Shown: positions 1-64,000 of the stretch, piece after piece | Position numbering within the stretch: position 1 is the stretch's first letter | How the letters are laid out: the number at the start of each line of letters is the position of its first letter | IMG/VR virus record: IMGVR_UViG_2880074916_000002 | Coordinates: 3,610 to 67,609 of that record | Origin: a virus | Taxonomy: Duplodnaviria; Caudoviricetes | Length of the DNA: 64,000 nucleotides | Direction: 5' to 3' (one strand) | Translations under genes and position numbers: made by a program | The notes under the pieces: model-generated | The model's database searches: none | What the model saw: only the letters and a program-made list of their open reading frames with translations | Told to the model about the DNA's origin: nothing

Positions 1-432
1 CGGAGCAATAACTATTAAAAACTTTCCAGTCGATTGAAAGTTTTCAGGAATATTCTTAATATAAGTGGGCATCTCATCTCTAATTATTTTAGAGTCTTTA
101 AGTTTTTGAACTAACTCTTGATGTATTATTTTAAAATAATCCTTTCTAATTTCAAGGTTAAGCTTACTAGGTAATATCTTTACTTTTTTCACATCCTTGA
201 TTTTTTGCTTAATTTGTTCATCTTGAGCTAAAAGATCACTAAATTCAACATATTGAAATTCATCTGGAGAATTACAACCAAAATAATCAACCGATTTTAA
301 TTCACTGTTCTCACATTTAGTCTTTATACCACTATCACCATCAACTTTATATGCTTTCTTGCTAATAACAATTGTCGTGTAATCTTGCATTTCATGATCT
401 ATATCTTCTAAAAAAGTAGTAATACAAATCAT
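1..432 (-). CDS. Partial ORF (runs off window), putative restriction-endonuclease-fold partner of the ATPase
   Basis: Not in ORF track. ATG at 432, 3 nt after the ATPase stop, open to position 1: MICITTFLEDIDHEMQDY...KSVDYFG...YVEFSDL...ELVQKLKDS; D...ExS resembles a PD-(D/E)xK core. Confidence 0.6.
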   Translation of the reverse strand, partial: MICITTFLEDIDHEMQDYTTIVISKKAYKVDGDSGIKTKCENSELKSVDYFGCNSPDEFQYVEFSDLLAQDEQIKQKIKDVKKVKILPSKLNLEIRKDYFKIIHQELVQKLKDSKIIRDEMPTYIKNIPENFQSTGKFLIVIAP

Positions 433-435
433 TTT

Positions 436-1848
436 CTACCAACCACTTTCAAAAGTCATATTCATAAATGACTCTCCTAAGTCATCTTTTATTTGAATTA
501 AAGACTCTATTGGGTTTAGGTGGTCACTTATTGAAACACCATTATTTGACAATCTATTAATTGCAAAATGATTTAAAATTTCATTTTCACTAAGTTCATT
601 CATAATATTTTCAATATATTTGATCATATCAATACTATGTGTAGCTATCACAACATTAATGCCATTTTTACTTAACTCATAAAGAGTTTCAATCATAATT
701 TTTTGCCAAGCAGGATGTAGATTGACCTCAGGTTCATCAATAAATACATAACTACCTTTTGAGATAATATTTCGCTTTAATAGAAGTCCAACAATACCTA
801 AGTTAGTTACACCTGTTGCAGTTAAATTTAAATTAATATTTTTAGAGCAATTCTTATCTTTAAAATAAATTTCTCCACTATCTGTCCATATTAACTCACC
901 TGACAATTCAGAATTAATTTTATCTAACAGATTGTCAACAAAATCATTATTAACTGCATCTCTCTTAATATCTTGATCTAGCAAATCAATTAAATCATAA
1001 AAATATTTAGGAATACCTGATAATTCTGAATCATCTCTAAGGAAACTAAAAATAGAGTTTGTACTAACTTTTTGTCTAATCTCCAATAATGGTTTTCTTA
1101 ACTTCCAATATATTGGAGACTCAACAAAAACAACATTATATAATGATTGAAATTCATTTATTCCATTAAGTTTTAGCTGAAATGTAACAGATTCATTATT
1201 AATTTGGATATCACCTAATCCATCAATATGGAAGCTTGAATTTTCACTTTTAGAATTATATGTTCTAAGATCTGCTAATGATGCTACTTGAAAATTCTCT
1301 TGCAAATTTTTTTTGAATTCATAACTAAATTTATCTACCAAAAATTTTGTACTATCTTTTAGAGTCTCTTTTAATTGTTTTAATTGCCTACTAGATGCAT
1401 CTAGTCTTTCACTAAAGTCTTCATACTTCTTTTTACCATTTAATTCTTTTTTTAAATCATTCATGTGTCCATCTACAACAGTAAATTTATCACTTAGAAT
1501 AAATTTATAACTATTTTGCTCTTCAAATGGTAATTTATCAAAATTAGTTAAAATCTCTTCAATTTGAATAATGTTTTTAATTAATTCATTATAAACATTT
1601 ATTACTTTAATGCTTGGATCACGAACAGAATTAAAACCAAATCTAAGTAAATTTTTAAGAGGTTTTAAAAGACGTAAGTATTCTACGCTCACATAATTTT
1701 TATTAATTGTACTAAAAAAACTGTAAAGTGCTCTGGATAAAAAACTTTTACCAGAAGAGTTTGTGCCAGCAATTACAGTAAAAGATGATAAATTAACCTT
1801 TGCATCTTTAATTTTACCAAAATTTTTTACCTCTAAGCTATATTTCAT
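436..1848 (-). CDS. ABC-type AAA_15/AAA_21 ATPase (defence-associated type)
   Basis: Walker A GTNSSGKS, Walker B/D-loop YVFIDEPEVNLHP, H-loop IATHS; likely start MKYSLEVKNFGKIK at 1848. Confidence 0.85.
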   Translation of the reverse strand: MKYSLEVKNFGKIKDAKVNLSSFTVIAGTNSSGKSFLSRALYSFFSTINKNYVSVEYLRLLKPLKNLLRFGFNSVRDPSIKVINVYNELIKNIIQIEEILTNFDKLPFEEQNSYKFILSDKFTVVDGHMNDLKKELNGKKKYEDFSERLDASSRQLKQLKETLKDSTKFLVDKFSYEFKKNLQENFQVASLADLRTYNSKSENSSFHIDGLGDIQINNESVTFQLKLNGINEFQSLYNVVFVESPIYWKLRKPLLEIRQKVSTNSIFSFLRDDSELSGIPKYFYDLIDLLDQDIKRDAVNNDFVDNLLDKINSELSGELIWTDSGEIYFKDKNCSKNINLNLTATGVTNLGIVGLLLKRNIISKGSYVFIDEPEVNLHPAWQKIMIETLYELSKNGINVVIATHSIDMIKYIENIMNELSENEILNHFAINRLSNNGVSISDHLNPIESLIQIKDDLGESFMNMTFESGW

Positions 1849-1947
1849 ATATTTTTCTAAGAAACAACAAAAAAAATATTCTAACACGATTATTTTTTTA
1901 AGCATAATTAATCCTTCAACCCTTAAAATATATTTTTATTTTAAATA

Positions 1948-3025
1948 AGTTGTCATTAAAAAGTAAACATGTATTCTTTTCCGAATTGGTTTGATACTTT
2001 CTCCACCCATTGCTCTATTTTGTCAGCTGTCATGACTTGAAAATCTCGCCAATAATATTTCATCTGCTTCCATACCATCTCGATTCGATTTAACTCAGGG
2101 CTATAAGCTGGAATAAAATACAGATTCGTCGAAAAGTTAGTTTTAAGTAGCTCTCTGTAATCAGCCATCTTTTTACTTCTATGAATCGAGGCATTATCAA
2201 CAATAAGAACCAATGGAAGGTTATACGTCTGTTTTACTTGTTGAGCTATTCCAGTTAAATAGGCATAAAACCAAGTGCTTGTCACTGACTCTTGTAAACA
2301 ACTAGTCACCAGTTTCCCCGTTGAAAGTAAACACCCCATGACATTAACTCGTTTTAATCTTATTGCATCAACCGCATGAACATCACCTATCTTTGTCCAC
2401 GCATAGCGGTTATCAGGTGTAGATGAAAATCCTGTTTCATCAACATAACCTAATATAATTTCACCACGTGCCGCTTGCTCTCGTAATTCTTCAATCTGCT
2501 GTGTTGCTTGTTCAAATGCAATCGGATCTCTTTTTTTTCAAGCTATGACGGGTACGCTTGAAGACCATACCTGAATCACGTAAAAACTTACGAATGGTTT
2601 CAACAGACACGGACACTTCGTATTCTTCATGTAGTTTGACTCGGATTTGTTCTGCATTGAGTGGACTTGTATTGACCCAATCTAGGATTTTCGCCTGATA
2701 GTCTGAGATCAATGTATTGGGTCGACCTGAGCGATGACCTTCTTTAATCGATTCAAACTCATACAATTCCCAACGTCGGCGTTGTAGCCTTATGGTTTCT
2801 GGGATACGTTCTTGTAGAGTGGCAACTTCCGCAACACTTTTACCTTCGGAAAGCCAGAGAATAGTTTGGGCACGTTGCCTTTCACGCCAATGTTTTGCAT
2901 GCTTGACCAGAAAAATGAGTCGTTCTCGCTGTTCTAAACTAAGTGGTACAGAAACAATTCTAGGCATGTGTGAACATCTGTTAACTAAAAAAACCTTTTC
3001 GCATCATTAGTTATTTTTGTCAACT
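1948..3025 (-). mobile_element. IS630-family insertion sequence, 1078 bp
   Basis: TA duplication at 1946-1947 and 3026-3027; imperfect terminal IR AGTTGTCA / AGTTGACA; encodes DDE transposase. Confidence 0.85.
1956..2967 (-). CDS. IS630 transposase in two frames joined by a +1 shift at an A8 run (2531-2538)
   Basis: HTH N-terminal part (2512-2967); downstream frame has YVDETG, IVDNASIH and ELNRIEMVW (D,D,E); losing one A gives LKKRDPIAFE. Confidence 0.85.
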
Positions 3026-3272
3026 TACAAAGCATTATATTTATATCCTTACATTTTCTAAGACTTTTTGTTCAAATTTTCTTTCCAATCATTTTTTAAG
3101 GGCTTTTTCTTCGTTCATAACTTTTTTCTACACAAGAAAGCTTAAAAACATCTTTCTTGAAATCATGAAGGAAAATTCTACAACTTACATGGCAACTTTA
3201 CTCCTACATTCATTGAGCAAAGACGCTAAGTATTGCTAGACTACACGTAATGTTTTGACTTTAAAATAATTT

Positions 3273-3491
3273 ATGAAATTCTTACTCATTTTAGTTTTGG
3301 GGTTCACTTCCATTCAGGCGTATGCCAAAAAATGTGCTGACTTTAAAACACAAAAAGAAGCCCAAGCTTGGTATGAACAACGCAAAAAATCAGGGCAAAC
3401 AGGTTGGAAAAGTTTAGACCGAGATGGTGATGGTCAAGCATGTGATTGCCTACCAGGTGGAAACGGCACAAAATGCCCGAAAAAGAAATAA
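3273..3491 (+). CDS. Secreted Excalibur calcium-binding domain protein
   Basis: Signal peptide, KCADFKTQKEAQ and the DRDGDGQACD Ca-binding loop. Confidence 0.85.
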   Translation: MKFLLILVLGFTSIQAYAKKCADFKTQKEAQAWYEQRKKSGQTGWKSLDRDGDGQACDCLPGGNGTKCPKKK

Positions 3492-3529
3492 TATTTTATG
3501 AAGGCTTTAATAGATCTAAGTTAAGACAT

Positions 3530-3551
3530 GCCCTCATTAGAGGGCTTTTTC
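3530..3551 (+). terminator. Intrinsic terminator overlapping the endolysin stop
   Basis: GCCCTC-ATTA-GAGGGC followed by T6. Confidence 0.7.
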
Positions 3552-4163
3552 AAACAACTTTCTTTCTTTAGCTCGTCGATTCACCAACCCCTGAACTCGC
3601 TTACCATTATCAAATACCCAGCGATCAAACTGATTTGCTGCAGCTGTTAAATTGTTTTGATTAATGAGAGTGAGCATTGTGCTTTTCTTAAATGCATTCT
3701 CACCTATGTTATAGACAAATGAAGCCAGTGCATCGAATTGATTTTGTGATACAGGCACTTTGACATATTTGTCTAAACAAGCATCCACCCAAACGCAATC
3801 ATCTTTCAACCATTGTTCTGCTTGAGTTTGCGTACAAGTATCGCCTTCTTTAACTCGATTACCGTTTGGATATTTAATCGTACCAATACCAATTGTCCAT
3901 ACACCGCCTGTATCTTGGTAAGCTTTTAATTCCAGACCTTCAAATTCACGAATGATAGCAAACCCATTTTCAGAAATATCACACTGTCCAGTTACCTTGG
4001 TTTTTGGAATATCAAAACCAATAGATTGAGCGAATACGTCTAAACCATTTTTAGCAATGATTTGATCACCAGCAATAACTTGAGCTTGAGTTAATTTGCC
4101 TCCCGACATTGCTCTGAGCCATGAATATGCCTGTGCAACTTGTTGTGATTGATCTGCGCTCAT
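3537..4163 (-). CDS. Endolysin, GH24 phage lysozyme with N-terminal extension
   Basis: E-x8-D-x5-T catalytic motif (EFEGLELKAYQDTGGVWTIG) and GLVNRRAKE. Confidence 0.92.
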   Translation of the reverse strand: MSADQSQQVAQAYSWLRAMSGGKLTQAQVIAGDQIIAKNGLDVFAQSIGFDIPKTKVTGQCDISENGFAIIREFEGLELKAYQDTGGVWTIGIGTIKYPNGNRVKEGDTCTQTQAEQWLKDDCVWVDACLDKYVKVPVSQNQFDALASFVYNIGENAFKKSTMLTLINQNNLTAAANQFDRWVFDNGKRVQGLVNRRAKERKLFEKAL

Positions 4164-4540
4164 TGTTTTCCACCTTTACCATTACTAAGTATTGAAATAA
4201 AGGCAGCTTTAACTTCACTAATAACCTCGGATAAAGGCTTACCCTGCATTAGTGCAATGGACTGATAAAGAATACCAATTCCTAATAATCCAAAAACTGC
4301 AAACATAAGCATCACAAAGCCTTGAGCCATGTGGGAATATTTTGATAATTCATAATATTCAATAAATGCTGAACCGCCATAAAGGCTGACTGAAACGCTG
4401 AATAGAAACTTCCCGATAACTCCTAAGGAAACTTGAATTTTTCCGTTTTTATCAATGTCACCACTTAATACTAGGGCAAGAATAGCCCCTACTACGGCAG
4501 GCACAACTTTGATGATCCATGGAATTGTGTTTTCTTGCAT
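4160..4540 (-). CDS. Putative holin
   Basis: 126 aa with three hydrophobic segments; 4-nt overlap with the endolysin start. Confidence 0.75.
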   Translation of the reverse strand: MQENTIPWIIKVVPAVVGAILALVLSGDIDKNGKIQVSLGVIGKFLFSVSVSLYGGSAFIEYYELSKYSHMAQGFVMLMFAVFGLLGIGILYQSIALMQGKPLSEVISEVKAAFISILSNGKGGKQ

Positions 4541-4551
4541 AACTTGCCCCG

Positions 4552-4587
4552 AAATAAAACTCTACTTTATTCCGTAGAGTTTTATTT
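4552..4587. repeat. Perfect 14-bp inverted repeat in the holin leader
   Basis: AAATAAAACTCTAC-TTTATTCC-GTAGAGTTTTATTT. Confidence 0.85.
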
Positions 4588-4605
4588 AAAGGCGGTTATT
4601 TAGCG

Positions 4606-4619
4606 AACCTTACAGGGGG
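4606..4619 (-). promoter_or_regulatory. Recurring late-gene upstream motif, copy before holin
   Basis: Plus strand AACCTTACAGGGGG. Confidence 0.6.
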
Positions 4620-4683
4620 ATAGTTGTATTTTATAAGTTTATGAGATAAAAATTATAAATTATTATTAATTTTCTTAAAATTT

Positions 4684-5232
4684 ATGGCTATAGAAACCAC
4701 ATACTTTGGATTAAACAATTCAGATTTAGCATTTTGGTCAATGATTGGAACATGGTTAGCCTCAATTGCTACTGTGGCTGCTGTAATTTTGTCTCTTTAT
4801 ATTTCAATAAATACTAATAAATTGAAGCTTAAAATTCTAAATAATATTACACATTTTGGAGATATTAGTTCTATTAATTTTGATGATGTATATTTCGGCA
4901 TAGAAGTCATCAATGTTTGTGACCGCACAATTACTGTTGAAAGTATTTATCTTCTCTTACCAAATAAATCGTCACTTGTTTTTCCATATTATGATAGTCC
5001 CTATTCTACTAGGCTCCCAAAAAAAATTGAGCACTCTGAGAAAACTCAGTTCTACATTTCTTATTTAAAAAATGAAAAGGGCATAAAAGACTATTTATTA
5101 ATACTAAAAGATGGTGATTTAGATTTTAAAAAATGGAGATTTGCTGTACGGATATCAACTGGGCAAGTTTTTACATCTAAAATTAATCCTAGAATTATTT
5201 CAAAACTAGAAGAATTAAAAGAAGCACCCTAA
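4684..5232 (+). CDS. Moron-like hypothetical protein with N-terminal transmembrane helix
   Basis: AT-rich, opposite to late genes; FWSMIGTWLASIATVAAVILSLYI. Confidence 0.75.
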   Translation: MAIETTYFGLNNSDLAFWSMIGTWLASIATVAAVILSLYISINTNKLKLKILNNITHFGDISSINFDDVYFGIEVINVCDRTITVESIYLLLPNKSSLVFPYYDSPYSTRLPKKIEHSEKTQFYISYLKNEKGIKDYLLILKDGDLDFKKWRFAVRISTGQVFTSKINPRIISKLEELKEAP

Positions 5233-5246
5233 GGTGCCTCTTTTTT
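5224..5246 (+). terminator. Terminator between convergent genes
   Basis: GCACC-CTAA-GGTGC then CTC-T6. Confidence 0.5.
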
Positions 5247-8200
5247 ACTCTCCAAAAGCAAAATTACCAGCACTCCGTGCATCTTGACGATTTCGTGACA
5301 AATAAATGCCATCTTCCGCGCGATCTATGCGACGCTGTCTATTTTTATAACTTTGATTTAAGTTCATTCGTGTGATTCTTCGAGATGGATTTTTATCATT
5401 GAATCCTTGAATTTCTGTCCAGATTTCATCCATCTCTTGTTGGTCATCCATCATTTTCGCTCGTGTCCACAAAGTCATTAACCGACCACGACGAGCGTTC
5501 AATTTTTTATCAAGTTGATAAATTGCTGATTTACCTTCATTAGCTGTACGAACATCTGATGGAGAAAAACCCATTCCTTGGACAAGCAAGTCCATTGAAT
5601 TTACTTCGTCCATAATGGATACACCTGTTTTATCCTGCACACCTTCTTCGCCATAGCGATAAGTTTTAGCAAAGTTTTTCAAGAAAACAGGTAACATCGT
5701 TTCCAGACCACGTAAATTATGACCTTCTGAAATTTCTTGTGTACCTTTTGCCACATTAAGTCCAATGCCAGCAACAGGTCCCAATGCTCCAGACATTGCC
5801 GATTCAGCCCACTTTTTACCTTCTAAACCTTCTTGTACATCTGGCAATAACATATTGTTGATTCCAACACGTCCAGATAAATCTATAGGGGTTAATGCGC
5901 GTGGCGCACCTTTCATTAAAAGATTGGAAATTGTAGGATTAAATGCTTCAGCTAAATAGTTTCGTAATGCAATTTCTGCATCCCATGGATCATCATCATC
6001 TCCACCAGCCCATGAAACAACTGACAATAACATTCCCACCAATGGCAAACCTAAAACACCAGCGAAAGTAGCATGCATTGCTAGAATTGCAGCAAGAGAT
6101 TTACGAGCTTCATTGCGCTCTGCATCAGTTTCACCTTTTATAGATTGATAGGTTTGTCGTGCAAGTGTATAAACCATGTTCTGACCAAACTGTTTGAACA
6201 ACAATAAAACCTTAGCCACGTTACCTTGCATGATGCGAGGACGGTTGCCAGAACTATAATCAAAATGTCCTTTGTATGTAGCATCAACAGCTTGATCGAA
6301 AGCCAAATCGTGATTTACTCCAGCTTGACGAGCCAAACGGTATGAAGCAATAAATGTTACTTCACGGTTGAAACGTTCTGCATTATGAAACAATACACTT
6401 GCTGCTCGCATAATTGGACGTGTTTTCCACATAATTCCACTATCTTCGCCTTGTGCGATTCCAGCTAAATCATGTGCTTGTGTTACATCAATAACACCAC
6501 GAGCTACAGCTTCATCATAAGCCTGCTTTTCATCCTTACTTAAAAATTTGGAAATATCCGCACTCATTGTTTTATAAAGATCAGTTTTGCTACCTTCCCA
6601 TTTCACTTTATGAAAATCTACACCCTTTCTAAAATCATTTGATGCTTTAAGTAATTCCTTTCCAGCTTTATCAAATCCCCATCGCGCACCCATAATTGGA
6701 TATGCAACCAAAGCGGTTTGAGATAAGTTGACCATAGCAGCTGCTGGTGATAGACCTAAATAATAAATAAAGCCAAGACTGGTTAATGAGCTTGAAAGTG
6801 GATGACCTTTGGGATTCATTAGGTTTTCATGGCGTTTATTCATTTCATCAATAACACTTTGTGCAGCCGACTGGTTGTAACGATGATCCTGTTTGATTTG
6901 CTCATCAGAATACTTTTGCATAGCATCTAGTTGGTCAGCAAGCTGATCGCCATAACGTAATTTAGCGAGATAATTTGCTCCACTAAACATATTCTGTGCA
7001 TATGCTCGACGAGCATCTTGGCTAAAACCAGCAGTACCTTTACGGTGAATTCCATGTTTCGCCCAACTTAAATCAGGCATTGAAGATAAATAAAGCTGAT
7101 TTAATGTGTCTTCAAAGGCTGCTTGTTCCGCTGTAGATAAACCAAGATTATCAACTTCGGCAAAAAGATTGGACATGAAGCCACGCCCCACGGCATCTCT
7201 TGAAGATCGAAATTCTTTATCTTGAATGACAGGATCAATTTTCCATTGAGGAAATTTCTTCATCATTTCCAAGCGTATTTTTTGCGCTTCACCCATAGTT
7301 TCTGCACGACTAACGCTCTCAACTTGCCCTGTAGTATTTCTAGATACAACTACATATTTCCCGAACCGTGCTAAAGGAAAGTACACACCTTTCACGTAAC
7401 CGTAAAATTGCTGATCCATCTGTTTGATTAAATCAGCTTTCTTTTGGCTCGATAGAGAAGCACGTAAAATTCGCTCTTTTATTGCAAATTGAACTTTGGC
7501 ATAGTGCTTTTTATATGAATCACGTGCTTTGATATACATTGCTTGAGTCTCTGGTGATAAGGAATTAAAGTCAGCTCGGAGTTGCTGATATTTAATTTTA
7601 TTGTCACCAGGTACATATGGTTTTGCTGGATCAATCATTGCTAAGGTTGCGTCATGCATCAAGTCAGCAAGTTGATTTTCATCTTTTAGGTTCGCCCATT
7701 CTCTAACAATTTCATCTGCTTCGGCACCCGCATCGTTTTTATCAGCATCCATTTGAGCAGCAAGTTCATTATATTTATTGAGCTGGGGTAAAAGTTTAGA
7801 ATAAATCTCGGTCAGCTGGCGACGACCTAAAGTTGATAAGCCAATACCTAACCAATCTGTAAATTTATAAGCAGTTTTATCTTTGATTGATTTTACTGAA
7901 ATATTTTTTAGGTTTTTACTCAGATTATCTATGGACTCTTTAGCCGAGCGACTAAACCGAATATCTGCACTCTCACTATTGAACGTCCCAGTATTGCCCT
8001 CAGCCATTTTTACTTGATTTGGCTCTAATGCAACAATGAATTCCTGATTATCAAAATGATGTACTACACCTTGATATTTCCCTGAACTTGTTGCCTCTAC
8101 AATCTTGTCGCGTGAAATATTTTCAGTGGTTTTAAAAGCATTGCGAATATTTACAAATAAAGGCAATACAAAGCCATTATTACCCCGAATATTTGCATAC

Positions 8201-11200
8201 ATATCAGCCGTGTCAAAACTATCAGTTAGATAGATCCCATCACCCAATATTCCATGACCCTGTTTAAATTCATTAAACTCAGACGCAGTACCATGATAAA
8301 CAACCTTAGGTTCACCATTTTCATCGAGAACCTGAGAGGCATTTTTGGCATCATTCTCCCAATCACCAAACCATTTTTTAAATTCAGGTGTACGAACCTG
8401 CAACCATTGTTGTTCAGATAACTGAGTTTTTGCACCGTTTGGTGCTGTCATCCATTGGCTTGTACCATGGTATTTTTGACGAACAGCATCGAGTGATGAT
8501 TGTTCTTTTAGTTGATTAACCATTCGCTCAGACAACACTAATATATCGTCAGGATTAAGGTTTAAATTTATTCCAAACTTATCAAACGCCCATGCTTTTA
8601 CAAACGAAACAATATTGTTTATCAACTTTTGAAGTGCATTACGCTGAATAACATTACGTTGCTGCATTGTTGAAGACAATGTTAACAAATAAGGTAAATA
8701 TTCGAGCTGTTGTCTATTCTTGCCCTGTTCACGTTCAGCAAGCACTTTTGCCGCCATAGCAACTGGATTACCTTGCTCAACCAATTTATCAAATTGACTC
8801 ATCAACCCTTGGTATTGCTTCTGGTTCATCATATTCTGAAAACCAGCATGACCACCCAATTCATGTAGGAATGTCGGTACTGCACTTTCTTTTGTTAGAT
8901 TCGATGCTACGAGTACAGCTTTTCCGTTGTAGTAAAAACCTTCAACACCATCAACTTGATAATCTTGAATAATTTCAAGTTTCCCTTGGCGTTCCAATTC
9001 ATTGATCGTGTCTTTGCCAAAGCGATCTACGAGAACATCACGAACCTGCTGAACGTTTATGCCTGTGCTATTTTCACGGCTACGACTGTATAAAGGTTGG
9101 TCAGAATCATTTTTATTATTCGCAATTTTCTGATCTTTAAATTTTCCAAAATACTTTTGATCAACTACAGCTTTACGCGCTTCAGCTAAAAACATCATCA
9201 GATCAGCGTCATTGTAGCGCGACAGGAACTTATCAAAACCACGGTCACGAAACCATTGACGAATATAGCCAAGCACTTCTTTTAACTTTTGGCGAACAAA
9301 AGGTTTAGATTTTGCATTTTGAGCAACAAAGGCAAATAGCTCTGAAACTAAAGCTTGTTGTACATCTGATTCAGTATAAATTTCATCTTTTACACCTTGG
9401 GTATATGGCTGAACATATGCACTTTCGAATTGCTGCATATCCACGCCATTATCTTGAGCGATTTTACGGATGCCTTTCATCCCACCAAGTGCATTAAAAA
9501 GTTGCTGAAATTTGGTTTTATATTCTTGACCAAATAACTTTTGAACACCTAAACGCCCTATGATTTCATGTACGAGTAATTCCTCATATGCATCAAATGT
9601 AGTAAGCTGTTTTGAGCTATCTCCATATACTTGATCAGCAACCACATAGAGTGTGCCATCATGCCAAACACCGCTTACATCATAGTTTTGGGTTTTGCCA
9701 TTTTCATCTTGGTATGTGGCATCATTTTGTATGACTTTAGGAAGATCCGCAAAACTAGAAATAATTTGAACACTGAAACCACTGACTCTATAATTACCGA
9801 CGACAATACGATCACTAGACGACGTATCTTGTGCAGTGGGCAGTTTGAGATGCTCAAGAATAGAAAGAACTCGTCGAGTAGCACTGACAATGGATAAAGC
9901 ATTAAAAGTGGTATCAAGTGGTGAAGTACCTTTACGATCTTCATCAGGTTTTAATTTATTACGACTGTAATCATTTGTGCCATCATTTCGCTGTTTGATT
10001 TCACCATTTTTACGAGCCTTGATATAGGTTTCCAAGTCTACACGGTTTTTTAAAAACCGATCCAATGCACCTGAGGCAACAGCCTTACGTGTACTACGTT
10101 TGCCGTTCACCACCTCATTTTCACTTTGCTTTTGGGCTTTTGCGATTTCTTTATTTAAATGCTTTAAAGATTCTTGCAATTGCTCGTCTGTAGCCTTTCC
10201 ATAAACACCACTATGTAAATCATTGATTGTTTTCTGACGTATTTTCTCAGCGCGGATATTCTCTATGCTTTCTTTTAAATTCTGTGGAGAAGACGGTTTT
10301 GAGGTATCGCCATTTTTAAGCCAGTCTTTGAACTGCCCCATATCCATGTTGCGGATAGGACCTACCTTCCAGCCCTTATCAAAGTTTGATTTATAAGCAG
10401 TAATAGCTTCTTCTTGATTGTTAAATCCAAGCATAACTTTATGTTCATCAAAGTTACCTGATGCTTGGTCAATCTGATCCACTATAAATACCTGATTGGA
10501 ATCTGGATTATGACCAATGTAGGTATCAATATGCTCGTTATCAGCGCCTTTGGTACGCTTGATATAACCATAATGGTCGCTCATCGCATGCGCCCATGCT
10601 TTACCATTTGGGTCGGTACCACGACGTTCAGAACCTTTGGGATTTTCAATAGATATATCTAAACCCTGAACTTTGATATGTCCTTTCTTATAATTTCCAG
10701 CCTCAATCTGCGCTTGGGTTGGTTCAGGCGTATTATTTTGGAAGCTTGTTGCTGCTTGATGTGCATTCTCATCAATACTAACGGCGTTGGGTTTCTTACC
10801 AACCCATTCACCTGTAGTCGGATGTTTCATACCAATGATTTCAACTGAACCATCTGGTTTTTGTACTGCATTGTAGTTTGGATTATTTAATGCATTGGTC
10901 TTTTTCTTGTCATCACGTAAATCAATTGTGAAATCATCACCTAAAAGCTCAACATCTGACATGACACTTTCAGGTGTATCGCCATATTGAGTTTGGATCT
11001 GATCAGGTGTTACAGGGATATTTTGTGAAATTGTATCGGTTTCTGCCTGTTGAGATTTAAGCTGATTAATTTGTTTTCTTAACTTGGCTTTTTCAGAAAC
11101 AGTTTTAGCTTCTGAAAGTTGTTGCTCCAGTTGAGAAATCTGATCTGTAATATTGTTAGTTTGGGTTTGGTCAATATCATTTTGACCGTTCAGATTACTA

Positions 11201-13122
11201 TTTTCAGTGCTTGAAATAGTATTTTCTATTGGATTTGGATTATTTTCTCTTAAAACAGATTTAATATCATTGCTTTCGCTCGGTTGTGTTTTTGGAATAA
11301 CAGACTTGTTCCCAGTGGTGTTGAGTGCAGGTATATTTTTCCTTGCTTGAATGTCTGCTGTAACTTCACTATTTTCTGAAACTGCTTGTTCAATTTTTGT
11401 TGTTGCTCCAACTGGAGATTCATTATTTGTGGATTGATTTGCCCCACTAACGCCTGATTGAGCAGTTCCTGATTTGGAAATGCCATCATTTTCTGATGCT
11501 GTAACAGTATTTGTGCTTTGGTCTGAGGGGGAATCATTGAAAGTACTTGATTTGTATTCATTTGCAGATTGATCATATCCTGTGAAAATTGGTGCAGAGT
11601 TTTCATTGTTGCTTCCTAATAACGATTGATAGTTTGATGGCACAGCATTATTTAGAGACTCATTGTCATTACGTTGTAAGTTGCTTGCCACTTCATTTGA
11701 TGCATTTAGAGTTGGTGTAATACCACTATCCACTGCCAAAGCTGCAGCAGTAGACATAGGTCCATCATTGGGATTAATTCCCATTTGTTCCGATGGTTTT
11801 GGCTGTGTTGGAAACACATAATCAGACACTGATCCTGTTTCTATTTCTGTTGTATTTAAAGCAGGATGTTCATAATTGATGGTATTTCCGTGATCAACTC
11901 GTTCTGGTTGAAATTCACCTAATGCCCATGAGTCTGAGGCAGGTGCAGGCGGTTCAAAATTTACTTGGTTATCATATGCTTGTTGTTGTGGTACTTCGGT
12001 CTGTTTAGACTGATCAACATCAGTTGGAGTAAAGTCAAGTCCGTTATCATATTGAATTTGCGATTCATTTTGTTGTTCATTAGCTATACGATCTGCTTCT
12101 ACTTGCTGTTCCTGAACTATCGCATTTTGTTGCTCATTATACGCCTTATTATTTTGATGATAATTTACTGGTGCAGAGACAGTATTCATGCCTCCACCCA
12201 TTGCCATGCCTGCAAGTGTGCCCATCACAATAGCGGAATCTAAGCCTTCATCTAGTGGTTTGCCTAACGCATAATTTTGTAAGAGTTGTTCAGATACTGA
12301 CTGCGGTAATTCTTCAAGTAAACCTTCTGTCAGTGCACCACCAATAATTGATTTTGGGATGGTTGAAAGTGGCATTTTTTGGATTGAATCACCTACAAGC
12401 TGTGAATTCAAATGCCCTGAAGCCATAGCAGTTTCTAAGTCATCAAACCCTAATTTTCTTACAACTTGACCGCCAGCCAAACCAAATAGTGAACCCAAAG
12501 CACCAGTCGCTATTGAAAGACCTGATTGTTCAGGTGTAAGCAATTTATCATTTGTATCATAGCGAATATTTTCAGCTTGTTGCCCTGCCATGACAGCGCC
12601 CTCGCCGATTGCACCTGCGGCAATAGGTTTAATAGCTTTGCTTGCCATACCAAGCCCACGACCCACTGCACCACCAGCCAACATAGATGGAGCTGATTCA
12701 ACGACTGTATTGAAAATCATAGATGGGTTAGATAAAGCGACTTTACCTTTTTCAATGACTTTTCCTACAAGTGAGTCTTCGTTTTGCCCCGCCTCGCTGA
12801 ATTGTTTTTGTTGTTCTTTATATTGGTCTGTATGCAAATCATTAAGTGCATCTTGAGTTTGCTTGAACTGAATGGGTGTATTTTCTTCTATAAATTTACC
12901 AACTTGACCACCAGTAGGTATATCTGCGAGTCCAACCAAAGTTTCGGGTACAGCAACTACGCCTTTAAGTAAGGAGACGCCAGCGTCTTGAGCATGACCG
13001 AGAAAGCCTTTTTCTTGTTGTTTTTCTCCATCCAAGCTACCAACAAATGGCTTAAGTGCTGTTGATTGATCTTTATTATTATCTAGTTGCCCTGAAAATG
13101 GCTTTAAAATTTGCTCAGACAT
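5245..13122 (-). CDS. Giant polyvalent virion/ejection protein (PLxRFG-type, 2625 aa)
   Basis: Inorganic-PPase-like block (GNYKKGH...HYGYI...ADNEHIDTY), two HExxGH-type metallopeptidase blocks, ART-PolyVal-like block (VVYHGT...GIYLT...EFIVALEPNQVK), YFPLARFG motif. Confidence 0.8.
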   Translation of the reverse strand: MSEQILKPFSGQLDNNKDQSTALKPFVGSLDGEKQQEKGFLGHAQDAGVSLLKGVVAVPETLVGLADIPTGGQVGKFIEENTPIQFKQTQDALNDLHTDQYKEQQKQFSEAGQNEDSLVGKVIEKGKVALSNPSMIFNTVVESAPSMLAGGAVGRGLGMASKAIKPIAAGAIGEGAVMAGQQAENIRYDTNDKLLTPEQSGLSIATGALGSLFGLAGGQVVRKLGFDDLETAMASGHLNSQLVGDSIQKMPLSTIPKSIIGGALTEGLLEELPQSVSEQLLQNYALGKPLDEGLDSAIVMGTLAGMAMGGGMNTVSAPVNYHQNNKAYNEQQNAIVQEQQVEADRIANEQQNESQIQYDNGLDFTPTDVDQSKQTEVPQQQAYDNQVNFEPPAPASDSWALGEFQPERVDHGNTINYEHPALNTTEIETGSVSDYVFPTQPKPSEQMGINPNDGPMSTAAALAVDSGITPTLNASNEVASNLQRNDNESLNNAVPSNYQSLLGSNNENSAPIFTGYDQSANEYKSSTFNDSPSDQSTNTVTASENDGISKSGTAQSGVSGANQSTNNESPVGATTKIEQAVSENSEVTADIQARKNIPALNTTGNKSVIPKTQPSESNDIKSVLRENNPNPIENTISSTENSNLNGQNDIDQTQTNNITDQISQLEQQLSEAKTVSEKAKLRKQINQLKSQQAETDTISQNIPVTPDQIQTQYGDTPESVMSDVELLGDDFTIDLRDDKKKTNALNNPNYNAVQKPDGSVEIIGMKHPTTGEWVGKKPNAVSIDENAHQAATSFQNNTPEPTQAQIEAGNYKKGHIKVQGLDISIENPKGSERRGTDPNGKAWAHAMSDHYGYIKRTKGADNEHIDTYIGHNPDSNQVFIVDQIDQASGNFDEHKVMLGFNNQEEAITAYKSNFDKGWKVGPIRNMDMGQFKDWLKNGDTSKPSSPQNLKESIENIRAEKIRQKTINDLHSGVYGKATDEQLQESLKHLNKEIAKAQKQSENEVVNGKRSTRKAVASGALDRFLKNRVDLETYIKARKNGEIKQRNDGTNDYSRNKLKPDEDRKGTSPLDTTFNALSIVSATRRVLSILEHLKLPTAQDTSSSDRIVVGNYRVSGFSVQIISSFADLPKVIQNDATYQDENGKTQNYDVSGVWHDGTLYVVADQVYGDSSKQLTTFDAYEELLVHEIIGRLGVQKLFGQEYKTKFQQLFNALGGMKGIRKIAQDNGVDMQQFESAYVQPYTQGVKDEIYTESDVQQALVSELFAFVAQNAKSKPFVRQKLKEVLGYIRQWFRDRGFDKFLSRYNDADLMMFLAEARKAVVDQKYFGKFKDQKIANNKNDSDQPLYSRSRENSTGINVQQVRDVLVDRFGKDTINELERQGKLEIIQDYQVDGVEGFYYNGKAVLVASNLTKESAVPTFLHELGGHAGFQNMMNQKQYQGLMSQFDKLVEQGNPVAMAAKVLAEREQGKNRQQLEYLPYLLTLSSTMQQRNVIQRNALQKLINNIVSFVKAWAFDKFGINLNLNPDDILVLSERMVNQLKEQSSLDAVRQKYHGTSQWMTAPNGAKTQLSEQQWLQVRTPEFKKWFGDWENDAKNASQVLDENGEPKVVYHGTASEFNEFKQGHGILGDGIYLTDSFDTADMYANIRGNNGFVLPLFVNIRNAFKTTENISRDKIVEATSSGKYQGVVHHFDNQEFIVALEPNQVKMAEGNTGTFNSESADIRFSRSAKESIDNLSKNLKNISVKSIKDKTAYKFTDWLGIGLSTLGRRQLTEIYSKLLPQLNKYNELAAQMDADKNDAGAEADEIVREWANLKDENQLADLMHDATLAMIDPAKPYVPGDNKIKYQQLRADFNSLSPETQAMYIKARDSYKKHYAKVQFAIKERILRASLSSQKKADLIKQMDQQFYGYVKGVYFPLARFGKYVVVSRNTTGQVESVSRAETMGEAQKIRLEMMKKFPQWKIDPVIQDKEFRSSRDAVGRGFMSNLFAEVDNLGLSTAEQAAFEDTLNQLYLSSMPDLSWAKHGIHRKGTAGFSQDARRAYAQNMFSGANYLAKLRYGDQLADQLDAMQKYSDEQIKQDHRYNQSAAQSVIDEMNKRHENLMNPKGHPLSSSLTSLGFIYYLGLSPAAAMVNLSQTALVAYPIMGARWGFDKAGKELLKASNDFRKGVDFHKVKWEGSKTDLYKTMSADISKFLSKDEKQAYDEAVARGVIDVTQAHDLAGIAQGEDSGIMWKTRPIMRAASVLFHNAERFNREVTFIASYRLARQAGVNHDLAFDQAVDATYKGHFDYSSGNRPRIMQGNVAKVLLLFKQFGQNMVYTLARQTYQSIKGETDAERNEARKSLAAILAMHATFAGVLGLPLVGMLLSVVSWAGGDDDDPWDAEIALRNYLAEAFNPTISNLLMKGAPRALTPIDLSGRVGINNMLLPDVQEGLEGKKWAESAMSGALGPVAGIGLNVAKGTQEISEGHNLRGLETMLPVFLKNFAKTYRYGEEGVQDKTGVSIMDEVNSMDLLVQGMGFSPSDVRTANEGKSAIYQLDKKLNARRGRLMTLWTRAKMMDDQQEMDEIWTEIQGFNDKNPSRRITRMNLNQSYKNRQRRIDRAEDGIYLSRNRQDARSAGNFAFGE

Positions 13123-13175
13123 GACACACTCCTAAAGATATGCGTCTATCATGATTTTTATATATAAAATGGTCT

Positions 13176-13189
13176 AACCTTAGAGGGGG
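13176..13189 (-). promoter_or_regulatory. Recurring late motif, copy before the giant gene
   Basis: Plus strand AACCTTAGAGGGGG. Confidence 0.6.
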
Positions 13190-13193
13190 CAAT

Positions 13194-13220
13194 AAAAAAC
13201 CACCCGAGGGTGGCTTCTTT
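13194..13220 (-). terminator. Terminator after the HEPN gene
   Basis: A6-CCACCC-GA-GGGTGG on plus strand, U-tract on minus. Confidence 0.75.
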
Positions 13221-13626
13221 ATTCATACTTTTCAAGACAATCAAATATGTCTTGAACAAATTTCAAAGTAGTTTGAACAGTTACATGATCTACATTTGAT
13301 TCTATATGATAGTCAGCTGTTTCACGCATCCTTTTCGCTCTACGCATATTATTTGCAATAGTAGAAAGTAGCACTTTTCGACTATCACCATTTGCTAAAT
13401 TCCGCATCTGGTTATCACATGCATCTATAAGGGCTTTATGAGATTTTGTAACTCGGTCATCTCCATCAACTTTAAAAAATAACCGATTATCTATTTCATA
13501 CTGAAGCTGATTAAGTGCAGCATAATAAGTCTGATGAATAACACATCTAAAATGTAATTCACTAGAATTTTCAGATTGACTTAATTCCTGAGCATAACTC
13601 AATCTTTGATGTGGTTTAAAACTCAT
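13219..13626 (-). CDS. HEPN-domain protein (UPF0332-like)
   Basis: RCVIHQTYYAALN, SHKAL and RMRETADY match the R..is..YYa / H / R..ADY HEPN pattern. Confidence 0.7.
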   Translation of the reverse strand: MSFKPHQRLSYAQELSQSENSSELHFRCVIHQTYYAALNQLQYEIDNRLFFKVDGDDRVTKSHKALIDACDNQMRNLANGDSRKVLLSTIANNMRRAKRMRETADYHIESNVDHVTVQTTLKFVQDIFDCLEKYE

Positions 13627-13627
13627 T

Positions 13628-14368
13628 TCACGCTGCTGAATTATGCCAAATTGATGATATAGGGGTCAGAATAACATTAATTTTAGAATTAACATCATAA
13701 AATTCAGGATGTTCCGCTATGTGCTGATCAAATTCATTAAGAATCTTCTGTGTCACATCCAAGTTTGTTACGGCTTCAAAATGCAAATAATATTCTTCTT
13801 CATCAAAAATACTATGACGCACCAAACCAAACCGAACATTGTGCTTTCGGATTTTACTGAAGAAGACCTGCATCAAACTTTCAGCTTCATTAATATTAAT
13901 TTTTAAATCATGTAAACGTGATTTTCGCTTGGAAAGCTTATCTTTTATTTCAGTTGGTAAATCATATTGTTCGATTTTATGATATGCAAATGTAGCCAAA
14001 GCAATTCTTTCGATCTGCTTTTGAGCCTCGGAATCATTACCCATACTCATAGCATGGATTGCTTCATCAAAATATCCATTTAAAAGATACTGAGTAGACT
14101 GATTCATCATAGAATAAGAATCTGTTGCACCTAATTTCTGTGCATTTGCAAAAGCATCATACATTGCTTGTGGTTGATTATATAAAGAATATACAAAACC
14201 TTTACATATCCACAGATTCGCAATATCAACATTACTTTCAAGTAATTTTTTTATTTCAGCCAAATATCTATTCGCACGAAATTCACTTAGAACCTCATGT
14301 GTCCGCTCAACACTTGAAAGCTCTAAAAGTAATTCTATTGCTTTAGTTTTTGGTATAGGGGCGACCAT
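13628..14368 (-). CDS. TPR-like protein, operonic partner of HEPN
   Basis: TPR-like helices (LWICKGFVYSLYNQPQAMYDAFANAQKLG); its stop is 1 nt from the HEPN start. Confidence 0.65.
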   Translation of the reverse strand: MVAPIPKTKAIELLLELSSVERTHEVLSEFRANRYLAEIKKLLESNVDIANLWICKGFVYSLYNQPQAMYDAFANAQKLGATDSYSMMNQSTQYLLNGYFDEAIHAMSMGNDSEAQKQIERIALATFAYHKIEQYDLPTEIKDKLSKRKSRLHDLKININEAESLMQVFFSKIRKHNVRFGLVRHSIFDEEEYYLHFEAVTNLDVTQKILNEFDQHIAEHPEFYDVNSKINVILTPISSIWHNSAA

Positions 14369-14452
14369 GTGGCTACCTATAAATATTTAAGTCTCATATA
14401 AACATTTTAAAGCTTTTTTCAACTAACGCAAAAGTATTTCATATTCTGCAAT

Positions 14453-14484
14453 AAAATAGCCACCCTCGGGTGGCTTTCTTTTAT
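14453..14484. terminator. Bidirectional terminator after the 656-aa gene
   Basis: AGCCACCC-TC-GGGTGGCT with A/T tails. Confidence 0.75.
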
Positions 14485-16455
14485 TTAACCATTTACGAAT
14501 CTATTTCCATTAGCATCTTCATATACTGGCTTACCGTTGCTAGTACCTACCTGTTTCACCATATTAGGAGGTAGTCCTTGTGATTGAGCACTATCTATTC
14601 TCTGACCTGTTTGGTTATTAATCAGAACATCGGCATTTTTGATAATATTTCCTTTTTCATCAATAGTCTCACCACCATTTATTGCCATCACCCGACTACC
14701 ACCCTGCTGACTTTGTTGCCCTCGCACCATCCCTAATTTTTCAGTTAAAGATTGTCGTTCTTCAGCCGTTTCAGCAGCTTCATACTGTTTAAGCAAATTC
14801 AACTCATACGCCTGTTTCATACGTGCAGGCATATTATTGAGCTGTTCTGCGCTAAACTGACGATTAGCTAAGTCATTGCTTGCATTAAATTTCTGTGCAT
14901 CTAAGTTCAAGTTAGCATTTAAACGACTATTTGCACCCTGTTCACCCAATTCAGCGCGGTAGTTTTGTGCAGACTGCCCCATTGCTTCACGCTGAATTGT
15001 TGCATCATTATTAGCATCAGTTTTATAAACATCATTTGCACGGTTCGCATCACCTTGATTCATATCAGACAAAGTACGAATTTGGTTGGCGGTTAGCCCC
15101 CTTGCACCTTTAATAGGGGTGCTTGCTGCGCGTATGATTTCTTGACGTTCAGCTTCTTGTTCTACTGTTCGTTGTGGTATCTGTGCTCGTCGTTCAATAT
15201 TTCCATAACCCTGCATGCCCAGATTCATTTCAGGCGTTCTAGCCATAAAGTCCTTAATGCCCTGAACGCCAACACCTTTTTGTACACCTGAACTTTGAAG
15301 TTCAGGTACGCCATTTGCTCGCGCTTGAGCTGCTGCATTAGGGTTTGCATAACTAAAAGCGTTGCCCTTTTGCTGGATTGCATAAGGGTTTGCTTGAGGC
15401 TGTGTATTAGTTTGTGCTGAACCTAAATTAAATGGATCAGCTTTAGGTGCTTGCGTAGCGGTATTAGCTGTATTGACTGAAGTTTTTACATCGGTAGTAG
15501 CTAAAGGTGATGGGACAGCATTAGATTTTAAAGGCTGTGTTACAGTTGCAACAGTTTTGTTTGCGGTTAGAGCTGGTTGAGATGTGCTCGTTGGTGTTTC
15601 TGTTTGTGTGCTAGGTGAGCGAGCAAACGCTTGACGTATCCCGAGTTTTGCTTGCTTTAATCCATCTCCAGCAAAGTCTAAAGATGGACCAACAATATTA
15701 CCACTATCTGAATTGTCACCATCAGCCACCCAACTGGCTAAACCTCTTACACCTTCTGCTAAGCCACCCATCAAACCGCCTGCTGCACCAACTCCAGCTT
15801 TACCTAATCCTGTTGCAGTATTCATTAACCCGCCAACAGCATTCCACGAGCCGTCATCATGTTCGGGTGCAATCATATTCTTAGCAAAAGCACCAAAACC
15901 CGATGTTTGAGGAGTTGATGGCTGTGCTTGATTTGTAGGAATTTGTGGTCTTGATTGTGAAACAATAGATTTAGGTTGAGTTGATATTGCTTGCCCGGTT
16001 TGTAATGTTGATGATTTACTTATATCAGCGATAGATTTGTTGGATGTATAACGTGACATATTCTCAGCAAAAGTTTGTGGTGCAGCTTTTTGCTTTAGCC
16101 ATTCGTTACCTACTTCTCCACCATTCGCAAAATACATCTCAGGTTTTTGTCCAGGCTTAAAACCCAATTGAGGTTGATCTACTGGTGTATGAGTCTGATC
16201 TTTCATAGCATCAAGTGCTTGCACACCCACCGAATGAACTTGGTCAGGTGACATTTGGAACTCACCGTTACTGAGATTGACTGGCGTGGGATTCCCCATA
16301 TTTTTTAAATTATTGGTACCAATCTGCTGAGTAGAATCAGCAGGCATAATATAACTACCTGCTGGAACATTTTTTTTAACATCATCAGAAGTGCCCGTAC
16401 CTGCACCTTGAATCAGTCCACTTTCATCTTTTGAGCGTTTTTTTAAGCCGTACAT
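14485..16455 (-). CDS. Putative internal virion (ejection) protein, 656 aa
   Basis: GAGTGTSDD...YIMPAD and LSNGEFQMSP motifs; Q/A-rich low complexity; position next to the giant protein. Confidence 0.6.
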   Translation of the reverse strand: MYGLKKRSKDESGLIQGAGTGTSDDVKKNVPAGSYIMPADSTQQIGTNNLKNMGNPTPVNLSNGEFQMSPDQVHSVGVQALDAMKDQTHTPVDQPQLGFKPGQKPEMYFANGGEVGNEWLKQKAAPQTFAENMSRYTSNKSIADISKSSTLQTGQAISTQPKSIVSQSRPQIPTNQAQPSTPQTSGFGAFAKNMIAPEHDDGSWNAVGGLMNTATGLGKAGVGAAGGLMGGLAEGVRGLASWVADGDNSDSGNIVGPSLDFAGDGLKQAKLGIRQAFARSPSTQTETPTSTSQPALTANKTVATVTQPLKSNAVPSPLATTDVKTSVNTANTATQAPKADPFNLGSAQTNTQPQANPYAIQQKGNAFSYANPNAAAQARANGVPELQSSGVQKGVGVQGIKDFMARTPEMNLGMQGYGNIERRAQIPQRTVEQEAERQEIIRAASTPIKGARGLTANQIRTLSDMNQGDANRANDVYKTDANNDATIQREAMGQSAQNYRAELGEQGANSRLNANLNLDAQKFNASNDLANRQFSAEQLNNMPARMKQAYELNLLKQYEAAETAEERQSLTEKLGMVRGQQSQQGGSRVMAINGGETIDEKGNIIKNADVLINNQTGQRIDSAQSQGLPPNMVKQVGTSNGKPVYEDANGNRFVNG

Positions 16456-16511
16456 GATGTTTATCCCATATAAATATCATGTATGGTTGATCAATATAGA
16501 TTGTAAACGTT

Positions 16512-16524
16512 AGCCTTATAGGGG
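16512..16524 (-). promoter_or_regulatory. Recurring late motif, copy before the 656-aa gene
   Basis: Plus strand AGCCTTATAGGGG. Confidence 0.6.
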
Positions 16525-16530
16525 AGTAAT

Positions 16531-16558
16531 AAAAAAACCACTTAAAAGTGGTTTTTTT
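16531..16558. terminator. Bidirectional terminator
   Basis: AAAAAAACCAC-TTAAAA-GTGGTTTTTTT. Confidence 0.8.
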
Positions 16559-16565
16559 ATTACTC

Positions 16566-16805
16566 TTAATATTTTATATAGTTTGTTAATTTATTGATAA
16601 ATTCAGCATTAGGTTTTCTTCCCGTTTCTTTAATCATTTCACGAAACATCATACTTTCAAGTGGGTGATTAATCACAAAACCTGATGACTTTTTAGGTGC
16701 TTGTTGATCTCGTAACTTCTTTGGAGTAATACCCTCTAATGACTGGATAAGCATTTGATCAACATATTGATTATTTAAATATAAATTTTCGAATTTATTT
16801 ATCAT
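16566..16805 (-). CDS. Small hypothetical protein coupled to the protease gene
   Basis: 79 aa, ATGA overlap with the upstream stop. Confidence 0.55.
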   Translation of the reverse strand: MINKFENLYLNNQYVDQMLIQSLEGITPKKLRDQQAPKKSSGFVINHPLESMMFREMIKETGRKPNAEFINKLTNYIKY

Positions 16806-17587
16806 ATCATATAGCCCCTGCAGTGAATAAAAATGTGCTTTTCTTCTTTTGCCATATAATCTCTTAAATTAGAAAAATAATTTGAGAGATGATCACCTAG
16901 ATTGTTTATTGTATCAATATCATCAATTAATAATTTTAGTTGATTTGTTAAGACATCTTTGGATAGACCTCGTCCATGTGAATGCCATATTCTGTTATTG
17001 CATAATTGTGTTGCAACTTCAACAGCTCTTTCCTCTTTTTCTTCTATGGTAACTATATCACCTGAAGTTTTATGATTTGTCCAGTTTTTAAATTTATAAG
17101 TTGAAAGCCACTGCTTAAGTAAATCAATAGACAATTCTTTAGCTTGTTCAAACCATTGAAGTTCAGCTAAATCAAGTTTTTCAAGTAAGACAATATCTGC
17201 CGTTGTTAAGGTCCCATTGGTTGAAGCTAATTTTAATTTTTCATATTGATCTAAATAAGCTAAAACTGGGATCATTTTCCCATCTTTTTCTAACTGAGGA
17301 TCAATAGGACCTAGAACAGAATAATAGCTCATAAGAATTCTATCACCTGACATGACAAATATAGTCCCAGCTGACATAGCTCTATCAGGAACAATAAAGG
17401 TAATATGAGAATAATGATGACGAATAATATTCACCATTCTTTCAACAACCTCTACAACACCCCCTCCAGTATCCAAAATAACAGCCAATTGTTGTTGCTT
17501 GTTATCAATTGATTCAACTGCACCTTTAACAAAATTTTCTAAACCATTAAAAATTGGCGCAACAATTGTTAATACATCAGTTGGTAT

Positions 17588-18869
17588 AGAGATGGATCCG
17601 TAAATTTGAACAACTCCTATAAGTGATATTCTGCTCCTCAAATGATGTTATAAACATCAATATATGGAGTATTTTATGGCACGTAGACCAAGAAGAAATC
17701 ATTCAAATGATTTTAAAGCTAAGGTAGCACTTGCTGCGATTAAAGCAGAAAAAACACTTGCTGAATTGAGTGCTGAATTTGATGTTCATCAAAACCAAAT
17801 TATCGACTGGAAAAATCAACTGATTTCAGCTTCCTCGCAAGCTTTCGATCAATCAAAAGCTCCAACAGAACCACCCATCGATCTAAAAAAACTACATGCA
17901 AAAATCGGTGAGCAGGCATTAGAAATTGATTTTTTAGAAGGTGTGTTGAAGAAACTGGGCCGCTTCAACCACAAAAGTTAATCGATGACTCACTTCAGAT
18001 TTCAGTATCTAAGCAAGCTCAGCTGCTGAAAGTCTCCCGTGGTTGTTATTACTATCGCCCAAAACCTGTGAGTGCATCAGATCTGAAGCTGATGCGCTGT
18101 ATTGATGAATTACATATGCAATACCCTTTTGCAGGTAGCCGTATGATGCGTGATTTGTTGAATCGTCAAGGACATCATATAGGACGACGTCATACACGTA
18201 CTTTAATGAAGAAAATGGGCATTAATGCGTTATATTGCAAACCAAATTTAAGCCAGGCTAATCAAGCTCACCGTAAATATCCATATCTGCTCAAAGGGTT
18301 GGCTATTCAGCGCAGTAATCAAGTGTGGTCTACGGATATAACGTATATCCCTATGGCAAAAGGCTTTGTTTATTTATGTGCTGTGATTGATTGGCATAGC
18401 CGCAAGGTACTTGCGCATAGGGTATCGATTAGTATGGAGGTGGATTTTTGTATTTCGGCTTTAAATGAAGCGATTGAAAAATATGGTCGACCTGAAATAT
18501 TTAATACAGACCAAGGCAGCCAGTTTACCAGTGATGCATTTATTGATGTATTGAAATCAAATGGCATTCAAATCAGTATGGATGGTAAAGGTCGATGGGT
18601 AGATAATGTGATGGTTGAACGATTATGGCGGAGCGTTAAATATGAAGAGGTGTATCTCAAAGCTTATAGCAGTGTCACAGATGCGAAAAAGCAATTAAGT
18701 GCATATTTTGAGTTTTATAATTTGAAACGACCTCATTCGAGTCTAGACAAAATGACACCAAATGAGTTTTACTATGATCAGCTACCCCAACAAAACAAGG
18801 TGGCTTAACTAGAGCGGAATATCACTTATAAATACGCTTTTAGTTGTTCAAACAAGTGGGACCACCTCT
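17588..18869 (+). mobile_element. IS3-family element, 1282 bp (ISAba14-like from memory; unverified)
   Basis: Ends AGAGATGGATCC / GGGACCACCTCT; 4-bp TSD GTAT at 17584-17587 and 18870-18873. Confidence 0.92.
17676..18808 (+). CDS. IS3 transposase OrfA/OrfB, -1 frameshift at AAAAG near 17973
   Basis: OrfA HTH MARRPRRNH; OrfB WSTDITY, FNTDQGSQF, ERLWRSVKYE. Confidence 0.92.
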
Positions 18870-19092
18870 GTATACCTGTATCTAACTCTAAACAAGTCGA
18901 GATTTCTTGTAAGTTATTTTCAAAAACATTATTTGTAACTTGATTTAAAATATAAGTTAACGACATAGATATGTAACATAATAAAATAAATACGAATTTA
19001 ACTTAATAAATTCAATTAAGCTACAGTTATTAGAATGATTTTAGACTAGATACAAACTATTCATAATTAAATCTTAAATCAATCTTAGCAGT

Positions 19093-19103
19093 AGCTTACA
19101 GGG
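19093..19103 (-). promoter_or_regulatory. Degenerate copy of the late motif right after the stop of the 834-aa gene
   Basis: Plus strand AGCTTACAGGG. Confidence 0.4.
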
Positions 19104-21609
19104 TTAGTACGAGTAATTGTGACTTGTGCTGGTACTTTCAGAAACACTACCACCAATCGAAGCCCCAGCACTGATACCAGCAGATACATGCATCGCCGAC
19201 ATTGCACCTGCAGCCAATTGAGATGAAAACTGCCCCACTGCTTTGGCTGCTTCTAATGCAAGCTGTGCTTTTTGTATCGCATTTTGCATCTTGGCTTCAT
19301 GCTCTTTTAACTGCATTTCTGAAAATGCAATATTGGTACGAACATTCATATCTGCGTACCTTGCTTTCGTTTCAGCATTTGCAATCTGAGTACGAAGTAG
19401 CATGTCATTATATCGTGACTGAGTTTCTGCAAATGCAATATTAGTTCGGCTGTTCATATCAGCATAACGTGCTTGCATCTCAGCATTTGAAATAGAAACT
19501 CGTGACTTAGATTCAATATAACGGTTATAAACATCTGCATTCGCAATCGTCGTTCTTAAACTTAGGTCTGCATAACGTGAGTGTGCTTCTGATACCGCAA
19601 TCGCTGTACGTGATTTCATATCAGCAAACCTAGCCAATGACTCACTATTGGCAATACCAACACGCATACGCATTTCAGCAAACTTGGCTTGTGCATCTGC
19701 AAATGAGATTTTAGTCCGTGATATTGAGTCAATAACGCTTGCTTGAGTATTTACTCTGGATGTTTCAACGTCGGCTTGTGCTTTAAATAACTCTACTTGT
19801 GAATTAAATGCTGATGTATTACTTTGAACAACACCCATTTTTGCATCAATTTCCGCCTTGTACGCTTCAATATTTGCTTGATATTCAGATATTTTCACAC
19901 GTGCAGCTTCGAGGTTGAGTTCAATCTGTTTAGATTTAACATTGGCTTTAGCAGATACGCCATCTACAGTTGCTGCATACATACGAGCAAGCGATTCATA
20001 CATGGATGCCTTGGAAGTTTCAGCCTTAATTTGGGAATCATATGCTTCGACTTTAAGCTTTTCAGCTCCAATCTGTTCAGAATATGCTTGAACCTCTGAT
20101 TTATATGCATCAAATTTAGTCGCAATCAATCCAGCTCGTGCAGTCGCACCTTGAACCAATGCTTTATATACCTCAACATTGGTCATAACCGCTTCAATTT
20201 TAGCTTTAAAAACATCAACTTTTTGTTGGTTGAGTTGCCCAATAACTGCCTGTGCATCAAGCATTGCCTTGTAAGCTGAAATGCGTGAAATAGTTGCTTC
20301 GATCTTGGTTTTATAAACACTTATTAGACTTTCAAATGCAGAATTTTGCGCATTAAAAATACTAATCTGTGCATTTAGTACACTGATTTTACTATCAATT
20401 TGAAACTTAACCAGTTCCATTGTATTTGAAACATAAGCAAGCCACATGTCTTGCTTCATTTTTTCCAAAGCCATACCTTGCTCAGTCAGGAAACGGATAT
20501 GCTCAAGTTGTTTATCAAAAGACTGAATTAAAATGTCACGGTTTAGATCCGCAATCGCAAGTTTGCCTTGATCACGAATGTCGCTAACCTGTTTTGCCAA
20601 CATCCCTTGTGGCATTGAAAAACCACGACTTGCCCACTCGGTAACAGCTTCTTGTACGGCTCGTTCAGTTTCTCGACTGGTACGTTCTCTAGCCCGATTA
20701 AATAACGATTGCTCAACTGCAGCAGGTAAACCAAGTCCTGCATGACTTCCATCTAACCATGCACGGATTTCCAACACCAAAGGCTTAATCGCACTCTCAG
20801 TATTGAAAGCATAATAATCTTGCTTTACAACCGTGCTCGCTTCAGAAATCAAAGCATCGATATTGTCAGGGATCGTAATATTAAATTCAGGTGGTTTCCC
20901 CTCAAATACAGGAATTTCTTCATATTTGAAATTAGGAAGTTCAATTTTCTCCATCACTTCCATTTCTGGAATCACAATGCTTGGTGCACTAGGCATTTCA
21001 ATGTCATCGTTTATTTCAGGTCGTAATGGAACTGAGATGACATCCATGCTTGGTGCAGTAGGTAGATTTAAAATTGGTGCTTCTGGTGTTGCAGGTAATT
21101 CCAGATCGCTTAAATCTATATCTTTGATTAAGTCATTTAAATTTATTTTGTCTGGTAAGGTACCTGCATCAAAATTTTGCACATCAAAAGTTGGTGCTGT
21201 AGGTAAGCTAATTGCTGTATCAAATTCAGGGATTGTTGACGCAGCAATAAAATCAGGTGTAGATAAATCCTCTGAAAAAATAGGCGCCTCAGGAATATCA
21301 ATATTTAAACCTGAAAACTCAGGGCTCACCATTTCTTTAGGCTGCTGAATATCAAGATCGATAACAGGCGGTACAGGACGCTCAATATTCAATTCAGGTG
21401 CAGTTAAACCTTTAAGTGGCTCCAAAACCTGATTCACTTGGCTTTGCTAAATTAGATGGAGGTGTAATATCTGCAACAGAGATTTCGGTGAGATTACCCA
21501 AAGCTTGAGATACATCACTTGCATACCCATTCACTTTACGCTCAAAATAATCGAGTTTTTCAGTGACTTCTTTTGTCACAATATCAATTTGAGGGACTGT
21601 AACTGTCAT
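19104..21609 (-). pseudogene. Large coiled-coil virion protein (about 834 aa) split by a +1 frameshift near 21423
   Basis: GGAG-ATG at 21609 (MTVTVPQ) stops at 21412; removing one nt at GGTTTTGGAGCC joins it to the 777-aa frame (ESGFEPLKGL); 2506 nt = 835 codons + 1. Confidence 0.75.
19287..19718 (-). repeat. Eight tandem 18-aa (54-bp) protein repeats
   Basis: RTKISFADAQAKFAEMRM, RVGIANSESLARFADMKS, RTAIAVSEAHSRYADLSL ... RTNIAFSEMQLKEHEAKM. Confidence 0.9.
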
Positions 21610-21610
21610 C

Positions 21611-22951
21611 TTAAACTCTCCGTTTGGTACTTGTAATATCAATATTCAAATCATTGATATAACCATGTTCACCCGATATTTTGATTTCAAATGCAAAGTG
21701 TCGACCACGTAAACCACGCCCAAATAAAACACGGCCATTGGTTAAGTAATCTGCTTTCTCTGTAGGCAATAAATAATAATAGGTCTGCTTTGTGCCACTT
21801 TGCGTCGTGCTCACACCAACTTCCAACTTTCTGGAATTTCCAGATAGTTCATATTCAAGATAAGCACCCAGTGGATGAACTAACTGTCCCTGCCCCAAAT
21901 CCAATTGTCCTGTGGCTAATTTTGCTTCAATGAGCTCTTTAGCATCCAGTTGATACACCCCATCTTCAGCAACGCCATAGAGCACACCATCAATGACAAC
22001 TAATTCGCTAAAACCATAATCCTGATAACGGCTCATAGCCCATGTATCAACATTTGCCGTCCATGCAGACCCATATTGCTTTTCTTTTGCATGATCATCT
22101 TCAATAAAAACAAGGTCAGTAATTAATTGCTTGGCAATATGTTTGCCTTGATTTATATCTGATGAGATCAAGTTCTCATGAATGATTTGTTTTGACTTAC
22201 GTTGTTGTTGTGATGTTTCAACAATACGAATGGTATCAATGACACGTTGTTTTGTTGTTATACGCTGATGATATTGTTCTGAATATCCAATATGATCCAC
22301 AACAAAATCAGAATATCGGGCAACACAACTGCCTTGAGCTTTTACTGTTTCTGAGATAACTGAGTGTGCTAACTTTTTATGTTGATAATTTTCGTGATAA
22401 ACAATGCTTTCGTGTGTATATGCTCTTAATTTTAGATTTGATTGAGAATCTACAATATTGAAATATTCCTGAATCGAATCTTTAAAGCGTGCAATAGCCT
22501 TAAAGTTTCCTTTCACTTTTAAAACTTCATTTAATTGAGTGACGCTATATTTTTTATGATGAACTTGCTCGCCTATCCGCACCTGTTCGATATTTAAATT
22601 ACGAAGTTTATCTGTTTGCGTTGTAGTTGAGCTAATCTCATCTTGAATTAAAGACTTTGCACGTAAGCGTGTTTTGAATTGATCTGAAACAACGATTTGA
22701 TCAGTAATGAAATCTTTATGGCGCTTACGACCTGTAAACTCATCAAATACCTTCACAGCATCGCGGACTGGATAAATAGCAGAGTCTACAAATTGATCCA
22801 AAACAAAAACTTTATCAGCACTCAGTACCTTCAAACGATACAGTGAATCCTCTCGGATTCTGATTAACTCTTCAGTGACAGCTTTAGATTTACCTATCGT
22901 ATTATTGGAGTATGCAATCGTTTCCTGAATATCATCTCGATATAAAGTCAT
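21611..22951 (-). CDS. Putative virion/tail protein with short N-terminal repeats
   Basis: 446 aa, ATGA-coupled in the late operon; (D/E)x-hydrophobic-x-hydrophobic-x(D/E) every 18-20 aa. Confidence 0.65.
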   Translation of the reverse strand: MTLYRDDIQETIAYSNNTIGKSKAVTEELIRIREDSLYRLKVLSADKVFVLDQFVDSAIYPVRDAVKVFDEFTGRKRHKDFITDQIVVSDQFKTRLRAKSLIQDEISSTTTQTDKLRNLNIEQVRIGEQVHHKKYSVTQLNEVLKVKGNFKAIARFKDSIQEYFNIVDSQSNLKLRAYTHESIVYHENYQHKKLAHSVISETVKAQGSCVARYSDFVVDHIGYSEQYHQRITTKQRVIDTIRIVETSQQQRKSKQIIHENLISSDINQGKHIAKQLITDLVFIEDDHAKEKQYGSAWTANVDTWAMSRYQDYGFSELVVIDGVLYGVAEDGVYQLDAKELIEAKLATGQLDLGQGQLVHPLGAYLEYELSGNSRKLEVGVSTTQSGTKQTYYYLLPTEKADYLTNGRVLFGRGLRGRHFAFEIKISGEHGYINDLNIDITSTKRRV

Positions 22952-25398
22952 TCGTTAATTACTCCAATAAAATGATATGCAGACCTATTATCAACTAAAC
23001 TTGTATAACCCCATTTGTATCGACGGTTATACTGGTCTATTTCAGATATGTTGGCATATTCACTATCACCAAAGACAACCCTACAGGCATCTCTGTAAAA
23101 GACACCAACATATTGATCTGGTGAAGGTAAAAAATACGTAGTCGCAGGGATTACATCTATTTTTCTAGGGACTTCATCAATCGTGATATAAATATTCCCT
23201 GTGGTTTTTCCATTTTCACGCCAACTTTTTGAATAGGTTTGTACCTTTGGAGCACCACCACCGCCAGAATGCTGCCAAGTGTGCTTATCTGGATGTACAA
23301 GCCAAGTGATGTCATATGGCAATCCATTCAACCAATCTCCTTGATCAGCAAAGTCAGAACAACCACCTGGATCATAGTTATAACCCATGACCCATACGGG
23401 GTTACCATCTTTAGGATAGGGTTCAGCTTTGTTCGCTGTGTACATATTTCCTGCAACAGAACCACCTTTCCATGCCCAAACAAAATCATAAGTGAAATAA
23501 CGGTAAGAGTTCGGATCACGTACAGAATGAAGGCTCAACCCTTCAGTTTTATAAATACCTGATATATATTCTGAAACAGCATATAGCGATGCATTTCTAC
23601 ACAAAAAGGGAATACAAACTGCGATCGCCAATGAACGATTCTCACTTTTTGTAGATTCTGTTTTGTGAGTGAAATAACGATTCCTCCAAATTGAACCCAC
23701 TTGGGAGAAAAAATCATCAAAAGAAAATACAGGTTTGGAATCAAAACCTCGATCCTCCCCTTTTATTTTGGTAACTATTTGCGTTGGTGCAAATTCATTA
23801 CGAAGATCAAAGTCAGTGGTGTAGAAATTTCCCCAAACAGATATTTGCCCCTCATAAGCAGTTTCAGTCCATGATCCGACAGTCATGCATTCTTCAAAGT
23901 CGTTTTCTACATCTGAGGTATATTTTCTTTGATCAAGGAAATACTTGACGACTTTCAAGCTATCTCCAATGTAATACCCATACATAATCGTGTCACAACG
24001 AACAATCATACCTGCTGGAATTTTGGATTTATCCAAAACAGAAAAATCGAATGAAATACAGCCTTGCATTTCAACAGATGGAAATTTAATTTCTGCACCC
24101 GATGGAAACAGATAGCCTTGACCCACTCGACTGACATGACCTGATAAAACAGCAATTGGATCAAGCTCTAAATTATCCCAATAATCAACGTCAGTCGAAG
24201 TTACACCCAATGGATTATATAAACTCGTCAATGCCTGCTGATAAATATCTTCTTGCGGAACACGACGTAACTTGTACAAAATCGCATTGGACTTATCATC
24301 CTTACCCAATAGTGCGAATAACTTACTCAGATATTTAGAAATTGCTGTGCGGTATTCTTCTTTAACATCAATTGCTTTTAACCAACCATCATCCTTTGCA
24401 CTACCAAAACTCAGTTTTAATTTATAAGCCTTACCAACGGCTATCCCATCTTCATCATAGTTATAGCAAGTGTTAAAACCCTCTGTACCATTCAGGTTAA
24501 AACTCCACCCACATACCATGCTGTATGCAGTATTGGAATAAAAATCAGACGTATCACCTACCTTAATGATGACACCTGCTCTACGCCAAGATTCAAACCC
24601 GCTCCCTTTAGGAAATGCTTCACCACTTGGCATACCACCAAACCGATCAAGTATATTTAAAATTTCTTGATCACCAACCTGCTCAATATATGCTCTAAAG
24701 GCTTCTGTTGTTGTGGTTGGAATTAAAGGCAAGGGCATTGCATAAATGCCACTCGAACTTATACGAGTCAGCCAAGGTTTATTTGAGCTATCAAAAGTTA
24801 CCCCATGTGTTTGATTAAACTTATAATTATATTGAAACTCACCATCTATTGATGGAATACCACTGTATCCAGGTAAACGAACACCATAAAGTTCTTCTGA
24901 GATTTGGTCTATGTACTCTGGCGGTATATTAAATTGTTTCTGATCATAAGTTTTATCAGGTAAATCTTTGAGGTTTAATTTCCCATATCCACCTACAATT
25001 TGCATGACCTCGGCCATCGCACCGCTATACCATGTTGGGCGTTGTTGACTATATTGTGTTGTTACAATGTCACTGATCATGGCGGATTTCGGATAAAACT
25101 CAGGAACAACTGACATATTGGGTTCAATTGTGAACCGTTGTAACTTTAAATTTTTATTGGGTAAATCATTATTTTTATAATCACTTAAACGCTGACGACA
25201 TTGCTCAGTTAGTTTTATGCCCACACCTTCATTCGGTAACACTCTTGCTTTAGTAATTACACCACTAAACAGCATTGGCACATACAGTTTTGCCAAGCCA
25301 TCATGTTCAAATGCATATGGATCAAGTTCTTTATGGGCGATGGCTTTAAGAATCCCAGCCATGTCTTGCAATATGACATAACCACCATCAGGCAAATC

Positions 25399-26680
25399 AG
25401 AGGTGGTCCCACTTGTTTGAACAACTAAAAGCGTATTTATAAGTGATATTCCGCTCTAGTTAAGCCACCTTGTTTTGTTGGGGTAGCTGATCATAGTAAA
25501 ACTCATTTGGTGTCATTTTGTCTAGACTCGAATGAGGTCGTTTCAAATTATAAAACTCAAAATATGCACTTAATTGCTTTTTCGCATCTGTGACACTGCT
25601 ATAAGCTTTGAGATACACCTCTTCATATTTAACGCTCCGCCATAATCGTTCAACCATCACATTATCTACCCATCGACCTTTACCATCCATACTGATTTGA
25701 ATGCCATTTGATTTCAATACATCAATAAATGCATCACTGGTAAACTGGCTGCCTTGGTCTGTATTAAATATTTCAGGTCGACCATATTTTTCAATCGCTT
25801 CATTTAAAGCCGAAATACAAAAATCCACCTCCATACTAATCGATACCCTATGCGCAAGTACCTTGCGGCTATGCCAATCAATCACAGCACATAAATAAAC
25901 AAAGCCTTTTGCCATAGGGATATACGTTATATCCGTAGACCACACTTGATTACTGCGCTGAATAGCCAACCCTTTGAGCAGATATGGATATTTACGGTGA
26001 GCTTGATTAGCCTGGCTTAAATTTGGTTTGCAATATAACGCATTAATGCCCATTTTCTTCATTAAAGTACGTGTATGACGTCGTCCTATATGATGTCCTT
26101 GACGATTCAACAAATCACGCATCATACGGCTACCTGCAAAAGGGTATTGCATATGTAATTCATCAATACAGCGCATCAGCTTCAGATCTGATGCACTCAC
26201 AGGTTTTGGGCGATAGTAATAACAACCACGGGAGACTTTCAGCAGCTGAGCTTGCTTAGATACTGAAATCTGAAGTGAGTCATCGATTAACTTTTGTGGT
26301 TGAAGCGGCCCAGTTTCTTCAACACACCTTCTAAAAAATCAATTTCTAATGCCTGCTCACCGATTTTTGCATGTAGTTTTTTTAGATCGATGGGTGGTTC
26401 TGTTGGAGCTTTTGATTGATCGAAAGCTTGCGAGGAAGCTGAAATCAGTTGATTTTTCCAGTCGATAATTTGGTTTTGATGAACATCAAATTCAGCACTC
26501 AATTCAGCAAGTGTTTTTTCTGCTTTAATCGCAGCAAGTGCTACCTTAGCTTTAAAATCATTTGAATGATTTCTTCTTGGTCTACGTGCCATAAAATACT
26601 CCATATATTGATGTTTATAACATCATTTGAGGAGCAGAATATCACTTATAGGAGTTGTTCAAATTTACGGATCCATCTCT
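25399..26680 (-). mobile_element. Second IS3-family copy, 1282 bp, inverted relative to the first
   Basis: Same ends and identical translated ORFs; TSD AATC at 25395-25398 and 26681-26684. Confidence 0.92.
25460..26592 (-). CDS. IS3 transposase OrfA/OrfB
   Basis: Proteins identical to copy 1. Confidence 0.92.
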
Positions 26681-26827
26681 AATCTTTGACTTGTCTTATA
26701 CTGTCTAAGTTTGAGGTGGCTTTTTGATTACTTAATTTTTTAAGTTGATGATCAATGAACAAGCGATCTGAATCAGAGAGTTGTCCATTAACCACCAAAA
26801 GCCCATAAGGACGTGGACTGTGCATTT

Positions 26828-27406
26828 TTACGCTGCTGTAAAGCTCAGACGATACCCAATTTCATATTCATCACCATCTTGGAATACACGTGCTGCGGTG
26901 TATTTTGATGCTGAAATCAAGGTGCCAGTTGTTCCACCTTTGGTACTGTTGGTCAGCATTGCCGCACCCGTCACAGTCAATTGTGATGTAGTTGCAATCG
27001 TTACTTTAGCAACAGCATTGAAGTTATCAATCGAATTGGTTGATGTATTTTGTGGTGTCCATTGTGGACGTGTTGCAGATGTATAACCCTCAGTCATACT
27101 TACAATTTCAGCTGCAACTGATGCAAAGTTTGCTGCTGTCCAATTGGCAGCTGGTGCTGTTGCACCACTAAATAAAGCAAGATAGTAACCTGCAGGTTTC
27201 GCAGTTGTACCCATTGCAACATTGAGTAAATGTGCAAGACCTTCATTGACCACAAGGTTATGCGTGGCTTGCCATTCACCGCCATTCACACGATCAAAAT
27301 ATTCACCTTGCGCCATAATTCCTTGTTCAGGAAAATAGATACCTTGCTTGGTCATCTCATAATTATTGGCTTGTAAATCGCTTTTTAAATCTTCTATGTT
27401 CATCAT
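26828..27406 (-). CDS. Putative tail/virion protein
   Basis: 192 aa; HNLVVNEGL...YYLALFS motif typical of phage structural proteins; late operon position. Confidence 0.65.
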   Translation of the reverse strand: MMNIEDLKSDLQANNYEMTKQGIYFPEQGIMAQGEYFDRVNGGEWQATHNLVVNEGLAHLLNVAMGTTAKPAGYYLALFSGATAPAANWTAANFASVAAEIVSMTEGYTSATRPQWTPQNTSTNSIDNFNAVAKVTIATTSQLTVTGAAMLTNSTKGGTTGTLISASKYTAARVFQDGDEYEIGYRLSFTAA

Positions 27407-27433
27407 TAGATACCATGTCAGTAAACAATGGCA

Positions 27434-28656
27434 TCACGTTACAATGGTTGTGACTCTACGCCCTAGCCTTACAGACCTGCCCGACTTTGCTGTAATTCCC
27501 TGCAATACGCCAGCCTGTAACTCAATGATTTGCCCACTCGATGTGCCTAAAACATATCCATTCTCAGCCAACCATAATGCCGTTGTATTGCCACCTTGGG
27601 ATATATCCGAGCCAATATCATTATTATCAATTTCAATTGCACTAGCAGCTATTGGTGCATGAGATGTTTTAGATTGAAATGTCATATCTGTTGGCTTGGC
27701 ACCAGTCAGGAAAACAACATGTGTGACTTGACCCACCCAAATACCACCATCGACTGGCAGAATGAAAGTAATACGCTGAGGCATCACCACAAAGCCAAAC
27801 TTTTCATTATGTAGGTGATATGCCATTGGCTCAGAAAACCTGAGTATATTTTTATCAGCTGTAAGTAATCGTCCTTGCCAATATTTCATATATCGACCTG
27901 TAGGCATGGGCGATAAACCTTTAAATCGCGCTGTCATTCCCAAGTCCAAGTTGCTCAAGCTAATAGAACTGGTACCAATTGGATGATCAGAATGAAATAA
28001 CAATTCCCCCCATTTCGATCAGTCACATAAATTCGTACATGCGTTACAGATTCATCAAAACAGTACGGTAAATTTATTTGAATACTGGCAAACGTTTGAT
28101 CATCAAGATTACCACTTGACGCAAGTTCTATTTGATCCGATGCAACTTGTGATAAAGCTGATTCTTGTTGATCACGTAGCCATGAAATTGCCACACTGTA
28201 AGTTCCACTTTTTAACGAACCACCACTGTTTTGCATTGTTAACATTGGCATTGCAGGTGTATCAATGGTTAATGGATGAATAGCTTTTCCATCATATGCC
28301 CACAGACCTAATTCACTTGCAATATAAACAAGATTATTGACTACCTCATAACAGAATTGAATATGACCAATTTTCCCTAACACCTCAGGTTGCCATGTTT
28401 GTGCATCTAATTTAACGAACTCTGTATCCAATGTGGCAAAAACATCATGATGCAAAGGACTTTGCCAAATATTCCTGAAACTCAAAGGTGAAACTTGCTT
28501 AGAGCCTTGTCGTAATTTAAGCCGACCAGTATCCGTAATATCAAGATTCACTGCATCACGTAAATATAATTTAGGTGAATCACCACTTTGTTGTAATCCA
28601 TCATCTGCAACCACATTATTCATGCCTGCAATCGGGAATAATTTTAAAGCTGTCAT
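27434..28656 (-). pseudogene. Tail stabilisation/tube-like protein (about 407 aa) split by a -1 frameshift in a G6 run (28006-28011)
   Basis: 233-aa and 189-aa ORFs join as TDRNGG-ELLFHSD if one G is added; 1223 nt = 408 codons - 1. Confidence 0.75.
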
Positions 28657-31600
28657 TAAAAAGCCCCTTTCCTAAACTGATCAGCATTACCATCTGGACG
28701 AATATAATGTGCTGCAGGTTTTATATTAGGCACTCCAAAGCTTGTTGATACAAACCCTACAGCTTTCAATTGAATTGGAATCGTCGGCTTAGGAGCCAGT
28801 TTAACGATCAACTTCTGGCTAAACCCACCCATCTCAAAACTATCATCATAAGAATCGAAGCCTTTAACTTGAAGCTCTCTAACCCTAAGCGAAATAGATG
28901 TTTGACCAAATCTCGAAACATCAAACCCACCATATTGCCCCAGTACCAATTCCCCCACACGCAATGACTGCCACATATAAGGCGTATCAGGACGACGAGA
29001 ATATCCTAATGCTTGTGCGTCAAATGCAACTGGACGAACCAGTCGGTTTCTATAATCGATTACAGGTTTATTGATTGCGCTACTATTTACGCCATACGGA
29101 CGAATAAATTGATCGGTATTGCCATCAAATGGAAATTTGACAGATGGGCGACCCCATAATTCAGTAAAAGAACTTTCAAAAACCTTCAACTCCAAATCAT
29201 ATGGTCCAAATACATGGACACCATGACGTTGTGCTAAAAACCCTCTCGGTTGCACATATTGCTTTCTCAGAAGAATATTGGGCGATCCCATACGTGTCAT
29301 ATAGCGAACATCATAATAATCAACGATATTGATTTTTCTGTGTTTATTTTGGATCAACGTATTGCCAAAGGCTTCAAAACTTTGCACATAATGCAAATCT
29401 CTAGACTCATAATTGTCTTTGGCTTGTTTTGGTGCTTCAACGACTGCATAAATGGTCCATGGTGATAATCTAGGTTTGCCAACAACAGTCGTACTTTTGA
29501 TTGATTCAGGAGAAATTGTCCGTTTAGATAAACTAACCGTCGGCTCTGAAACTGTGAGTTCTTGTAGCCCAGGTCTCACTAAAATACCATTCGATTGCGC
29601 GGATAAGCGTCCGAATACAGTGCCGACAAAACTTTCAGGAAAAACCACATTCGTCTTTAATGATGGATTTGAAACTTGTGGATTAGGCGGTTTAATACCA
29701 TTGCCTTTTTCAGGATCAAATTCATCATAGGAATTCAATTGACCATTCAAATAAATATATTGTTTTGAATACGGAGGTGCGCCTGTCTTGGTGACAACAT
29801 GCCTGCCTGAACCATATTGTGTAAACCCTGTGACACTAAAAGAACGATCTCTGAAAGCAATATCTGTTTTACCAAATACAGATGCAACATACCCATCTAA
29901 GCTATATCGCTCCCATTGCAATCTCACTTTTGCTACACCAAATTCACTTGAATCTCGTCCACTCTGTTTTAATTCAGGCGTTAAATTCCAAATCTTCGCT
30001 TCTAAACCAAAAATATCCCTATGCGTCCATCTTGGTGTGATGATGTTTCGATGTATGACCAATTCAGGTACACCATAGCTCGACATATCAACATCAAGAG
30101 GATCGATATAATTTGTATGTAGCTCAACCTTAGGTAAGGGTAAATATATAGGTGCAATCGTATAACGATGTTCAAAAGATACGTGTCTTATTTTAAGCGC
30201 CACCATCCCAACACCAAATTGCGATGAATCAAAAGCACCCACATAAGGATAATATCTTCTTGTATTTACGATCTTAGACTGACCAAAGATTGAATGGTTG
30301 TCTCCAATCGGTTTTATAACACTGGCATTAATCCATACCACTGACCATTTTGAAAATAAGGGTGGGTCAATTGATTCAAGCTTAATTTTTCGAATACGCT
30401 CACTGATCATTCCTTTGGATTGCTCCAAAGGTACAATGCCTTTAGTTATAATCTGTTTAGCCTTGTTATCAATTTGGGTATAGCCATACCGAGTGTGGGT
30501 ATTTCCGCTGGTATGCATCTTCCTATTTTTATTTTCAACCAATAACCAGCCATCTTGTTTTGGTGGCACAAGTTCACTATCAGCAATGAAATATTGCTGA
30601 ATATATTGACGCTTATTCCAAACAACTAAACGACCTACTGCATCACCTGATAGACCAACCATTGCTCCAAAAGAAACAGGCTTTAATAATCGTTTAGACA
30701 GTTCAACCTTATCAGCACCAAACAACGTTTCAGGCTGCGCATTGATTTGATAAATACTTTTAGATTCAGGAATGATCCTTAAACCAAACTTACTTGCGTC
30801 AAAACCATCTGGCCATACTTTTTGATGTCGTCCTACCTGATGATTAGATGCATAATTAGCTTTTTGGATTGATAGTACTTCTATACGTCTTAATTTATAT
30901 GAGACCCAAGCATAAGATGAATATGCTGATGCATCAAAACCATTGATATTTAATGTTCGATTACGATGTTCTAATTTTGGGGAATCCAATAATAGTGATT
31001 CAAAACCATCAAATTTTAATGATCTGTATCTAAACCATATTGTAGGTTGACCGGATTTAAAGCTTGCTGAGCTTTCTTGATAAAGATGGCGTACCGCATC
31101 ACCTATTATTGGTGATGGTATTAACGGCGACTGAATACCTACTGGTGCAAATGAAGGTGTTTTAGTCAGTACAGCTCGACCAAACAGATTTAGACTAAAC
31201 CCTGATACTGCTAATTTACGAATCGCATAGGCAATATGTTGTTGTCCAAACAACATGTGATCTACTGACAAAGGCGTAAATGATGGTGTTTTATTCCTAA
31301 CACCCCCTTCACCAAAAAGTGTATGTTTACTACCTGATAAAACCACCTCTCTACGATTGCTTAAAACATTAGACCAATTACCTGCTTCATACGCATTAAA
31401 GCCAATACTGTTAATGAATCTACGCGCATTTCGTACACGAATATCGCCAAATACCCCACCAGCGATCACGGTGTTTACACCAGTCACTCCGATTTTTTGT
31501 GTTGGATCAAATACTTTTCCATAGCCTGAGATAAAAGATTCAAAGCCTAAAGCATTGTATAGACGTGGGCTACGTGAAACCCAAGGTGTTCCATAAGTTG

Positions 31601-32270
31601 ATGATTCAAATCCATTCGGTCTAGGTGGAAATTGAACATTCGCAATACCAATATTGGTACCAAAAACACCATGAGGGAATATTGTTCGAGGTGAGACATG
31701 TAAAGAACCAAATCGAGTAAAGATTTCACCTGAAATCTTAATTTCCTGATTCGCTGTTGTGTTGATGACAGTCGGTTTTGAAACGACCGACTGATTAATT
31801 CCATAAAGCTCTACATATTTGACACCCCCCCATAGAAAAGGCTGTTCAAATAGAGTTGCGTAAAAACCTTTTAAAACAATAAACTGTTTTAAGTTATAAA
31901 TAACCTGTCGCCCAAAGCTATTATTGTTCGATCCAACAGGTCTTACATTTTGATTCTTATTTTTTACAACTACATTACTGCCAACACTTAAAGCATTAAA
32001 ACCAATAGATGTTATGAAACTTGATTTAACAACTTTAGGATAGCCGTAGAAAGAGGCAACGAAACTTTGCGGATAGATACTTGATTTTTCAGCAACAACT
32101 TTTATATCGCCAAAAAGTGTTGCATCTATTCCAATAGAGGTGACATATTGGGTTTTGCTTGAATCTTCACCAAAATTTAAGACAACATTATTTGATTCAG
32201 GTGGTGTGTAGCTTTCCCCTGAAAAATCTAATACAACATTGTTTGGTTCAGGTGGCGTATAACTTGACAC
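28656..32270 (-). CDS. Repeat-rich tail fibre/shaft-like protein, 1204 aa
   Basis: GTG start after GAGGTG; N-terminal 17-aa duplication; many GF.S..FG repeats. Confidence 0.7.
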   Translation of the reverse strand: MSSYTPPEPNNVVLDFSGESYTPPESNNVVLNFGEDSSKTQYVTSIGIDATLFGDIKVVAEKSSIYPQSFVASFYGYPKVVKSSFITSIGFNALSVGSNVVVKNKNQNVRPVGSNNNSFGRQVIYNLKQFIVLKGFYATLFEQPFLWGGVKYVELYGINQSVVSKPTVINTTANQEIKISGEIFTRFGSLHVSPRTIFPHGVFGTNIGIANVQFPPRPNGFESSTYGTPWVSRSPRLYNALGFESFISGYGKVFDPTQKIGVTGVNTVIAGGVFGDIRVRNARRFINSIGFNAYEAGNWSNVLSNRREVVLSGSKHTLFGEGGVRNKTPSFTPLSVDHMLFGQQHIAYAIRKLAVSGFSLNLFGRAVLTKTPSFAPVGIQSPLIPSPIIGDAVRHLYQESSASFKSGQPTIWFRYRSLKFDGFESLLLDSPKLEHRNRTLNINGFDASAYSSYAWVSYKLRRIEVLSIQKANYASNHQVGRHQKVWPDGFDASKFGLRIIPESKSIYQINAQPETLFGADKVELSKRLLKPVSFGAMVGLSGDAVGRLVVWNKRQYIQQYFIADSELVPPKQDGWLLVENKNRKMHTSGNTHTRYGYTQIDNKAKQIITKGIVPLEQSKGMISERIRKIKLESIDPPLFSKWSVVWINASVIKPIGDNHSIFGQSKIVNTRRYYPYVGAFDSSQFGVGMVALKIRHVSFEHRYTIAPIYLPLPKVELHTNYIDPLDVDMSSYGVPELVIHRNIITPRWTHRDIFGLEAKIWNLTPELKQSGRDSSEFGVAKVRLQWERYSLDGYVASVFGKTDIAFRDRSFSVTGFTQYGSGRHVVTKTGAPPYSKQYIYLNGQLNSYDEFDPEKGNGIKPPNPQVSNPSLKTNVVFPESFVGTVFGRLSAQSNGILVRPGLQELTVSEPTVSLSKRTISPESIKSTTVVGKPRLSPWTIYAVVEAPKQAKDNYESRDLHYVQSFEAFGNTLIQNKHRKINIVDYYDVRYMTRMGSPNILLRKQYVQPRGFLAQRHGVHVFGPYDLELKVFESSFTELWGRPSVKFPFDGNTDQFIRPYGVNSSAINKPVIDYRNRLVRPVAFDAQALGYSRRPDTPYMWQSLRVGELVLGQYGGFDVSRFGQTSISLRVRELQVKGFDSYDDSFEMGGFSQKLIVKLAPKPTIPIQLKAVGFVSTSFGVPNIKPAAHYIRPDGNADQFRKGAF

Positions 32271-32299
32271 ACGGACACCTCACTACAGTAATAATGCAA

Positions 32300-32569
32300 T
32301 CATTTGGGCACAACATTATCTTGAATGACTGCATTGAATTGTCTATTTAAGTCTATAGAAACAATCGTATAAGCAATATCAAGTGGTAAGTAAAATTTAT
32401 AATCCCCACTTTTATTACTATAAGTTGAACCTAACAAAGCCCCGTTTGATCTGCCATATACACGAACTTGTCTTGAAACAGGGGTTCCTCTCTCTATGGT
32501 TCTGCCAGCAACAACTGTTTGTTTTGACTGTGTTGTGATCAATAAACTTATCTTGCAATCAAGCATCAC
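32300..32569 (-). CDS. Small tail-fibre-associated protein (carboxypeptidase-regulatory-like fold)
   Basis: GTPVSRQVRVY...STYSNKSGDYKF pattern, coupled to the fibre gene. Confidence 0.55.
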   Translation of the reverse strand: MMLDCKISLLITTQSKQTVVAGRTIERGTPVSRQVRVYGRSNGALLGSTYSNKSGDYKFYLPLDIAYTIVSIDLNRQFNAVIQDNVVPK

Positions 32570-33819
32570 AATGACTCCAGAAGAACCGTATACTTAACAA
32601 ATTTTCGTGCTTCGCCAGCAGTATATTTATTCACATATTTCCCCACACCTGTGGAATATGAGATTTCAGTTTTTTGATTTGCTGAGATACGCAAAAAAGG
32701 CAAAACCCCTCTCGGTGAATTATTTACATCTAAAATAGGCAATGTAGAAATGAAATCAAAATTAACAAGTGCAAATTGCTGTGACTCATCTAAAGTTCCG
32801 AATGTGAAATTTCTACCTGCTCGACTCCATTTGGCTACTCCATTCTCATCAAACCAAATCAATGCATTTAATTTTAATCCCGCTCCCGAAACCGATTCAG
32901 AACCAGCTTCGTTACACAAATGATAGCTACCTCGCGCCCAAGAATAAAAGTATTGATAAGCTTGAGGCACCTTTAACTGGGAACCTGATGCCAAAAGAGC
33001 TAAATTAACACTTTTTAATTTTTGATCATAAAACTCACAAAATCCATAAACTGCATGTGCACCGAAACTTGAATGCATAGTATCGAGAACAATACTTTTG
33101 CCGTCACCAACAATATTGTACGTTGAGTTTCCCGCTAGAGCGCTCGTAGAATCAGGACTAGAACCTCCGTTACCGTTGTTGTAAGTTCTGTAATACCACT
33201 TTGTCCAACCATGATATGTGCCATCCCACCCCCAATTAGCATTTGAGTTTTGAGCATCAAATGGCATTTGCACACCAGTGATATTATCAATATCACTCAT
33301 AGCTGAAACTACACCAACTTTTGCGAACTTAGTACCGTTTACCGCAGCACCGCTTACACAAAAGTCATGTACAAGCAATATCAAACCCAATGATTCAGGA
33401 TTTGTTGATCTGTATGCTCGCTTTGGTTGTGTACTGTCACTCGGTGTATCGAACACAATCTCAAAATCAAGTGGTGCAGTAGAGCATCTTGCGGTTCCAG
33501 CAACCGTCTGGGGATGTGATGCTAAGCACTCAATAAAAACACTATCAGTATTTGCAGACAGTACCTTGAAATCTCCATTCCATCCGTTTGTCGCACCATC
33601 AATTCTTACAACTTGACGATCAATAAAGCCGTGTCCTGCGCCAAGGTTAATCGTTGCTGTAATTGCATCCGGTGTTGATTTCGTAATAGATAAAATTGAT
33701 ACAAAGTTAAAACCCTCCACCAAAATCTTATCTAAAAGAGTGATCATGCTTCCCCAGGTATTGGTAAGCTGTGGAATCCCCTTCATGCTATTTTGATAAT
33801 GTTTAACTAAATTCGACAT
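32566..33819 (-). CDS. Putative tail fibre/receptor-binding protein
   Basis: N-terminus GIPQLTNTWGSMITLLDKILVEGF typical of phage fibres; aromatic-rich C-terminus. Confidence 0.6.
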   Translation of the reverse strand: MSNLVKHYQNSMKGIPQLTNTWGSMITLLDKILVEGFNFVSILSITKSTPDAITATINLGAGHGFIDRQVVRIDGATNGWNGDFKVLSANTDSVFIECLASHPQTVAGTARCSTAPLDFEIVFDTPSDSTQPKRAYRSTNPESLGLILLVHDFCVSGAAVNGTKFAKVGVVSAMSDIDNITGVQMPFDAQNSNANWGWDGTYHGWTKWYYRTYNNGNGGSSPDSTSALAGNSTYNIVGDGKSIVLDTMHSSFGAHAVYGFCEFYDQKLKSVNLALLASGSQLKVPQAYQYFYSWARGSYHLCNEAGSESVSGAGLKLNALIWFDENGVAKWSRAGRNFTFGTLDESQQFALVNFDFISTLPILDVNNSPRGVLPFLRISANQKTEISYSTGVGKYVNKYTAGEARKFVKYTVLLESL

Positions 33820-33820
33820 T

Positions 33821-34126
33821 TTAAGTACCTACCAAAAGGTTACCGTATAAATCTTCATTCCCCCAGTAACCTTTCGATCTATGCCACTCTTCATATTGCT
33901 CAAAGAAGTCTTTGGGTGATTCATAACAGCGATCTTGTACATAACCAATGATCCATTCCATAACATTGCTTACAGACATTCTGGATTGCTCGATGACAAA
34001 CATCTGAAATTTTGGTAAATGGATTAGTTTTTGCCAGTCAATGATTGGTTCATCATTTGCGTATAAGTCAGCTTTAAATCCATCAACACCTACTGATTGC
34101 GTAGGTGGTTTGGGGTTATTTTCCAT
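33821..34126 (-). CDS. Hypothetical phage protein
   Basis: 101 aa, tight operon spacing. Confidence 0.6.
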   Translation of the reverse strand: MENNPKPPTQSVGVDGFKADLYANDEPIIDWQKLIHLPKFQMFVIEQSRMSVSNVMEWIIGYVQDRCYESPKDFFEQYEEWHRSKGYWGNEDLYGNLLVGT

Positions 34127-34141
34127 ATCCCACCCGTTTGA

Positions 34142-34549
34142 TTAAACTTTAAAGATTTTGTTAGTACCGTTGTCCCACGTCACGATGATGTCACCACCAT
34201 TGGGAGTAATTGGTAAGCCTGTTGCCGTGTCAATATAAGCAATGAGTGGTGATGTTGATTCAGTTCCTGTATCAGAATAAATAACAATCGCTTCGATGGA
34301 TGGACCTGTCACACTTGTAAACGTACAATCGGCTGCATCAGCTGCACCACCAGTAGTTGCCTTGCTAGTTAAGGTGACAGGGCCTGCAATACGTGCTGAT
34401 GTTGGAATATCAGATAAATATTGGTGTACCGATGTTTGCGGTGTATATGCACCTGTATCGACCAAAATGACTTTAATCGTGTCTGTCATCCAATTGATTT
34501 GCGCTTCTAAAAAACGCTGACGTGCAAAATCATAAAGTGTGTTTGCCAT
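34142..34549 (-). CDS. Conserved virion structural protein
   Basis: GGAG SD, start MANTLYD; ends LPITPNGGDIIVTWDNGTNKIFKV. Confidence 0.7.
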   Translation of the reverse strand: MANTLYDFARQRFLEAQINWMTDTIKVILVDTGAYTPQTSVHQYLSDIPTSARIAGPVTLTSKATTGGAADAADCTFTSVTGPSIEAIVIYSDTGTESTSPLIAYIDTATGLPITPNGGDIIVTWDNGTNKIFKV

Positions 34550-34727
34550 GAGTTTGTTTCTCCTGATTGAGATCAGAAGCACTCATGCGCAAATGTTCGA
34601 TATTGATTGAATTGTCAGCTGTTATTGTTAATCGAGCTACTTTGCCCGATTTATTCTCAAGCTGTATGATTGATTCACCTACTCTTAAGGTTTCACCTAC
34701 TTTTAAATCTACGTTCAGTTTGCCCAT
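34530..34727 (-). CDS. CsrA/RsmA-fold small protein (divergent)
   Basis: KVGETLRVG...GKVARLTITA aligns by eye with CsrA RVGETLMIG...GNQVRIGVNA. Confidence 0.55.
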   Translation of the reverse strand: MGKLNVDLKVGETLRVGESIIQLENKSGKVARLTITADNSINIEHLRMSASDLNQEKQTHGKHTL

Positions 34728-34788
34728 CTTTGTGCATGCTTAAATAAATTGAATAAAGTTATTATGATAAAAACCCCTGAAAAGAATG

Positions 34789-34801
34789 AGCCTTACAGGG
34801 G
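34789..34801 (-). promoter_or_regulatory. Recurring late motif, copy before the CsrA-like gene
   Basis: Plus strand AGCCTTACAGGGG; CATAAT 22 nt downstream on minus. Confidence 0.6.
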
Positions 34802-34821
34802 TTGAATAAAGTTGATCGAGA

Positions 34822-35496
34822 TTAAGGCATAAACGGCTGTACTACATGTGGTACATCTTCACGCGTAATTCGACGGATATCACTATCAGGTCTGTCACCA
34901 AAGTAGTTTGTGAATTCATGTTCAGCCATAGCCGAACGATCTGCATCAAAGAATTCTGCATCAGGCACACTAAATGCCTTATGCAATGCCCATTGAATTA
35001 AATGCACATGATGAATTTGGTTAATTTCAGGTACATCACTATCCAATTCCATTGGTTTTAAAGGCACTCGATAACCTTCCAACTGTAATTCACCATCTAC
35101 ATCAGGAATTGGAACAAGGCGAATACCAGTATCCTCTTGAATAGCTAAACATGGACAACCTGAATATTCTGTCCAGTTTTCACGACCATGCATATGATCA
35201 AGTGTTTCTACCGATGTTAATGAAATTGAATCTCCTTTTGTTCCATCACTAGGTTGAAACCACACTCGACTCAATTCATATAATGAATCATGCAATTGAT
35301 AGCGCGATGAGCCCATCAATACATCGATCTTACAAACCACATCATTTTCACTTTCATGCAACAAACGACCACGGATGCAAGCTTCATTAACAGCATCATT
35401 AAGCCAATCAATAACACTTTCATCCTCATTGAAATAAGGCTCTACCTTATCATTCGCTAAAACACGAAATCGCTGTATCAATTGGCTCAGTTGCAT
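34822..35496 (-). CDS. Putative head-tail adaptor protein
   Basis: 224 aa; position after capsid genes; WLNDAVNEAC and HVHLIQWALHKAF patterns. Confidence 0.6.
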   Translation of the reverse strand: MQLSQLIQRFRVLANDKVEPYFNEDESVIDWLNDAVNEACIRGRLLHESENDVVCKIDVLMGSSRYQLHDSLYELSRVWFQPSDGTKGDSISLTSVETLDHMHGRENWTEYSGCPCLAIQEDTGIRLVPIPDVDGELQLEGYRVPLKPMELDSDVPEINQIHHVHLIQWALHKAFSVPDAEFFDADRSAMAEHEFTNYFGDRPDSDIRRITREDVPHVVQPFMP

Positions 35497-36380
35497 TACA
35501 CCACTCCAAAGCGTTTGATTAAATCAACAACCTGATTTTGTAATGTATTGACGCTGCTACGACCATCCAAATCCTGATCGTATTTATTTTTAGCGTATTC
35601 AATCAGGCTTTTTTTATCAGAGATGCGACCGATCGTATCAATCTCATCCAAGACAATCGTTTCCTGTTCATTTTCTTTGTCTTGTTGTTTCTTGGATTCA
35701 TCCAAAATCAGTGCAGTATCATCTGCTTGCTGATCTTGCGTATCATCAGAAGCAATGACAGCCTGTTCAAAACGCTTAAATTCAGGATGTTTCAACAAAC
35801 TGCCAGCAATATGACTTGGTACATTACGAACCTGACCACGAGCAAAGGTCAGGTTTGAACCATACAAGCGGTCAATATACTGATCCTTACGACCGACATA
35901 TTGAATCGCAATTCCACTTGCACCCAATGAAGTTTTTGGCTGTGTTGTCGTTAGTTGAGGAATAACTGCAGTATTTTGAACTTTTTCACGTAGATTCTTA
36001 ACTTCATCTACCAAAGCCAAGTATTCACCAACATCGGGAAGATCTTTCATTAAATGCACAGTTACACGAAACAAATAATCTTTGGCCTTCTGCTCTAGTG
36101 GCAATTCGTCATAAGGCAAAAAACAAGGATGTTCTTTCTTTTCAACATCTTTGATTTCACCATACGTCCAACCTTCTGCTTGTTTTTGTGCATACCATGA
36201 TTCATGTGATTGCTCAGGTGTAGCATTAGGGTTTGCCAAGTGCATTTCCACACCAGCAATTACACTTTGTTGTTGCCATTCAGGTGCATCATCCCATGTA
36301 ACTTGACTATCATCACCCAAAGACTGGCAATATGCTGCGTTAATTGAGTGGCATAACATGGCGATAGCGACAGTTTTCAT
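35496..36380 (-). CDS. RyR-domain protein fused to a virion-type/HeH-like C-terminus
   Basis: HESW...GWTYG..KD.EKKEHPCFLPYDELP.EQKAKD is the RyR repeat signature. Confidence 0.75.
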   Translation of the reverse strand: MKTVAIAMLCHSINAAYCQSLGDDSQVTWDDAPEWQQQSVIAGVEMHLANPNATPEQSHESWYAQKQAEGWTYGEIKDVEKKEHPCFLPYDELPLEQKAKDYLFRVTVHLMKDLPDVGEYLALVDEVKNLREKVQNTAVIPQLTTTQPKTSLGASGIAIQYVGRKDQYIDRLYGSNLTFARGQVRNVPSHIAGSLLKHPEFKRFEQAVIASDDTQDQQADDTALILDESKKQQDKENEQETIVLDEIDTIGRISDKKSLIEYAKNKYDQDLDGRSSVNTLQNQVVDLIKRFGVV

Positions 36381-36406
36381 TTCAGTATCCTTTTTTCAAT
36401 TTCTTT

Positions 36407-36443
36407 AAAAAAGGCGATGCAAGCCCAAAACACTCACACCGCC
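36407..36443 (-). terminator. Terminator after the 158-aa gene
   Basis: Minus strand GGCGGTGTGAG...CTTGCATCGCC followed by U6. Confidence 0.55.
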
Positions 36444-36465
36444 AAAGGTTTAACTCAAACCAAAA

Positions 36466-36942
36466 TTAGCGTGGACCTTTAAGTTCGCCTGTCACAATGA
36501 ACTGAATTTCAGATGCTTTAGCATTTGCTGCACCTGCCACAGTTAAAATTAAACGTGCGGACTTCTGTAAAGTAATCAACTTTGAACCATTCGCACGGAC
36601 ACGCCCTGCTGTTGCCAGATCACCACCTTTCACAAAGTAAGATGCATCTTGTGGTACATCAGTTAAATCTACGCCATCAGTGTACTTAAACCCTAAGTCT
36701 CCTTTGATTGTTGCTGTCATACCGGTAGTTACAATGATCTGAGCATCTTCAAGACTCATACCTTCAGGTAGCTCACCCAAATCAATCACATCACCCACAG
36801 CAATGGGTGCAGTAGAATCCGAGTTAATTACTGCACCTGTTCCATTTGTTGCTAATAAATACGTCAAACTCGTCAAATTACCGAATGGGGATAAACCACC
36901 AAATTGACGGGTATGTGTATTTTTCTTTTTAATCGTTGCCAT
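36466..36942 (-). CDS. Putative capsid decoration/cement protein
   Basis: 158 aa, beta-rich, directly after the capsid gene. Confidence 0.5.
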   Translation of the reverse strand: MATIKKKNTHTRQFGGLSPFGNLTSLTYLLATNGTGAVINSDSTAPIAVGDVIDLGELPEGMSLEDAQIIVTTGMTATIKGDLGFKYTDGVDLTDVPQDASYFVKGGDLATAGRVRANGSKLITLQKSARLILTVAGAANAKASEIQFIVTGELKGPR

Positions 36943-37008
36943 AACTGCAAACTCCCATTTATTTATATTTGAGCAAATGCCCTCACAAATGAAGGCATTT
37001 ATTTACAC

Positions 37009-38298
37009 TTAGAGACCACGACCAAAGATCGGAACAGCTGTATCAACTACGGTGACACCATAGTCTGTGAATTCTTGACGTTCACCAGTGTTCACATCAA
37101 AGCGAATTTTCGAAACACCACGGATCGCTCCAATGAGAAGTTCCCACTTATCACCATGATCCAACTCTTTCTCAGACCAGAAGAATGGTGCACCTGAATG
37201 TTCAGAAGATGCCATAGCTTCTGCAATGGCTTGACCACCCAAAATAACGGAACGATCGACAGCAAACTTTTCACCGAAACTTGCAGGTACAATTGCACCT
37301 GATTCAACTTCTGAATTATACGAAGCACAATATTTAATGGTGTCACCAGCGTAGAAGCGAATTGGACGAGGCATTTTACGGATGATGAAGTTGTTCCAAA
37401 TCCCAACATCACCTGTAAATAGTGGATGCTGTTTTGCTTGGCTAGCACGTGCCCAAGCAGCAGATTGGAAAGTACGGAAGCCAGGTTGCGCTGCAAACTT
37501 GTTATATTGATCAGGTGATACCAACCAAACACGCAAAGGTGAATCATCAGCATTCGGATCGCCTTCAAACTTACAAATCGGTGGTGGTAATGCGATGGTA
37601 TCCAATACAGATTTCATTGAATCCACAGTATCCATGGTAAATAGATCGCTTGTTTCAATTTCAACTTCATCTGCGGTTTGCTTAAATAACTGCACACCTG
37701 AACCATCTACAATAAAGTGACGGTTCTTTGTTGGGGCTTTAACACGGTTGACCATGATTTCTTTAAAATCTTTATGATCATCAGTTGGAATTTTCCACTC
37801 AATATTGTTATGGAAACCACGTGCACCAGCCATATGTACCAAAAGTGATTGGTCACAATATCCATCCATCAAGCTTTGAGCGACTGGACGGCCAAGTTTA
37901 CGCAAATCCGCAGGACTACGAATTTGTGACATCACATTACCCAAGTCCACTGGGAAACGTGCTTGGTTCACACGTAAACGGTCTTCATTCAAAGACATGC
38001 CAGTACCACGACCTTCTGCATGAGCAGAACCCATGATCGGATATGCACCTACTGGATTAAGTAAATGGAATGTGACTTCATCACCACGTCCCTTGCCTAA
38101 ATCCTGTACACGTACAATTGGCATATGTTGAGTAGTTTGTTTACGTAAAGTTGCTTCAGCACCCGCTTCACCTTTGGGCATTTTCCCTGCCAGTAAGTTC
38201 AGCGTACTGTTGCGTTGCATGTGAGTAGCGAACAAGCCAACGGCCTGAGTCACCATATTTGTTTTTTCACCATAAGCGGTATTGGTTTTATTCGTCAT
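37009..38298 (-). CDS. Major capsid protein (N4 gp56/DUF4043-like)
   Basis: DLGKGRGDEVTFHL...GSAHAEGRGTGM motif; start MTNKT after GGAG. Confidence 0.85.
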   Translation of the reverse strand: MTNKTNTAYGEKTNMVTQAVGLFATHMQRNSTLNLLAGKMPKGEAGAEATLRKQTTQHMPIVRVQDLGKGRGDEVTFHLLNPVGAYPIMGSAHAEGRGTGMSLNEDRLRVNQARFPVDLGNVMSQIRSPADLRKLGRPVAQSLMDGYCDQSLLVHMAGARGFHNNIEWKIPTDDHKDFKEIMVNRVKAPTKNRHFIVDGSGVQLFKQTADEVEIETSDLFTMDTVDSMKSVLDTIALPPPICKFEGDPNADDSPLRVWLVSPDQYNKFAAQPGFRTFQSAAWARASQAKQHPLFTGDVGIWNNFIIRKMPRPIRFYAGDTIKYCASYNSEVESGAIVPASFGEKFAVDRSVILGGQAIAEAMASSEHSGAPFFWSEKELDHGDKWELLIGAIRGVSKIRFDVNTGERQEFTDYGVTVVDTAVPIFGRGL

Positions 38299-38319
38299 GT
38301 TGACTCTCCACAATTTAAA

Positions 38320-39330
38320 TTACACACGACGATTCAGATATTGCTCACGCTGTTCTTCTGTCCAATCTGACATTTCTTCGATCATTTGCGCAGGTGTCAT
38401 ATTGGCAATGCGTTCATCTCGAGAAACACCAGCTGGAGAACCTGCGGGCAAATCTGAAAGGCTATGTGGTACTTGTGTTTGAGCGTTTTTTACAGCTTCT
38501 TGCGCTGCTGCTTTTACCTTGTCAGGCTCTACAGCTTGTTCAGTTGATTGATTGGCAGATTTATACAATCCTAATAATTCAACTACTTGCGAAGCTGAAC
38601 CACCATTTAAGACTGTTTCGTAAGCACCTTTGGTAATGCTCGGCTGTGCATTCATCCAGTCATTGAACTCTTTCGATTCAACGACAGACTCAGCATCAGG
38701 ATGAGCTGTAAAGATTTCGGTAAAGTGTGCTTGTTCAGCACTGATTGCTTGTTGCTGTTGAAATGGTGCCAAAGCGTCTTTTACACGCTGATCTACCATT
38801 GCAGAAACACGCATATCGACAACTTTTTGAATACCTGCAGCTAAATCTTTCTCGCTAAAATCACCAAAGACCGCAGGATCAACTCCCTGTTCAATGGCTT
38901 GTTGAGCGATTGCTACCTGATTATCTTGTGTTGTAGATGCTTGACCGTTATCAATACGTTGTTGGGCATTAGCTTGAAGTTGTGCCAGTTGTGACTGTGA
39001 ATCTTCAAACTTTTGCTTCCATTCCTGTTCACCTCTGCGTGCATCTGCAAGACGTTCATATGGAATTGTGTGCTTACCATCTTTTGCCATCAGCACTGCA
39101 TTTTCAGCATTCATCTGACTTTCATCAGGTTGTTGCTGTGTTTGTGCTTCAGCTTTCGGTGTATCTGCTTGTTCCTGTTCTTGGGTAGTTACTGGCTGAC
39201 TACCTTCTTCCGCAGGTTTAGGTGCGGTATCGCCATGTAGCTCTTGATCTATCAATTGAGCTGCAAGTTCAGGTGTAAGTTTTCCACCATTTTCATCAAT
39301 CAACTGTTGTTGATGCTCTGTAATTTCCAT
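38320..39330 (-). CDS. Putative scaffolding protein
   Basis: Acidic Q/E-rich coiled coil; KHTIPYERL motif; directly upstream of capsid. Confidence 0.7.
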   Translation of the reverse strand: MEITEHQQQLIDENGGKLTPELAAQLIDQELHGDTAPKPAEEGSQPVTTQEQEQADTPKAEAQTQQQPDESQMNAENAVLMAKDGKHTIPYERLADARRGEQEWKQKFEDSQSQLAQLQANAQQRIDNGQASTTQDNQVAIAQQAIEQGVDPAVFGDFSEKDLAAGIQKVVDMRVSAMVDQRVKDALAPFQQQQAISAEQAHFTEIFTAHPDAESVVESKEFNDWMNAQPSITKGAYETVLNGGSASQVVELLGLYKSANQSTEQAVEPDKVKAAAQEAVKNAQTQVPHSLSDLPAGSPAGVSRDERIANMTPAQMIEEMSDWTEEQREQYLNRRV

Positions 39331-39447
39331 GTCTTTCCTATCACTTATCGCTGTGACCGCTATTAGGCGAATGGCTAGAGTTACTAGCGTTTAGCTGTCG
39401 ATTGCTCAACATAAGGAAAGTTTCAAGGATTTGGATATAATGGCGTT

Positions 39448-39462
39448 AGCCTTACAGGGGGG
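39448..39462 (-). promoter_or_regulatory. Recurring late motif, copy before the scaffold gene
   Basis: Plus strand AGCCTTACAGGGGGG. Confidence 0.6.
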
Positions 39463-39466
39463 AAAT

Positions 39467-39491
39467 AAAAAACCACCCGAAGGTGGTTTTT
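39467..39491. terminator. Bidirectional terminator
   Basis: AAAAAACCACC-CGAA-GGTGGTTTTT. Confidence 0.8.
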
Positions 39492-39513
39492 ATATTATTC
39501 AAATTAAATTTGA

Positions 39514-39801
39514 TTATTTCTCAACCAACTTAAACTGTAAAAAAGTATATTCACGTTTAATCAGATTACCTTGCTGACCATTATCTAAGGTATATGCTGT
39601 AGTATCAAATTCAGCTCTTAAATAAGGATAGTCAAAGCCAATAGTTTCAACCACTTTATTCAGTTGCTCTGTTGTTAGTTCTAAAATAAAAACTGTTGGA
39701 CCACAATCACTAAAATCAAAACCAACATTCATCATGCTTTCAATCAAGCTTTCAAGTTTTTGAGCAACAATTCCAACACCATCAATTTCAGTTTGTTGCA
39801 T
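39514..39801 (-). CDS. Moron-like hypothetical protein
   Basis: 95 aa, AT-rich, between two terminators. Confidence 0.6.
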   Translation of the reverse strand: MQQTEIDGVGIVAQKLESLIESMMNVGFDFSDCGPTVFILELTTEQLNKVVETIGFDYPYLRAEFDTTAYTLDNGQQGNLIKREYTFLQFKLVEK

Positions 39802-39975
39802 TGATATAACTCCATTCGTTTAAAAGGTAAATTCTTTTCCATATTTTTATAATTGTACTGAACTTTAACTTTTCAACCCAATGTTGTGAAAAAAAACAAT
39901 TAATTTGATTACCTTATGCTTTCACATCAGTGGAATTTAACTGCAAGTGAACGATTTAAATTGGTTTAAATGAAT

Positions 39976-40005
39976 AAAAAGGACAGCAAAATGGCTGTCC
40001 TTTTT
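39976..40005. terminator. Bidirectional terminator
   Basis: AAAAAGGACAGC-AAAATG-GCTGTCCTTTTT. Confidence 0.8.
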
Positions 40006-40033
40006 ATAAATAATAATGAAAAATTTCTTTACT

Positions 40034-40546
40034 TTACACGGGGCGCTCCAAAACATTCCGTTTATTGCTTTTTTCTAAAACTTTTAATCGTAATTCTGGA
40101 TCTTGTTCTAGAGCATCTAAAAATTTATTGATACCATTATTTATACAATTATAAAATGATGCAACATCCACAATTTTTGTTGGTCTTGGGTATTTAACTT
40201 CCTGTGCAATTATTTCATTTTCTGTTAAGTCGGTATTTTGATAGAATGCTAATCTAAAATGCTTAGAATTATCGAAATGCTTATGTTCAGCAGTTCCCAT
40301 ATGTAAAAATGAACATCTTGTATTCCATAAGTCTACAGAAGTAAATCGCATATTAGAAAGATCACAATATGTATCTACCCATCTTTTAAAATCCTTACCA
40401 TCAGAATATTCTCCAGATGCTATTAACCAGCCTAATTGATCTAAATAAGTAAATAACAAGTATAGACTTTGTTCTTCAAGAAATGATTTATTCAGTGTTG
40501 TTATAGATAGGTTAAATGTTTCAATCATATTCATTAAACTTTTCAT
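40034..40546 (-). CDS. HEPN-like moron protein
   Basis: Helical 170 aa with DLWNTRCSFLH (R-x4-H); AGGGGG SD. Confidence 0.6.
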   Translation of the reverse strand: MKSLMNMIETFNLSITTLNKSFLEEQSLYLLFTYLDQLGWLIASGEYSDGKDFKRWVDTYCDLSNMRFTSVDLWNTRCSFLHMGTAEHKHFDNSKHFRLAFYQNTDLTENEIIAQEVKYPRPTKIVDVASFYNCINNGINKFLDALEQDPELRLKVLEKSNKRNVLERPV

Positions 40547-40578
40547 ATTCCCCCTAAACTTTATATAAAATAAATATA

Positions 40579-42870
40579 TTATAATGATAGATTATCATTT
40601 AAACGAGAAGTTTCAATCCCTTGCATTCCAGTACCACCTTGTTTAGGTACAGGTGGATTCATCGGACTGGTATTCTGTTGCACTTCTGCTAAACCTTCAC
40701 TGCCCAACTGCGCCCCTTCACCTTCCACATACGGTGAACGTACATCACGTGCAGCTGTCTGATCAGCCACAGGGAAATTCGGATCATCGCCCATTGGATT
40801 TGGACGCTGATAACCTGCACCTTTCATAACTTCATCTGCAATCGGTGCGATCTGTGGCATTTGAGCGACTTGCACACCTGCTTGCATCGCAGAATAAGCA
40901 GCTTGAACACCAATCTGCACAGAACGAGCATCAATCTCACGAATCTCACTACCTGCTTTACGCTCTTTAAGCTCAAGTTCACGTAATTTAATATCATTGC
41001 CAGCTTGTGCCAGTGCCTGTTTAACCGCTTCTTGAATCTGTTGTTTAGTTTGTTCAGGTGATTGAGCTTGTGTTGCTTGGCGAATGGCTTCAATAATATC
41101 TTTCTTAAATGGAATATCAGTCAAGGACATCACATAAGGCAATACTGCAGTCTGAATTTCTGCAGGCAATGACTTGGTGATTTCAGACAAGGCATTCAAT
41201 TGTTGCTCACGGAAAGTGGTTGAGCTTGGAACATCATCAAGCACCACTTTCAAGCGTATGCGTTGCACATCATTTGACACATACGGATAACCATGTTCAT
41301 CAACTTCAGGCTTATTAATGACAACGGTACGATCCTCACGAACCGCATCACCTTCAATAATGACGGTCTGCTCACGTGTTCCCATATCTTCTACGATCAT
41401 CGAAAGAAGCATTTCACCCATCAGCGTCCGCGCTTCTCTAAAATTATCCATGATCTTCATTAAAGTTTGATTGGATTGCTCAATCTGCAATTGTTCCTGC
41501 TTGCCTGAAGTTGCATTTCCCTGTTTGCCTTGGAAACCACTGGTGATATTACTCACACGCTCAATAGCAGCACGATTATCATTAATCAATTGGAAATGCT
41601 GTTGTGACAATTCAAAGTCACGCTTCACATCAAAACGCGCACCGGGTTTAGCCATATGATTGGCATTCAAAACAATATCAGCATCAGGACGTGCAACCTG
41701 ACGACGTAATTGTTCATCCGTCATATCAACCGCACCTTTGGTACGTTCAACACGTGTAACACTCATTCCCCAACGTAATTTAGAAATACCAGAGTTAATA
41801 CTGTCTTGGCTGAACTTCATGCGACGCACAAAACCGTATGGAATATTAGTATTGTCTTCTCTTGCACCCCAAAATGGCACATATGGGAAATAATGATGTG
41901 AATAAGGTGTAGGGCCATCATATAAACAATGTGGACCTAACCAATATGAGCGACGTACTTTAGAAATATTGGCTTGCTCAACATAAGCAATGCCTTGATA
42001 GATCGCAATATCATGATTCATATTTGAAGAGTCATACTCAACCACACGACCATCAGCGAATTTTAAGACAGGTACACGCACCCAACGACGGTACCAAAGC
42101 TCAGCAACATTGATTTCTTTTGAAGTCGGGTTATACCAATACTGCTCACTGATCGTATATGAACGTGCATCAAGCCAAGCATTTTGAAGTCCTGTGCTAT
42201 CGCCACCATCCATTACACCATCTTCTTGCCACCATGAACCACCATAACGACCGACGGTTTGAATCAATTCTGCATGTTGTGGAAATGCCTGAACCAATCG
42301 TTTTGGATGAATCCAACGTGTACGACGCAACCAACGCGCATCACTTAGATCATTTTCTGTCGCTTTAAAATCCCAATGAATTTCATTACGGTGGACTTTC
42401 ACACAACGATATGGATATTTAAACGGATCTTGCTCACGCTTAACTTCAACCCAACCAATGCCACAGCCAATTTGAGGACGGAAAGCATCACTACACGCTT
42501 TATCAGCCTTAGATAAACGCTCTGCTTGATTCAATTTAAAGTTTAAAGCGTCTGCTACATCATCACTGCCAGTATCACCATTGGCTTTCACACGCCAATC
42601 TGTACGTGTTTGAAGTTCAAAACCCTCAACAGATTGCAATGCAGGACCAATCATATCCTCGACTGCAGGTGGAATACCGATCTGTTTCATACGATTTAAG
42701 AGGTCTGACTCAAGCTGATTACCGTCTGCATAGTCCATTTCCTTATCAGCTGTATGTCGCCAATAAGGTTGTTCCTCAATTTCATGCATAATTTCGGTCA
42801 ATTCATCGAGCGTTAAAGCATTATCATCAAGATTAGCTTGCTCAATCTCAGCTGTTTCATGATAAAACAT
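40579..42870 (-). CDS. Portal protein (P22-like)
   Basis: Size and position after terL; FPYVPFWG and QSNQTLMKIMDNFR patterns; start MFYHET after AAGGA. Confidence 0.85.
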   Translation of the reverse strand: MFYHETAEIEQANLDDNALTLDELTEIMHEIEEQPYWRHTADKEMDYADGNQLESDLLNRMKQIGIPPAVEDMIGPALQSVEGFELQTRTDWRVKANGDTGSDDVADALNFKLNQAERLSKADKACSDAFRPQIGCGIGWVEVKREQDPFKYPYRCVKVHRNEIHWDFKATENDLSDARWLRRTRWIHPKRLVQAFPQHAELIQTVGRYGGSWWQEDGVMDGGDSTGLQNAWLDARSYTISEQYWYNPTSKEINVAELWYRRWVRVPVLKFADGRVVEYDSSNMNHDIAIYQGIAYVEQANISKVRRSYWLGPHCLYDGPTPYSHHYFPYVPFWGAREDNTNIPYGFVRRMKFSQDSINSGISKLRWGMSVTRVERTKGAVDMTDEQLRRQVARPDADIVLNANHMAKPGARFDVKRDFELSQQHFQLINDNRAAIERVSNITSGFQGKQGNATSGKQEQLQIEQSNQTLMKIMDNFREARTLMGEMLLSMIVEDMGTREQTVIIEGDAVREDRTVVINKPEVDEHGYPYVSNDVQRIRLKVVLDDVPSSTTFREQQLNALSEITKSLPAEIQTAVLPYVMSLTDIPFKKDIIEAIRQATQAQSPEQTKQQIQEAVKQALAQAGNDIKLRELELKERKAGSEIREIDARSVQIGVQAAYSAMQAGVQVAQMPQIAPIADEVMKGAGYQRPNPMGDDPNFPVADQTAARDVRSPYVEGEGAQLGSEGLAEVQQNTSPMNPPVPKQGGTGMQGIETSRLNDNLSL

Positions 42871-42881
42871 ATTCAAAATCC

Positions 42882-44549
42882 TTACATTCGCCAATCTGTT
42901 GGTGGTGCTTCGTTATAGCTAGATCGCTGTTCATGTGCATTTGTACTTGAATTTTCGCTGGTACGACTAGCCGTATAGACGTAATCATCGAGTAAGCCTA
43001 CATCTTTGGCTTGTGCCTATTGTCGAAGTGCATCTGCACCTTCTGAACATCCATTTGATTTGTCAGGCTGATCAATAAACATATTGGCTTGTTGGTTAAA
43101 CTTTTTCTTATAGCCTTCAATGCGTTCAATACCCAATTTGCATCGTTCTTCATCAAACCAAGCATTCTTTAAATGTCGACGAGTCTGTTGAATACCTGTT
43201 GTCAGTAATGTGATACGTGGAATGACCACAAAATTATGACTAGGTAATAATTCTTCCAGCATTTCTAATACTGACTTGTTGTAATCGCCCAATCTTTGGT
43301 GTGCTGCATCGTGCGGTAAATAATGTGTGTGATAGATATAAGGTTTATCTTTAATCAGTTTTACGTAATGGCGTAAATCCTGAAAATGATCTTCTTCATA
43401 ATCAATAAAGCGATCTTGTTGATTCATCATTTGATGAAACCAAATTGCACAACCGTCATGGTTGCCAATATCCCAAAATGTACACGTAGGTACATCTAAA
43501 ACTTCAATTTGAGCAATACCACTACGTTTACGCAACTCAAGCATATCTTTTGCGTAGTAGTTCCCTTCCGTACTTACCTGAAATGCTTCGTCTGGGAATG
43601 ACGGATACTCTTGCCACATTAAAGCTTGATCACCAGATAAATCATTATCACGTGTCGATACATACCAAGCACGTTGATCAGGATCAATTTTGATCTTCTT
43701 GCCTAAGTTTCTGGATACAACAATTTCAATGTGATCAAAAATATTATGGTCTTTTTTAGAAATAATGACTTCAGTTGAGTCAATACGGTACTTCGGTTCT
43801 TCCCACCAACCATAAAAATGTAGTCTAAAGTCTTTAGGTGTAAGCTTTTTACGTGATGCAAAGTTCTTCTGTGCGATCTGAACCTTATCAAAGAAGTCAC
43901 CACCACGACCTTCTGCAGTAGATTCAATGACACAAATACCTGTTGTTGGTACTGCTGGTAATGAACCTGTACGAACTTCTTTAGCTTTACCAGGTGACTG
44001 AGCGCAAATTTTCCCATATTCAGAAATAAGTAAGCGGTGCATCGTTCCACCACGGAAAGACACAGCCACTGAAATTTTCGAACCGTTATGAGCAAATTCC
44101 ATTTCAGTACCATTATTGGTTTTAAGTGGGAAACGCTCCAATATTTCAGATGGTAAGTTATCGTACGCAAATTTAATTTTGTCCGTGAAGATATCACCGA
44201 CAGTTTCAAGGTTTTGTGCAATCACACTACAATGCTGATTGGCATTAAACAAAGCATGATCAAGCCAAAGAATACAAATCAGTGTAGTGAAACCCAACTG
44301 ACGTGCTTTTAAAATAATATTGCGGTACCACAATCGGTTTAAGAATTTCTTCTGGGCATCATTGGGTTTAAAAGGTAACTCATATGTTGGAGCTTCTTCG
44401 ACTTGACCAAACTCATTTACAAAGTCATCACCCTTAATTTTAATCTTATATAAACAACCACTAAAAATACGCCAAATAGGATCTGCAAGGCAGCGTTCTA
44501 ATTCTTCCTTGTTCGTTGGTAGTGGCTGTAAATTAGTGTTATATATCAA
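42882..44549 (-). pseudogene. terL: Terminase large subunit with premature TAG at 43017-43019
   Basis: LKARQLGFTT, IESTAEG, WDIG and GADALRQ motifs; frame stays open 44 codons past the TAG to TAA at 42882, just before the portal RBS. Confidence 0.8.
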
Positions 44550-44637
44550 TTTTCACCCCATTTTGCACAATATTTATGCATTATTGAAGTGTGTACGTGC
44601 ATAGAATTAAATTGATGGGGGTGTTTAGTCGCTCTAT

Positions 44638-45303
44638 TCACGTAGATGCTCCATATTCAGGATCATCCGCAATTGGTTTGAATGCAGAGCTATTACCTGT
44701 ACTAATTCTTTCGAGTAAAGAAGTTAATGCATCAACAGGTTTATTGTTCTCATCATCAAGTCCAAACGCCTGACGTTCTAATCCGATTAGAGTTTTGAGT
44801 GTGTCACTAAGTTTTTTCATTGAATCAACACGACCAGGCATAGAAATGATCTTTTGATAAATGTCATTTAATTTATCTATGCCTCTATCATCTGGTTTGT
44901 ACATCAGATCACCAAGACGAATCAGCAAATCAACTTGATCTTCACCAACCATCTGCTCCAACTCATCAAAAAGACTCATTGCAATCTTGCGTGAACGTTG
45001 AATATCCTTTCTTTGAGATAAGCGAACACCTGCAGTTAGGTTTGCATTTGCGTCGATGGTTTCTTTTTCTGAAATATGGTTTGCAGTGCGAACTTCAGCG
45101 CGAACCTGTTCCTTGCGAACCAAGTCATCTGCTTTTGCTTTGATTTTTGCTGATAGATCTCGAACCCAATCGTCACGCTTTGCACGTTTTCTGATTGCTG
45201 TGTCTGATACACCTTGCTCAGAAGCAATTTCACGAAGTGACTTTACGCCTGCACGATATTCAAGCTCGATCTTTTCCCAATCAATTACTTTCTTTTCAGT
45301 CAT
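44638..45303 (-). CDS. terS: Terminase small subunit
   Basis: N-terminal HTH (IDWEKIELEYRAG..SLREIA...IRKRAKRDDW); upstream of terL. Confidence 0.75.
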   Translation of the reverse strand: MTEKKVIDWEKIELEYRAGVKSLREIASEQGVSDTAIRKRAKRDDWVRDLSAKIKAKADDLVRKEQVRAEVRTANHISEKETIDANANLTAGVRLSQRKDIQRSRKIAMSLFDELEQMVGEDQVDLLIRLGDLMYKPDDRGIDKLNDIYQKIISMPGRVDSMKKLSDTLKTLIGLERQAFGLDDENNKPVDALTSLLERISTGNSSAFKPIADDPEYGAST

Positions 45304-45356
45304 ATCACCCAACCTTCTTGATATGACATAATTGAATAAAATAGTTGTACTCGTCT

Positions 45357-45369
45357 AACCTTACAGGGG
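45357..45369 (-). promoter_or_regulatory. Recurring late motif, copy before terS
   Basis: Plus strand AACCTTACAGGGG. Confidence 0.6.
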
Positions 45370-45379
45370 AAAACCAGCA

Positions 45380-46360
45380 ATGGAAAATTCACTAGTTATA
45401 AAAAACTTACAATATTTCATTGGCTCAAGAACAGAAAATGGGAAGTATTCAGTTTTTTCTCCAAGTATGAATACTGAACAATTCAAAAAATATTGCATTG
45501 AAAACTTAGGATTAGATACTCAGTCTAAAGATAACTCCAATCGTATATTGTTAAATATTCACAGTCTTTTAGAGGGTTTCACAAAAAGCATTGTCGATAC
45601 AATTCGTTTAGAAAATCAAAATTTGTTTAATAAATTATTAGACCATGATCTAAAAGGTGTGCTACGAAGTTTTGCCCAAGACTACAGACGAATTAAAAAT
45701 GGTGATATAGATTATAACTATGGATTGCGTTTAGAAATAAATAAACTTATTGAACATCATTTACCTATTTTTTTAACAACATCTTTATATAAATGGGAAA
45801 TTCCTGGTAGTAGTGGCCGCAACCATGAGAATGTTTTAAAAATCGTTGAATTAAAAAATAAATTTTCACTTTTAATCAATATTTTATGTATGTCCATCAT
45901 GATAGAGTTCAAAGTCTCAAAAAATTATTTTAAAGATGATGTCATTATTCAAGAAAATATTAATCAAATTAAAAATCACCTAAATAAAGTATTTTTAGAG
46001 CCTTCTAGAAGTAATAGTTTTGATCAATTTTATGCTTACTGTCTTTTCAAGAATCCAACCTTATTGCAAAAGTTTTTAAAAATCCAGAAACAATCAATAA
46101 ATCTTTATGATTGTCAAAGGGCTTTAAATACAGTTACTCAATATACAGTAAAATGTAACGGACAATACATGGATGAAACTGAAGATACCGTACGTATAAT
46201 TAATGATTCTAAAAATACTTTTGATCAAGTTCTAGATTTAATGGGAATTATTAATATGGTTGAGTTTATGTATGACGAACTTAAGGAAAGTTGTAATACA
46301 GATAATGAGCTAAATGATCAGAACTTACTTACAGAATTTGAAATATTTTTTAATAAATAA
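45380..46360 (+). CDS. Moron-like hypothetical protein, 326 aa
   Basis: Very AT-rich, opposite orientation; no motif recognised. Confidence 0.7.
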   Translation: MENSLVIKNLQYFIGSRTENGKYSVFSPSMNTEQFKKYCIENLGLDTQSKDNSNRILLNIHSLLEGFTKSIVDTIRLENQNLFNKLLDHDLKGVLRSFAQDYRRIKNGDIDYNYGLRLEINKLIEHHLPIFLTTSLYKWEIPGSSGRNHENVLKIVELKNKFSLLINILCMSIMIEFKVSKNYFKDDVIIQENINQIKNHLNKVFLEPSRSNSFDQFYAYCLFKNPTLLQKFLKIQKQSINLYDCQRALNTVTQYTVKCNGQYMDETEDTVRIINDSKNTFDQVLDLMGIINMVEFMYDELKESCNTDNELNDQNLLTEFEIFFNK

Positions 46361-46395
46361 AACCACCTTTCGATGGCTTATTAATTAACTTCACC

Positions 46396-46430
46396 CCCAT
46401 AACATCGATTGGATGTTATGGGTTATTTTT
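46396..46430 (+). terminator. Terminator between convergent morons
   Basis: CCCATAACATC-GATTG-GATGTTATGGG then TTATTTTT. Confidence 0.65.
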
Positions 46431-46519
46431 AATCTTGGAAATTAAACTGCTGACCATTAAATAACGTAATATTGTGACAATAAATATCAATGATTGGTAC
46501 ACCCGAATTATATTTTAAG

Positions 46520-47431
46520 TTATCCCAATCCATAATATTTTGAAATTGCTTCAGCCAACAATGTCCCAGCAACAGCAATACCAACATCCCATGATCCATT
46601 TGCAGCTTTACCAATCATACTACCAATCCAGCTGCTAACATTACTGCCTAATTTATTTGGTTCACATGGTGCAGGATCTGATTCAATAGCCTCTTGTAAT
46701 GCCTGTATATCTGAAAATTCAACCTTATTCTGCATTAAATGCTTAGCTAATGAGTCGAAGTCTTTAGGTTGAATATTCATCTGATTATTTTGATTAATGG
46801 TCCCACCAGTAACATTACCAGCCACACCTTGCATATTTTTAATATTAAAATTCGTTACAGTCATTGCAGCCACCTTTTCCTTTTCTTTTTCTGAAAATTT
46901 TAACCCTTTACCTAGAATTCCTTCTTCCTCCAACTTCAAAGACCAATTCAAAATAATATTTCTGACCTTTGTCTGAATAGCCATTAATTGGGAAACATCA
47001 ATAATTAATTTTGGCATCATTGGTGAACCGACATAATCTGTCTGCATTTGCATCAAAAGATGCCGCATTTCTGAAGTTAAAGTGTAGAGTATCTTTCCAT
47101 TATCTGCGTTTACAAGATTACAAATCTCGCCAATTGGTTGTATAACTTCAATATTTGTAACTATTTCATCTAATTCAGGCGGGAGAATAAAAGGTATCAA
47201 TCCTCTGACAGGGTTATGTGCTTTAAGTTCACCCCTTATTTTTCTGTATGGAGGTATTTCCTGACCACTATAACCTTCAAGTTCAAACTCACACCAGGCT
47301 CTAAACTTCTTAATTTTGAGTTTTCTAGAAACAAGTAATGCCTTATTCAAAAGTTCTTCAACATTGCTATTTGGATCCGTAGCTAATTCCTGTAACTGCA
47401 AAACTATAGATGTTTCACTCAAATTTATCAC
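46520..47431 (-). CDS. AbiTii-domain protein
   Basis: LQELATD....EELLNKALLVSRKL...WCEFELEGY....PPYR is the AbiTii N-terminal signature. Confidence 0.8.
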   Translation of the reverse strand: MINLSETSIVLQLQELATDPNSNVEELLNKALLVSRKLKIKKFRAWCEFELEGYSGQEIPPYRKIRGELKAHNPVRGLIPFILPPELDEIVTNIEVIQPIGEICNLVNADNGKILYTLTSEMRHLLMQMQTDYVGSPMMPKLIIDVSQLMAIQTKVRNIILNWSLKLEEEGILGKGLKFSEKEKEKVAAMTVTNFNIKNMQGVAGNVTGGTINQNNQMNIQPKDFDSLAKHLMQNKVEFSDIQALQEAIESDPAPCEPNKLGSNVSSWIGSMIGKAANGSWDVGIAVAGTLLAEAISKYYGLG

Positions 47432-47495
47432 CTGATAAAAAAATAAGAAAATTTCAGATACTTATAAGCATCCACACCTTAAAAGTCAATATTAT

Positions 47496-47960
47496 TCACA
47501 ACAACTCACCTTGCTTCCCCACATCCAATAAATCCCCTACTTGCTTCGATAATTTACGCACTTGACCCGAAACTTCACTTTGAAGTATTGCCATATGATG
47601 GCCAAACTCAATGTTTGAAAATTGCATAGCCTCTGCGACCATCAGATTACCTAAAAATCGAGCTTCACGCGGAGTGAGTGTTAAAATCTCATCATCCCCA
47701 ATTTCAATTTTTACTGTGCCATCAGGAAGGAGTAGCTTTGAAATTAAACGTGCAGGGCGATGTTTAGGAGTTGGAATAAACACACCACGCTGTACACGTA
47801 TAATCTGACCACTATCGACCAAATAACTTAAACGATCATCAACGATAGATAATTTTAAGCCTGTTAATTGAGATAAAGTTTCTCTCGTAACAATCTGCTC
47901 TTGATTATGTAAATCCTCAATGGCTTCAAGGATTGTTTCAGCGTTAGACTTCATTGTCAT
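47496..47960 (-). CDS. Winged-HTH protein, candidate late regulator
   Basis: TRETLSQLTGLKLSIVDDRLSYLVDSGQIIRVQRGVF wHTH pattern; last early gene before packaging genes. Confidence 0.6.
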   Translation of the reverse strand: MTMKSNAETILEAIEDLHNQEQIVTRETLSQLTGLKLSIVDDRLSYLVDSGQIIRVQRGVFIPTPKHRPARLISKLLLPDGTVKIEIGDDEILTLTPREARFLGNLMVAEAMQFSNIEFGHHMAILQSEVSGQVRKLSKQVGDLLDVGKQGELL

Positions 47961-47977
47961 ACTCCCCTAAATCGTTC

Positions 47978-48367
47978 TTAAATTTCAACTACGTCGATAT
48001 TGTGAATTAACTTCATCAACTTGCGTTTGATGATGTAGTCTGGTGTTTTATGGCCTTTGGCATCTTCACAAACAAAGTGCCCTTCATTGGTCCAATAAAC
48101 AAAATCCGCTACATAATCGGTACCACGTACTTTCACTCCACAAATTTTCTGTGCTGGTATTAGGTTGTATCTCACCTGAGTCTGTAAGTCCTTAATCTCA
48201 CCTGCACGCTGTAAAACTTTTAAATCATTTAAACGACGAAATTCATGTTTTGAATCAGCAACCTTTTCACCATCAACTACAACTTTATGATTCCCATACT
48301 TTGGCTGTTTAGGCTTGTTATCACGTTGGTGTGCAAGTCTTTTAATTTGATGCGGTGATAAATTCAT
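47978..48367 (-). CDS. DUF1064 endonuclease-fold protein
   Basis: KYGNHKVVVDG...DSKHE...YVADFVY...EDAKG...YIIKRKL. Confidence 0.8.
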   Translation of the reverse strand: MNLSPHQIKRLAHQRDNKPKQPKYGNHKVVVDGEKVADSKHEFRRLNDLKVLQRAGEIKDLQTQVRYNLIPAQKICGVKVRGTDYVADFVYWTNEGHFVCEDAKGHKTPDYIIKRKLMKLIHNIDVVEI

Positions 48368-49107
48368 GTACTAACCCTCGCATCATTCCAATTACACTGA
48401 ACAGTAGCTAATCCATCATGCTGCAAACGAGACCAAAGACGATCCCCTAAATCATCTCTTAATTTTTTCTGCGTAAAATTTGAAATCAACATGGTTGGTT
48501 TTTTGCAGTCATAACGTTTTGTTAAAACTTTATGGACGAGTTCAAGACGTTTATCACGATCATGTAATCCATATTCGTCAATAATCAAAAGATCATACTG
48601 AGCAAATTCATAAATCACAGCTTCCTCAGATTGATCCTTGGTGTCCTTGTCCCATGCATTCATGATTCTTTGTGCGATTTCTTCACTGGTGATGTAGCGA
48701 GCATGCAATCCTTTTTTCAGTAAAGTTTTTGCTGTTCCACATGCTAGGTGTGTTTTACCTGTGCCAGTAGATCCAGTCATGATGAAATTGGATTTAGAAC
48801 CATTAATTACACTTTGAGTAAAATCAATACATGCTTGTAATGCTGTTGCTTGCCCTTGAATTTGCACTTTGTAATTTACAAAATCAGATTGTGAATGACG
48901 TTCAGGAATCATTGCACCAAGGCAATGTTTTTCAAAAACCATTTTATCGACATCACGTTGATGATTTTCTTTCGATTTATTTAAATCATCAGATGCGCAT
49001 TTTGGACAAATTTGGTTAGGACCTGCTTGTACCTTGGCGATGTTGTGTTTTAAACAAAATGCGAGAGCGTTAGGTAAACCATTTGAAATCATTGCAATCG
49101 TATTCAT
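48364..49107 (-). CDS. DnaC/IstB-like helicase loader ATPase
   Basis: Walker A GSTGTGKT, Walker B LLIIDEYG, STN-like LISN, RLWSRL. Confidence 0.88.
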   Translation of the reverse strand: MNTIAMISNGLPNALAFCLKHNIAKVQAGPNQICPKCASDDLNKSKENHQRDVDKMVFEKHCLGAMIPERHSQSDFVNYKVQIQGQATALQACIDFTQSVINGSKSNFIMTGSTGTGKTHLACGTAKTLLKKGLHARYITSEEIAQRIMNAWDKDTKDQSEEAVIYEFAQYDLLIIDEYGLHDRDKRLELVHKVLTKRYDCKKPTMLISNFTQKKLRDDLGDRLWSRLQHDGLATVQCNWNDARVST

Positions 49108-50144
49108 CGAAAATCCTCCGGTATAACCACAGTTCCGTTAAATGGTTGTGTTGCTTGTGGTTCATTTTTCCAATCGTCATTGACGTTAAGACCTGTTGCA
49201 GCTTGAGATTTACCTGTTGATTTGGGTGCTGAACGCTTTTGTTTTTCAAGAGATTGATCAAACTTATCAATGAGCCAAACAGCAAATTTCGTCACTTTTT
49301 GATTTTCAGTGAGTGTGGCTTTGTTTTCCCAATGCGCGTTAAAAGACTCAAGGTGAAATTCAAAATCGGGCATTGCTAAGACAGATTCAGCCTGCACCCC
49401 TTTACTTTTTCGTACAGAATTCAACAGGTGATTTTTATCAGGTTTCCAGCTTTGTTCATTTTCGGATTTTTGATTCAGCGGTGGTGTGTGTGTGTTATTA
49501 ATATCTATATCCGTTACCTGTCCGTTATGTTCTGTTCCCTTATGTCCATTTTCCAATGGAATTCCTGCGGAACGTGTTTGGAATTCCTGTGGAACGACTT
49601 CGGAATTCTCTTGGAACGTGGTTGGAACAGCTTTGGAAATAGATTTGCTTTCTAATTCAGTAGCTTGGGAATTCTTTACCCATGACTCAGGCATTCCAGC
49701 ATTAATCCATGTTTCAAAGTTCGGAATAGAAACCTGTTCTTGTTCAGCTAACTTCATGTTTGCCTTACGTAAACGCTCAGCAAATTTCTTATAGTTATAG
49801 TCTTGTTTGCTATTCCAACTCTCCATTGCCTTTTCACAAATAACAGGATGGTAATAACGACCATCACTACACAGAACCCATCCATGTAGTGCTTCTTCTT
49901 TATATTTTTTCCACTCTTTTACAACTCGACCAAAACCCGCAAGGTTAGACAAAATTCTATCGTCATCTGGCAAACTGCCCGCAGGAACCTGATGCCAAGA
50001 TGCACTCATTAATAAAATTCCTGCACGAAATGACTCAGCATTTACCAAAGCAGCAAAATCACTATCTCGCAAACGAACAACATCCAGTGGCATAAACTCA
50101 AAATTTCTGAGGTCGATATTATTTGGAATTAATGGTTCTTTCAT
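49104..50144 (-). CDS. Replication initiator (DUF1376/YdaU N-terminus)
   Basis: FMPLDVVRL...SWHQVPAGSLPDDD; contains iteron block; upstream of DnaC-like gene. Confidence 0.8.
   Translation of the reverse strand: MKEPLIPNNIDLRNFEFMPLDVVRLRDSDFAALVNAESFRAGILLMSASWHQVPAGSLPDDDRILSNLAGFGRVVKEWKKYKEEALHGWVLCSDGRYYHPVICEKAMESWNSKQDYNYKKFAERLRKANMKLAEQEQVSIPNFETWINAGMPESWVKNSQATELESKSISKAVPTTFQENSEVVPQEFQTRSAGIPLENGHKGTEHNGQVTDIDINNTHTPPLNQKSENEQSWKPDKNHLLNSVRKSKGVQAESVLAMPDFEFHLESFNAHWENKATLTENQKVTKFAVWLIDKFDQSLEKQKRSAPKSTGKSQAATGLNVNDDWKNEPQATQPFNGTVVIPEDFR
49551..49674. repeat. Iteron array, probable phage replication origin
   Basis: GGAA at 49558, 49569, 49580, 49591, 49602, 49613, 49624 and 49635 (exact 11-bp phase, 22-bp units). 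Confidence 0.75.
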
Positions 50145-50150
50145 ATCACC

Positions 50151-50456
50151 TCACCACAAATCTTCACTACATAACCCAAGGTGAGAAAACTTCATCTCAC
50201 CAAGGGCTATCAGTTCAACTTGATGTGCATTAAATTCCAACTGACCACATTCAACTGCATGTAAAAATGCCTGTGGACGTGTATAGAACTTCCCTTTTTC
50301 ACAATAGAAACCTTGATGTGCAGATTTCCCCCATTGATTTTGAATATCTGGTACCAAACCAAGTGACAGAATGATATTGATACAATCTGCATGGCGATTA
50401 GGTTTTGGTAGAGCAACCATAAGATCGCCAGCTTTTACAGCAACTCCAATAATCAT
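50151..50456 (-). CDS. Conserved hypothetical phage protein
   Basis: RH...QGF...SEDLW pattern; coupled ORFs. Confidence 0.7.
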   Translation of the reverse strand: MIIGVAVKAGDLMVALPKPNRHADCINIILSLGLVPDIQNQWGKSAHQGFYCEKGKFYTRPQAFLHAVECGQLEFNAHQVELIALGEMKFSHLGLCSEDLW

Positions 50457-50710
50457 GCTGCCACCTTCTTTTCATGACTTGAACGAACCTTATTCACACC
50501 TTTTACATGATGAGGTCTATAAACTCGGTCATAGCAGCCTTTACATGCTGATTCTGGTCGAAATGTAATGGTTCCATCCTTTAACTTTGCTTTGATCATG
50601 AACCAAAACTCTGAATCTGTAGGCCAGTATTCATCACAGTGCTTACAAAGTTTTTCTTTACCTAATTCAGTAAAGATGTACATAGGTTTTTTAGCTTCAT
50701 TTGATTTCAT
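50453..50710 (-). CDS. Hypothetical CxxC protein
   Basis: CKHC...CKGC; ATGA overlaps. Confidence 0.7.
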   Translation of the reverse strand: MKSNEAKKPMYIFTELGKEKLCKHCDEYWPTDSEFWFMIKAKLKDGTITFRPESACKGCYDRVYRPHHVKGVNKVRSSHEKKVAA

Positions 50711-51219
50711 GCTGCTACCCCCTTATGTTTCACATGCTGTGCCCAGCCTTTACATGGTTTCATGCACTTACGGTCTTTAGCCGATGGATTGACCAAATTT
50801 TCAATATCTTTATGGCAATAAAAAACTGCATCTGTTTCCAAGGCATGAGCCAAGTCAGATTGAGTAGTAAGACAGTGATTTGCTAAAGTACCGCAGCGAT
50901 AAGCACATGATTCGCATAGCACCTCTTGATTAGGTGCTTTTTGCGCCAAGATCAGCCCATTCAAAGCACCATGAAAACTAGGTGAAATAAGCTTATCTAT
51001 TGCGTATGGGTGCGTATCGCCAGTGGTGACGAGATGTAAATACAATGTTTCATCACACGATTGGGCATAATTCACAGCAACATTTAAAACATTGCCAAGT
51101 AAATCAATTAATTCATCATGTGATTTTGCTGAAAACTTATCCTTGATTACCTGTAAGCGTTCAGCTTCAGGCAATTGGATAATGTCTGTTAGAGCAATAA
51201 TGGAGGTGTTATCAATCAT
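50707..51219 (-). CDS. Hypothetical Cys-rich protein
   Basis: CESC...FYCH...CKGW; ATGA overlaps. Confidence 0.7.
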   Translation of the reverse strand: MIDNTSIIALTDIIQLPEAERLQVIKDKFSAKSHDELIDLLGNVLNVAVNYAQSCDETLYLHLVTTGDTHPYAIDKLISPSFHGALNGLILAQKAPNQEVLCESCAYRCGTLANHCLTTQSDLAHALETDAVFYCHKDIENLVNPSAKDRKCMKPCKGWAQHVKHKGVAA

Positions 51220-51776
51220 GATGTCACCTCATTTTTAAAATGAGTAATTAAAGCTTGAACTGCTTTCTTTTGACGTTCATATACATTGTTAGGCTTTGTA
51301 AAACCCCCATTGTGGTACCAATCATCACAGAAAATTTTGGACATTGTTTCATATGAGTCAGAATCAATCATGTATGACAATTCGCCAATGTCTCTAAATT
51401 CATGCTCTTTTAATTCTTCATACAATTCACGAAGTTCATCTTTTGTAATGTTATTTTCATTACGAGCACGCTTAACCATCCAAAGCATGTCATTTTTTAC
51501 GAGACTTTCAAATAACTCACTACCATTCTCAACATCAAGATCTTCTTTAGTTTGAAAAAGCTTATTTATTAAGTAATCTGGGCTAACTTTGGCAAGGAAT
51601 TGTTCAAAGGTTTCCGTGCCAAAGTGTGAGAAAAAATAAGAACCTATATAGTCATCACCAATATTTACAGTGATTCGCCCACCACACTTTGAATATGCAT
51701 CATTTGGTTCAATGTAGATAAATACCCAATCATCTTTATATTCACCAATTTTGGTCAGGGTGATTTTTTTAATCAT
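51216..51776 (-). CDS. Hypothetical phage protein
   Basis: 186 aa, GAGGTG SD, ATGA overlaps. Confidence 0.7.
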   Translation of the reverse strand: MIKKITLTKIGEYKDDWVFIYIEPNDAYSKCGGRITVNIGDDYIGSYFFSHFGTETFEQFLAKVSPDYLINKLFQTKEDLDVENGSELFESLVKNDMLWMVKRARNENNITKDELRELYEELKEHEFRDIGELSYMIDSDSYETMSKIFCDDWYHNGGFTKPNNVYERQKKAVQALITHFKNEVTS

Positions 51777-51940
51777 GATGTCACCTCAATCGCTTTTTGC
51801 TTTTCTTCACGCTGTTTAAAAACACACTCAGCATGGATGACACGAAAGCCTTTAGCGTTTTGGCGCTTTTCAAAGTGCCCTGCACCTTTTGCAACATTGG
51901 TATTGCAGTAGTAGCAAAGACCGGGGAAACGGTTTCTCAT
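51773..51940 (-). CDS. Small Zn-finger-like protein (55 aa), missing from ORF track
   Basis: MRNRFPGLCYYCNTNVAKGAGHFEK...IHAECVF...; ATGA overlaps at both ends. Confidence 0.75.
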   Translation of the reverse strand: MRNRFPGLCYYCNTNVAKGAGHFEKRQNAKGFRVIHAECVFKQREEKQKAIEVTS

Positions 51941-52578
51941 GATTCACCGCCTTTAACAACCTTAAATTCGACAACCCATACCCACGGATTTTTTGACCAC
52001 GAATTTAAGCCATTAATGGATTCCCATAACCAGCTGAACACTTCAACAGGATTGCTACTTGCACCACCAAAATATTGATCACCTTGACTAATGACATAGC
52101 GACCAGTAGCAGGTAATTGATGAAGTCCTTCTTTTACTGCGTCTGCTCTTGAGATTTGATTAAGTTTTTCAACACGAATGTTCGTGATTTCAAGAAGTAG
52201 CCGTGATGCAGAACGTGGCATGTGAATTGATGGCTTCCACTTTTCACTTTTATCCAAAGTTGATGCAAAATATTCGTAACCACCAAAATTGCAATTACAT
52301 TGGTCATCACAACCGCAATCACTTATTTCGGTTTTACGAAATTTTTCACGTACCCAAAGATTGTCACCTACTTGACCATATGGGCAGTGAATTGGTAAAT
52401 CCTCAATTTTAGGAAGCAATAATCCATTGAATTTTTTACTTAACCACTTTCTATCCAAATTACTCTGCAAGGTTTTACCTTCAGGTTGTGGATTTAGTAC
52501 TCGACGAGTCTGAGACTTACGCCCTTCCAAAATGGCTTGAACCATAGGTGTGCTAAATAGAATCGGACGTTCTTTCAT
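51937..52578 (-). CDS. ASCH-like conserved prophage protein
   Basis: MKERPILFSTPMVQAILEGRKSQTRR...WKPSIHMPR...NPWVWVVEF. Confidence 0.75.
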   Translation of the reverse strand: MKERPILFSTPMVQAILEGRKSQTRRVLNPQPEGKTLQSNLDRKWLSKKFNGLLLPKIEDLPIHCPYGQVGDNLWVREKFRKTEISDCGCDDQCNCNFGGYEYFASTLDKSEKWKPSIHMPRSASRLLLEITNIRVEKLNQISRADAVKEGLHQLPATGRYVISQGDQYFGGASSNPVEVFSWLWESINGLNSWSKNPWVWVVEFKVVKGGES

Positions 52579-52886
52579 GAAACCTCCTTATGTGCTTCTA
52601 CCGCACGTCGATGGTATTTTTCCACATCATCCAAACTTGATACGAATAATGGTGAAGACTCACCGCATTTCACATACGCCTCATCAGGTGCCAAACCTAA
52701 ATCAAATTCACGCTTTTCAATTTGTTCCAATGAACACGCCTGCGATTGTTCAAGCAGATGATGATTTGGCATGTCAAACCACTGCTTTGCGCCAAAATCT
52801 TGGACTAAACAGTGATTACACTGCTCTTCTTTAAATTCAGGACATTTGCCCTTGCATTGATGTTCTGTTAAATTACTCATGTTCAT
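52575..52886 (-). CDS. Hypothetical Cys-rich protein
   Basis: ATG at 52886 overlaps the upstream TGA; CKGKC...CNHC. Confidence 0.65.
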   Translation of the reverse strand: MNMSNLTEHQCKGKCPEFKEEQCNHCLVQDFGAKQWFDMPNHHLLEQSQACSLEQIEKREFDLGLAPDEAYVKCGESSPLFVSSLDDVEKYHRRAVEAHKEVS

Positions 52887-52940
52887 TTTCCTGAAAGTTG
52901 ATGAATGCTTGAAGCTCGACCTGCAACGTCGGGCTTTTTT
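52881..52940 (+). ncRNA. Predicted oop-like antisense RNA
   Basis: TTGCCC-N17-(TGT)TAAATT at 52846-52874; terminator AGCTCGAC/GTCGGGCT plus T-run at 52913-52940. Confidence 0.4.
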
Positions 52941-53209
52941 AATGCCTGCCAAAAACTTTTCAAATTTCTGCATACATTCATAAATACGCTTGTAGACGTT
53001 GTATTCTTTGATTTTTCTACATGCTCAGATGATGATTGACCTGTCTCCAGTTCGATCTTTTTATCTATGGCATCTCTTAACCACTTAGCACGATCACTAC
53101 CTTGGCTTTCAGCCAAGTTGTCAATGATCTCTTGGACTTCCAGCGGCACACGTGTTGACATGGGTGCCAACAGTTTTTTGCTGAATACAATCATTATTTT
53201 TGTTTCCAT
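52883..53209 (-). CDS. Ribbon-helix-helix regulator in the cII position
   Basis: MSTRVPLEVQEIIDNLAESQGSDRAKWLRDAI (Arc/CopG-like); follows cro. Confidence 0.65.
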   Translation of the reverse strand: METKIMIVFSKKLLAPMSTRVPLEVQEIIDNLAESQGSDRAKWLRDAIDKKIELETGQSSSEHVEKSKNTTSTSVFMNVCRNLKSFWQALKKPDVAGRASSIHQLSGK

Positions 53210-53220
53210 AAGATTTCCTT

Positions 53221-53433
53221 TTAACTTGTGGACTGTGTTGTTGAATCCTCTGGTTGATGCTTCTCCCAAAGAGCTTCTAATTTCTTTCCAAGTTCATAAG
53301 ACAGGCGTTTACCACATACACCACGCTCTAAATCACTTACATAATTTTGGGAACATTCAATTTCCCCTGCGATTTGAGTTTGTGTTAAGCCTTTTTCTCT
53401 TAAATCAGAGATCATTGTTTGCCACTGATTCAT
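53221..53433 (-). CDS. cro: Cro-like repressor
   Basis: XRE HTH (GLTQTQIAGEIECSQNYVSDLE); divergent from cI. Confidence 0.85.
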   Translation of the reverse strand: MNQWQTMISDLREKGLTQTQIAGEIECSQNYVSDLERGVCGKRLSYELGKKLEALWEKHQPEDSTTQSTS

Positions 53434-53522
53434 AAGAACCTCCGATATTTTTAATAAATATATAGGTTTTCCGATATTAAAACAATAGCCAATCCGATTG
53501 CATTATGTATCAGAATTCCGAT
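53433..53522. promoter_or_regulatory. OR region: four 14-bp operators ATCGG-N4-CCGAT and PR
   Basis: Sites at 53433-46, 53462-75, 53485-98, 53509-22; minus-strand TTGTTT-N17-TATATT. Confidence 0.75.
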
Positions 53523-53543
53523 AGTGATAATTAGGATATTTTT

Positions 53544-54206
53544 ATGGCAACTTTAGGTGAAAACGTAAAATCGATTCGCAAAGCCAAAAAAATGACTCAA
53601 AAAGAGTTGGCTCAAAAATCTGGTGTAAAACAATCTGTTATTTCCGACCTAGAAACAGGCAATGCAAAATCAACAGGTTCAATACTTGAGTTGGCAAATG
53701 CTCTTGGGGTGACTGCTGAAGAACTAAAAAAAGGAATTACTGGAAATCTTGATAATAATATTGCACCAGTAAATTCAAAATTATTACCTGTACTCTCTTG
53801 GGTCCAAGCTGGTGCAATGACATCTGTAGAGGCTATTAATCCTTTAGAAATTGCTGAATGGTTGCCTCCACTAAGTGCAGATGATCCAAAAGGTTGTTTT
53901 TATTTAAAAGTTGTAGGGATTAGTAATTTCCCCACCTACCAAGATGGTGACTACATCCTTGTCAACCCTTCATTTCAGGTTTGCGATCTTTTATCAGAAG
54001 ACCTTATTGTAGTGAGGAATAATACAGATGCTACATTCAAAAAATTAATTATTGAAAGCGATGACCGTAAGTACTTGCAAGCACTAAATCCAAATTTTCA
54101 ACCCAATATTATTGAGTTTGAAGAAGGCATGGAATTGGTAGGATTGGTAATTGATGCTTTTAGACCACTAGGTGGTTCTCGATCTAAGCGTGTGAGAAAA
54201 AGTTAA
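53544..54206 (+). CDS. cI: CI-type repressor (XRE HTH + S24 peptidase)
   Basis: HTH, VQAG cleavage site, VVGISN serine and ATFKKL lysine. Confidence 0.92.
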   Translation: MATLGENVKSIRKAKKMTQKELAQKSGVKQSVISDLETGNAKSTGSILELANALGVTAEELKKGITGNLDNNIAPVNSKLLPVLSWVQAGAMTSVEAINPLEIAEWLPPLSADDPKGCFYLKVVGISNFPTYQDGDYILVNPSFQVCDLLSEDLIVVRNNTDATFKKLIIESDDRKYLQALNPNFQPNIIEFEEGMELVGLVIDAFRPLGGSRSKRVRKS

Positions 54207-54232
54207 AATAACAATCTTAACAGGAAATATTT

Positions 54233-55412
54233 ATGTCAAATAATCAAGGTGTTTTTGGCGATTATAGTGAAAAAGCCTTAACAATTGGCATGTGTAAATT
54301 AGTAACACAAAAAACTCTGTCATTACTCCAGTACTATACAGCTCAATACATTGATTTTTATAAAATAGTAAATCCATATGCTAACTCAAAAATTTTAGAT
54401 AATTTATCAGTTAAAATTTTTGACGATTTAACAGAAATAGGCATGATAAATGGTATTGATAAATTAATTGATACCATATTGCGAGAACATTTATTTTATT
54501 ACAAAATCAAACCTACCAACCTAAGTACTGCACTTTTTGGTGATTTTAGTGAAAAGTCTATAGTTACAGCAGTTACTCAAATAATTGATTCTAGAATTTC
54601 AGAATCTTTTTTCTTTGAAAATACAAATTCAAAGAAACACTCTACAAATCAAAAAACTTATTCAAATATAGCTAATCAATACGTTTATATTTTATATAAT
54701 GAAATTTTATACCAAGAATATAATACCCATATTTATAAGATCGGTTGGACAAGCCGTACACCACAGATAAGAGCAGATGAAATCAGTCAAGGGACTGGCG
54801 TTGTTGGTAAATGGAAGGTTGGTCATCAATGGAAAGTAGAAGATGGGTATTGGTTGGAACAGCGGATTTTTAAACACTTCTCACAATATCGTCTACCTTA
54901 TAGTGAACAATTTAATTTTAAGGGACAAACTCTTGAACAAGTAGCAAAGCAGATCAGTCAATTTATTAATAATAATGGTGAATCTCCTAAACGTGCAGCT
55001 GAAATTGCAGAAGAGCAAAGAAAAAAAGAAAAAAGATCGAGCGGAAAAAGTCTATCAAGAAGAACTTAAAAAAAAGGAGGCTCAAAATGCCTATAACAAT
55101 GAATGTGCTAAAATTAGAAATGAAATTGATCAACATGTTAGCTCTTTGATTAAAGCAGAAATACAACCTAAATTAAAAAAAGGTTTTTATGAAAGTGTTA
55201 TCTCCTGCATTATTCTTGGTTCTGTTGTTGGAGTTTTTGCTGGTCATATTATTGGTTGGGGAGTCTTTGGAGCTATTGTTGGTTATTTTATTTATATTTT
55301 TGACAAGAACAAACAAGAATTAAATTTAGAAAATAAATACTTAAAGTACAAAAATATATCTAATGATCTTGAAAAATTAAAAAAAATCAAAAGAGAATTA
55401 TCTATAAAATAA
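54233..55412 (+). pseudogene. T5orf172/GIY-YIG nuclease-domain protein with C-terminal TM helices, split by a +1 frameshift in A-runs at 55021-55034
   Basis: YVYIL...YKIGWT.R.P..R..E...LEQRIF..F..YR; second frame continues the coiled coil into two TM helices with no SD; 1180 nt = 393 codons + 1. Confidence 0.65.
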
Positions 55413-55461
55413 AGAAAGACTTCACTTTTTATTCAAACAAATTTTATTTTATAAATAAAAA

Positions 55462-55523
55462 ATCGGTTTTCTTATAAAAATATCGGTTTTCCTATTGACT
55501 AGTAATATCGGTAATGCGATATT
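55462..55523 (+). promoter_or_regulatory. OL region: three operators and PL
   Basis: ATCGG-TTTT-CTTAT, ATCGG-TTTT-CCTAT, ATCGG-TAAT-GCGAT; TTGACT(55495)-N17-GATATT(55518). Confidence 0.8.
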
Positions 55524-55557
55524 AGTTTCACCAACCACAACAACCTTGGTGAAAGTT

Positions 55558-55935
55558 ATGTCTACAAAAGAACCAACCTCGTTTTGCCAAACACTTGGCA
55601 ACCTACAACACGGTTATGCACTAAAAGAGCTTGATCAAACGCTTACTGATGCACTTCAAGCATCTCAAGACACAGGCAAGCAAAGTACTGTCACTGTGAA
55701 ATTAACCATCAAACCGAATGGTGCAGGCACTTTCAAAATTATTGATGACATCAAATCGACATTACCGAAATTCGATAAAGAACCAACTGTTCTATTTACA
55801 GACAAAGATCAACAGCTTGTACGCGAAGATCCGCGCCAACAAAAACTAAATCTTACTCAGGTGGAAGATACATCCCCTATTCAAATGAAAGCTCTTCCTG
55901 AAGATGCCAAGCCTGTGCCAAAACCACTGAGCTAA
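55558..55935 (+). CDS. Conserved phage protein, YfdQ partner
   Basis: First gene after PL; VTVKLTIKP...LVREDPRQQKL. Confidence 0.7.
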   Translation: MSTKEPTSFCQTLGNLQHGYALKELDQTLTDALQASQDTGKQSTVTVKLTIKPNGAGTFKIIDDIKSTLPKFDKEPTVLFTDKDQQLVREDPRQQKLNLTQVEDTSPIQMKALPEDAKPVPKPLS

Positions 55936-55993
55936 TTTCATAACTTTTTAAAAATATTTTTTTATTCAACCACACTCAAATAGGTATTTATTA

Positions 55994-56860
55994 ATGAGCG
56001 ATTTTCAACAAGCCCATACCATTGGTCAAACATCATTGCAAAAAACAGGTGTATTACCTTTTGTTGTAGTTCCTGAAAGTGGTCACGTACACACTTTTGA
56101 AGACACTCTTGTGCGCCCTTTGCAGCTAAAACAAAGCGTAGCATTGCATACCGCAAAAGATTTTATTTCTTATATCAATCGCTTCGCTGACAAAAACTCA
56201 GTGATTTTTGTTGGTGTCCAAAATGGTCATATTCGTGGTGTGCTTGATTACCATGAAGCACTAGAAGCTGATCCTGCAACATCTGATCAAACTAAAAACC
56301 AACCACGCCATTGCAAACACATTGCTGTTTTCAATGTTGCACAGACACCTGAATTTATCAAAATCCGTGAGGCATCTGGTGAAAAGTTTACACAGGAAAA
56401 ATTTGCATTATTTCTTGAGGATGTAATGCCCTACATCAGTGAACCTGTAGCAGCAGAGTTGTACGAAATTGTTCAAACCCTTTCGGCAAAAACTGGTGTT
56501 GATTTTAAATCTGCAATTCGCACTGACAATGGTCAAGTGTCTTTGACTTATGCGGAAACAATTGAAGCACGTGCAGGTGCGGCTGGAAATCTAAGCATTC
56601 CTGAAAAAATCGTTTTTGGAATTCAGGTTCATCGTGGTGGTGAGCATTATGCAATCCCTGCCCGTTTCCGCTATCGCATTTCAAATGGGAATCTAACGTT
56701 GTGGTATGACTTAGATCAGCTCGAAAAAGCAATCGAAAAATCAATGGAAGATACGGTTGATTATATCCGTAGTGGTAAAACCATCTCTGAACAAAATGGA
56801 ACTGAAAGTGTTTTACCGGGTGTTCACGATTTCGTGACAATTTTGGAAGGCGCAATTTAA
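55994..56860 (+). CDS. yfdQ: YfdQ family (DUF2303) protein
   Basis: VLDYH...HC.H.A...QEKFALFLED...ARFRYRI.NG.L.LWY. Confidence 0.75.
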   Translation: MSDFQQAHTIGQTSLQKTGVLPFVVVPESGHVHTFEDTLVRPLQLKQSVALHTAKDFISYINRFADKNSVIFVGVQNGHIRGVLDYHEALEADPATSDQTKNQPRHCKHIAVFNVAQTPEFIKIREASGEKFTQEKFALFLEDVMPYISEPVAAELYEIVQTLSAKTGVDFKSAIRTDNGQVSLTYAETIEARAGAAGNLSIPEKIVFGIQVHRGGEHYAIPARFRYRISNGNLTLWYDLDQLEKAIEKSMEDTVDYIRSGKTISEQNGTESVLPGVHDFVTILEGAI

Positions 56861-56864
56861 GGCA

Positions 56865-56926
56865 AGAAAAAGCCCCGAAATTTTCGACGACGACGGGGCA
56901 CTTTTCAGGGGTATAGCAAAAGCTAT
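56865..56926 (-). ncRNA. Predicted antisense RNA in the PL operon
   Basis: Minus-strand TTGAAA(56961-56956)-N17-CATAAT(56938-56933); GCCCCG/CGGGGC stem plus U5 at 56899-56867. Confidence 0.3.
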
Positions 56927-56935
56927 AAGGAGATT

Positions 56936-57373
56936 ATGAACATGGTTTCATTAAATTTCAAATCTGTTTTGTTCGGATTAAGTAGTGCGGTAGCAATGAC
57001 AGCAGTTTTAGCGTCTGTGCAAATGTATCAACCAGCCAAGTTACCAGTTGAAGAACAGCTGCCAATCACTGTGGCATCGGATAGTTACAAGGTGGATGAA
57101 CTCAACCTTGGTTATAAGAATGAATGCCAACGTAATTGTCATGCAACTTTATTGACTGCAAATGACCAGTATTACATCGAAGTGAATTTTGACTATTCAG
57201 GTTTCGATGCTGGAAATGGTTTTCAGCGTGCTACAGGCATTCAAATTGACCGCTTAGAGCCTGAAGTGGTCGGTGATGAAGATGGCGAAATCAACGCCTA
57301 CTTAGATCGTATCGAACTTTCCAAAATCAATGAGGCTCTTGAAGACTCCATTGCTGAAAAGTTAGGAGTTTGA
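56936..57373 (+). CDS. Hypothetical protein with N-terminal signal/TM segment
   Basis: AGGAG SD; hydrophobic N-terminus. Confidence 0.7.
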   Translation: MNMVSLNFKSVLFGLSSAVAMTAVLASVQMYQPAKLPVEEQLPITVASDSYKVDELNLGYKNECQRNCHATLLTANDQYYIEVNFDYSGFDAGNGFQRATGIQIDRLEPEVVGDEDGEINAYLDRIELSKINEALEDSIAEKLGV

Positions 57374-57374
57374 C

Positions 57375-57761
57375 ATGGTTGATTTAATTGAAATTAAAAC
57401 AGCTTCTGATGAACTAATTGATCACTCTAACAGCCTTCAAGCTGATGTATACCGAGCTTTATTTGGTGAGCCTGTCAAATATAACGAATTTGAATTCGAT
57501 GTTGGAAATAAAACTGTTATTTGCCTAATGCATGGCTTTCCTTGGCATGTGGTTTCTGAAAATGAACCTTTTGATCAGCAAAATGGTGAGTTTTGGGGAT
57601 GGAATCCATTAAAGGTAAAAAGTTCAGGTCGTTTTGGTGGTGGATGGGCTTTTAAATTTGGCATCACCTCAAATGAAAATTTCCGTGAATTAGTTATAGA
57701 CGTGGGAATAGGTTCAATTCGTTTGGAAATCATGAATTCACGTAGAGGATTTAGAGCATGA
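57375..57761 (+). CDS. Hypothetical phage protein
   Basis: 128 aa, AGGAG SD, coupled. Confidence 0.65.
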   Translation: MVDLIEIKTASDELIDHSNSLQADVYRALFGEPVKYNEFEFDVGNKTVICLMHGFPWHVVSENEPFDQQNGEFWGWNPLKVKSSGRFGGGWAFKFGITSNENFRELVIDVGIGSIRLEIMNSRRGFRA

Positions 57762-58276
57762 GTTATACAACTGTTTTAGCTGTTCACCCAGGCGAAAAAG
57801 TCGAGGAACTATTTGAACTTGGTAATGCTTGGGGCTCAGCACCAGTAATTTGGGATGCCATGGCTCAAAAGTATCTGGATAAACCACATTTTATGGCTGC
57901 TACTTTTGAAGATAGTGGTGAAAAACTTTGGGCTCTGTGTCGTGATGAATCTGTTCCATTGGTTCATCGTACTCTCCATTTAATGACAATGGACCGAATG
58001 TACATTGAGAAAAAAGATTTCAAACATGCAGCACAAGATATACGTGCATTTTTAAATGATTTTCCTCAGCCTGAAGACCACATTAATCATTGGCCAGCAA
58101 TTGCAGACTATTTAGATACTGATCCAGATGTACCAGCGATTGGATTTCATATGACTTCAGTTTCTGACAACCCATTTCATGGTGATTGGGATGAAGAAAA
58201 TGAGGATTACGGTTCTCTAAATTGGACTACTTGCCAAAGTGTTTATGAAAGTATCAAAGGGAGTGTTGAAGCATGA
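57758..58276 (+). CDS. Hypothetical phage protein
   Basis: 172 aa, ATGA overlaps. Confidence 0.7.
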   Translation: MSYTTVLAVHPGEKVEELFELGNAWGSAPVIWDAMAQKYLDKPHFMAATFEDSGEKLWALCRDESVPLVHRTLHLMTMDRMYIEKKDFKHAAQDIRAFLNDFPQPEDHINHWPAIADYLDTDPDVPAIGFHMTSVSDNPFHGDWDEENEDYGSLNWTTCQSVYESIKGSVEA

Positions 58277-59259
58277 ATACACAAGTCAATCGTGACCAAT
58301 TCCTGGCAGGTCGTAAAAAAGGTATCGGTGGTGCAGATGTTGCTGCAATCCTTGGTTTTAGTCCGTACAAATCACCTTACCAATTATGGTTAGACAAAAC
58401 AGGGCGTGGCGAACGTAAAGAATCACAAAATGAGTCTGCCCATTTCGGCAACTTGCTTGAAGATGTTGTTGCTAAAGAATTTTCACGTCGTTCTGACATG
58501 AAAGTCCAACGCATTACCCAGCAGCTATCACTTGCTGACATTGGTGAGTCTTGGGCGATCGGGAACATCGACCGTGCCGTTGTAAATCCTGAAATTGCTG
58601 GTCGTGTCTATTTCAAAGATGGAAAGCTGACAACAGACCAAGGTTTGGAATGTAAAACAGCTTCTGAATATTTGTCCAAGCTATTTGGTGAAGAAGGTAC
58701 AGATCAGATTCCAGATTATTACCTTACTCAATGTCTTTGGTACATGAAACTTACAGGCTTTGCTGTCTGGCATCTTGCCGTTCTCATTGGTGGTAATAAG
58801 TTCCGTATGTATCGAATTGAACGTGATGACGATTTAATTGAATCAATCTTTAAACAAGTGAAAGCCTTTTGGTTCAACCATGTCATTGCTGATGTGCCAC
58901 CCGACCCTACTTGCTTTGATGATGTTTTACATCGTTGGTCTAAGCATGTTGTTGGTAAACAAGTCGAAGCTGATTTTGAACATATTAAGCTGGCTGAAGA
59001 GTTGATCACTGTTCAAGGTCGCCAAAAAGCGGACAAGGCTCGTGAAGATGAAATCAAGTTAAAGATCGTCTCCACGATGCAGGATGCAGAAATGATGATT
59101 AGCCAAGGCAAGTCTATCTGTACCTACAAAGAACAATCCTCCACTCGTATCGACAGCACGCTGTTGAAAAAAGAAGAACCTGATTTATTTGCGAAATATA
59201 GCAAAACCTCCAGTACCCGAGTTTTCCGTATTTCAAACAAATTTAAAGAAACAGTTTAA
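58273..59259 (+). CDS. YqaJ-like viral recombinase/exonuclease
   Basis: RKKGIGGADVAAILG.SPYKSPYQLWLDK; LECKT; YLTQCLWYM. Confidence 0.9.
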   Translation: MNTQVNRDQFLAGRKKGIGGADVAAILGFSPYKSPYQLWLDKTGRGERKESQNESAHFGNLLEDVVAKEFSRRSDMKVQRITQQLSLADIGESWAIGNIDRAVVNPEIAGRVYFKDGKLTTDQGLECKTASEYLSKLFGEEGTDQIPDYYLTQCLWYMKLTGFAVWHLAVLIGGNKFRMYRIERDDDLIESIFKQVKAFWFNHVIADVPPDPTCFDDVLHRWSKHVVGKQVEADFEHIKLAEELITVQGRQKADKAREDEIKLKIVSTMQDAEMMISQGKSICTYKEQSSTRIDSTLLKKEEPDLFAKYSKTSSTRVFRISNKFKETV

Positions 59260-59270
59260 GGAATTTTATT

Positions 59271-60281
59271 ATGAACGCATTAACAACCCCACAAAATGGT
59301 CAGATTGCCCACTTAACTGCTTTTGACATCATGATGAATCCAGAAATTATGGATCGTTTTGAGCGCATTGCAGGTGTCATGGCTTCATCTAAATTTGCAG
59401 TGCCAAAACATCTTCAGGGTAACACTGGCGATTGTTTAGCCATCATTATGCAGTCAGCACAATGGCAAATGGACCCATTCGCAGTTGCTCAAAAAACCCA
59501 TCAAATTAATGGCGTACTGGGTTATGAGGCACAGCTTGTAAATGCTGTGATTACCAACCGTGCGCCAATTACAGGTCGTTTAAACTTTGAATGGTATGGC
59601 GACTGGAACAAAATCAACGGTAAAGAAGATAAGTCTTGGGATAAAGGCATTAAAGTTTGGGCAACTTTAAAAGGTGAAACCACCCCACGTGAAATTGATA
59701 TTTCTATGGGGCAAGTTGGAGGTATACGTAATTCACCACTTTGGGGGAGTGATCCACGCCAACAACTTGCATACCTAGCGATTAAACGTTGGTCGCGCTT
59801 ATATACGCCTGATGTAATCTTAGGTGTTTATACTCCTGATGAAATCGTAGAACGTGAAGAACTTGATGTTACCCCTGTTCAATCAACAGTAAAAAAACAT
59901 CAAGGTGCGAATGGACTCAAAGCTCAAATGGCTGAACGCGGACAATCACAAGAAACTGTTATTGATATGGCACCAGAGTTCAATACATCAGCCCTTTTGG
60001 CTCAAATTACCGATACTAAAACATTGGAGGAATTGAAAGCACTTGCTGCAACATTTCCTACCGATCTAGGCGAGCCAGCCCAAACTGATATTAAAAATGC
60101 TTATGGATGGCAAAAATTTTATCTACAGCTGATTGTAGATATTGAAGATGCAGCGGATGTTGAAACAATTAATATCGTTATGGGTGAACGTTTTGAGCCA
60201 AATAGCTCAAGTCTTTCAGATGCTCAAATCGATAATATTAACTCAATTTATGAACGTAAAGCTGCTGAATTAACAGCATAA
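59271..60281 (+). CDS. recT: RecT-family single-strand annealing protein
   Basis: VPKHLQGNTGDCLAI..Q..QWQMDPFAVAQKT; W.SDPRQQLAY...RWSRLYTPDVILGVYTPDE. Confidence 0.8.
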   Translation: MNALTTPQNGQIAHLTAFDIMMNPEIMDRFERIAGVMASSKFAVPKHLQGNTGDCLAIIMQSAQWQMDPFAVAQKTHQINGVLGYEAQLVNAVITNRAPITGRLNFEWYGDWNKINGKEDKSWDKGIKVWATLKGETTPREIDISMGQVGGIRNSPLWGSDPRQQLAYLAIKRWSRLYTPDVILGVYTPDEIVEREELDVTPVQSTVKKHQGANGLKAQMAERGQSQETVIDMAPEFNTSALLAQITDTKTLEELKALAATFPTDLGEPAQTDIKNAYGWQKFYLQLIVDIEDAADVETINIVMGERFEPNSSSLSDAQIDNINSIYERKAAELTA

Positions 60282-60332
60282 CTTTGGCATGTGGTGCCCT
60301 CATTTATGATGGGCACCAATAGTGAGATCAAA

Positions 60333-61823
60333 ATGAATCCAACTATTGAACAACAACATGCCATCGATATGGCATTGCAGGGTCAATCTTGCAAAGTAAC
60401 CGCATACGCAGGTGCTGGTAAAACCTCCACTCTTAAATTAATCGGCAATGCAAAGTCTTATCAAAATGGAATGTACCTAGCATTCAATAAAGCTATTGCT
60501 ACCGAAGCACAGTCTAAATTTAACCACAATGTTAAATGCAAAACCTTTCACAGCCTAGCTTATAACTCTGTCCCACGTTGGCTGACCAATAAATTGAAAA
60601 ATCGTCGTTTGATGTCAAATCAACTAGCATCACGCCACGATTTAGAGAATTACCAAGTACCAGTGGCATTGGTTAAACAACGTGGTGAAGATGATCAGAA
60701 ACGTTTATTCAATTCAAAACGTATGGCCACATCTATGATGAACGCAGTCGGATATTTCTGCCGTTCAAATCACGATGAAATTCAACTATCACAAGTTTAT
60801 GCTGCACTGCCTGACTGGATGGATGACACCTACCGTGCTGAATTGGCAAATATTCTTTTACCTAAGGCGCATGATTATTGGAATGATATTTTAAATCCTG
60901 CAGGTGTGAATCGTTTGGAGCATGATCATTACCTAAAATATTGGGCTTTGAGCAATCCTGTCATTAATGCTGACTTTATTTTATTTGATGAAGCACAAGA
61001 TGCTGATCCAATCATGTTGAATGTCTTGAGTAAGCAACGTGCCCAGGTGATTTATGTGGGTGATCGTCATCAACAGATCTATGCGTTTCGTGGGGCTGTA
61101 AATGCCATGCAATCCTTAGATATTGCTGAGACACGTTTGAGTCAATCATTCCGTTTTGGTAAAGGCATTGCTGATCTTGCCAATAAAATTTTGTTCAATG
61201 TCTTGGATGAAGAAATTCCATTACGTGGTTTTGAACAGATAAATTCACAGGTGAATGAAATTAGCGATGAAATTGCCGATGCATTTATTTATCGAACCAA
61301 TGCTGCCGCCCTGTCTAATATGGTTGAGTTGGTAAAAATTGGACGTGAGCCACGCTTGGAAGTTGATACAACCTCTTTAATCAGAAATATTGAAGATGCT
61401 AAAAAAGTCAAAGCTGGAATTAAAGTCCATGATGGTAGCGTTTTTGAGGGCTTCAATAATTGGGAAGAAGTCACTGAATACACGGAAGAAGTAACAGGCA
61501 ATGATTTAAAAGCACTTGTAAGCCTGATTGATAAAGTTGGTGAAAACGCTCTTATTGAATCTCTACTAAAAAGCAATTCTAGTGATTATGACTGCATAGT
61601 TACCACAGCACACAAATCCAAAGGCTTGGAATTTAACAAGGTTAAACTTGGTGGTGACTTTTTCTATAAAGAAACTGTATCTGATGGGGAGAAGATCCTA
61701 ACTGAAGATGAAGCGCGACTTTTATATGTTGCTGCTACTCGAGCAAAAAAACAGTTGGATATTTCTGCTTTAAATCCACTATTTAAGGGGATTGGATATT
61801 TAGCTCAGGAGAAAGCAGCATGA
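60333..61823 (+). CDS. SF1 UvrD-like 3'-5' helicase
   Basis: AYAGAGKTSTL, DEAQD, VGDRHQQIYAFRGA, TTAHKSKGLEF, LYVAATRAK. Confidence 0.9.
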   Translation: MNPTIEQQHAIDMALQGQSCKVTAYAGAGKTSTLKLIGNAKSYQNGMYLAFNKAIATEAQSKFNHNVKCKTFHSLAYNSVPRWLTNKLKNRRLMSNQLASRHDLENYQVPVALVKQRGEDDQKRLFNSKRMATSMMNAVGYFCRSNHDEIQLSQVYAALPDWMDDTYRAELANILLPKAHDYWNDILNPAGVNRLEHDHYLKYWALSNPVINADFILFDEAQDADPIMLNVLSKQRAQVIYVGDRHQQIYAFRGAVNAMQSLDIAETRLSQSFRFGKGIADLANKILFNVLDEEIPLRGFEQINSQVNEISDEIADAFIYRTNAAALSNMVELVKIGREPRLEVDTTSLIRNIEDAKKVKAGIKVHDGSVFEGFNNWEEVTEYTEEVTGNDLKALVSLIDKVGENALIESLLKSNSSDYDCIVTTAHKSKGLEFNKVKLGGDFFYKETVSDGEKILTEDEARLLYVAATRAKKQLDISALNPLFKGIGYLAQEKAA

Positions 61824-62023
61824 ATGGTTTTTATATTGTATGGAATGAAGAAGCTGGATCTCCAACTTATAAGCATGAAACACAACAATCCGCTGAGCGC
61901 GAAGCTGCACGTTTAGCAAAACAGAACCAAGGTCAAAAGTTTCACGTATTGAGTTCAATTTGCACTTTTGAAGTGCCTGATCCTGTGATCAAAACTGATC
62001 ATGAATTTGATTTGCCATTTTAA
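61820..62023 (+). CDS. Hypothetical phage protein
   Basis: 67 aa, ATGA overlap. Confidence 0.65.
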   Translation: MNGFYIVWNEEAGSPTYKHETQQSAEREAARLAKQNQGQKFHVLSSICTFEVPDPVIKTDHEFDLPF

Positions 62024-62034
62024 TAAGGGGTTAT

Positions 62035-62355
62035 TTGATGCGACCAATAGTCAAACAGAAAAACTTCCTAGGCTTCAAAATCTGGTTAGAAAATTTGGGT
62101 TATGAGGTGAAGCAATTAGATGGTGGTTTGGTAGCACGAGCAAAAAGTCGAGAAGCACAACGAGCATATAAAAAATCACATCATTATGTGCGTGTTGGCT
62201 CGGACCTTTCAGGGAATCAAGCAGCCTATGAGCTTGGGGCTGAATTTGAAAACCATCTTCGCGCACCTGAACAGACTTGCACAGCAAAAGCAGAACAGGA
62301 AATTCTGCATATTGTTAAAGGTGATTCACATGGAATGGGTTATCTGGTGGCTTGA
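62035..62355 (+). CDS. Hypothetical phage protein
   Basis: 106 aa, AGGGG SD. Confidence 0.6.
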   Translation: MMRPIVKQKNFLGFKIWLENLGYEVKQLDGGLVARAKSREAQRAYKKSHHYVRVGSDLSGNQAAYELGAEFENHLRAPEQTCTAKAEQEILHIVKGDSHGMGYLVA

Positions 62356-62453
62356 AATTATGTTGGTAGTAAACGGATTTTTATTTATTAACTTTGAATT
62401 ATGGTGGCTGTGATAGAAATTATTACAGTATTTAAATGCAAGTGAGGTGGAAT

Positions 62454-62720
62454 ATGTCACTTAAAACACTAAAAGAATTACCGCAAGAAAAGAAAAATCT
62501 AGTACTAGATGGTTTCTTGAATGCACATGAGGACATGAATTTTCCTCAAGAAGTCGTAGCTTTATATCTGGATTGTTCTCCGTGGACTTTAGCGAAAATG
62601 CGATGTGAGCAAAATGCGCTACCATTTACCAAAATTGGCAGACGCATTAGCTATAAAAAACGTGATGTCTTGGAATATGAAAAAAATAAGACAGTAACTT
62701 GTACAGCTCAACTTATGTAA
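62454..62720 (+). CDS. xis: Excisionase-like HTH protein
   Basis: QEVVALYLDCSPWTLAKMR...PFTKIGRRISYKKRDV; next to the integrase. Confidence 0.7.
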   Translation: MSLKTLKELPQEKKNLVLDGFLNAHEDMNFPQEVVALYLDCSPWTLAKMRCEQNALPFTKIGRRISYKKRDVLEYEKNKTVTCTAQLM

Positions 62721-62728
62721 ATATTCCA

Positions 62729-62750
62729 AAAGGCGGGTTATCCCGCCTTT
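62729..62750. terminator. Bidirectional terminator shared by xis and int (int stop lies in the loop)
   Basis: AAAGGCGGG-TTAT-CCCGCCTTT. Confidence 0.8.
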
Positions 62751-64000
62751 AATTCTTTAACCCTTTCATCCCAAACGGCTTGATAGTTAAAGCAATCTAT
62801 TTTCCCTTGATAAACAGCTTCAACCATATTCATACAAGCGCGCAATTCTTCATCTGGTATTTGGACGTAACCACCAGTTACATCAATCCTAGGTCGGGCT
62901 GTATGATTTAAAAGTCGTTTGGTCACATAAATATTAAATCTCAGTAAATTACAAATAGTGGCAAAAGTGCGCCGAAAATCATGTAGAGATACATAAAATT
63001 TAACTTGTTCTCCAACCTTATTAAGTAGCGTGTCCACTTTGGTGGCGTGCATATTCCAAGAAGTAGGCATTTTTGTTGCAGGAAACACCCAATCATTTTC
63101 ACGCAAAAGCCAGCGCTCTTTCAAAATACTAAGCAAATGATTGCCGATCGGGAAAGAATGATCATTACCATTTTTAGTGTCTAAAAAAATGATATTACCT
63201 TTCTTGAGATCAACGTCATTCCATTTTAAACCACAAACCTCTTGTTTTCGGCAACCTGTATACATGCAAAATAAAATAATGTCCCTGTTTGTATTTGATC
63301 TAGCAGTATTTTCTAAATTCAATTCATCTTTATAATTTAAAACAGCATTGTAATAAGGGTGAATTACATCTTTATGCAAATATCTTTCTCTGCTTTTTAT
63401 TTTATTCCACCCTTTTGTAACGTTAATTACTTCAACAGGATTGGTTTTAAGAATTGGCTTCTCATCTGTTGAGTGTAATACATGCATATAACGCCATAAT
63501 GTACCAAGTAAAGAAACAGATCCATTCGCGGAAGATTCACTCAGATTTGATACTTGAATAAATTTATCTAAAACTTCCTGTTTTGTAATAGCAAATAGCT
63601 TCTTATCCCCCCATTTTAAATAACCATTAAAATACTTTTTATATTGATTAACAGTTTTAGGTCGAAAATCATTATTTTCTAAATAAATTGCCAAAGCATC
63701 ATTAACTGTTATATCTAGTGGATCATTTACAGCAGCAAACTTAACTTCTTTTATATATTCACCATTTGCAATTTTAGCCAAAATCATTTGTGCTTTAGCT
63801 CTTGCGTTTGTAAATGGCAGATCGGTGGTTTTACCAATGGTAACCCTGTATAACTCCCCTTTATAACGTCTTTCAGCGATATAGGTTTTGCTCTTATTGG
63901 TTGCTCTAACAGCAAACCCAATAAGCTCACTGTCCCTATACATTTTTTGACCTTTTTCTGTCAATGGAATACCATCAACAATAGATTTGTTGAGTTTCAT
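62738..64000 (-). CDS. int: Tyrosine integrase with arm-binding N-terminal domain
   Basis: YTGCRKQE (R), LHDFRRTF (HxxR), LLNH and YVQ catalytic motifs; open 420 aa. Confidence 0.93.
   Translation of the reverse strand: MKLNKSIVDGIPLTEKGQKMYRDSELIGFAVRATNKSKTYIAERRYKGELYRVTIGKTTDLPFTNARAKAQMILAKIANGEYIKEVKFAAVNDPLDITVNDALAIYLENNDFRPKTVNQYKKYFNGYLKWGDKKLFAITKQEVLDKFIQVSNLSESSANGSVSLLGTLWRYMHVLHSTDEKPILKTNPVEVINVTKGWNKIKSRERYLHKDVIHPYYNAVLNYKDELNLENTARSNTNRDIILFCMYTGCRKQEVCGLKWNDVDLKKGNIIFLDTKNGNDHSFPIGNHLLSILKERWLLRENDWVFPATKMPTSWNMHATKVDTLLNKVGEQVKFYVSLHDFRRTFATICNLLRFNIYVTKRLLNHTARPRIDVTGGYVQIPDEELRACMNMVEAVYQGKIDCFNYQAVWDERVKELKAG

Follow-up and report, generated by a model that had tools for sequence, protein, structure and literature searches.

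A recurrent 13-bp box marks six candidate activator-dependent late promoters in an F116-like Acinetobacter phage

The use of a phage-encoded activator at late promoters without a -35 element is a textbook principle. In phage Mu, the late promoters, namely Plys, PI, PP and Pmom, which depend on the activator C, and the middle promoter Pm, which depends on Mor, have a recognizable -10 and no typical -35 element, and the activator site overlaps the -35 region. The C site comprises 16 bp and is centered at -43.5 (PMC2582627). For temperate phages of Gram-positive bacteria, a published account (PMC3152322) presents RinA, ArpU and LtrC as small DNA-binding activators that are encoded just upstream of terS and act on the promoter before this gene. 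In phage lambda, late transcription starts from one constitutive promoter and, with the help of Q, continues past the terminator behind it; the Q gene closes the early rightward operon and lies between the replication and recombination genes on one side and the late genes on the other. F116-like temperate phages include generalized transducers of Pseudomonas aeruginosa as well as prophages common in Acinetobacter, Shewanella and Comamonadaceae. For their late switch, no description was found in the F116 and late-promoter literature that we searched.

We analyzed the virus record IMGVR_UViG_2880074916_000002, an F116-like Acinetobacter phage. The window, that is, the whole stretch of 64,000 nucleotides under analysis, covers positions 3610-67609 of the 67,609-bp contig. 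A preliminary description had called this sequence a prophage; the record is a phage contig that is not embedded in host DNA. Integrated relatives of the phage are present in Acinetobacter genomes. The same description had reported an intergenic motif recurring in one orientation at six positions, and this recurrence is far beyond chance: CCTTANAGGGG occurs exactly six times in the window, always on the plus strand (at 4608, 13178, 16514, 34791, 39450 and 45359) versus ~0.01 copies expected, and six was reached in none of 100 shuffles. Read on the minus (gene) strand, the box is the 13-mer CCCCTNTAAGGYT. The remainder of the contig outside the window contains no seventh copy. The 13-mer has no one-mismatch copies; at two mismatches the minus strand has four, all of them within genes. 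Each of the six boxes is intergenic, oriented with the genes and situated 57-130 nt upstream of a minus-strand gene (Table 1), in agreement with the proposal that every full copy precedes a late gene. A degenerate copy, likewise reported earlier, is also real and is syntenic with an intact box at 24357 in phage 8P. Because an insertion of an IS and moron genes separates it from the 656-aa gene, the degenerate box is probably a relic.

Table 1 Positions of the boxes, predicted -10 hexamers and associated features in the window
Feature	Position	Strand	Sequence	Context
Late box 1	45357..45369	-	CCCCTGTAAGGTT	Before terS (phrog_1206)
Box 1 predicted -10	45333-45328	-	AATTAT	Predicted +1 near 45321
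Late box 2	39448..39460	-	CCCCTGTAAGGCT	Before 336-aa scaffold-position gene, then major head protein
Box 2 predicted -10	39424-39419	-	GAAACT	Predicted +1 near 39412
Late box 3	34789..34801	-	CCCCTGTAAGGCT	Before CsrA-like gene (phrog_8397), tail and ejection genes
Box 3 predicted -10	34766-34761	-	CATAAT	Predicted +1 near 34754
Late box 4	16512..16524	-	CCCCTATAAGGCT	Before 656-aa protein gene
Box 4 predicted -10	16488-16483	-	AACCAT	Predicted +1 near 16476
Late box 5	13176..13188	-	CCCCTCTAAGGTT	Before 2625-aa giant virion protein gene
Box 5 predicted -10	13153-13148	-	CATGAT	Predicted +1 near 13141
Late box 6	4606..4618	-	CCCCTGTAAGGTT	Before lysis genes: 126-aa membrane protein (holin position), then endolysin
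Box 6 predicted -10	4583-4578	-	AAAACT	Predicted +1 near 4571
Degenerate box	19093..19105	-	AACCCTGTAAGCT	Overlaps stop codon of 777-aa gene
Intrinsic terminator hairpin	39468..39491	-		T-run ends 5 nt before box 2
Intrinsic bidirectional terminator	16523..16566	-		Ends directly before box 4
Intrinsic terminator stem	13200..13213	-		T-run ends 5 nt before box 5
Hairpin, then T-run	4556..4583	-	AAAACTCTAC-N8-GTAGAGTTTT	5' arm is predicted -10 of box 6
Fold-back	45296..45335	-		Region at and just after predicted -10 pairs with terS start codon region
Candidate late activator gene (154 aa)	47496..47960	-		phrog_8117 (unknown function)

Spacing and logo statistics were obtained for 37 non-redundant box sites. 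A -10-like hexamer of the pattern NANNNT starts 22 nt after the box in 23 sites and 23 nt after it in 14. For one of the latter, the F116 terS site, GACAAT at offset 21 is the better reading, which leaves 36 of the 37 sites at 22-23 nt; the -10 spacing, earlier regarded as inconsistent, is in fact consistent. Counts of NANNNT at all remaining offsets do not exceed four, with the single exception of seven at offset 66. Within the hexamer, A2 is present in all 37 sites and T6 in 36, corresponding to a weak -10 of the form NANA(C/A)T with a nearly or fully constant -11A and -7T and without the usual T at -12. Transcription is predicted to begin 7 nt after the hexamer, usually at A (A in 21, C in 13 and G in none of the 37 sites). 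Relative to this predicted start, the box would occupy about -47/-48 to -35/-36 and be centered near -41.5. A conserved -35 hexamer is absent, as positions 14-19, where it would be expected, carry no more than 0.36 bits over the 37 sites. None of the window's six sites was reported as a promoter in a sigma-70 consensus scan, and 22-23 nt exceeds the spacing known for a -35/-10 pair of the sigma-70 family.

The box itself is asymmetric. Across the window and the relatives, the 3' half TARGGYT is invariant, with T7, A8, G10, G11 and T13 among the invariant positions, and the 5' half is variable; the CCT-N3-AGG dyad previously suggested as the core is not kept in relatives. Consensus sequences of host sigma-32, sigma-54, sigma-E and sigma-28 promoters, compared by eye, did not fit. 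A sigma-32-like reading with CCCCT as the -10 was likewise rejected: no conservation is seen in the DNA preceding the box, which leaves that -10 without a -35 partner.

Megablast with the late region as query returned no match in the phage collection, and relatives were detectable only at the protein level. The same box occupies syntenic gaps in Shewanella phage Y11 (three copies) and in Pseudomonas phages F116 (three) and 8P (five), located before terS, the scaffold gene, the CsrA-like gene, the 656-aa homologue and the holin gene, and is kept across phages of 37-64% GC. In GC-rich relatives, where exact 10-mer recurrence yielded only coding-sequence noise, the box was sought in the gap before terS and with a composite pattern. 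The loose pattern TARGGYT-N21-24-NANNNT proved too noisy in AT-rich and mid-GC genomes to serve as a genome-wide negative control. Across ~30 Acinetobacter prophage and IMG/VR loci, where the box likewise occupies syntenic gaps, we counted 70 box copies, all on the gene strand and all downstream of a winged-helix gene described below, with no box in 10 kb of upstream early DNA of these loci. The motif is not equally common throughout host genomes. Five Acinetobacter genomes (3.5-4.4 Mb) contain four to six copies each, three to five of which cluster on one strand of one contig (four or five over about 30-45 kb in four genomes, three within ~18 kb in the fifth), and zero or one lies elsewhere, outside the prophage. 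Vibrio phage douglas, the sole negative-control phage, has a related portal, no box in the 27.4 kb examined and no entry among 41 winged-helix matches.

When every ORF of the window was compared by tblastn to 13 relatives (Y11, F116, 8P and ten Comamonadaceae loci), a single early-region protein was conserved in all of them. This 154-aa protein, whose gene is the final conserved one in the early rightward operon, is the same winged helix-turn-helix protein that had been proposed as a regulator, and its unique conservation supports this proposal. Its structural model comprises a winged helix (residues 1-67), three beta strands (73-95) and a long C-terminal helix (97-152). The winged-helix DNA-binding domain is modeled with confidence, and the long C-terminal helix suggests a dimer. 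A box of 10-13 bp without symmetry is short for a protein with such a helix. Fold searches with the model gave Z values of ~10 to IdeR, DtxR, MarR and IclR domains, all of them generic winged-helix matches, and a sequence profile search of solved structures gave nothing below E 0.1. No Pfam or PHROG match connected the protein to the Mor/C or RinA/ArpU/LtrC families.

The protein belongs to a family with at least 445 members at E≤0.001, of which the source-named ones are labeled 'hypothetical' or AbiEi antitoxin. A Pfam scan (E≤0.01) scored it at 24.8 bits for AbiEi_4 (cut-off 25), with weak matches to Rio2_N and RepL, and the NCBIfam model TAA_AbiEi at 12.2 (cut-off 150). We rejected the antitoxin label because both scores are below the cut-offs and an adjacent AbiEii nucleotidyltransferase toxin gene is absent. 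Here the gene that follows encodes an abortive-infection protein of AbiTii type, with a tblastn match in none of the compared relatives, and in F116 and the Comamonadaceae prophages the winged-helix gene is followed by the box and terS. By these sequence comparisons, the homologues carrying the AbiEi label appear to be mislabeled.

Box and protein are co-inherited, down to their variants. Homologues with at least 49% identity accompany CCCCTNTARGGYT, and those with 36-47% identity accompany boxes with altered 5' halves (CC[AG]G[CT]ATAGGGYT, CYAYYGTAAGGTT and CCTGTTTAGGGTT), as found in Comamonadaceae prophages and Pseudoalteromonas phage Y7. The 22-nt distance to the hexamer is kept with the variants, at the Comamonadaceae sites, those of the small Comamonadaceae elements L054 and L056, and two of the three Y7 boxes. 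In L054 and L056, the variant box is located immediately upstream of the winged-helix gene itself. F116-type structural genes were absent from L056 in tblastn searches, a set that did not include L054, and a search for further copies of the variant box in these genomes performed no better than the control. The putative link between the 154-aa protein and the box rests on co-inheritance and position and is confounded by phylogeny, the whole late module being inherited together.

The surroundings of the boxes are informative about where transcripts may begin. Boxes 2, 4 and 5 start 3-5 nt beyond terminator T-runs, and transcription must therefore restart there. At the lysis site, the hairpin could be formed only by RNA entering from upstream because the predicted -10 of box 6 serves as its 5' arm. 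Four of the window's six sites have a -10 region able to pair with the ribosome-binding site, with the start codon or, in the holin case, with a terminator arm, and this pairing is possible only in read-through RNA; such an arrangement would be pointless unless transcripts began shortly past the hexamer. The terS fold-back has an energy of -13.0 kcal/mol in read-through RNA versus -2.3 kcal/mol in the predicted late RNA. Over all 37 sites, the fold-back signal is weak (mean z -0.74; p≤0.05 in nine), and it is clear in the Acinetobacter group. In IS10 and IS50, sequence from upstream of the start likewise pairs with the translation start region, and only entering transcripts are silenced. The present case differs in that the fold-back is attached to phage late promoters and amounts to a full terminator at the lysis site, and its statistical support is moderate and comes mainly from the Acinetobacter group. 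Start codons point to the same start region: the terS ATG is found 6-8 nt beyond the hexamer in Comamonadaceae prophages and 8P, and F116 has an in-frame ATG 8 nt after the hexamer, 75 nt upstream of the annotated terS start. These distances are consistent with transcripts that begin at the ATG's own A, and leaderless mRNAs should be expected from many of the relatives' sites.

Judging from these sequence features, the boxes are probably upstream activator sites of six late promoters, with the 154-aa winged-helix protein as the most likely activator. From the arrangement, we infer promoter activity, start sites, binding of the box by the protein and a contact with polymerase. The protein would be expressed as part of the early rightward operon, in which its gene follows those for replication. 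Its winged helix would bind the asymmetric box CCCCTNTARGGYT at about -47 to -35 and recruit or stabilize polymerase in the style of a class II activator, upstream of a weak -10 hexamer 22-23 nt later and a start 7 nt past it. Host RNA polymerase holoenzyme would use the six promoters only with the activator bound. Terminators and inserted accessory genes would split the late region into units for packaging, head, tail plus ejection, the 656-aa protein, the giant protein and lysis, each restarting at its box. Syntenic box conservation, fixed -10 spacing and the preceding terminators all favor several activator-dependent promoters over one Q-antiterminated transcript, as had been suggested at the outset.

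Such a switch would resemble that of Mu in having several late promoters, in their -10 elements without a typical -35, in an activator site overlapping the -35 region (13 bp near -41.5 from the predicted start versus 16 bp at -43.5) and in a small activator produced earlier in the cascade (~17 kDa versus 16.5 kDa for C). Unlike Mor and C, the 154-aa protein has no Mor/C sequence match. Their order of N-terminal dimerization domain, beta linker and C-terminal helix-turn-helix appears to contrast with the modeled N-terminal winged helix and C-terminal helix, the C site is an imperfect dyad whereas the box is asymmetric, and leaderless mRNAs would set many of the relatives' sites apart from Mu. 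With RinA, ArpU and LtrC, the phage would share a small DNA-binding protein encoded upstream of terS and a promoter before this gene. No sequence relationship was detected, and those systems have one promoter at terS in Gram-positive hosts, whereas here six predicted ones are spread over 41 kb in Gram-negative hosts.

Among other explanations, an unlikely one retains the late promoters as described and assigns the box to another phage protein or a host factor, leaving the winged-helix protein with some other role, for instance in repression, as an accessory to replication or packaging, or as a regulator of antitoxin type. The protein and the box are linked by association only, several small early ORFs have no annotation, and the AbiEi-like labels in some databases, together with the AbiTii-type neighbor, would suit an antitoxin. 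However, no second early protein is conserved across the box-carrying phages, and an antitoxin is difficult to reconcile with AbiEi scores under the family cut-offs and with a gene that precedes box and terS, not a toxin gene, in F116 and Comamonadaceae. Against a host reader stand the near absence of the box from host chromosomes, hardly expected of a host regulon, and box variants that track phage lineage, not host. We consider it very improbable that the box is instead the loading site of a Q-like antiterminator, possibly the winged-helix protein, at constitutive promoters controlled by terminator read-through. The winged-helix gene does occupy the position of Q in lambdoid phages, and a terminator-like hairpin follows the box at the lysis site. 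That hairpin, however, begins within the -10 and therefore cannot arise in RNA that starts at this promoter. The terminators at three boxes lie directly upstream, not downstream, and lambda has one constitutive promoter where this phage has six boxes; six to seven re-initiation sites would be needless for a terminator-resistant polymerase. The promoters also lack a -35 and fail the sigma-70 consensus scan, and Pfam detected no Q-family domain among 19 early and moron ORFs, in keeping with the earlier remark that no Q gene is recognizable. More distant portal relatives (32% identity) include Stx phages, which use Q.

Equally hard to sustain is the idea that box and hexamer, instead of containing an activator site, form the promoter of a polymerase specificity factor that the phage encodes or modifies, for example an alternative sigma or a polymerase of the single-subunit kind. 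The 13-mer is conserved as highly as typical phage-polymerase promoters. Against this, the promoter is bipartite, with 22-23 non-conserved nucleotides between its parts, a distance greater than -35/-10 pairs of the sigma-70 family are known to have, and its downstream part resembles a sigma-70 -10 (-11A, -7T). Giant virion proteins in this phage group and N4 gp50 have a C-terminal domain in common, and a methylase-like center is reported in place of the polymerase domain (PMC5217972). The giant protein encoded here matches DarB-like and lytic domains only, with no polymerase match. Least probable of all, the box could be a non-promoter element that serves packaging, recombination or methylation or acts as a signal in RNA. 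One copy adjoins terS, a frequent location of pac sites, but such an element would not account for six co-oriented copies each ahead of a transcription unit, for the fixed distance to a -10-like hexamer or for the leaderless distance of the terS start codon in relatives. As an RNA signal, the box would be missing from upstream RNAs because it lies downstream of the terminators. We therefore retain the upstream activator site as the preferred reading. A bolder version of it, which we regard as rather improbable, has the winged-helix protein not as an ordinary class II activator but as a stand-in for sigma region 4 that the phage supplies and that takes over -35 recognition altogether, with the 13-mer as a phage-specific -35 located 22-23 bp from a minimal -10. 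No factor of the sigma-70 family is known to use a -35/-10 spacing of that length.

The preliminary description had termed the regulon undescribed. This stands for the literature searched, and for that literature only: no published description of the box or the winged-helix protein family was found there (the original F116 genome paper lay outside the search), motif strings retrieved only unrelated primers and sequences, and the papers on phiC725A, Y11, VvAW1 and AH14 do not mention such a motif. The switch would accordingly be of a familiar kind, built from a box and a protein family for which that literature offered no description.

The outcome is an explicit, testable model consisting of a box, a spacing, predicted starts and a candidate activator. 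It would correct the 'hypothetical' and AbiEi annotations as well as the F116 terS start, and would account for how accessory genes can enter the gaps that separate late units while late expression stays intact. A further product would be an orthogonal activator-promoter pair with natural specificity variants for Gram-negative hosts. If the sigma region 4 substitution, leaderless starts and fold-back silencing were all true, these phages would possess a self-contained late-expression cassette, common to hundreds of prophages in Gammaproteobacteria and Betaproteobacteria.

The phage genome is represented by one virus contig of 67,609 bp with a GC content of 37%, from which the window takes bases 3610-67609. 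Protein similarity groups it with Pseudomonas phage F116 (Hollowayvirus), P. stutzeri phage 8P and Shewanella phage Y11, and its closest relatives are prophages of Acinetobacter genomes. The early rightward operon, on the minus strand, includes genes for a replication protein, a DnaC-like loader and a DUF1064 resolvase-like protein, followed by that for a 154-aa winged-helix protein (47496-47960).

Six intergenic motif copies ahead of minus-strand late genes, reported in the preliminary description, were recovered: CCTTANAGGGG occurs six times in the window, on the plus strand throughout, against an expected 0.01, and at no further position across the rest of the 67,609-bp contig. Read on the gene strand, this late box is CCCCTNTAAGGYT. 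All six exact boxes are intergenic and lie 57-130 nt 5' of a minus-strand gene, namely terS, the gene preceding the major head protein, the CsrA-like gene, the genes for a 656-aa protein and a 2625-aa giant protein and that for a membrane protein preceding the endolysin. No copy with one mismatch was found, and the four minus-strand copies with two mismatches are intragenic. The degenerate copy noted earlier is real: phage 8P carries an intact box at the matching site, after the same SHNYSY C terminus, and this counterpart would drive a 652-aa gene. Between the degenerate box and a new intact box at 16524, the window holds an IS-type element and a Clp-like protease moron (16566-19000). At the CsrA-like site (34774-34801), CCCCTG, with which the box opens, returns inverted (CAGGGG) 16 nt 3', followed by TTTTTAT, which gives a weak terminator-like hairpin taking in half of the box.

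In the three isolated phages Y11, F116 and 8P, an 11-mer core of the box is found on the gene strand only (Table). Some 30 Acinetobacter-type loci, fetched using the winged-helix protein, contain 70 boxes, all on the gene strand and 3' of the winged-helix gene; the 10 kb of early DNA on the 5' side of that gene has none. Five Acinetobacter genomes (3.5-4.4 Mb) hold four to six boxes each, with three to five on one strand of one contig within ~18-45 kb; only zero or one copy lies elsewhere, so the refuting condition named in the preliminary description, a motif equally common genome-wide in the host, does not apply.

The spacing to a −10 element, previously described as inconsistent, proved to be regular once boxes were aligned, initially from 17 sites and then from 37 nonredundant ones. 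A −10-like hexamer, NANNNT, begins 22 nt (23 sites) or 23 nt (14 sites) beyond the 13-mer; other offsets gave at most four occurrences each, bar one count of seven at offset 66. The F116 terS hexamer, tallied at offset 23, is better read as GACAAT at 21. Within the hexamer (consensus (G/A)A(C)A(C/A)T), A2 is present in 37 of 37 sites and T6 in 36, and the signal is unmistakable in phages of 63-64% GC (for example, GACACT, AACACT and AAGACT). At base 7 past the hexamer, A is commonest (21 sites), C comes next (13) and G is absent. If the hexamer is taken as −12 to −7, the box spans −47/−48 to −35/−36, its centre falling near −41.5. At the expected −35 position, six bases carry at most 0.36 bits, and a consensus scan detected no sigma-70-type promoter at the six window sites.

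Table. Coordinates of late-promoter, gene and terminator features in the phage and its relatives.
Feature	Location	Strand	Remarks
Late boxes 1-6	45369-45357, 39460-39448, 34801-34789, 16524-16512, 13188-13176, 4618-4606	−	
Degenerate box AACCCTGTAAGCT	19105-19093	−	Overlaps 777-aa gene stop codon, after C terminus ...SHNYSY
Y11 boxes	12887, 24606, 56383		GC 47%; ahead of 656-aa homologue, lysis, scaffold
F116 boxes	22728, 28681, 59202		GC 63%; ahead of terS, scaffold, holin
8P boxes	63705, 4934, 9837, 24357, 41832		GC 64%; ahead of terS, scaffold, CsrA-like, 652-aa homologue, holin
Palindromes holding hexamer	F116 22755-22775; 8P 24385-24400; L052 (GC-rich relative) 10705-10725		For example, CCCGGA-CAAT-TCCGGG, CCGGAAG-A-CTTCCGG
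Fold-back regions	45296-45335, 16450-16490, 13115-13155, 4556-4583	−	
terS fold			Read-through RNA −13.0 kcal/mol; predicted late RNA −2.3
656-aa fold			Read-through RNA −13.0 kcal/mol; predicted late RNA −4.1
Giant fold			Read-through RNA −13.6 kcal/mol; predicted late RNA −2.9
Holin fold			Read-through RNA −27.8 kcal/mol; predicted late RNA −3.6
Packaging, head, tail, ejection, lysis genes	~45.3 kb down to ~2 kb	−	
cI-like repressor gene	53544-54206	+	
cro-like gene	53221-53433	−	Faces cI-like repressor gene
AbiTii-domain gene (PF18864)	46520-47431		
Convergent 326-aa gene	45380-46360		Without family match
Terminators bracketing AbiTii-domain and 326-aa genes	46379-46360; 46396-46422	−; +	
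Terminators around inserted accessory genes	40000-39981, 14475-14458, 5244-5217		
Small integrated elements	L056:9924-10760; L054:4742-5300		Giesbergeria/Simplicispira genomes

A candidate for the protein acting on the box emerged from a tblastn comparison of all window ORFs with Y11, F116, 8P and ten Comamonadaceae prophage loci, in which conservation in 13 of 13 relatives was confined to the structural genes and a single protein of the early region, the 154-aa winged-helix protein. Its gene is followed directly by a box and then terS in F116 and the Comamonadaceae prophages; in the window, its gene and terS are set apart by three insertions, namely an AbiTii-type gene, a terminator and a convergent 326-aa gene, and tblastn matched neither inserted gene in any compared relative. 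In the structural model (mean pLDDT 84.6), a winged helix occupies residues 1-67 and three beta strands residues 73-95, followed by a long helix (97-152). The winged helix resembles the DNA-binding domains of IdeR, DtxR, MarR and IclR (Z ~10), and the remainder gave no specific fold match. The protein falls into phrog_8117, of unknown function in PHROG, and has at least 445 homologues, those listed with a source name being hypothetical or AbiEi-like. Its scores lie under the AbiEi model cut-offs.

Box and protein vary together. Homologues of at least 49% identity, from Acinetobacter, Shewanella and Pseudomonas (group A), accompany the box CCCCTNTARGGYT; Comamonadaceae homologues (36-47%) accompany CC[AG]G[CT]ATAGGGYT, ahead of terS and also of the scaffold gene, CCAGCATAGGGTT being the box paired with one Comamonadaceae protein. 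The homologue of Pseudoalteromonas phage Y7 (44%) is found with CYAYYGTAAGGTT and that of phage Dartukuta (46%) with CCCCTGTAGGTTT and ACCCTGTAGAGTT. Most groups, with the exception of Dartukuta, retain the 3' half TARGGYT, and the 5' half varies; the 22-nt spacing is retained at the Comamonadaceae sites, two of three Y7 boxes and one Dartukuta site. As a single control, Vibrio phage douglas (portal 32% identical), which is not among the winged-helix matches, showed no box in its late gaps over 27.4 kb. All of these links between box and protein, including the one described next, are associations confounded by shared descent. Protein and box travel together in a second genomic context, two small integrated Comamonadaceae elements (L056 and L054) with a variant box, CCTGTTTAGGGTT, directly 5' of their own winged-helix gene and the hexamer 6 nt before its ATG. 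F116-type structural genes were not found by tblastn in L056, the one of the two within the comparison set. The elements could be satellites listening to, or mimicking, a helper's late switch. L056 also carries the iteron-like repeats GGTTACCA, GGTATCCA and GGTACGCA after the winged-helix gene region.

The architecture of the late region bears on whether one antiterminated transcript could serve it. Boxes 2, 4 and 5 begin 3-5 nt past the T-run of a strong intrinsic terminator, and further terminators surround inserted accessory genes; late transcription is thus interrupted and reinitiated at several points, a pattern contrary to the one that a processive antiterminator requires. In agreement with the earlier remark that no Q gene is recognizable, none of 19 scanned early and moron ORFs contained a Q-family domain, and the winged-helix gene has only its position in common with lambda Q. 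Behind the gene that comes after that for the major head protein lies a further terminator-like hairpin (36413-36443, minus strand), with no box beyond it; this hairpin probably acts as a partial terminator, setting the ratio of head proteins to downstream proteins.

Several activator-dependent promoters had been proposed in the preliminary description, and the corrected box-hexamer anatomy strengthens that proposal. Promoter anatomy and conservation are established at the level of sequence; promoter activity, binding of the protein to the box and polymerase contact are inferred. The explanation that we consider probable as a whole is that of six late promoters at which host holoenzyme would recognize a weak −10, with the winged-helix protein, on an asymmetric box centred near −41.5, compensating for the missing −35 in the style of a class II activator. 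The closest design is that of phage Mu, whose four late promoters have a −10 but no −35 and whose activator C occupies a 16-bp site centred at −43.5 (PMC2582627). The winged-helix protein is no homologue of Mor/C and shows the reverse domain order in its structural model; the CCT-N3-AGG dyad suggested earlier was not borne out, the box being asymmetric, unlike the Mu C site. RinA-type activators are likewise located before terS but share no sequence with the winged-helix protein and act on one promoter. Neither the box nor a function for the protein turned up in the literature searched, a set outside which the original F116 genome paper lies.

Pointers to the start sites come from terS, whose ATG lies 6-8 nt past the hexamer in the Comamonadaceae prophages and 8P. 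The F116 gene is annotated from 22851; an in-frame ATG at 22776, 8 nt past the hexamer, lengthens it by 25 codons with a basic N terminus resembling those of relatives and is probably the true, leaderless start. The terS mRNAs of all these phages would be leaderless, with the A of ATG as +1. In GC-rich relatives, a short perfect palindrome encloses the hexamer in its loop, immediately 5' of an ATG that would be leaderless. For boxes 1-6 of the window, +1 is predicted near 45321, 39412, 34754, 16476, 13141 and 4571, and predicted leaders are 18-82 nt long. At four of the six window sites, sequence at and just past the hexamer, lying 5' of this +1, can pair with the downstream ribosome-binding site and start codon or, at the holin (lysis) site, makes a full terminator hairpin. 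Compared with shuffled upstream arms, fold-back reached p≤0.05 in nine of 37 sites, chiefly in the Acinetobacter group. A reading in which read-through RNA alone is silenced fits the window sites and needs starts just 3' of the hexamer. Because fold-back would be possible only in RNA entering from upstream, early or moron transcription would be kept apart from late-gene expression.
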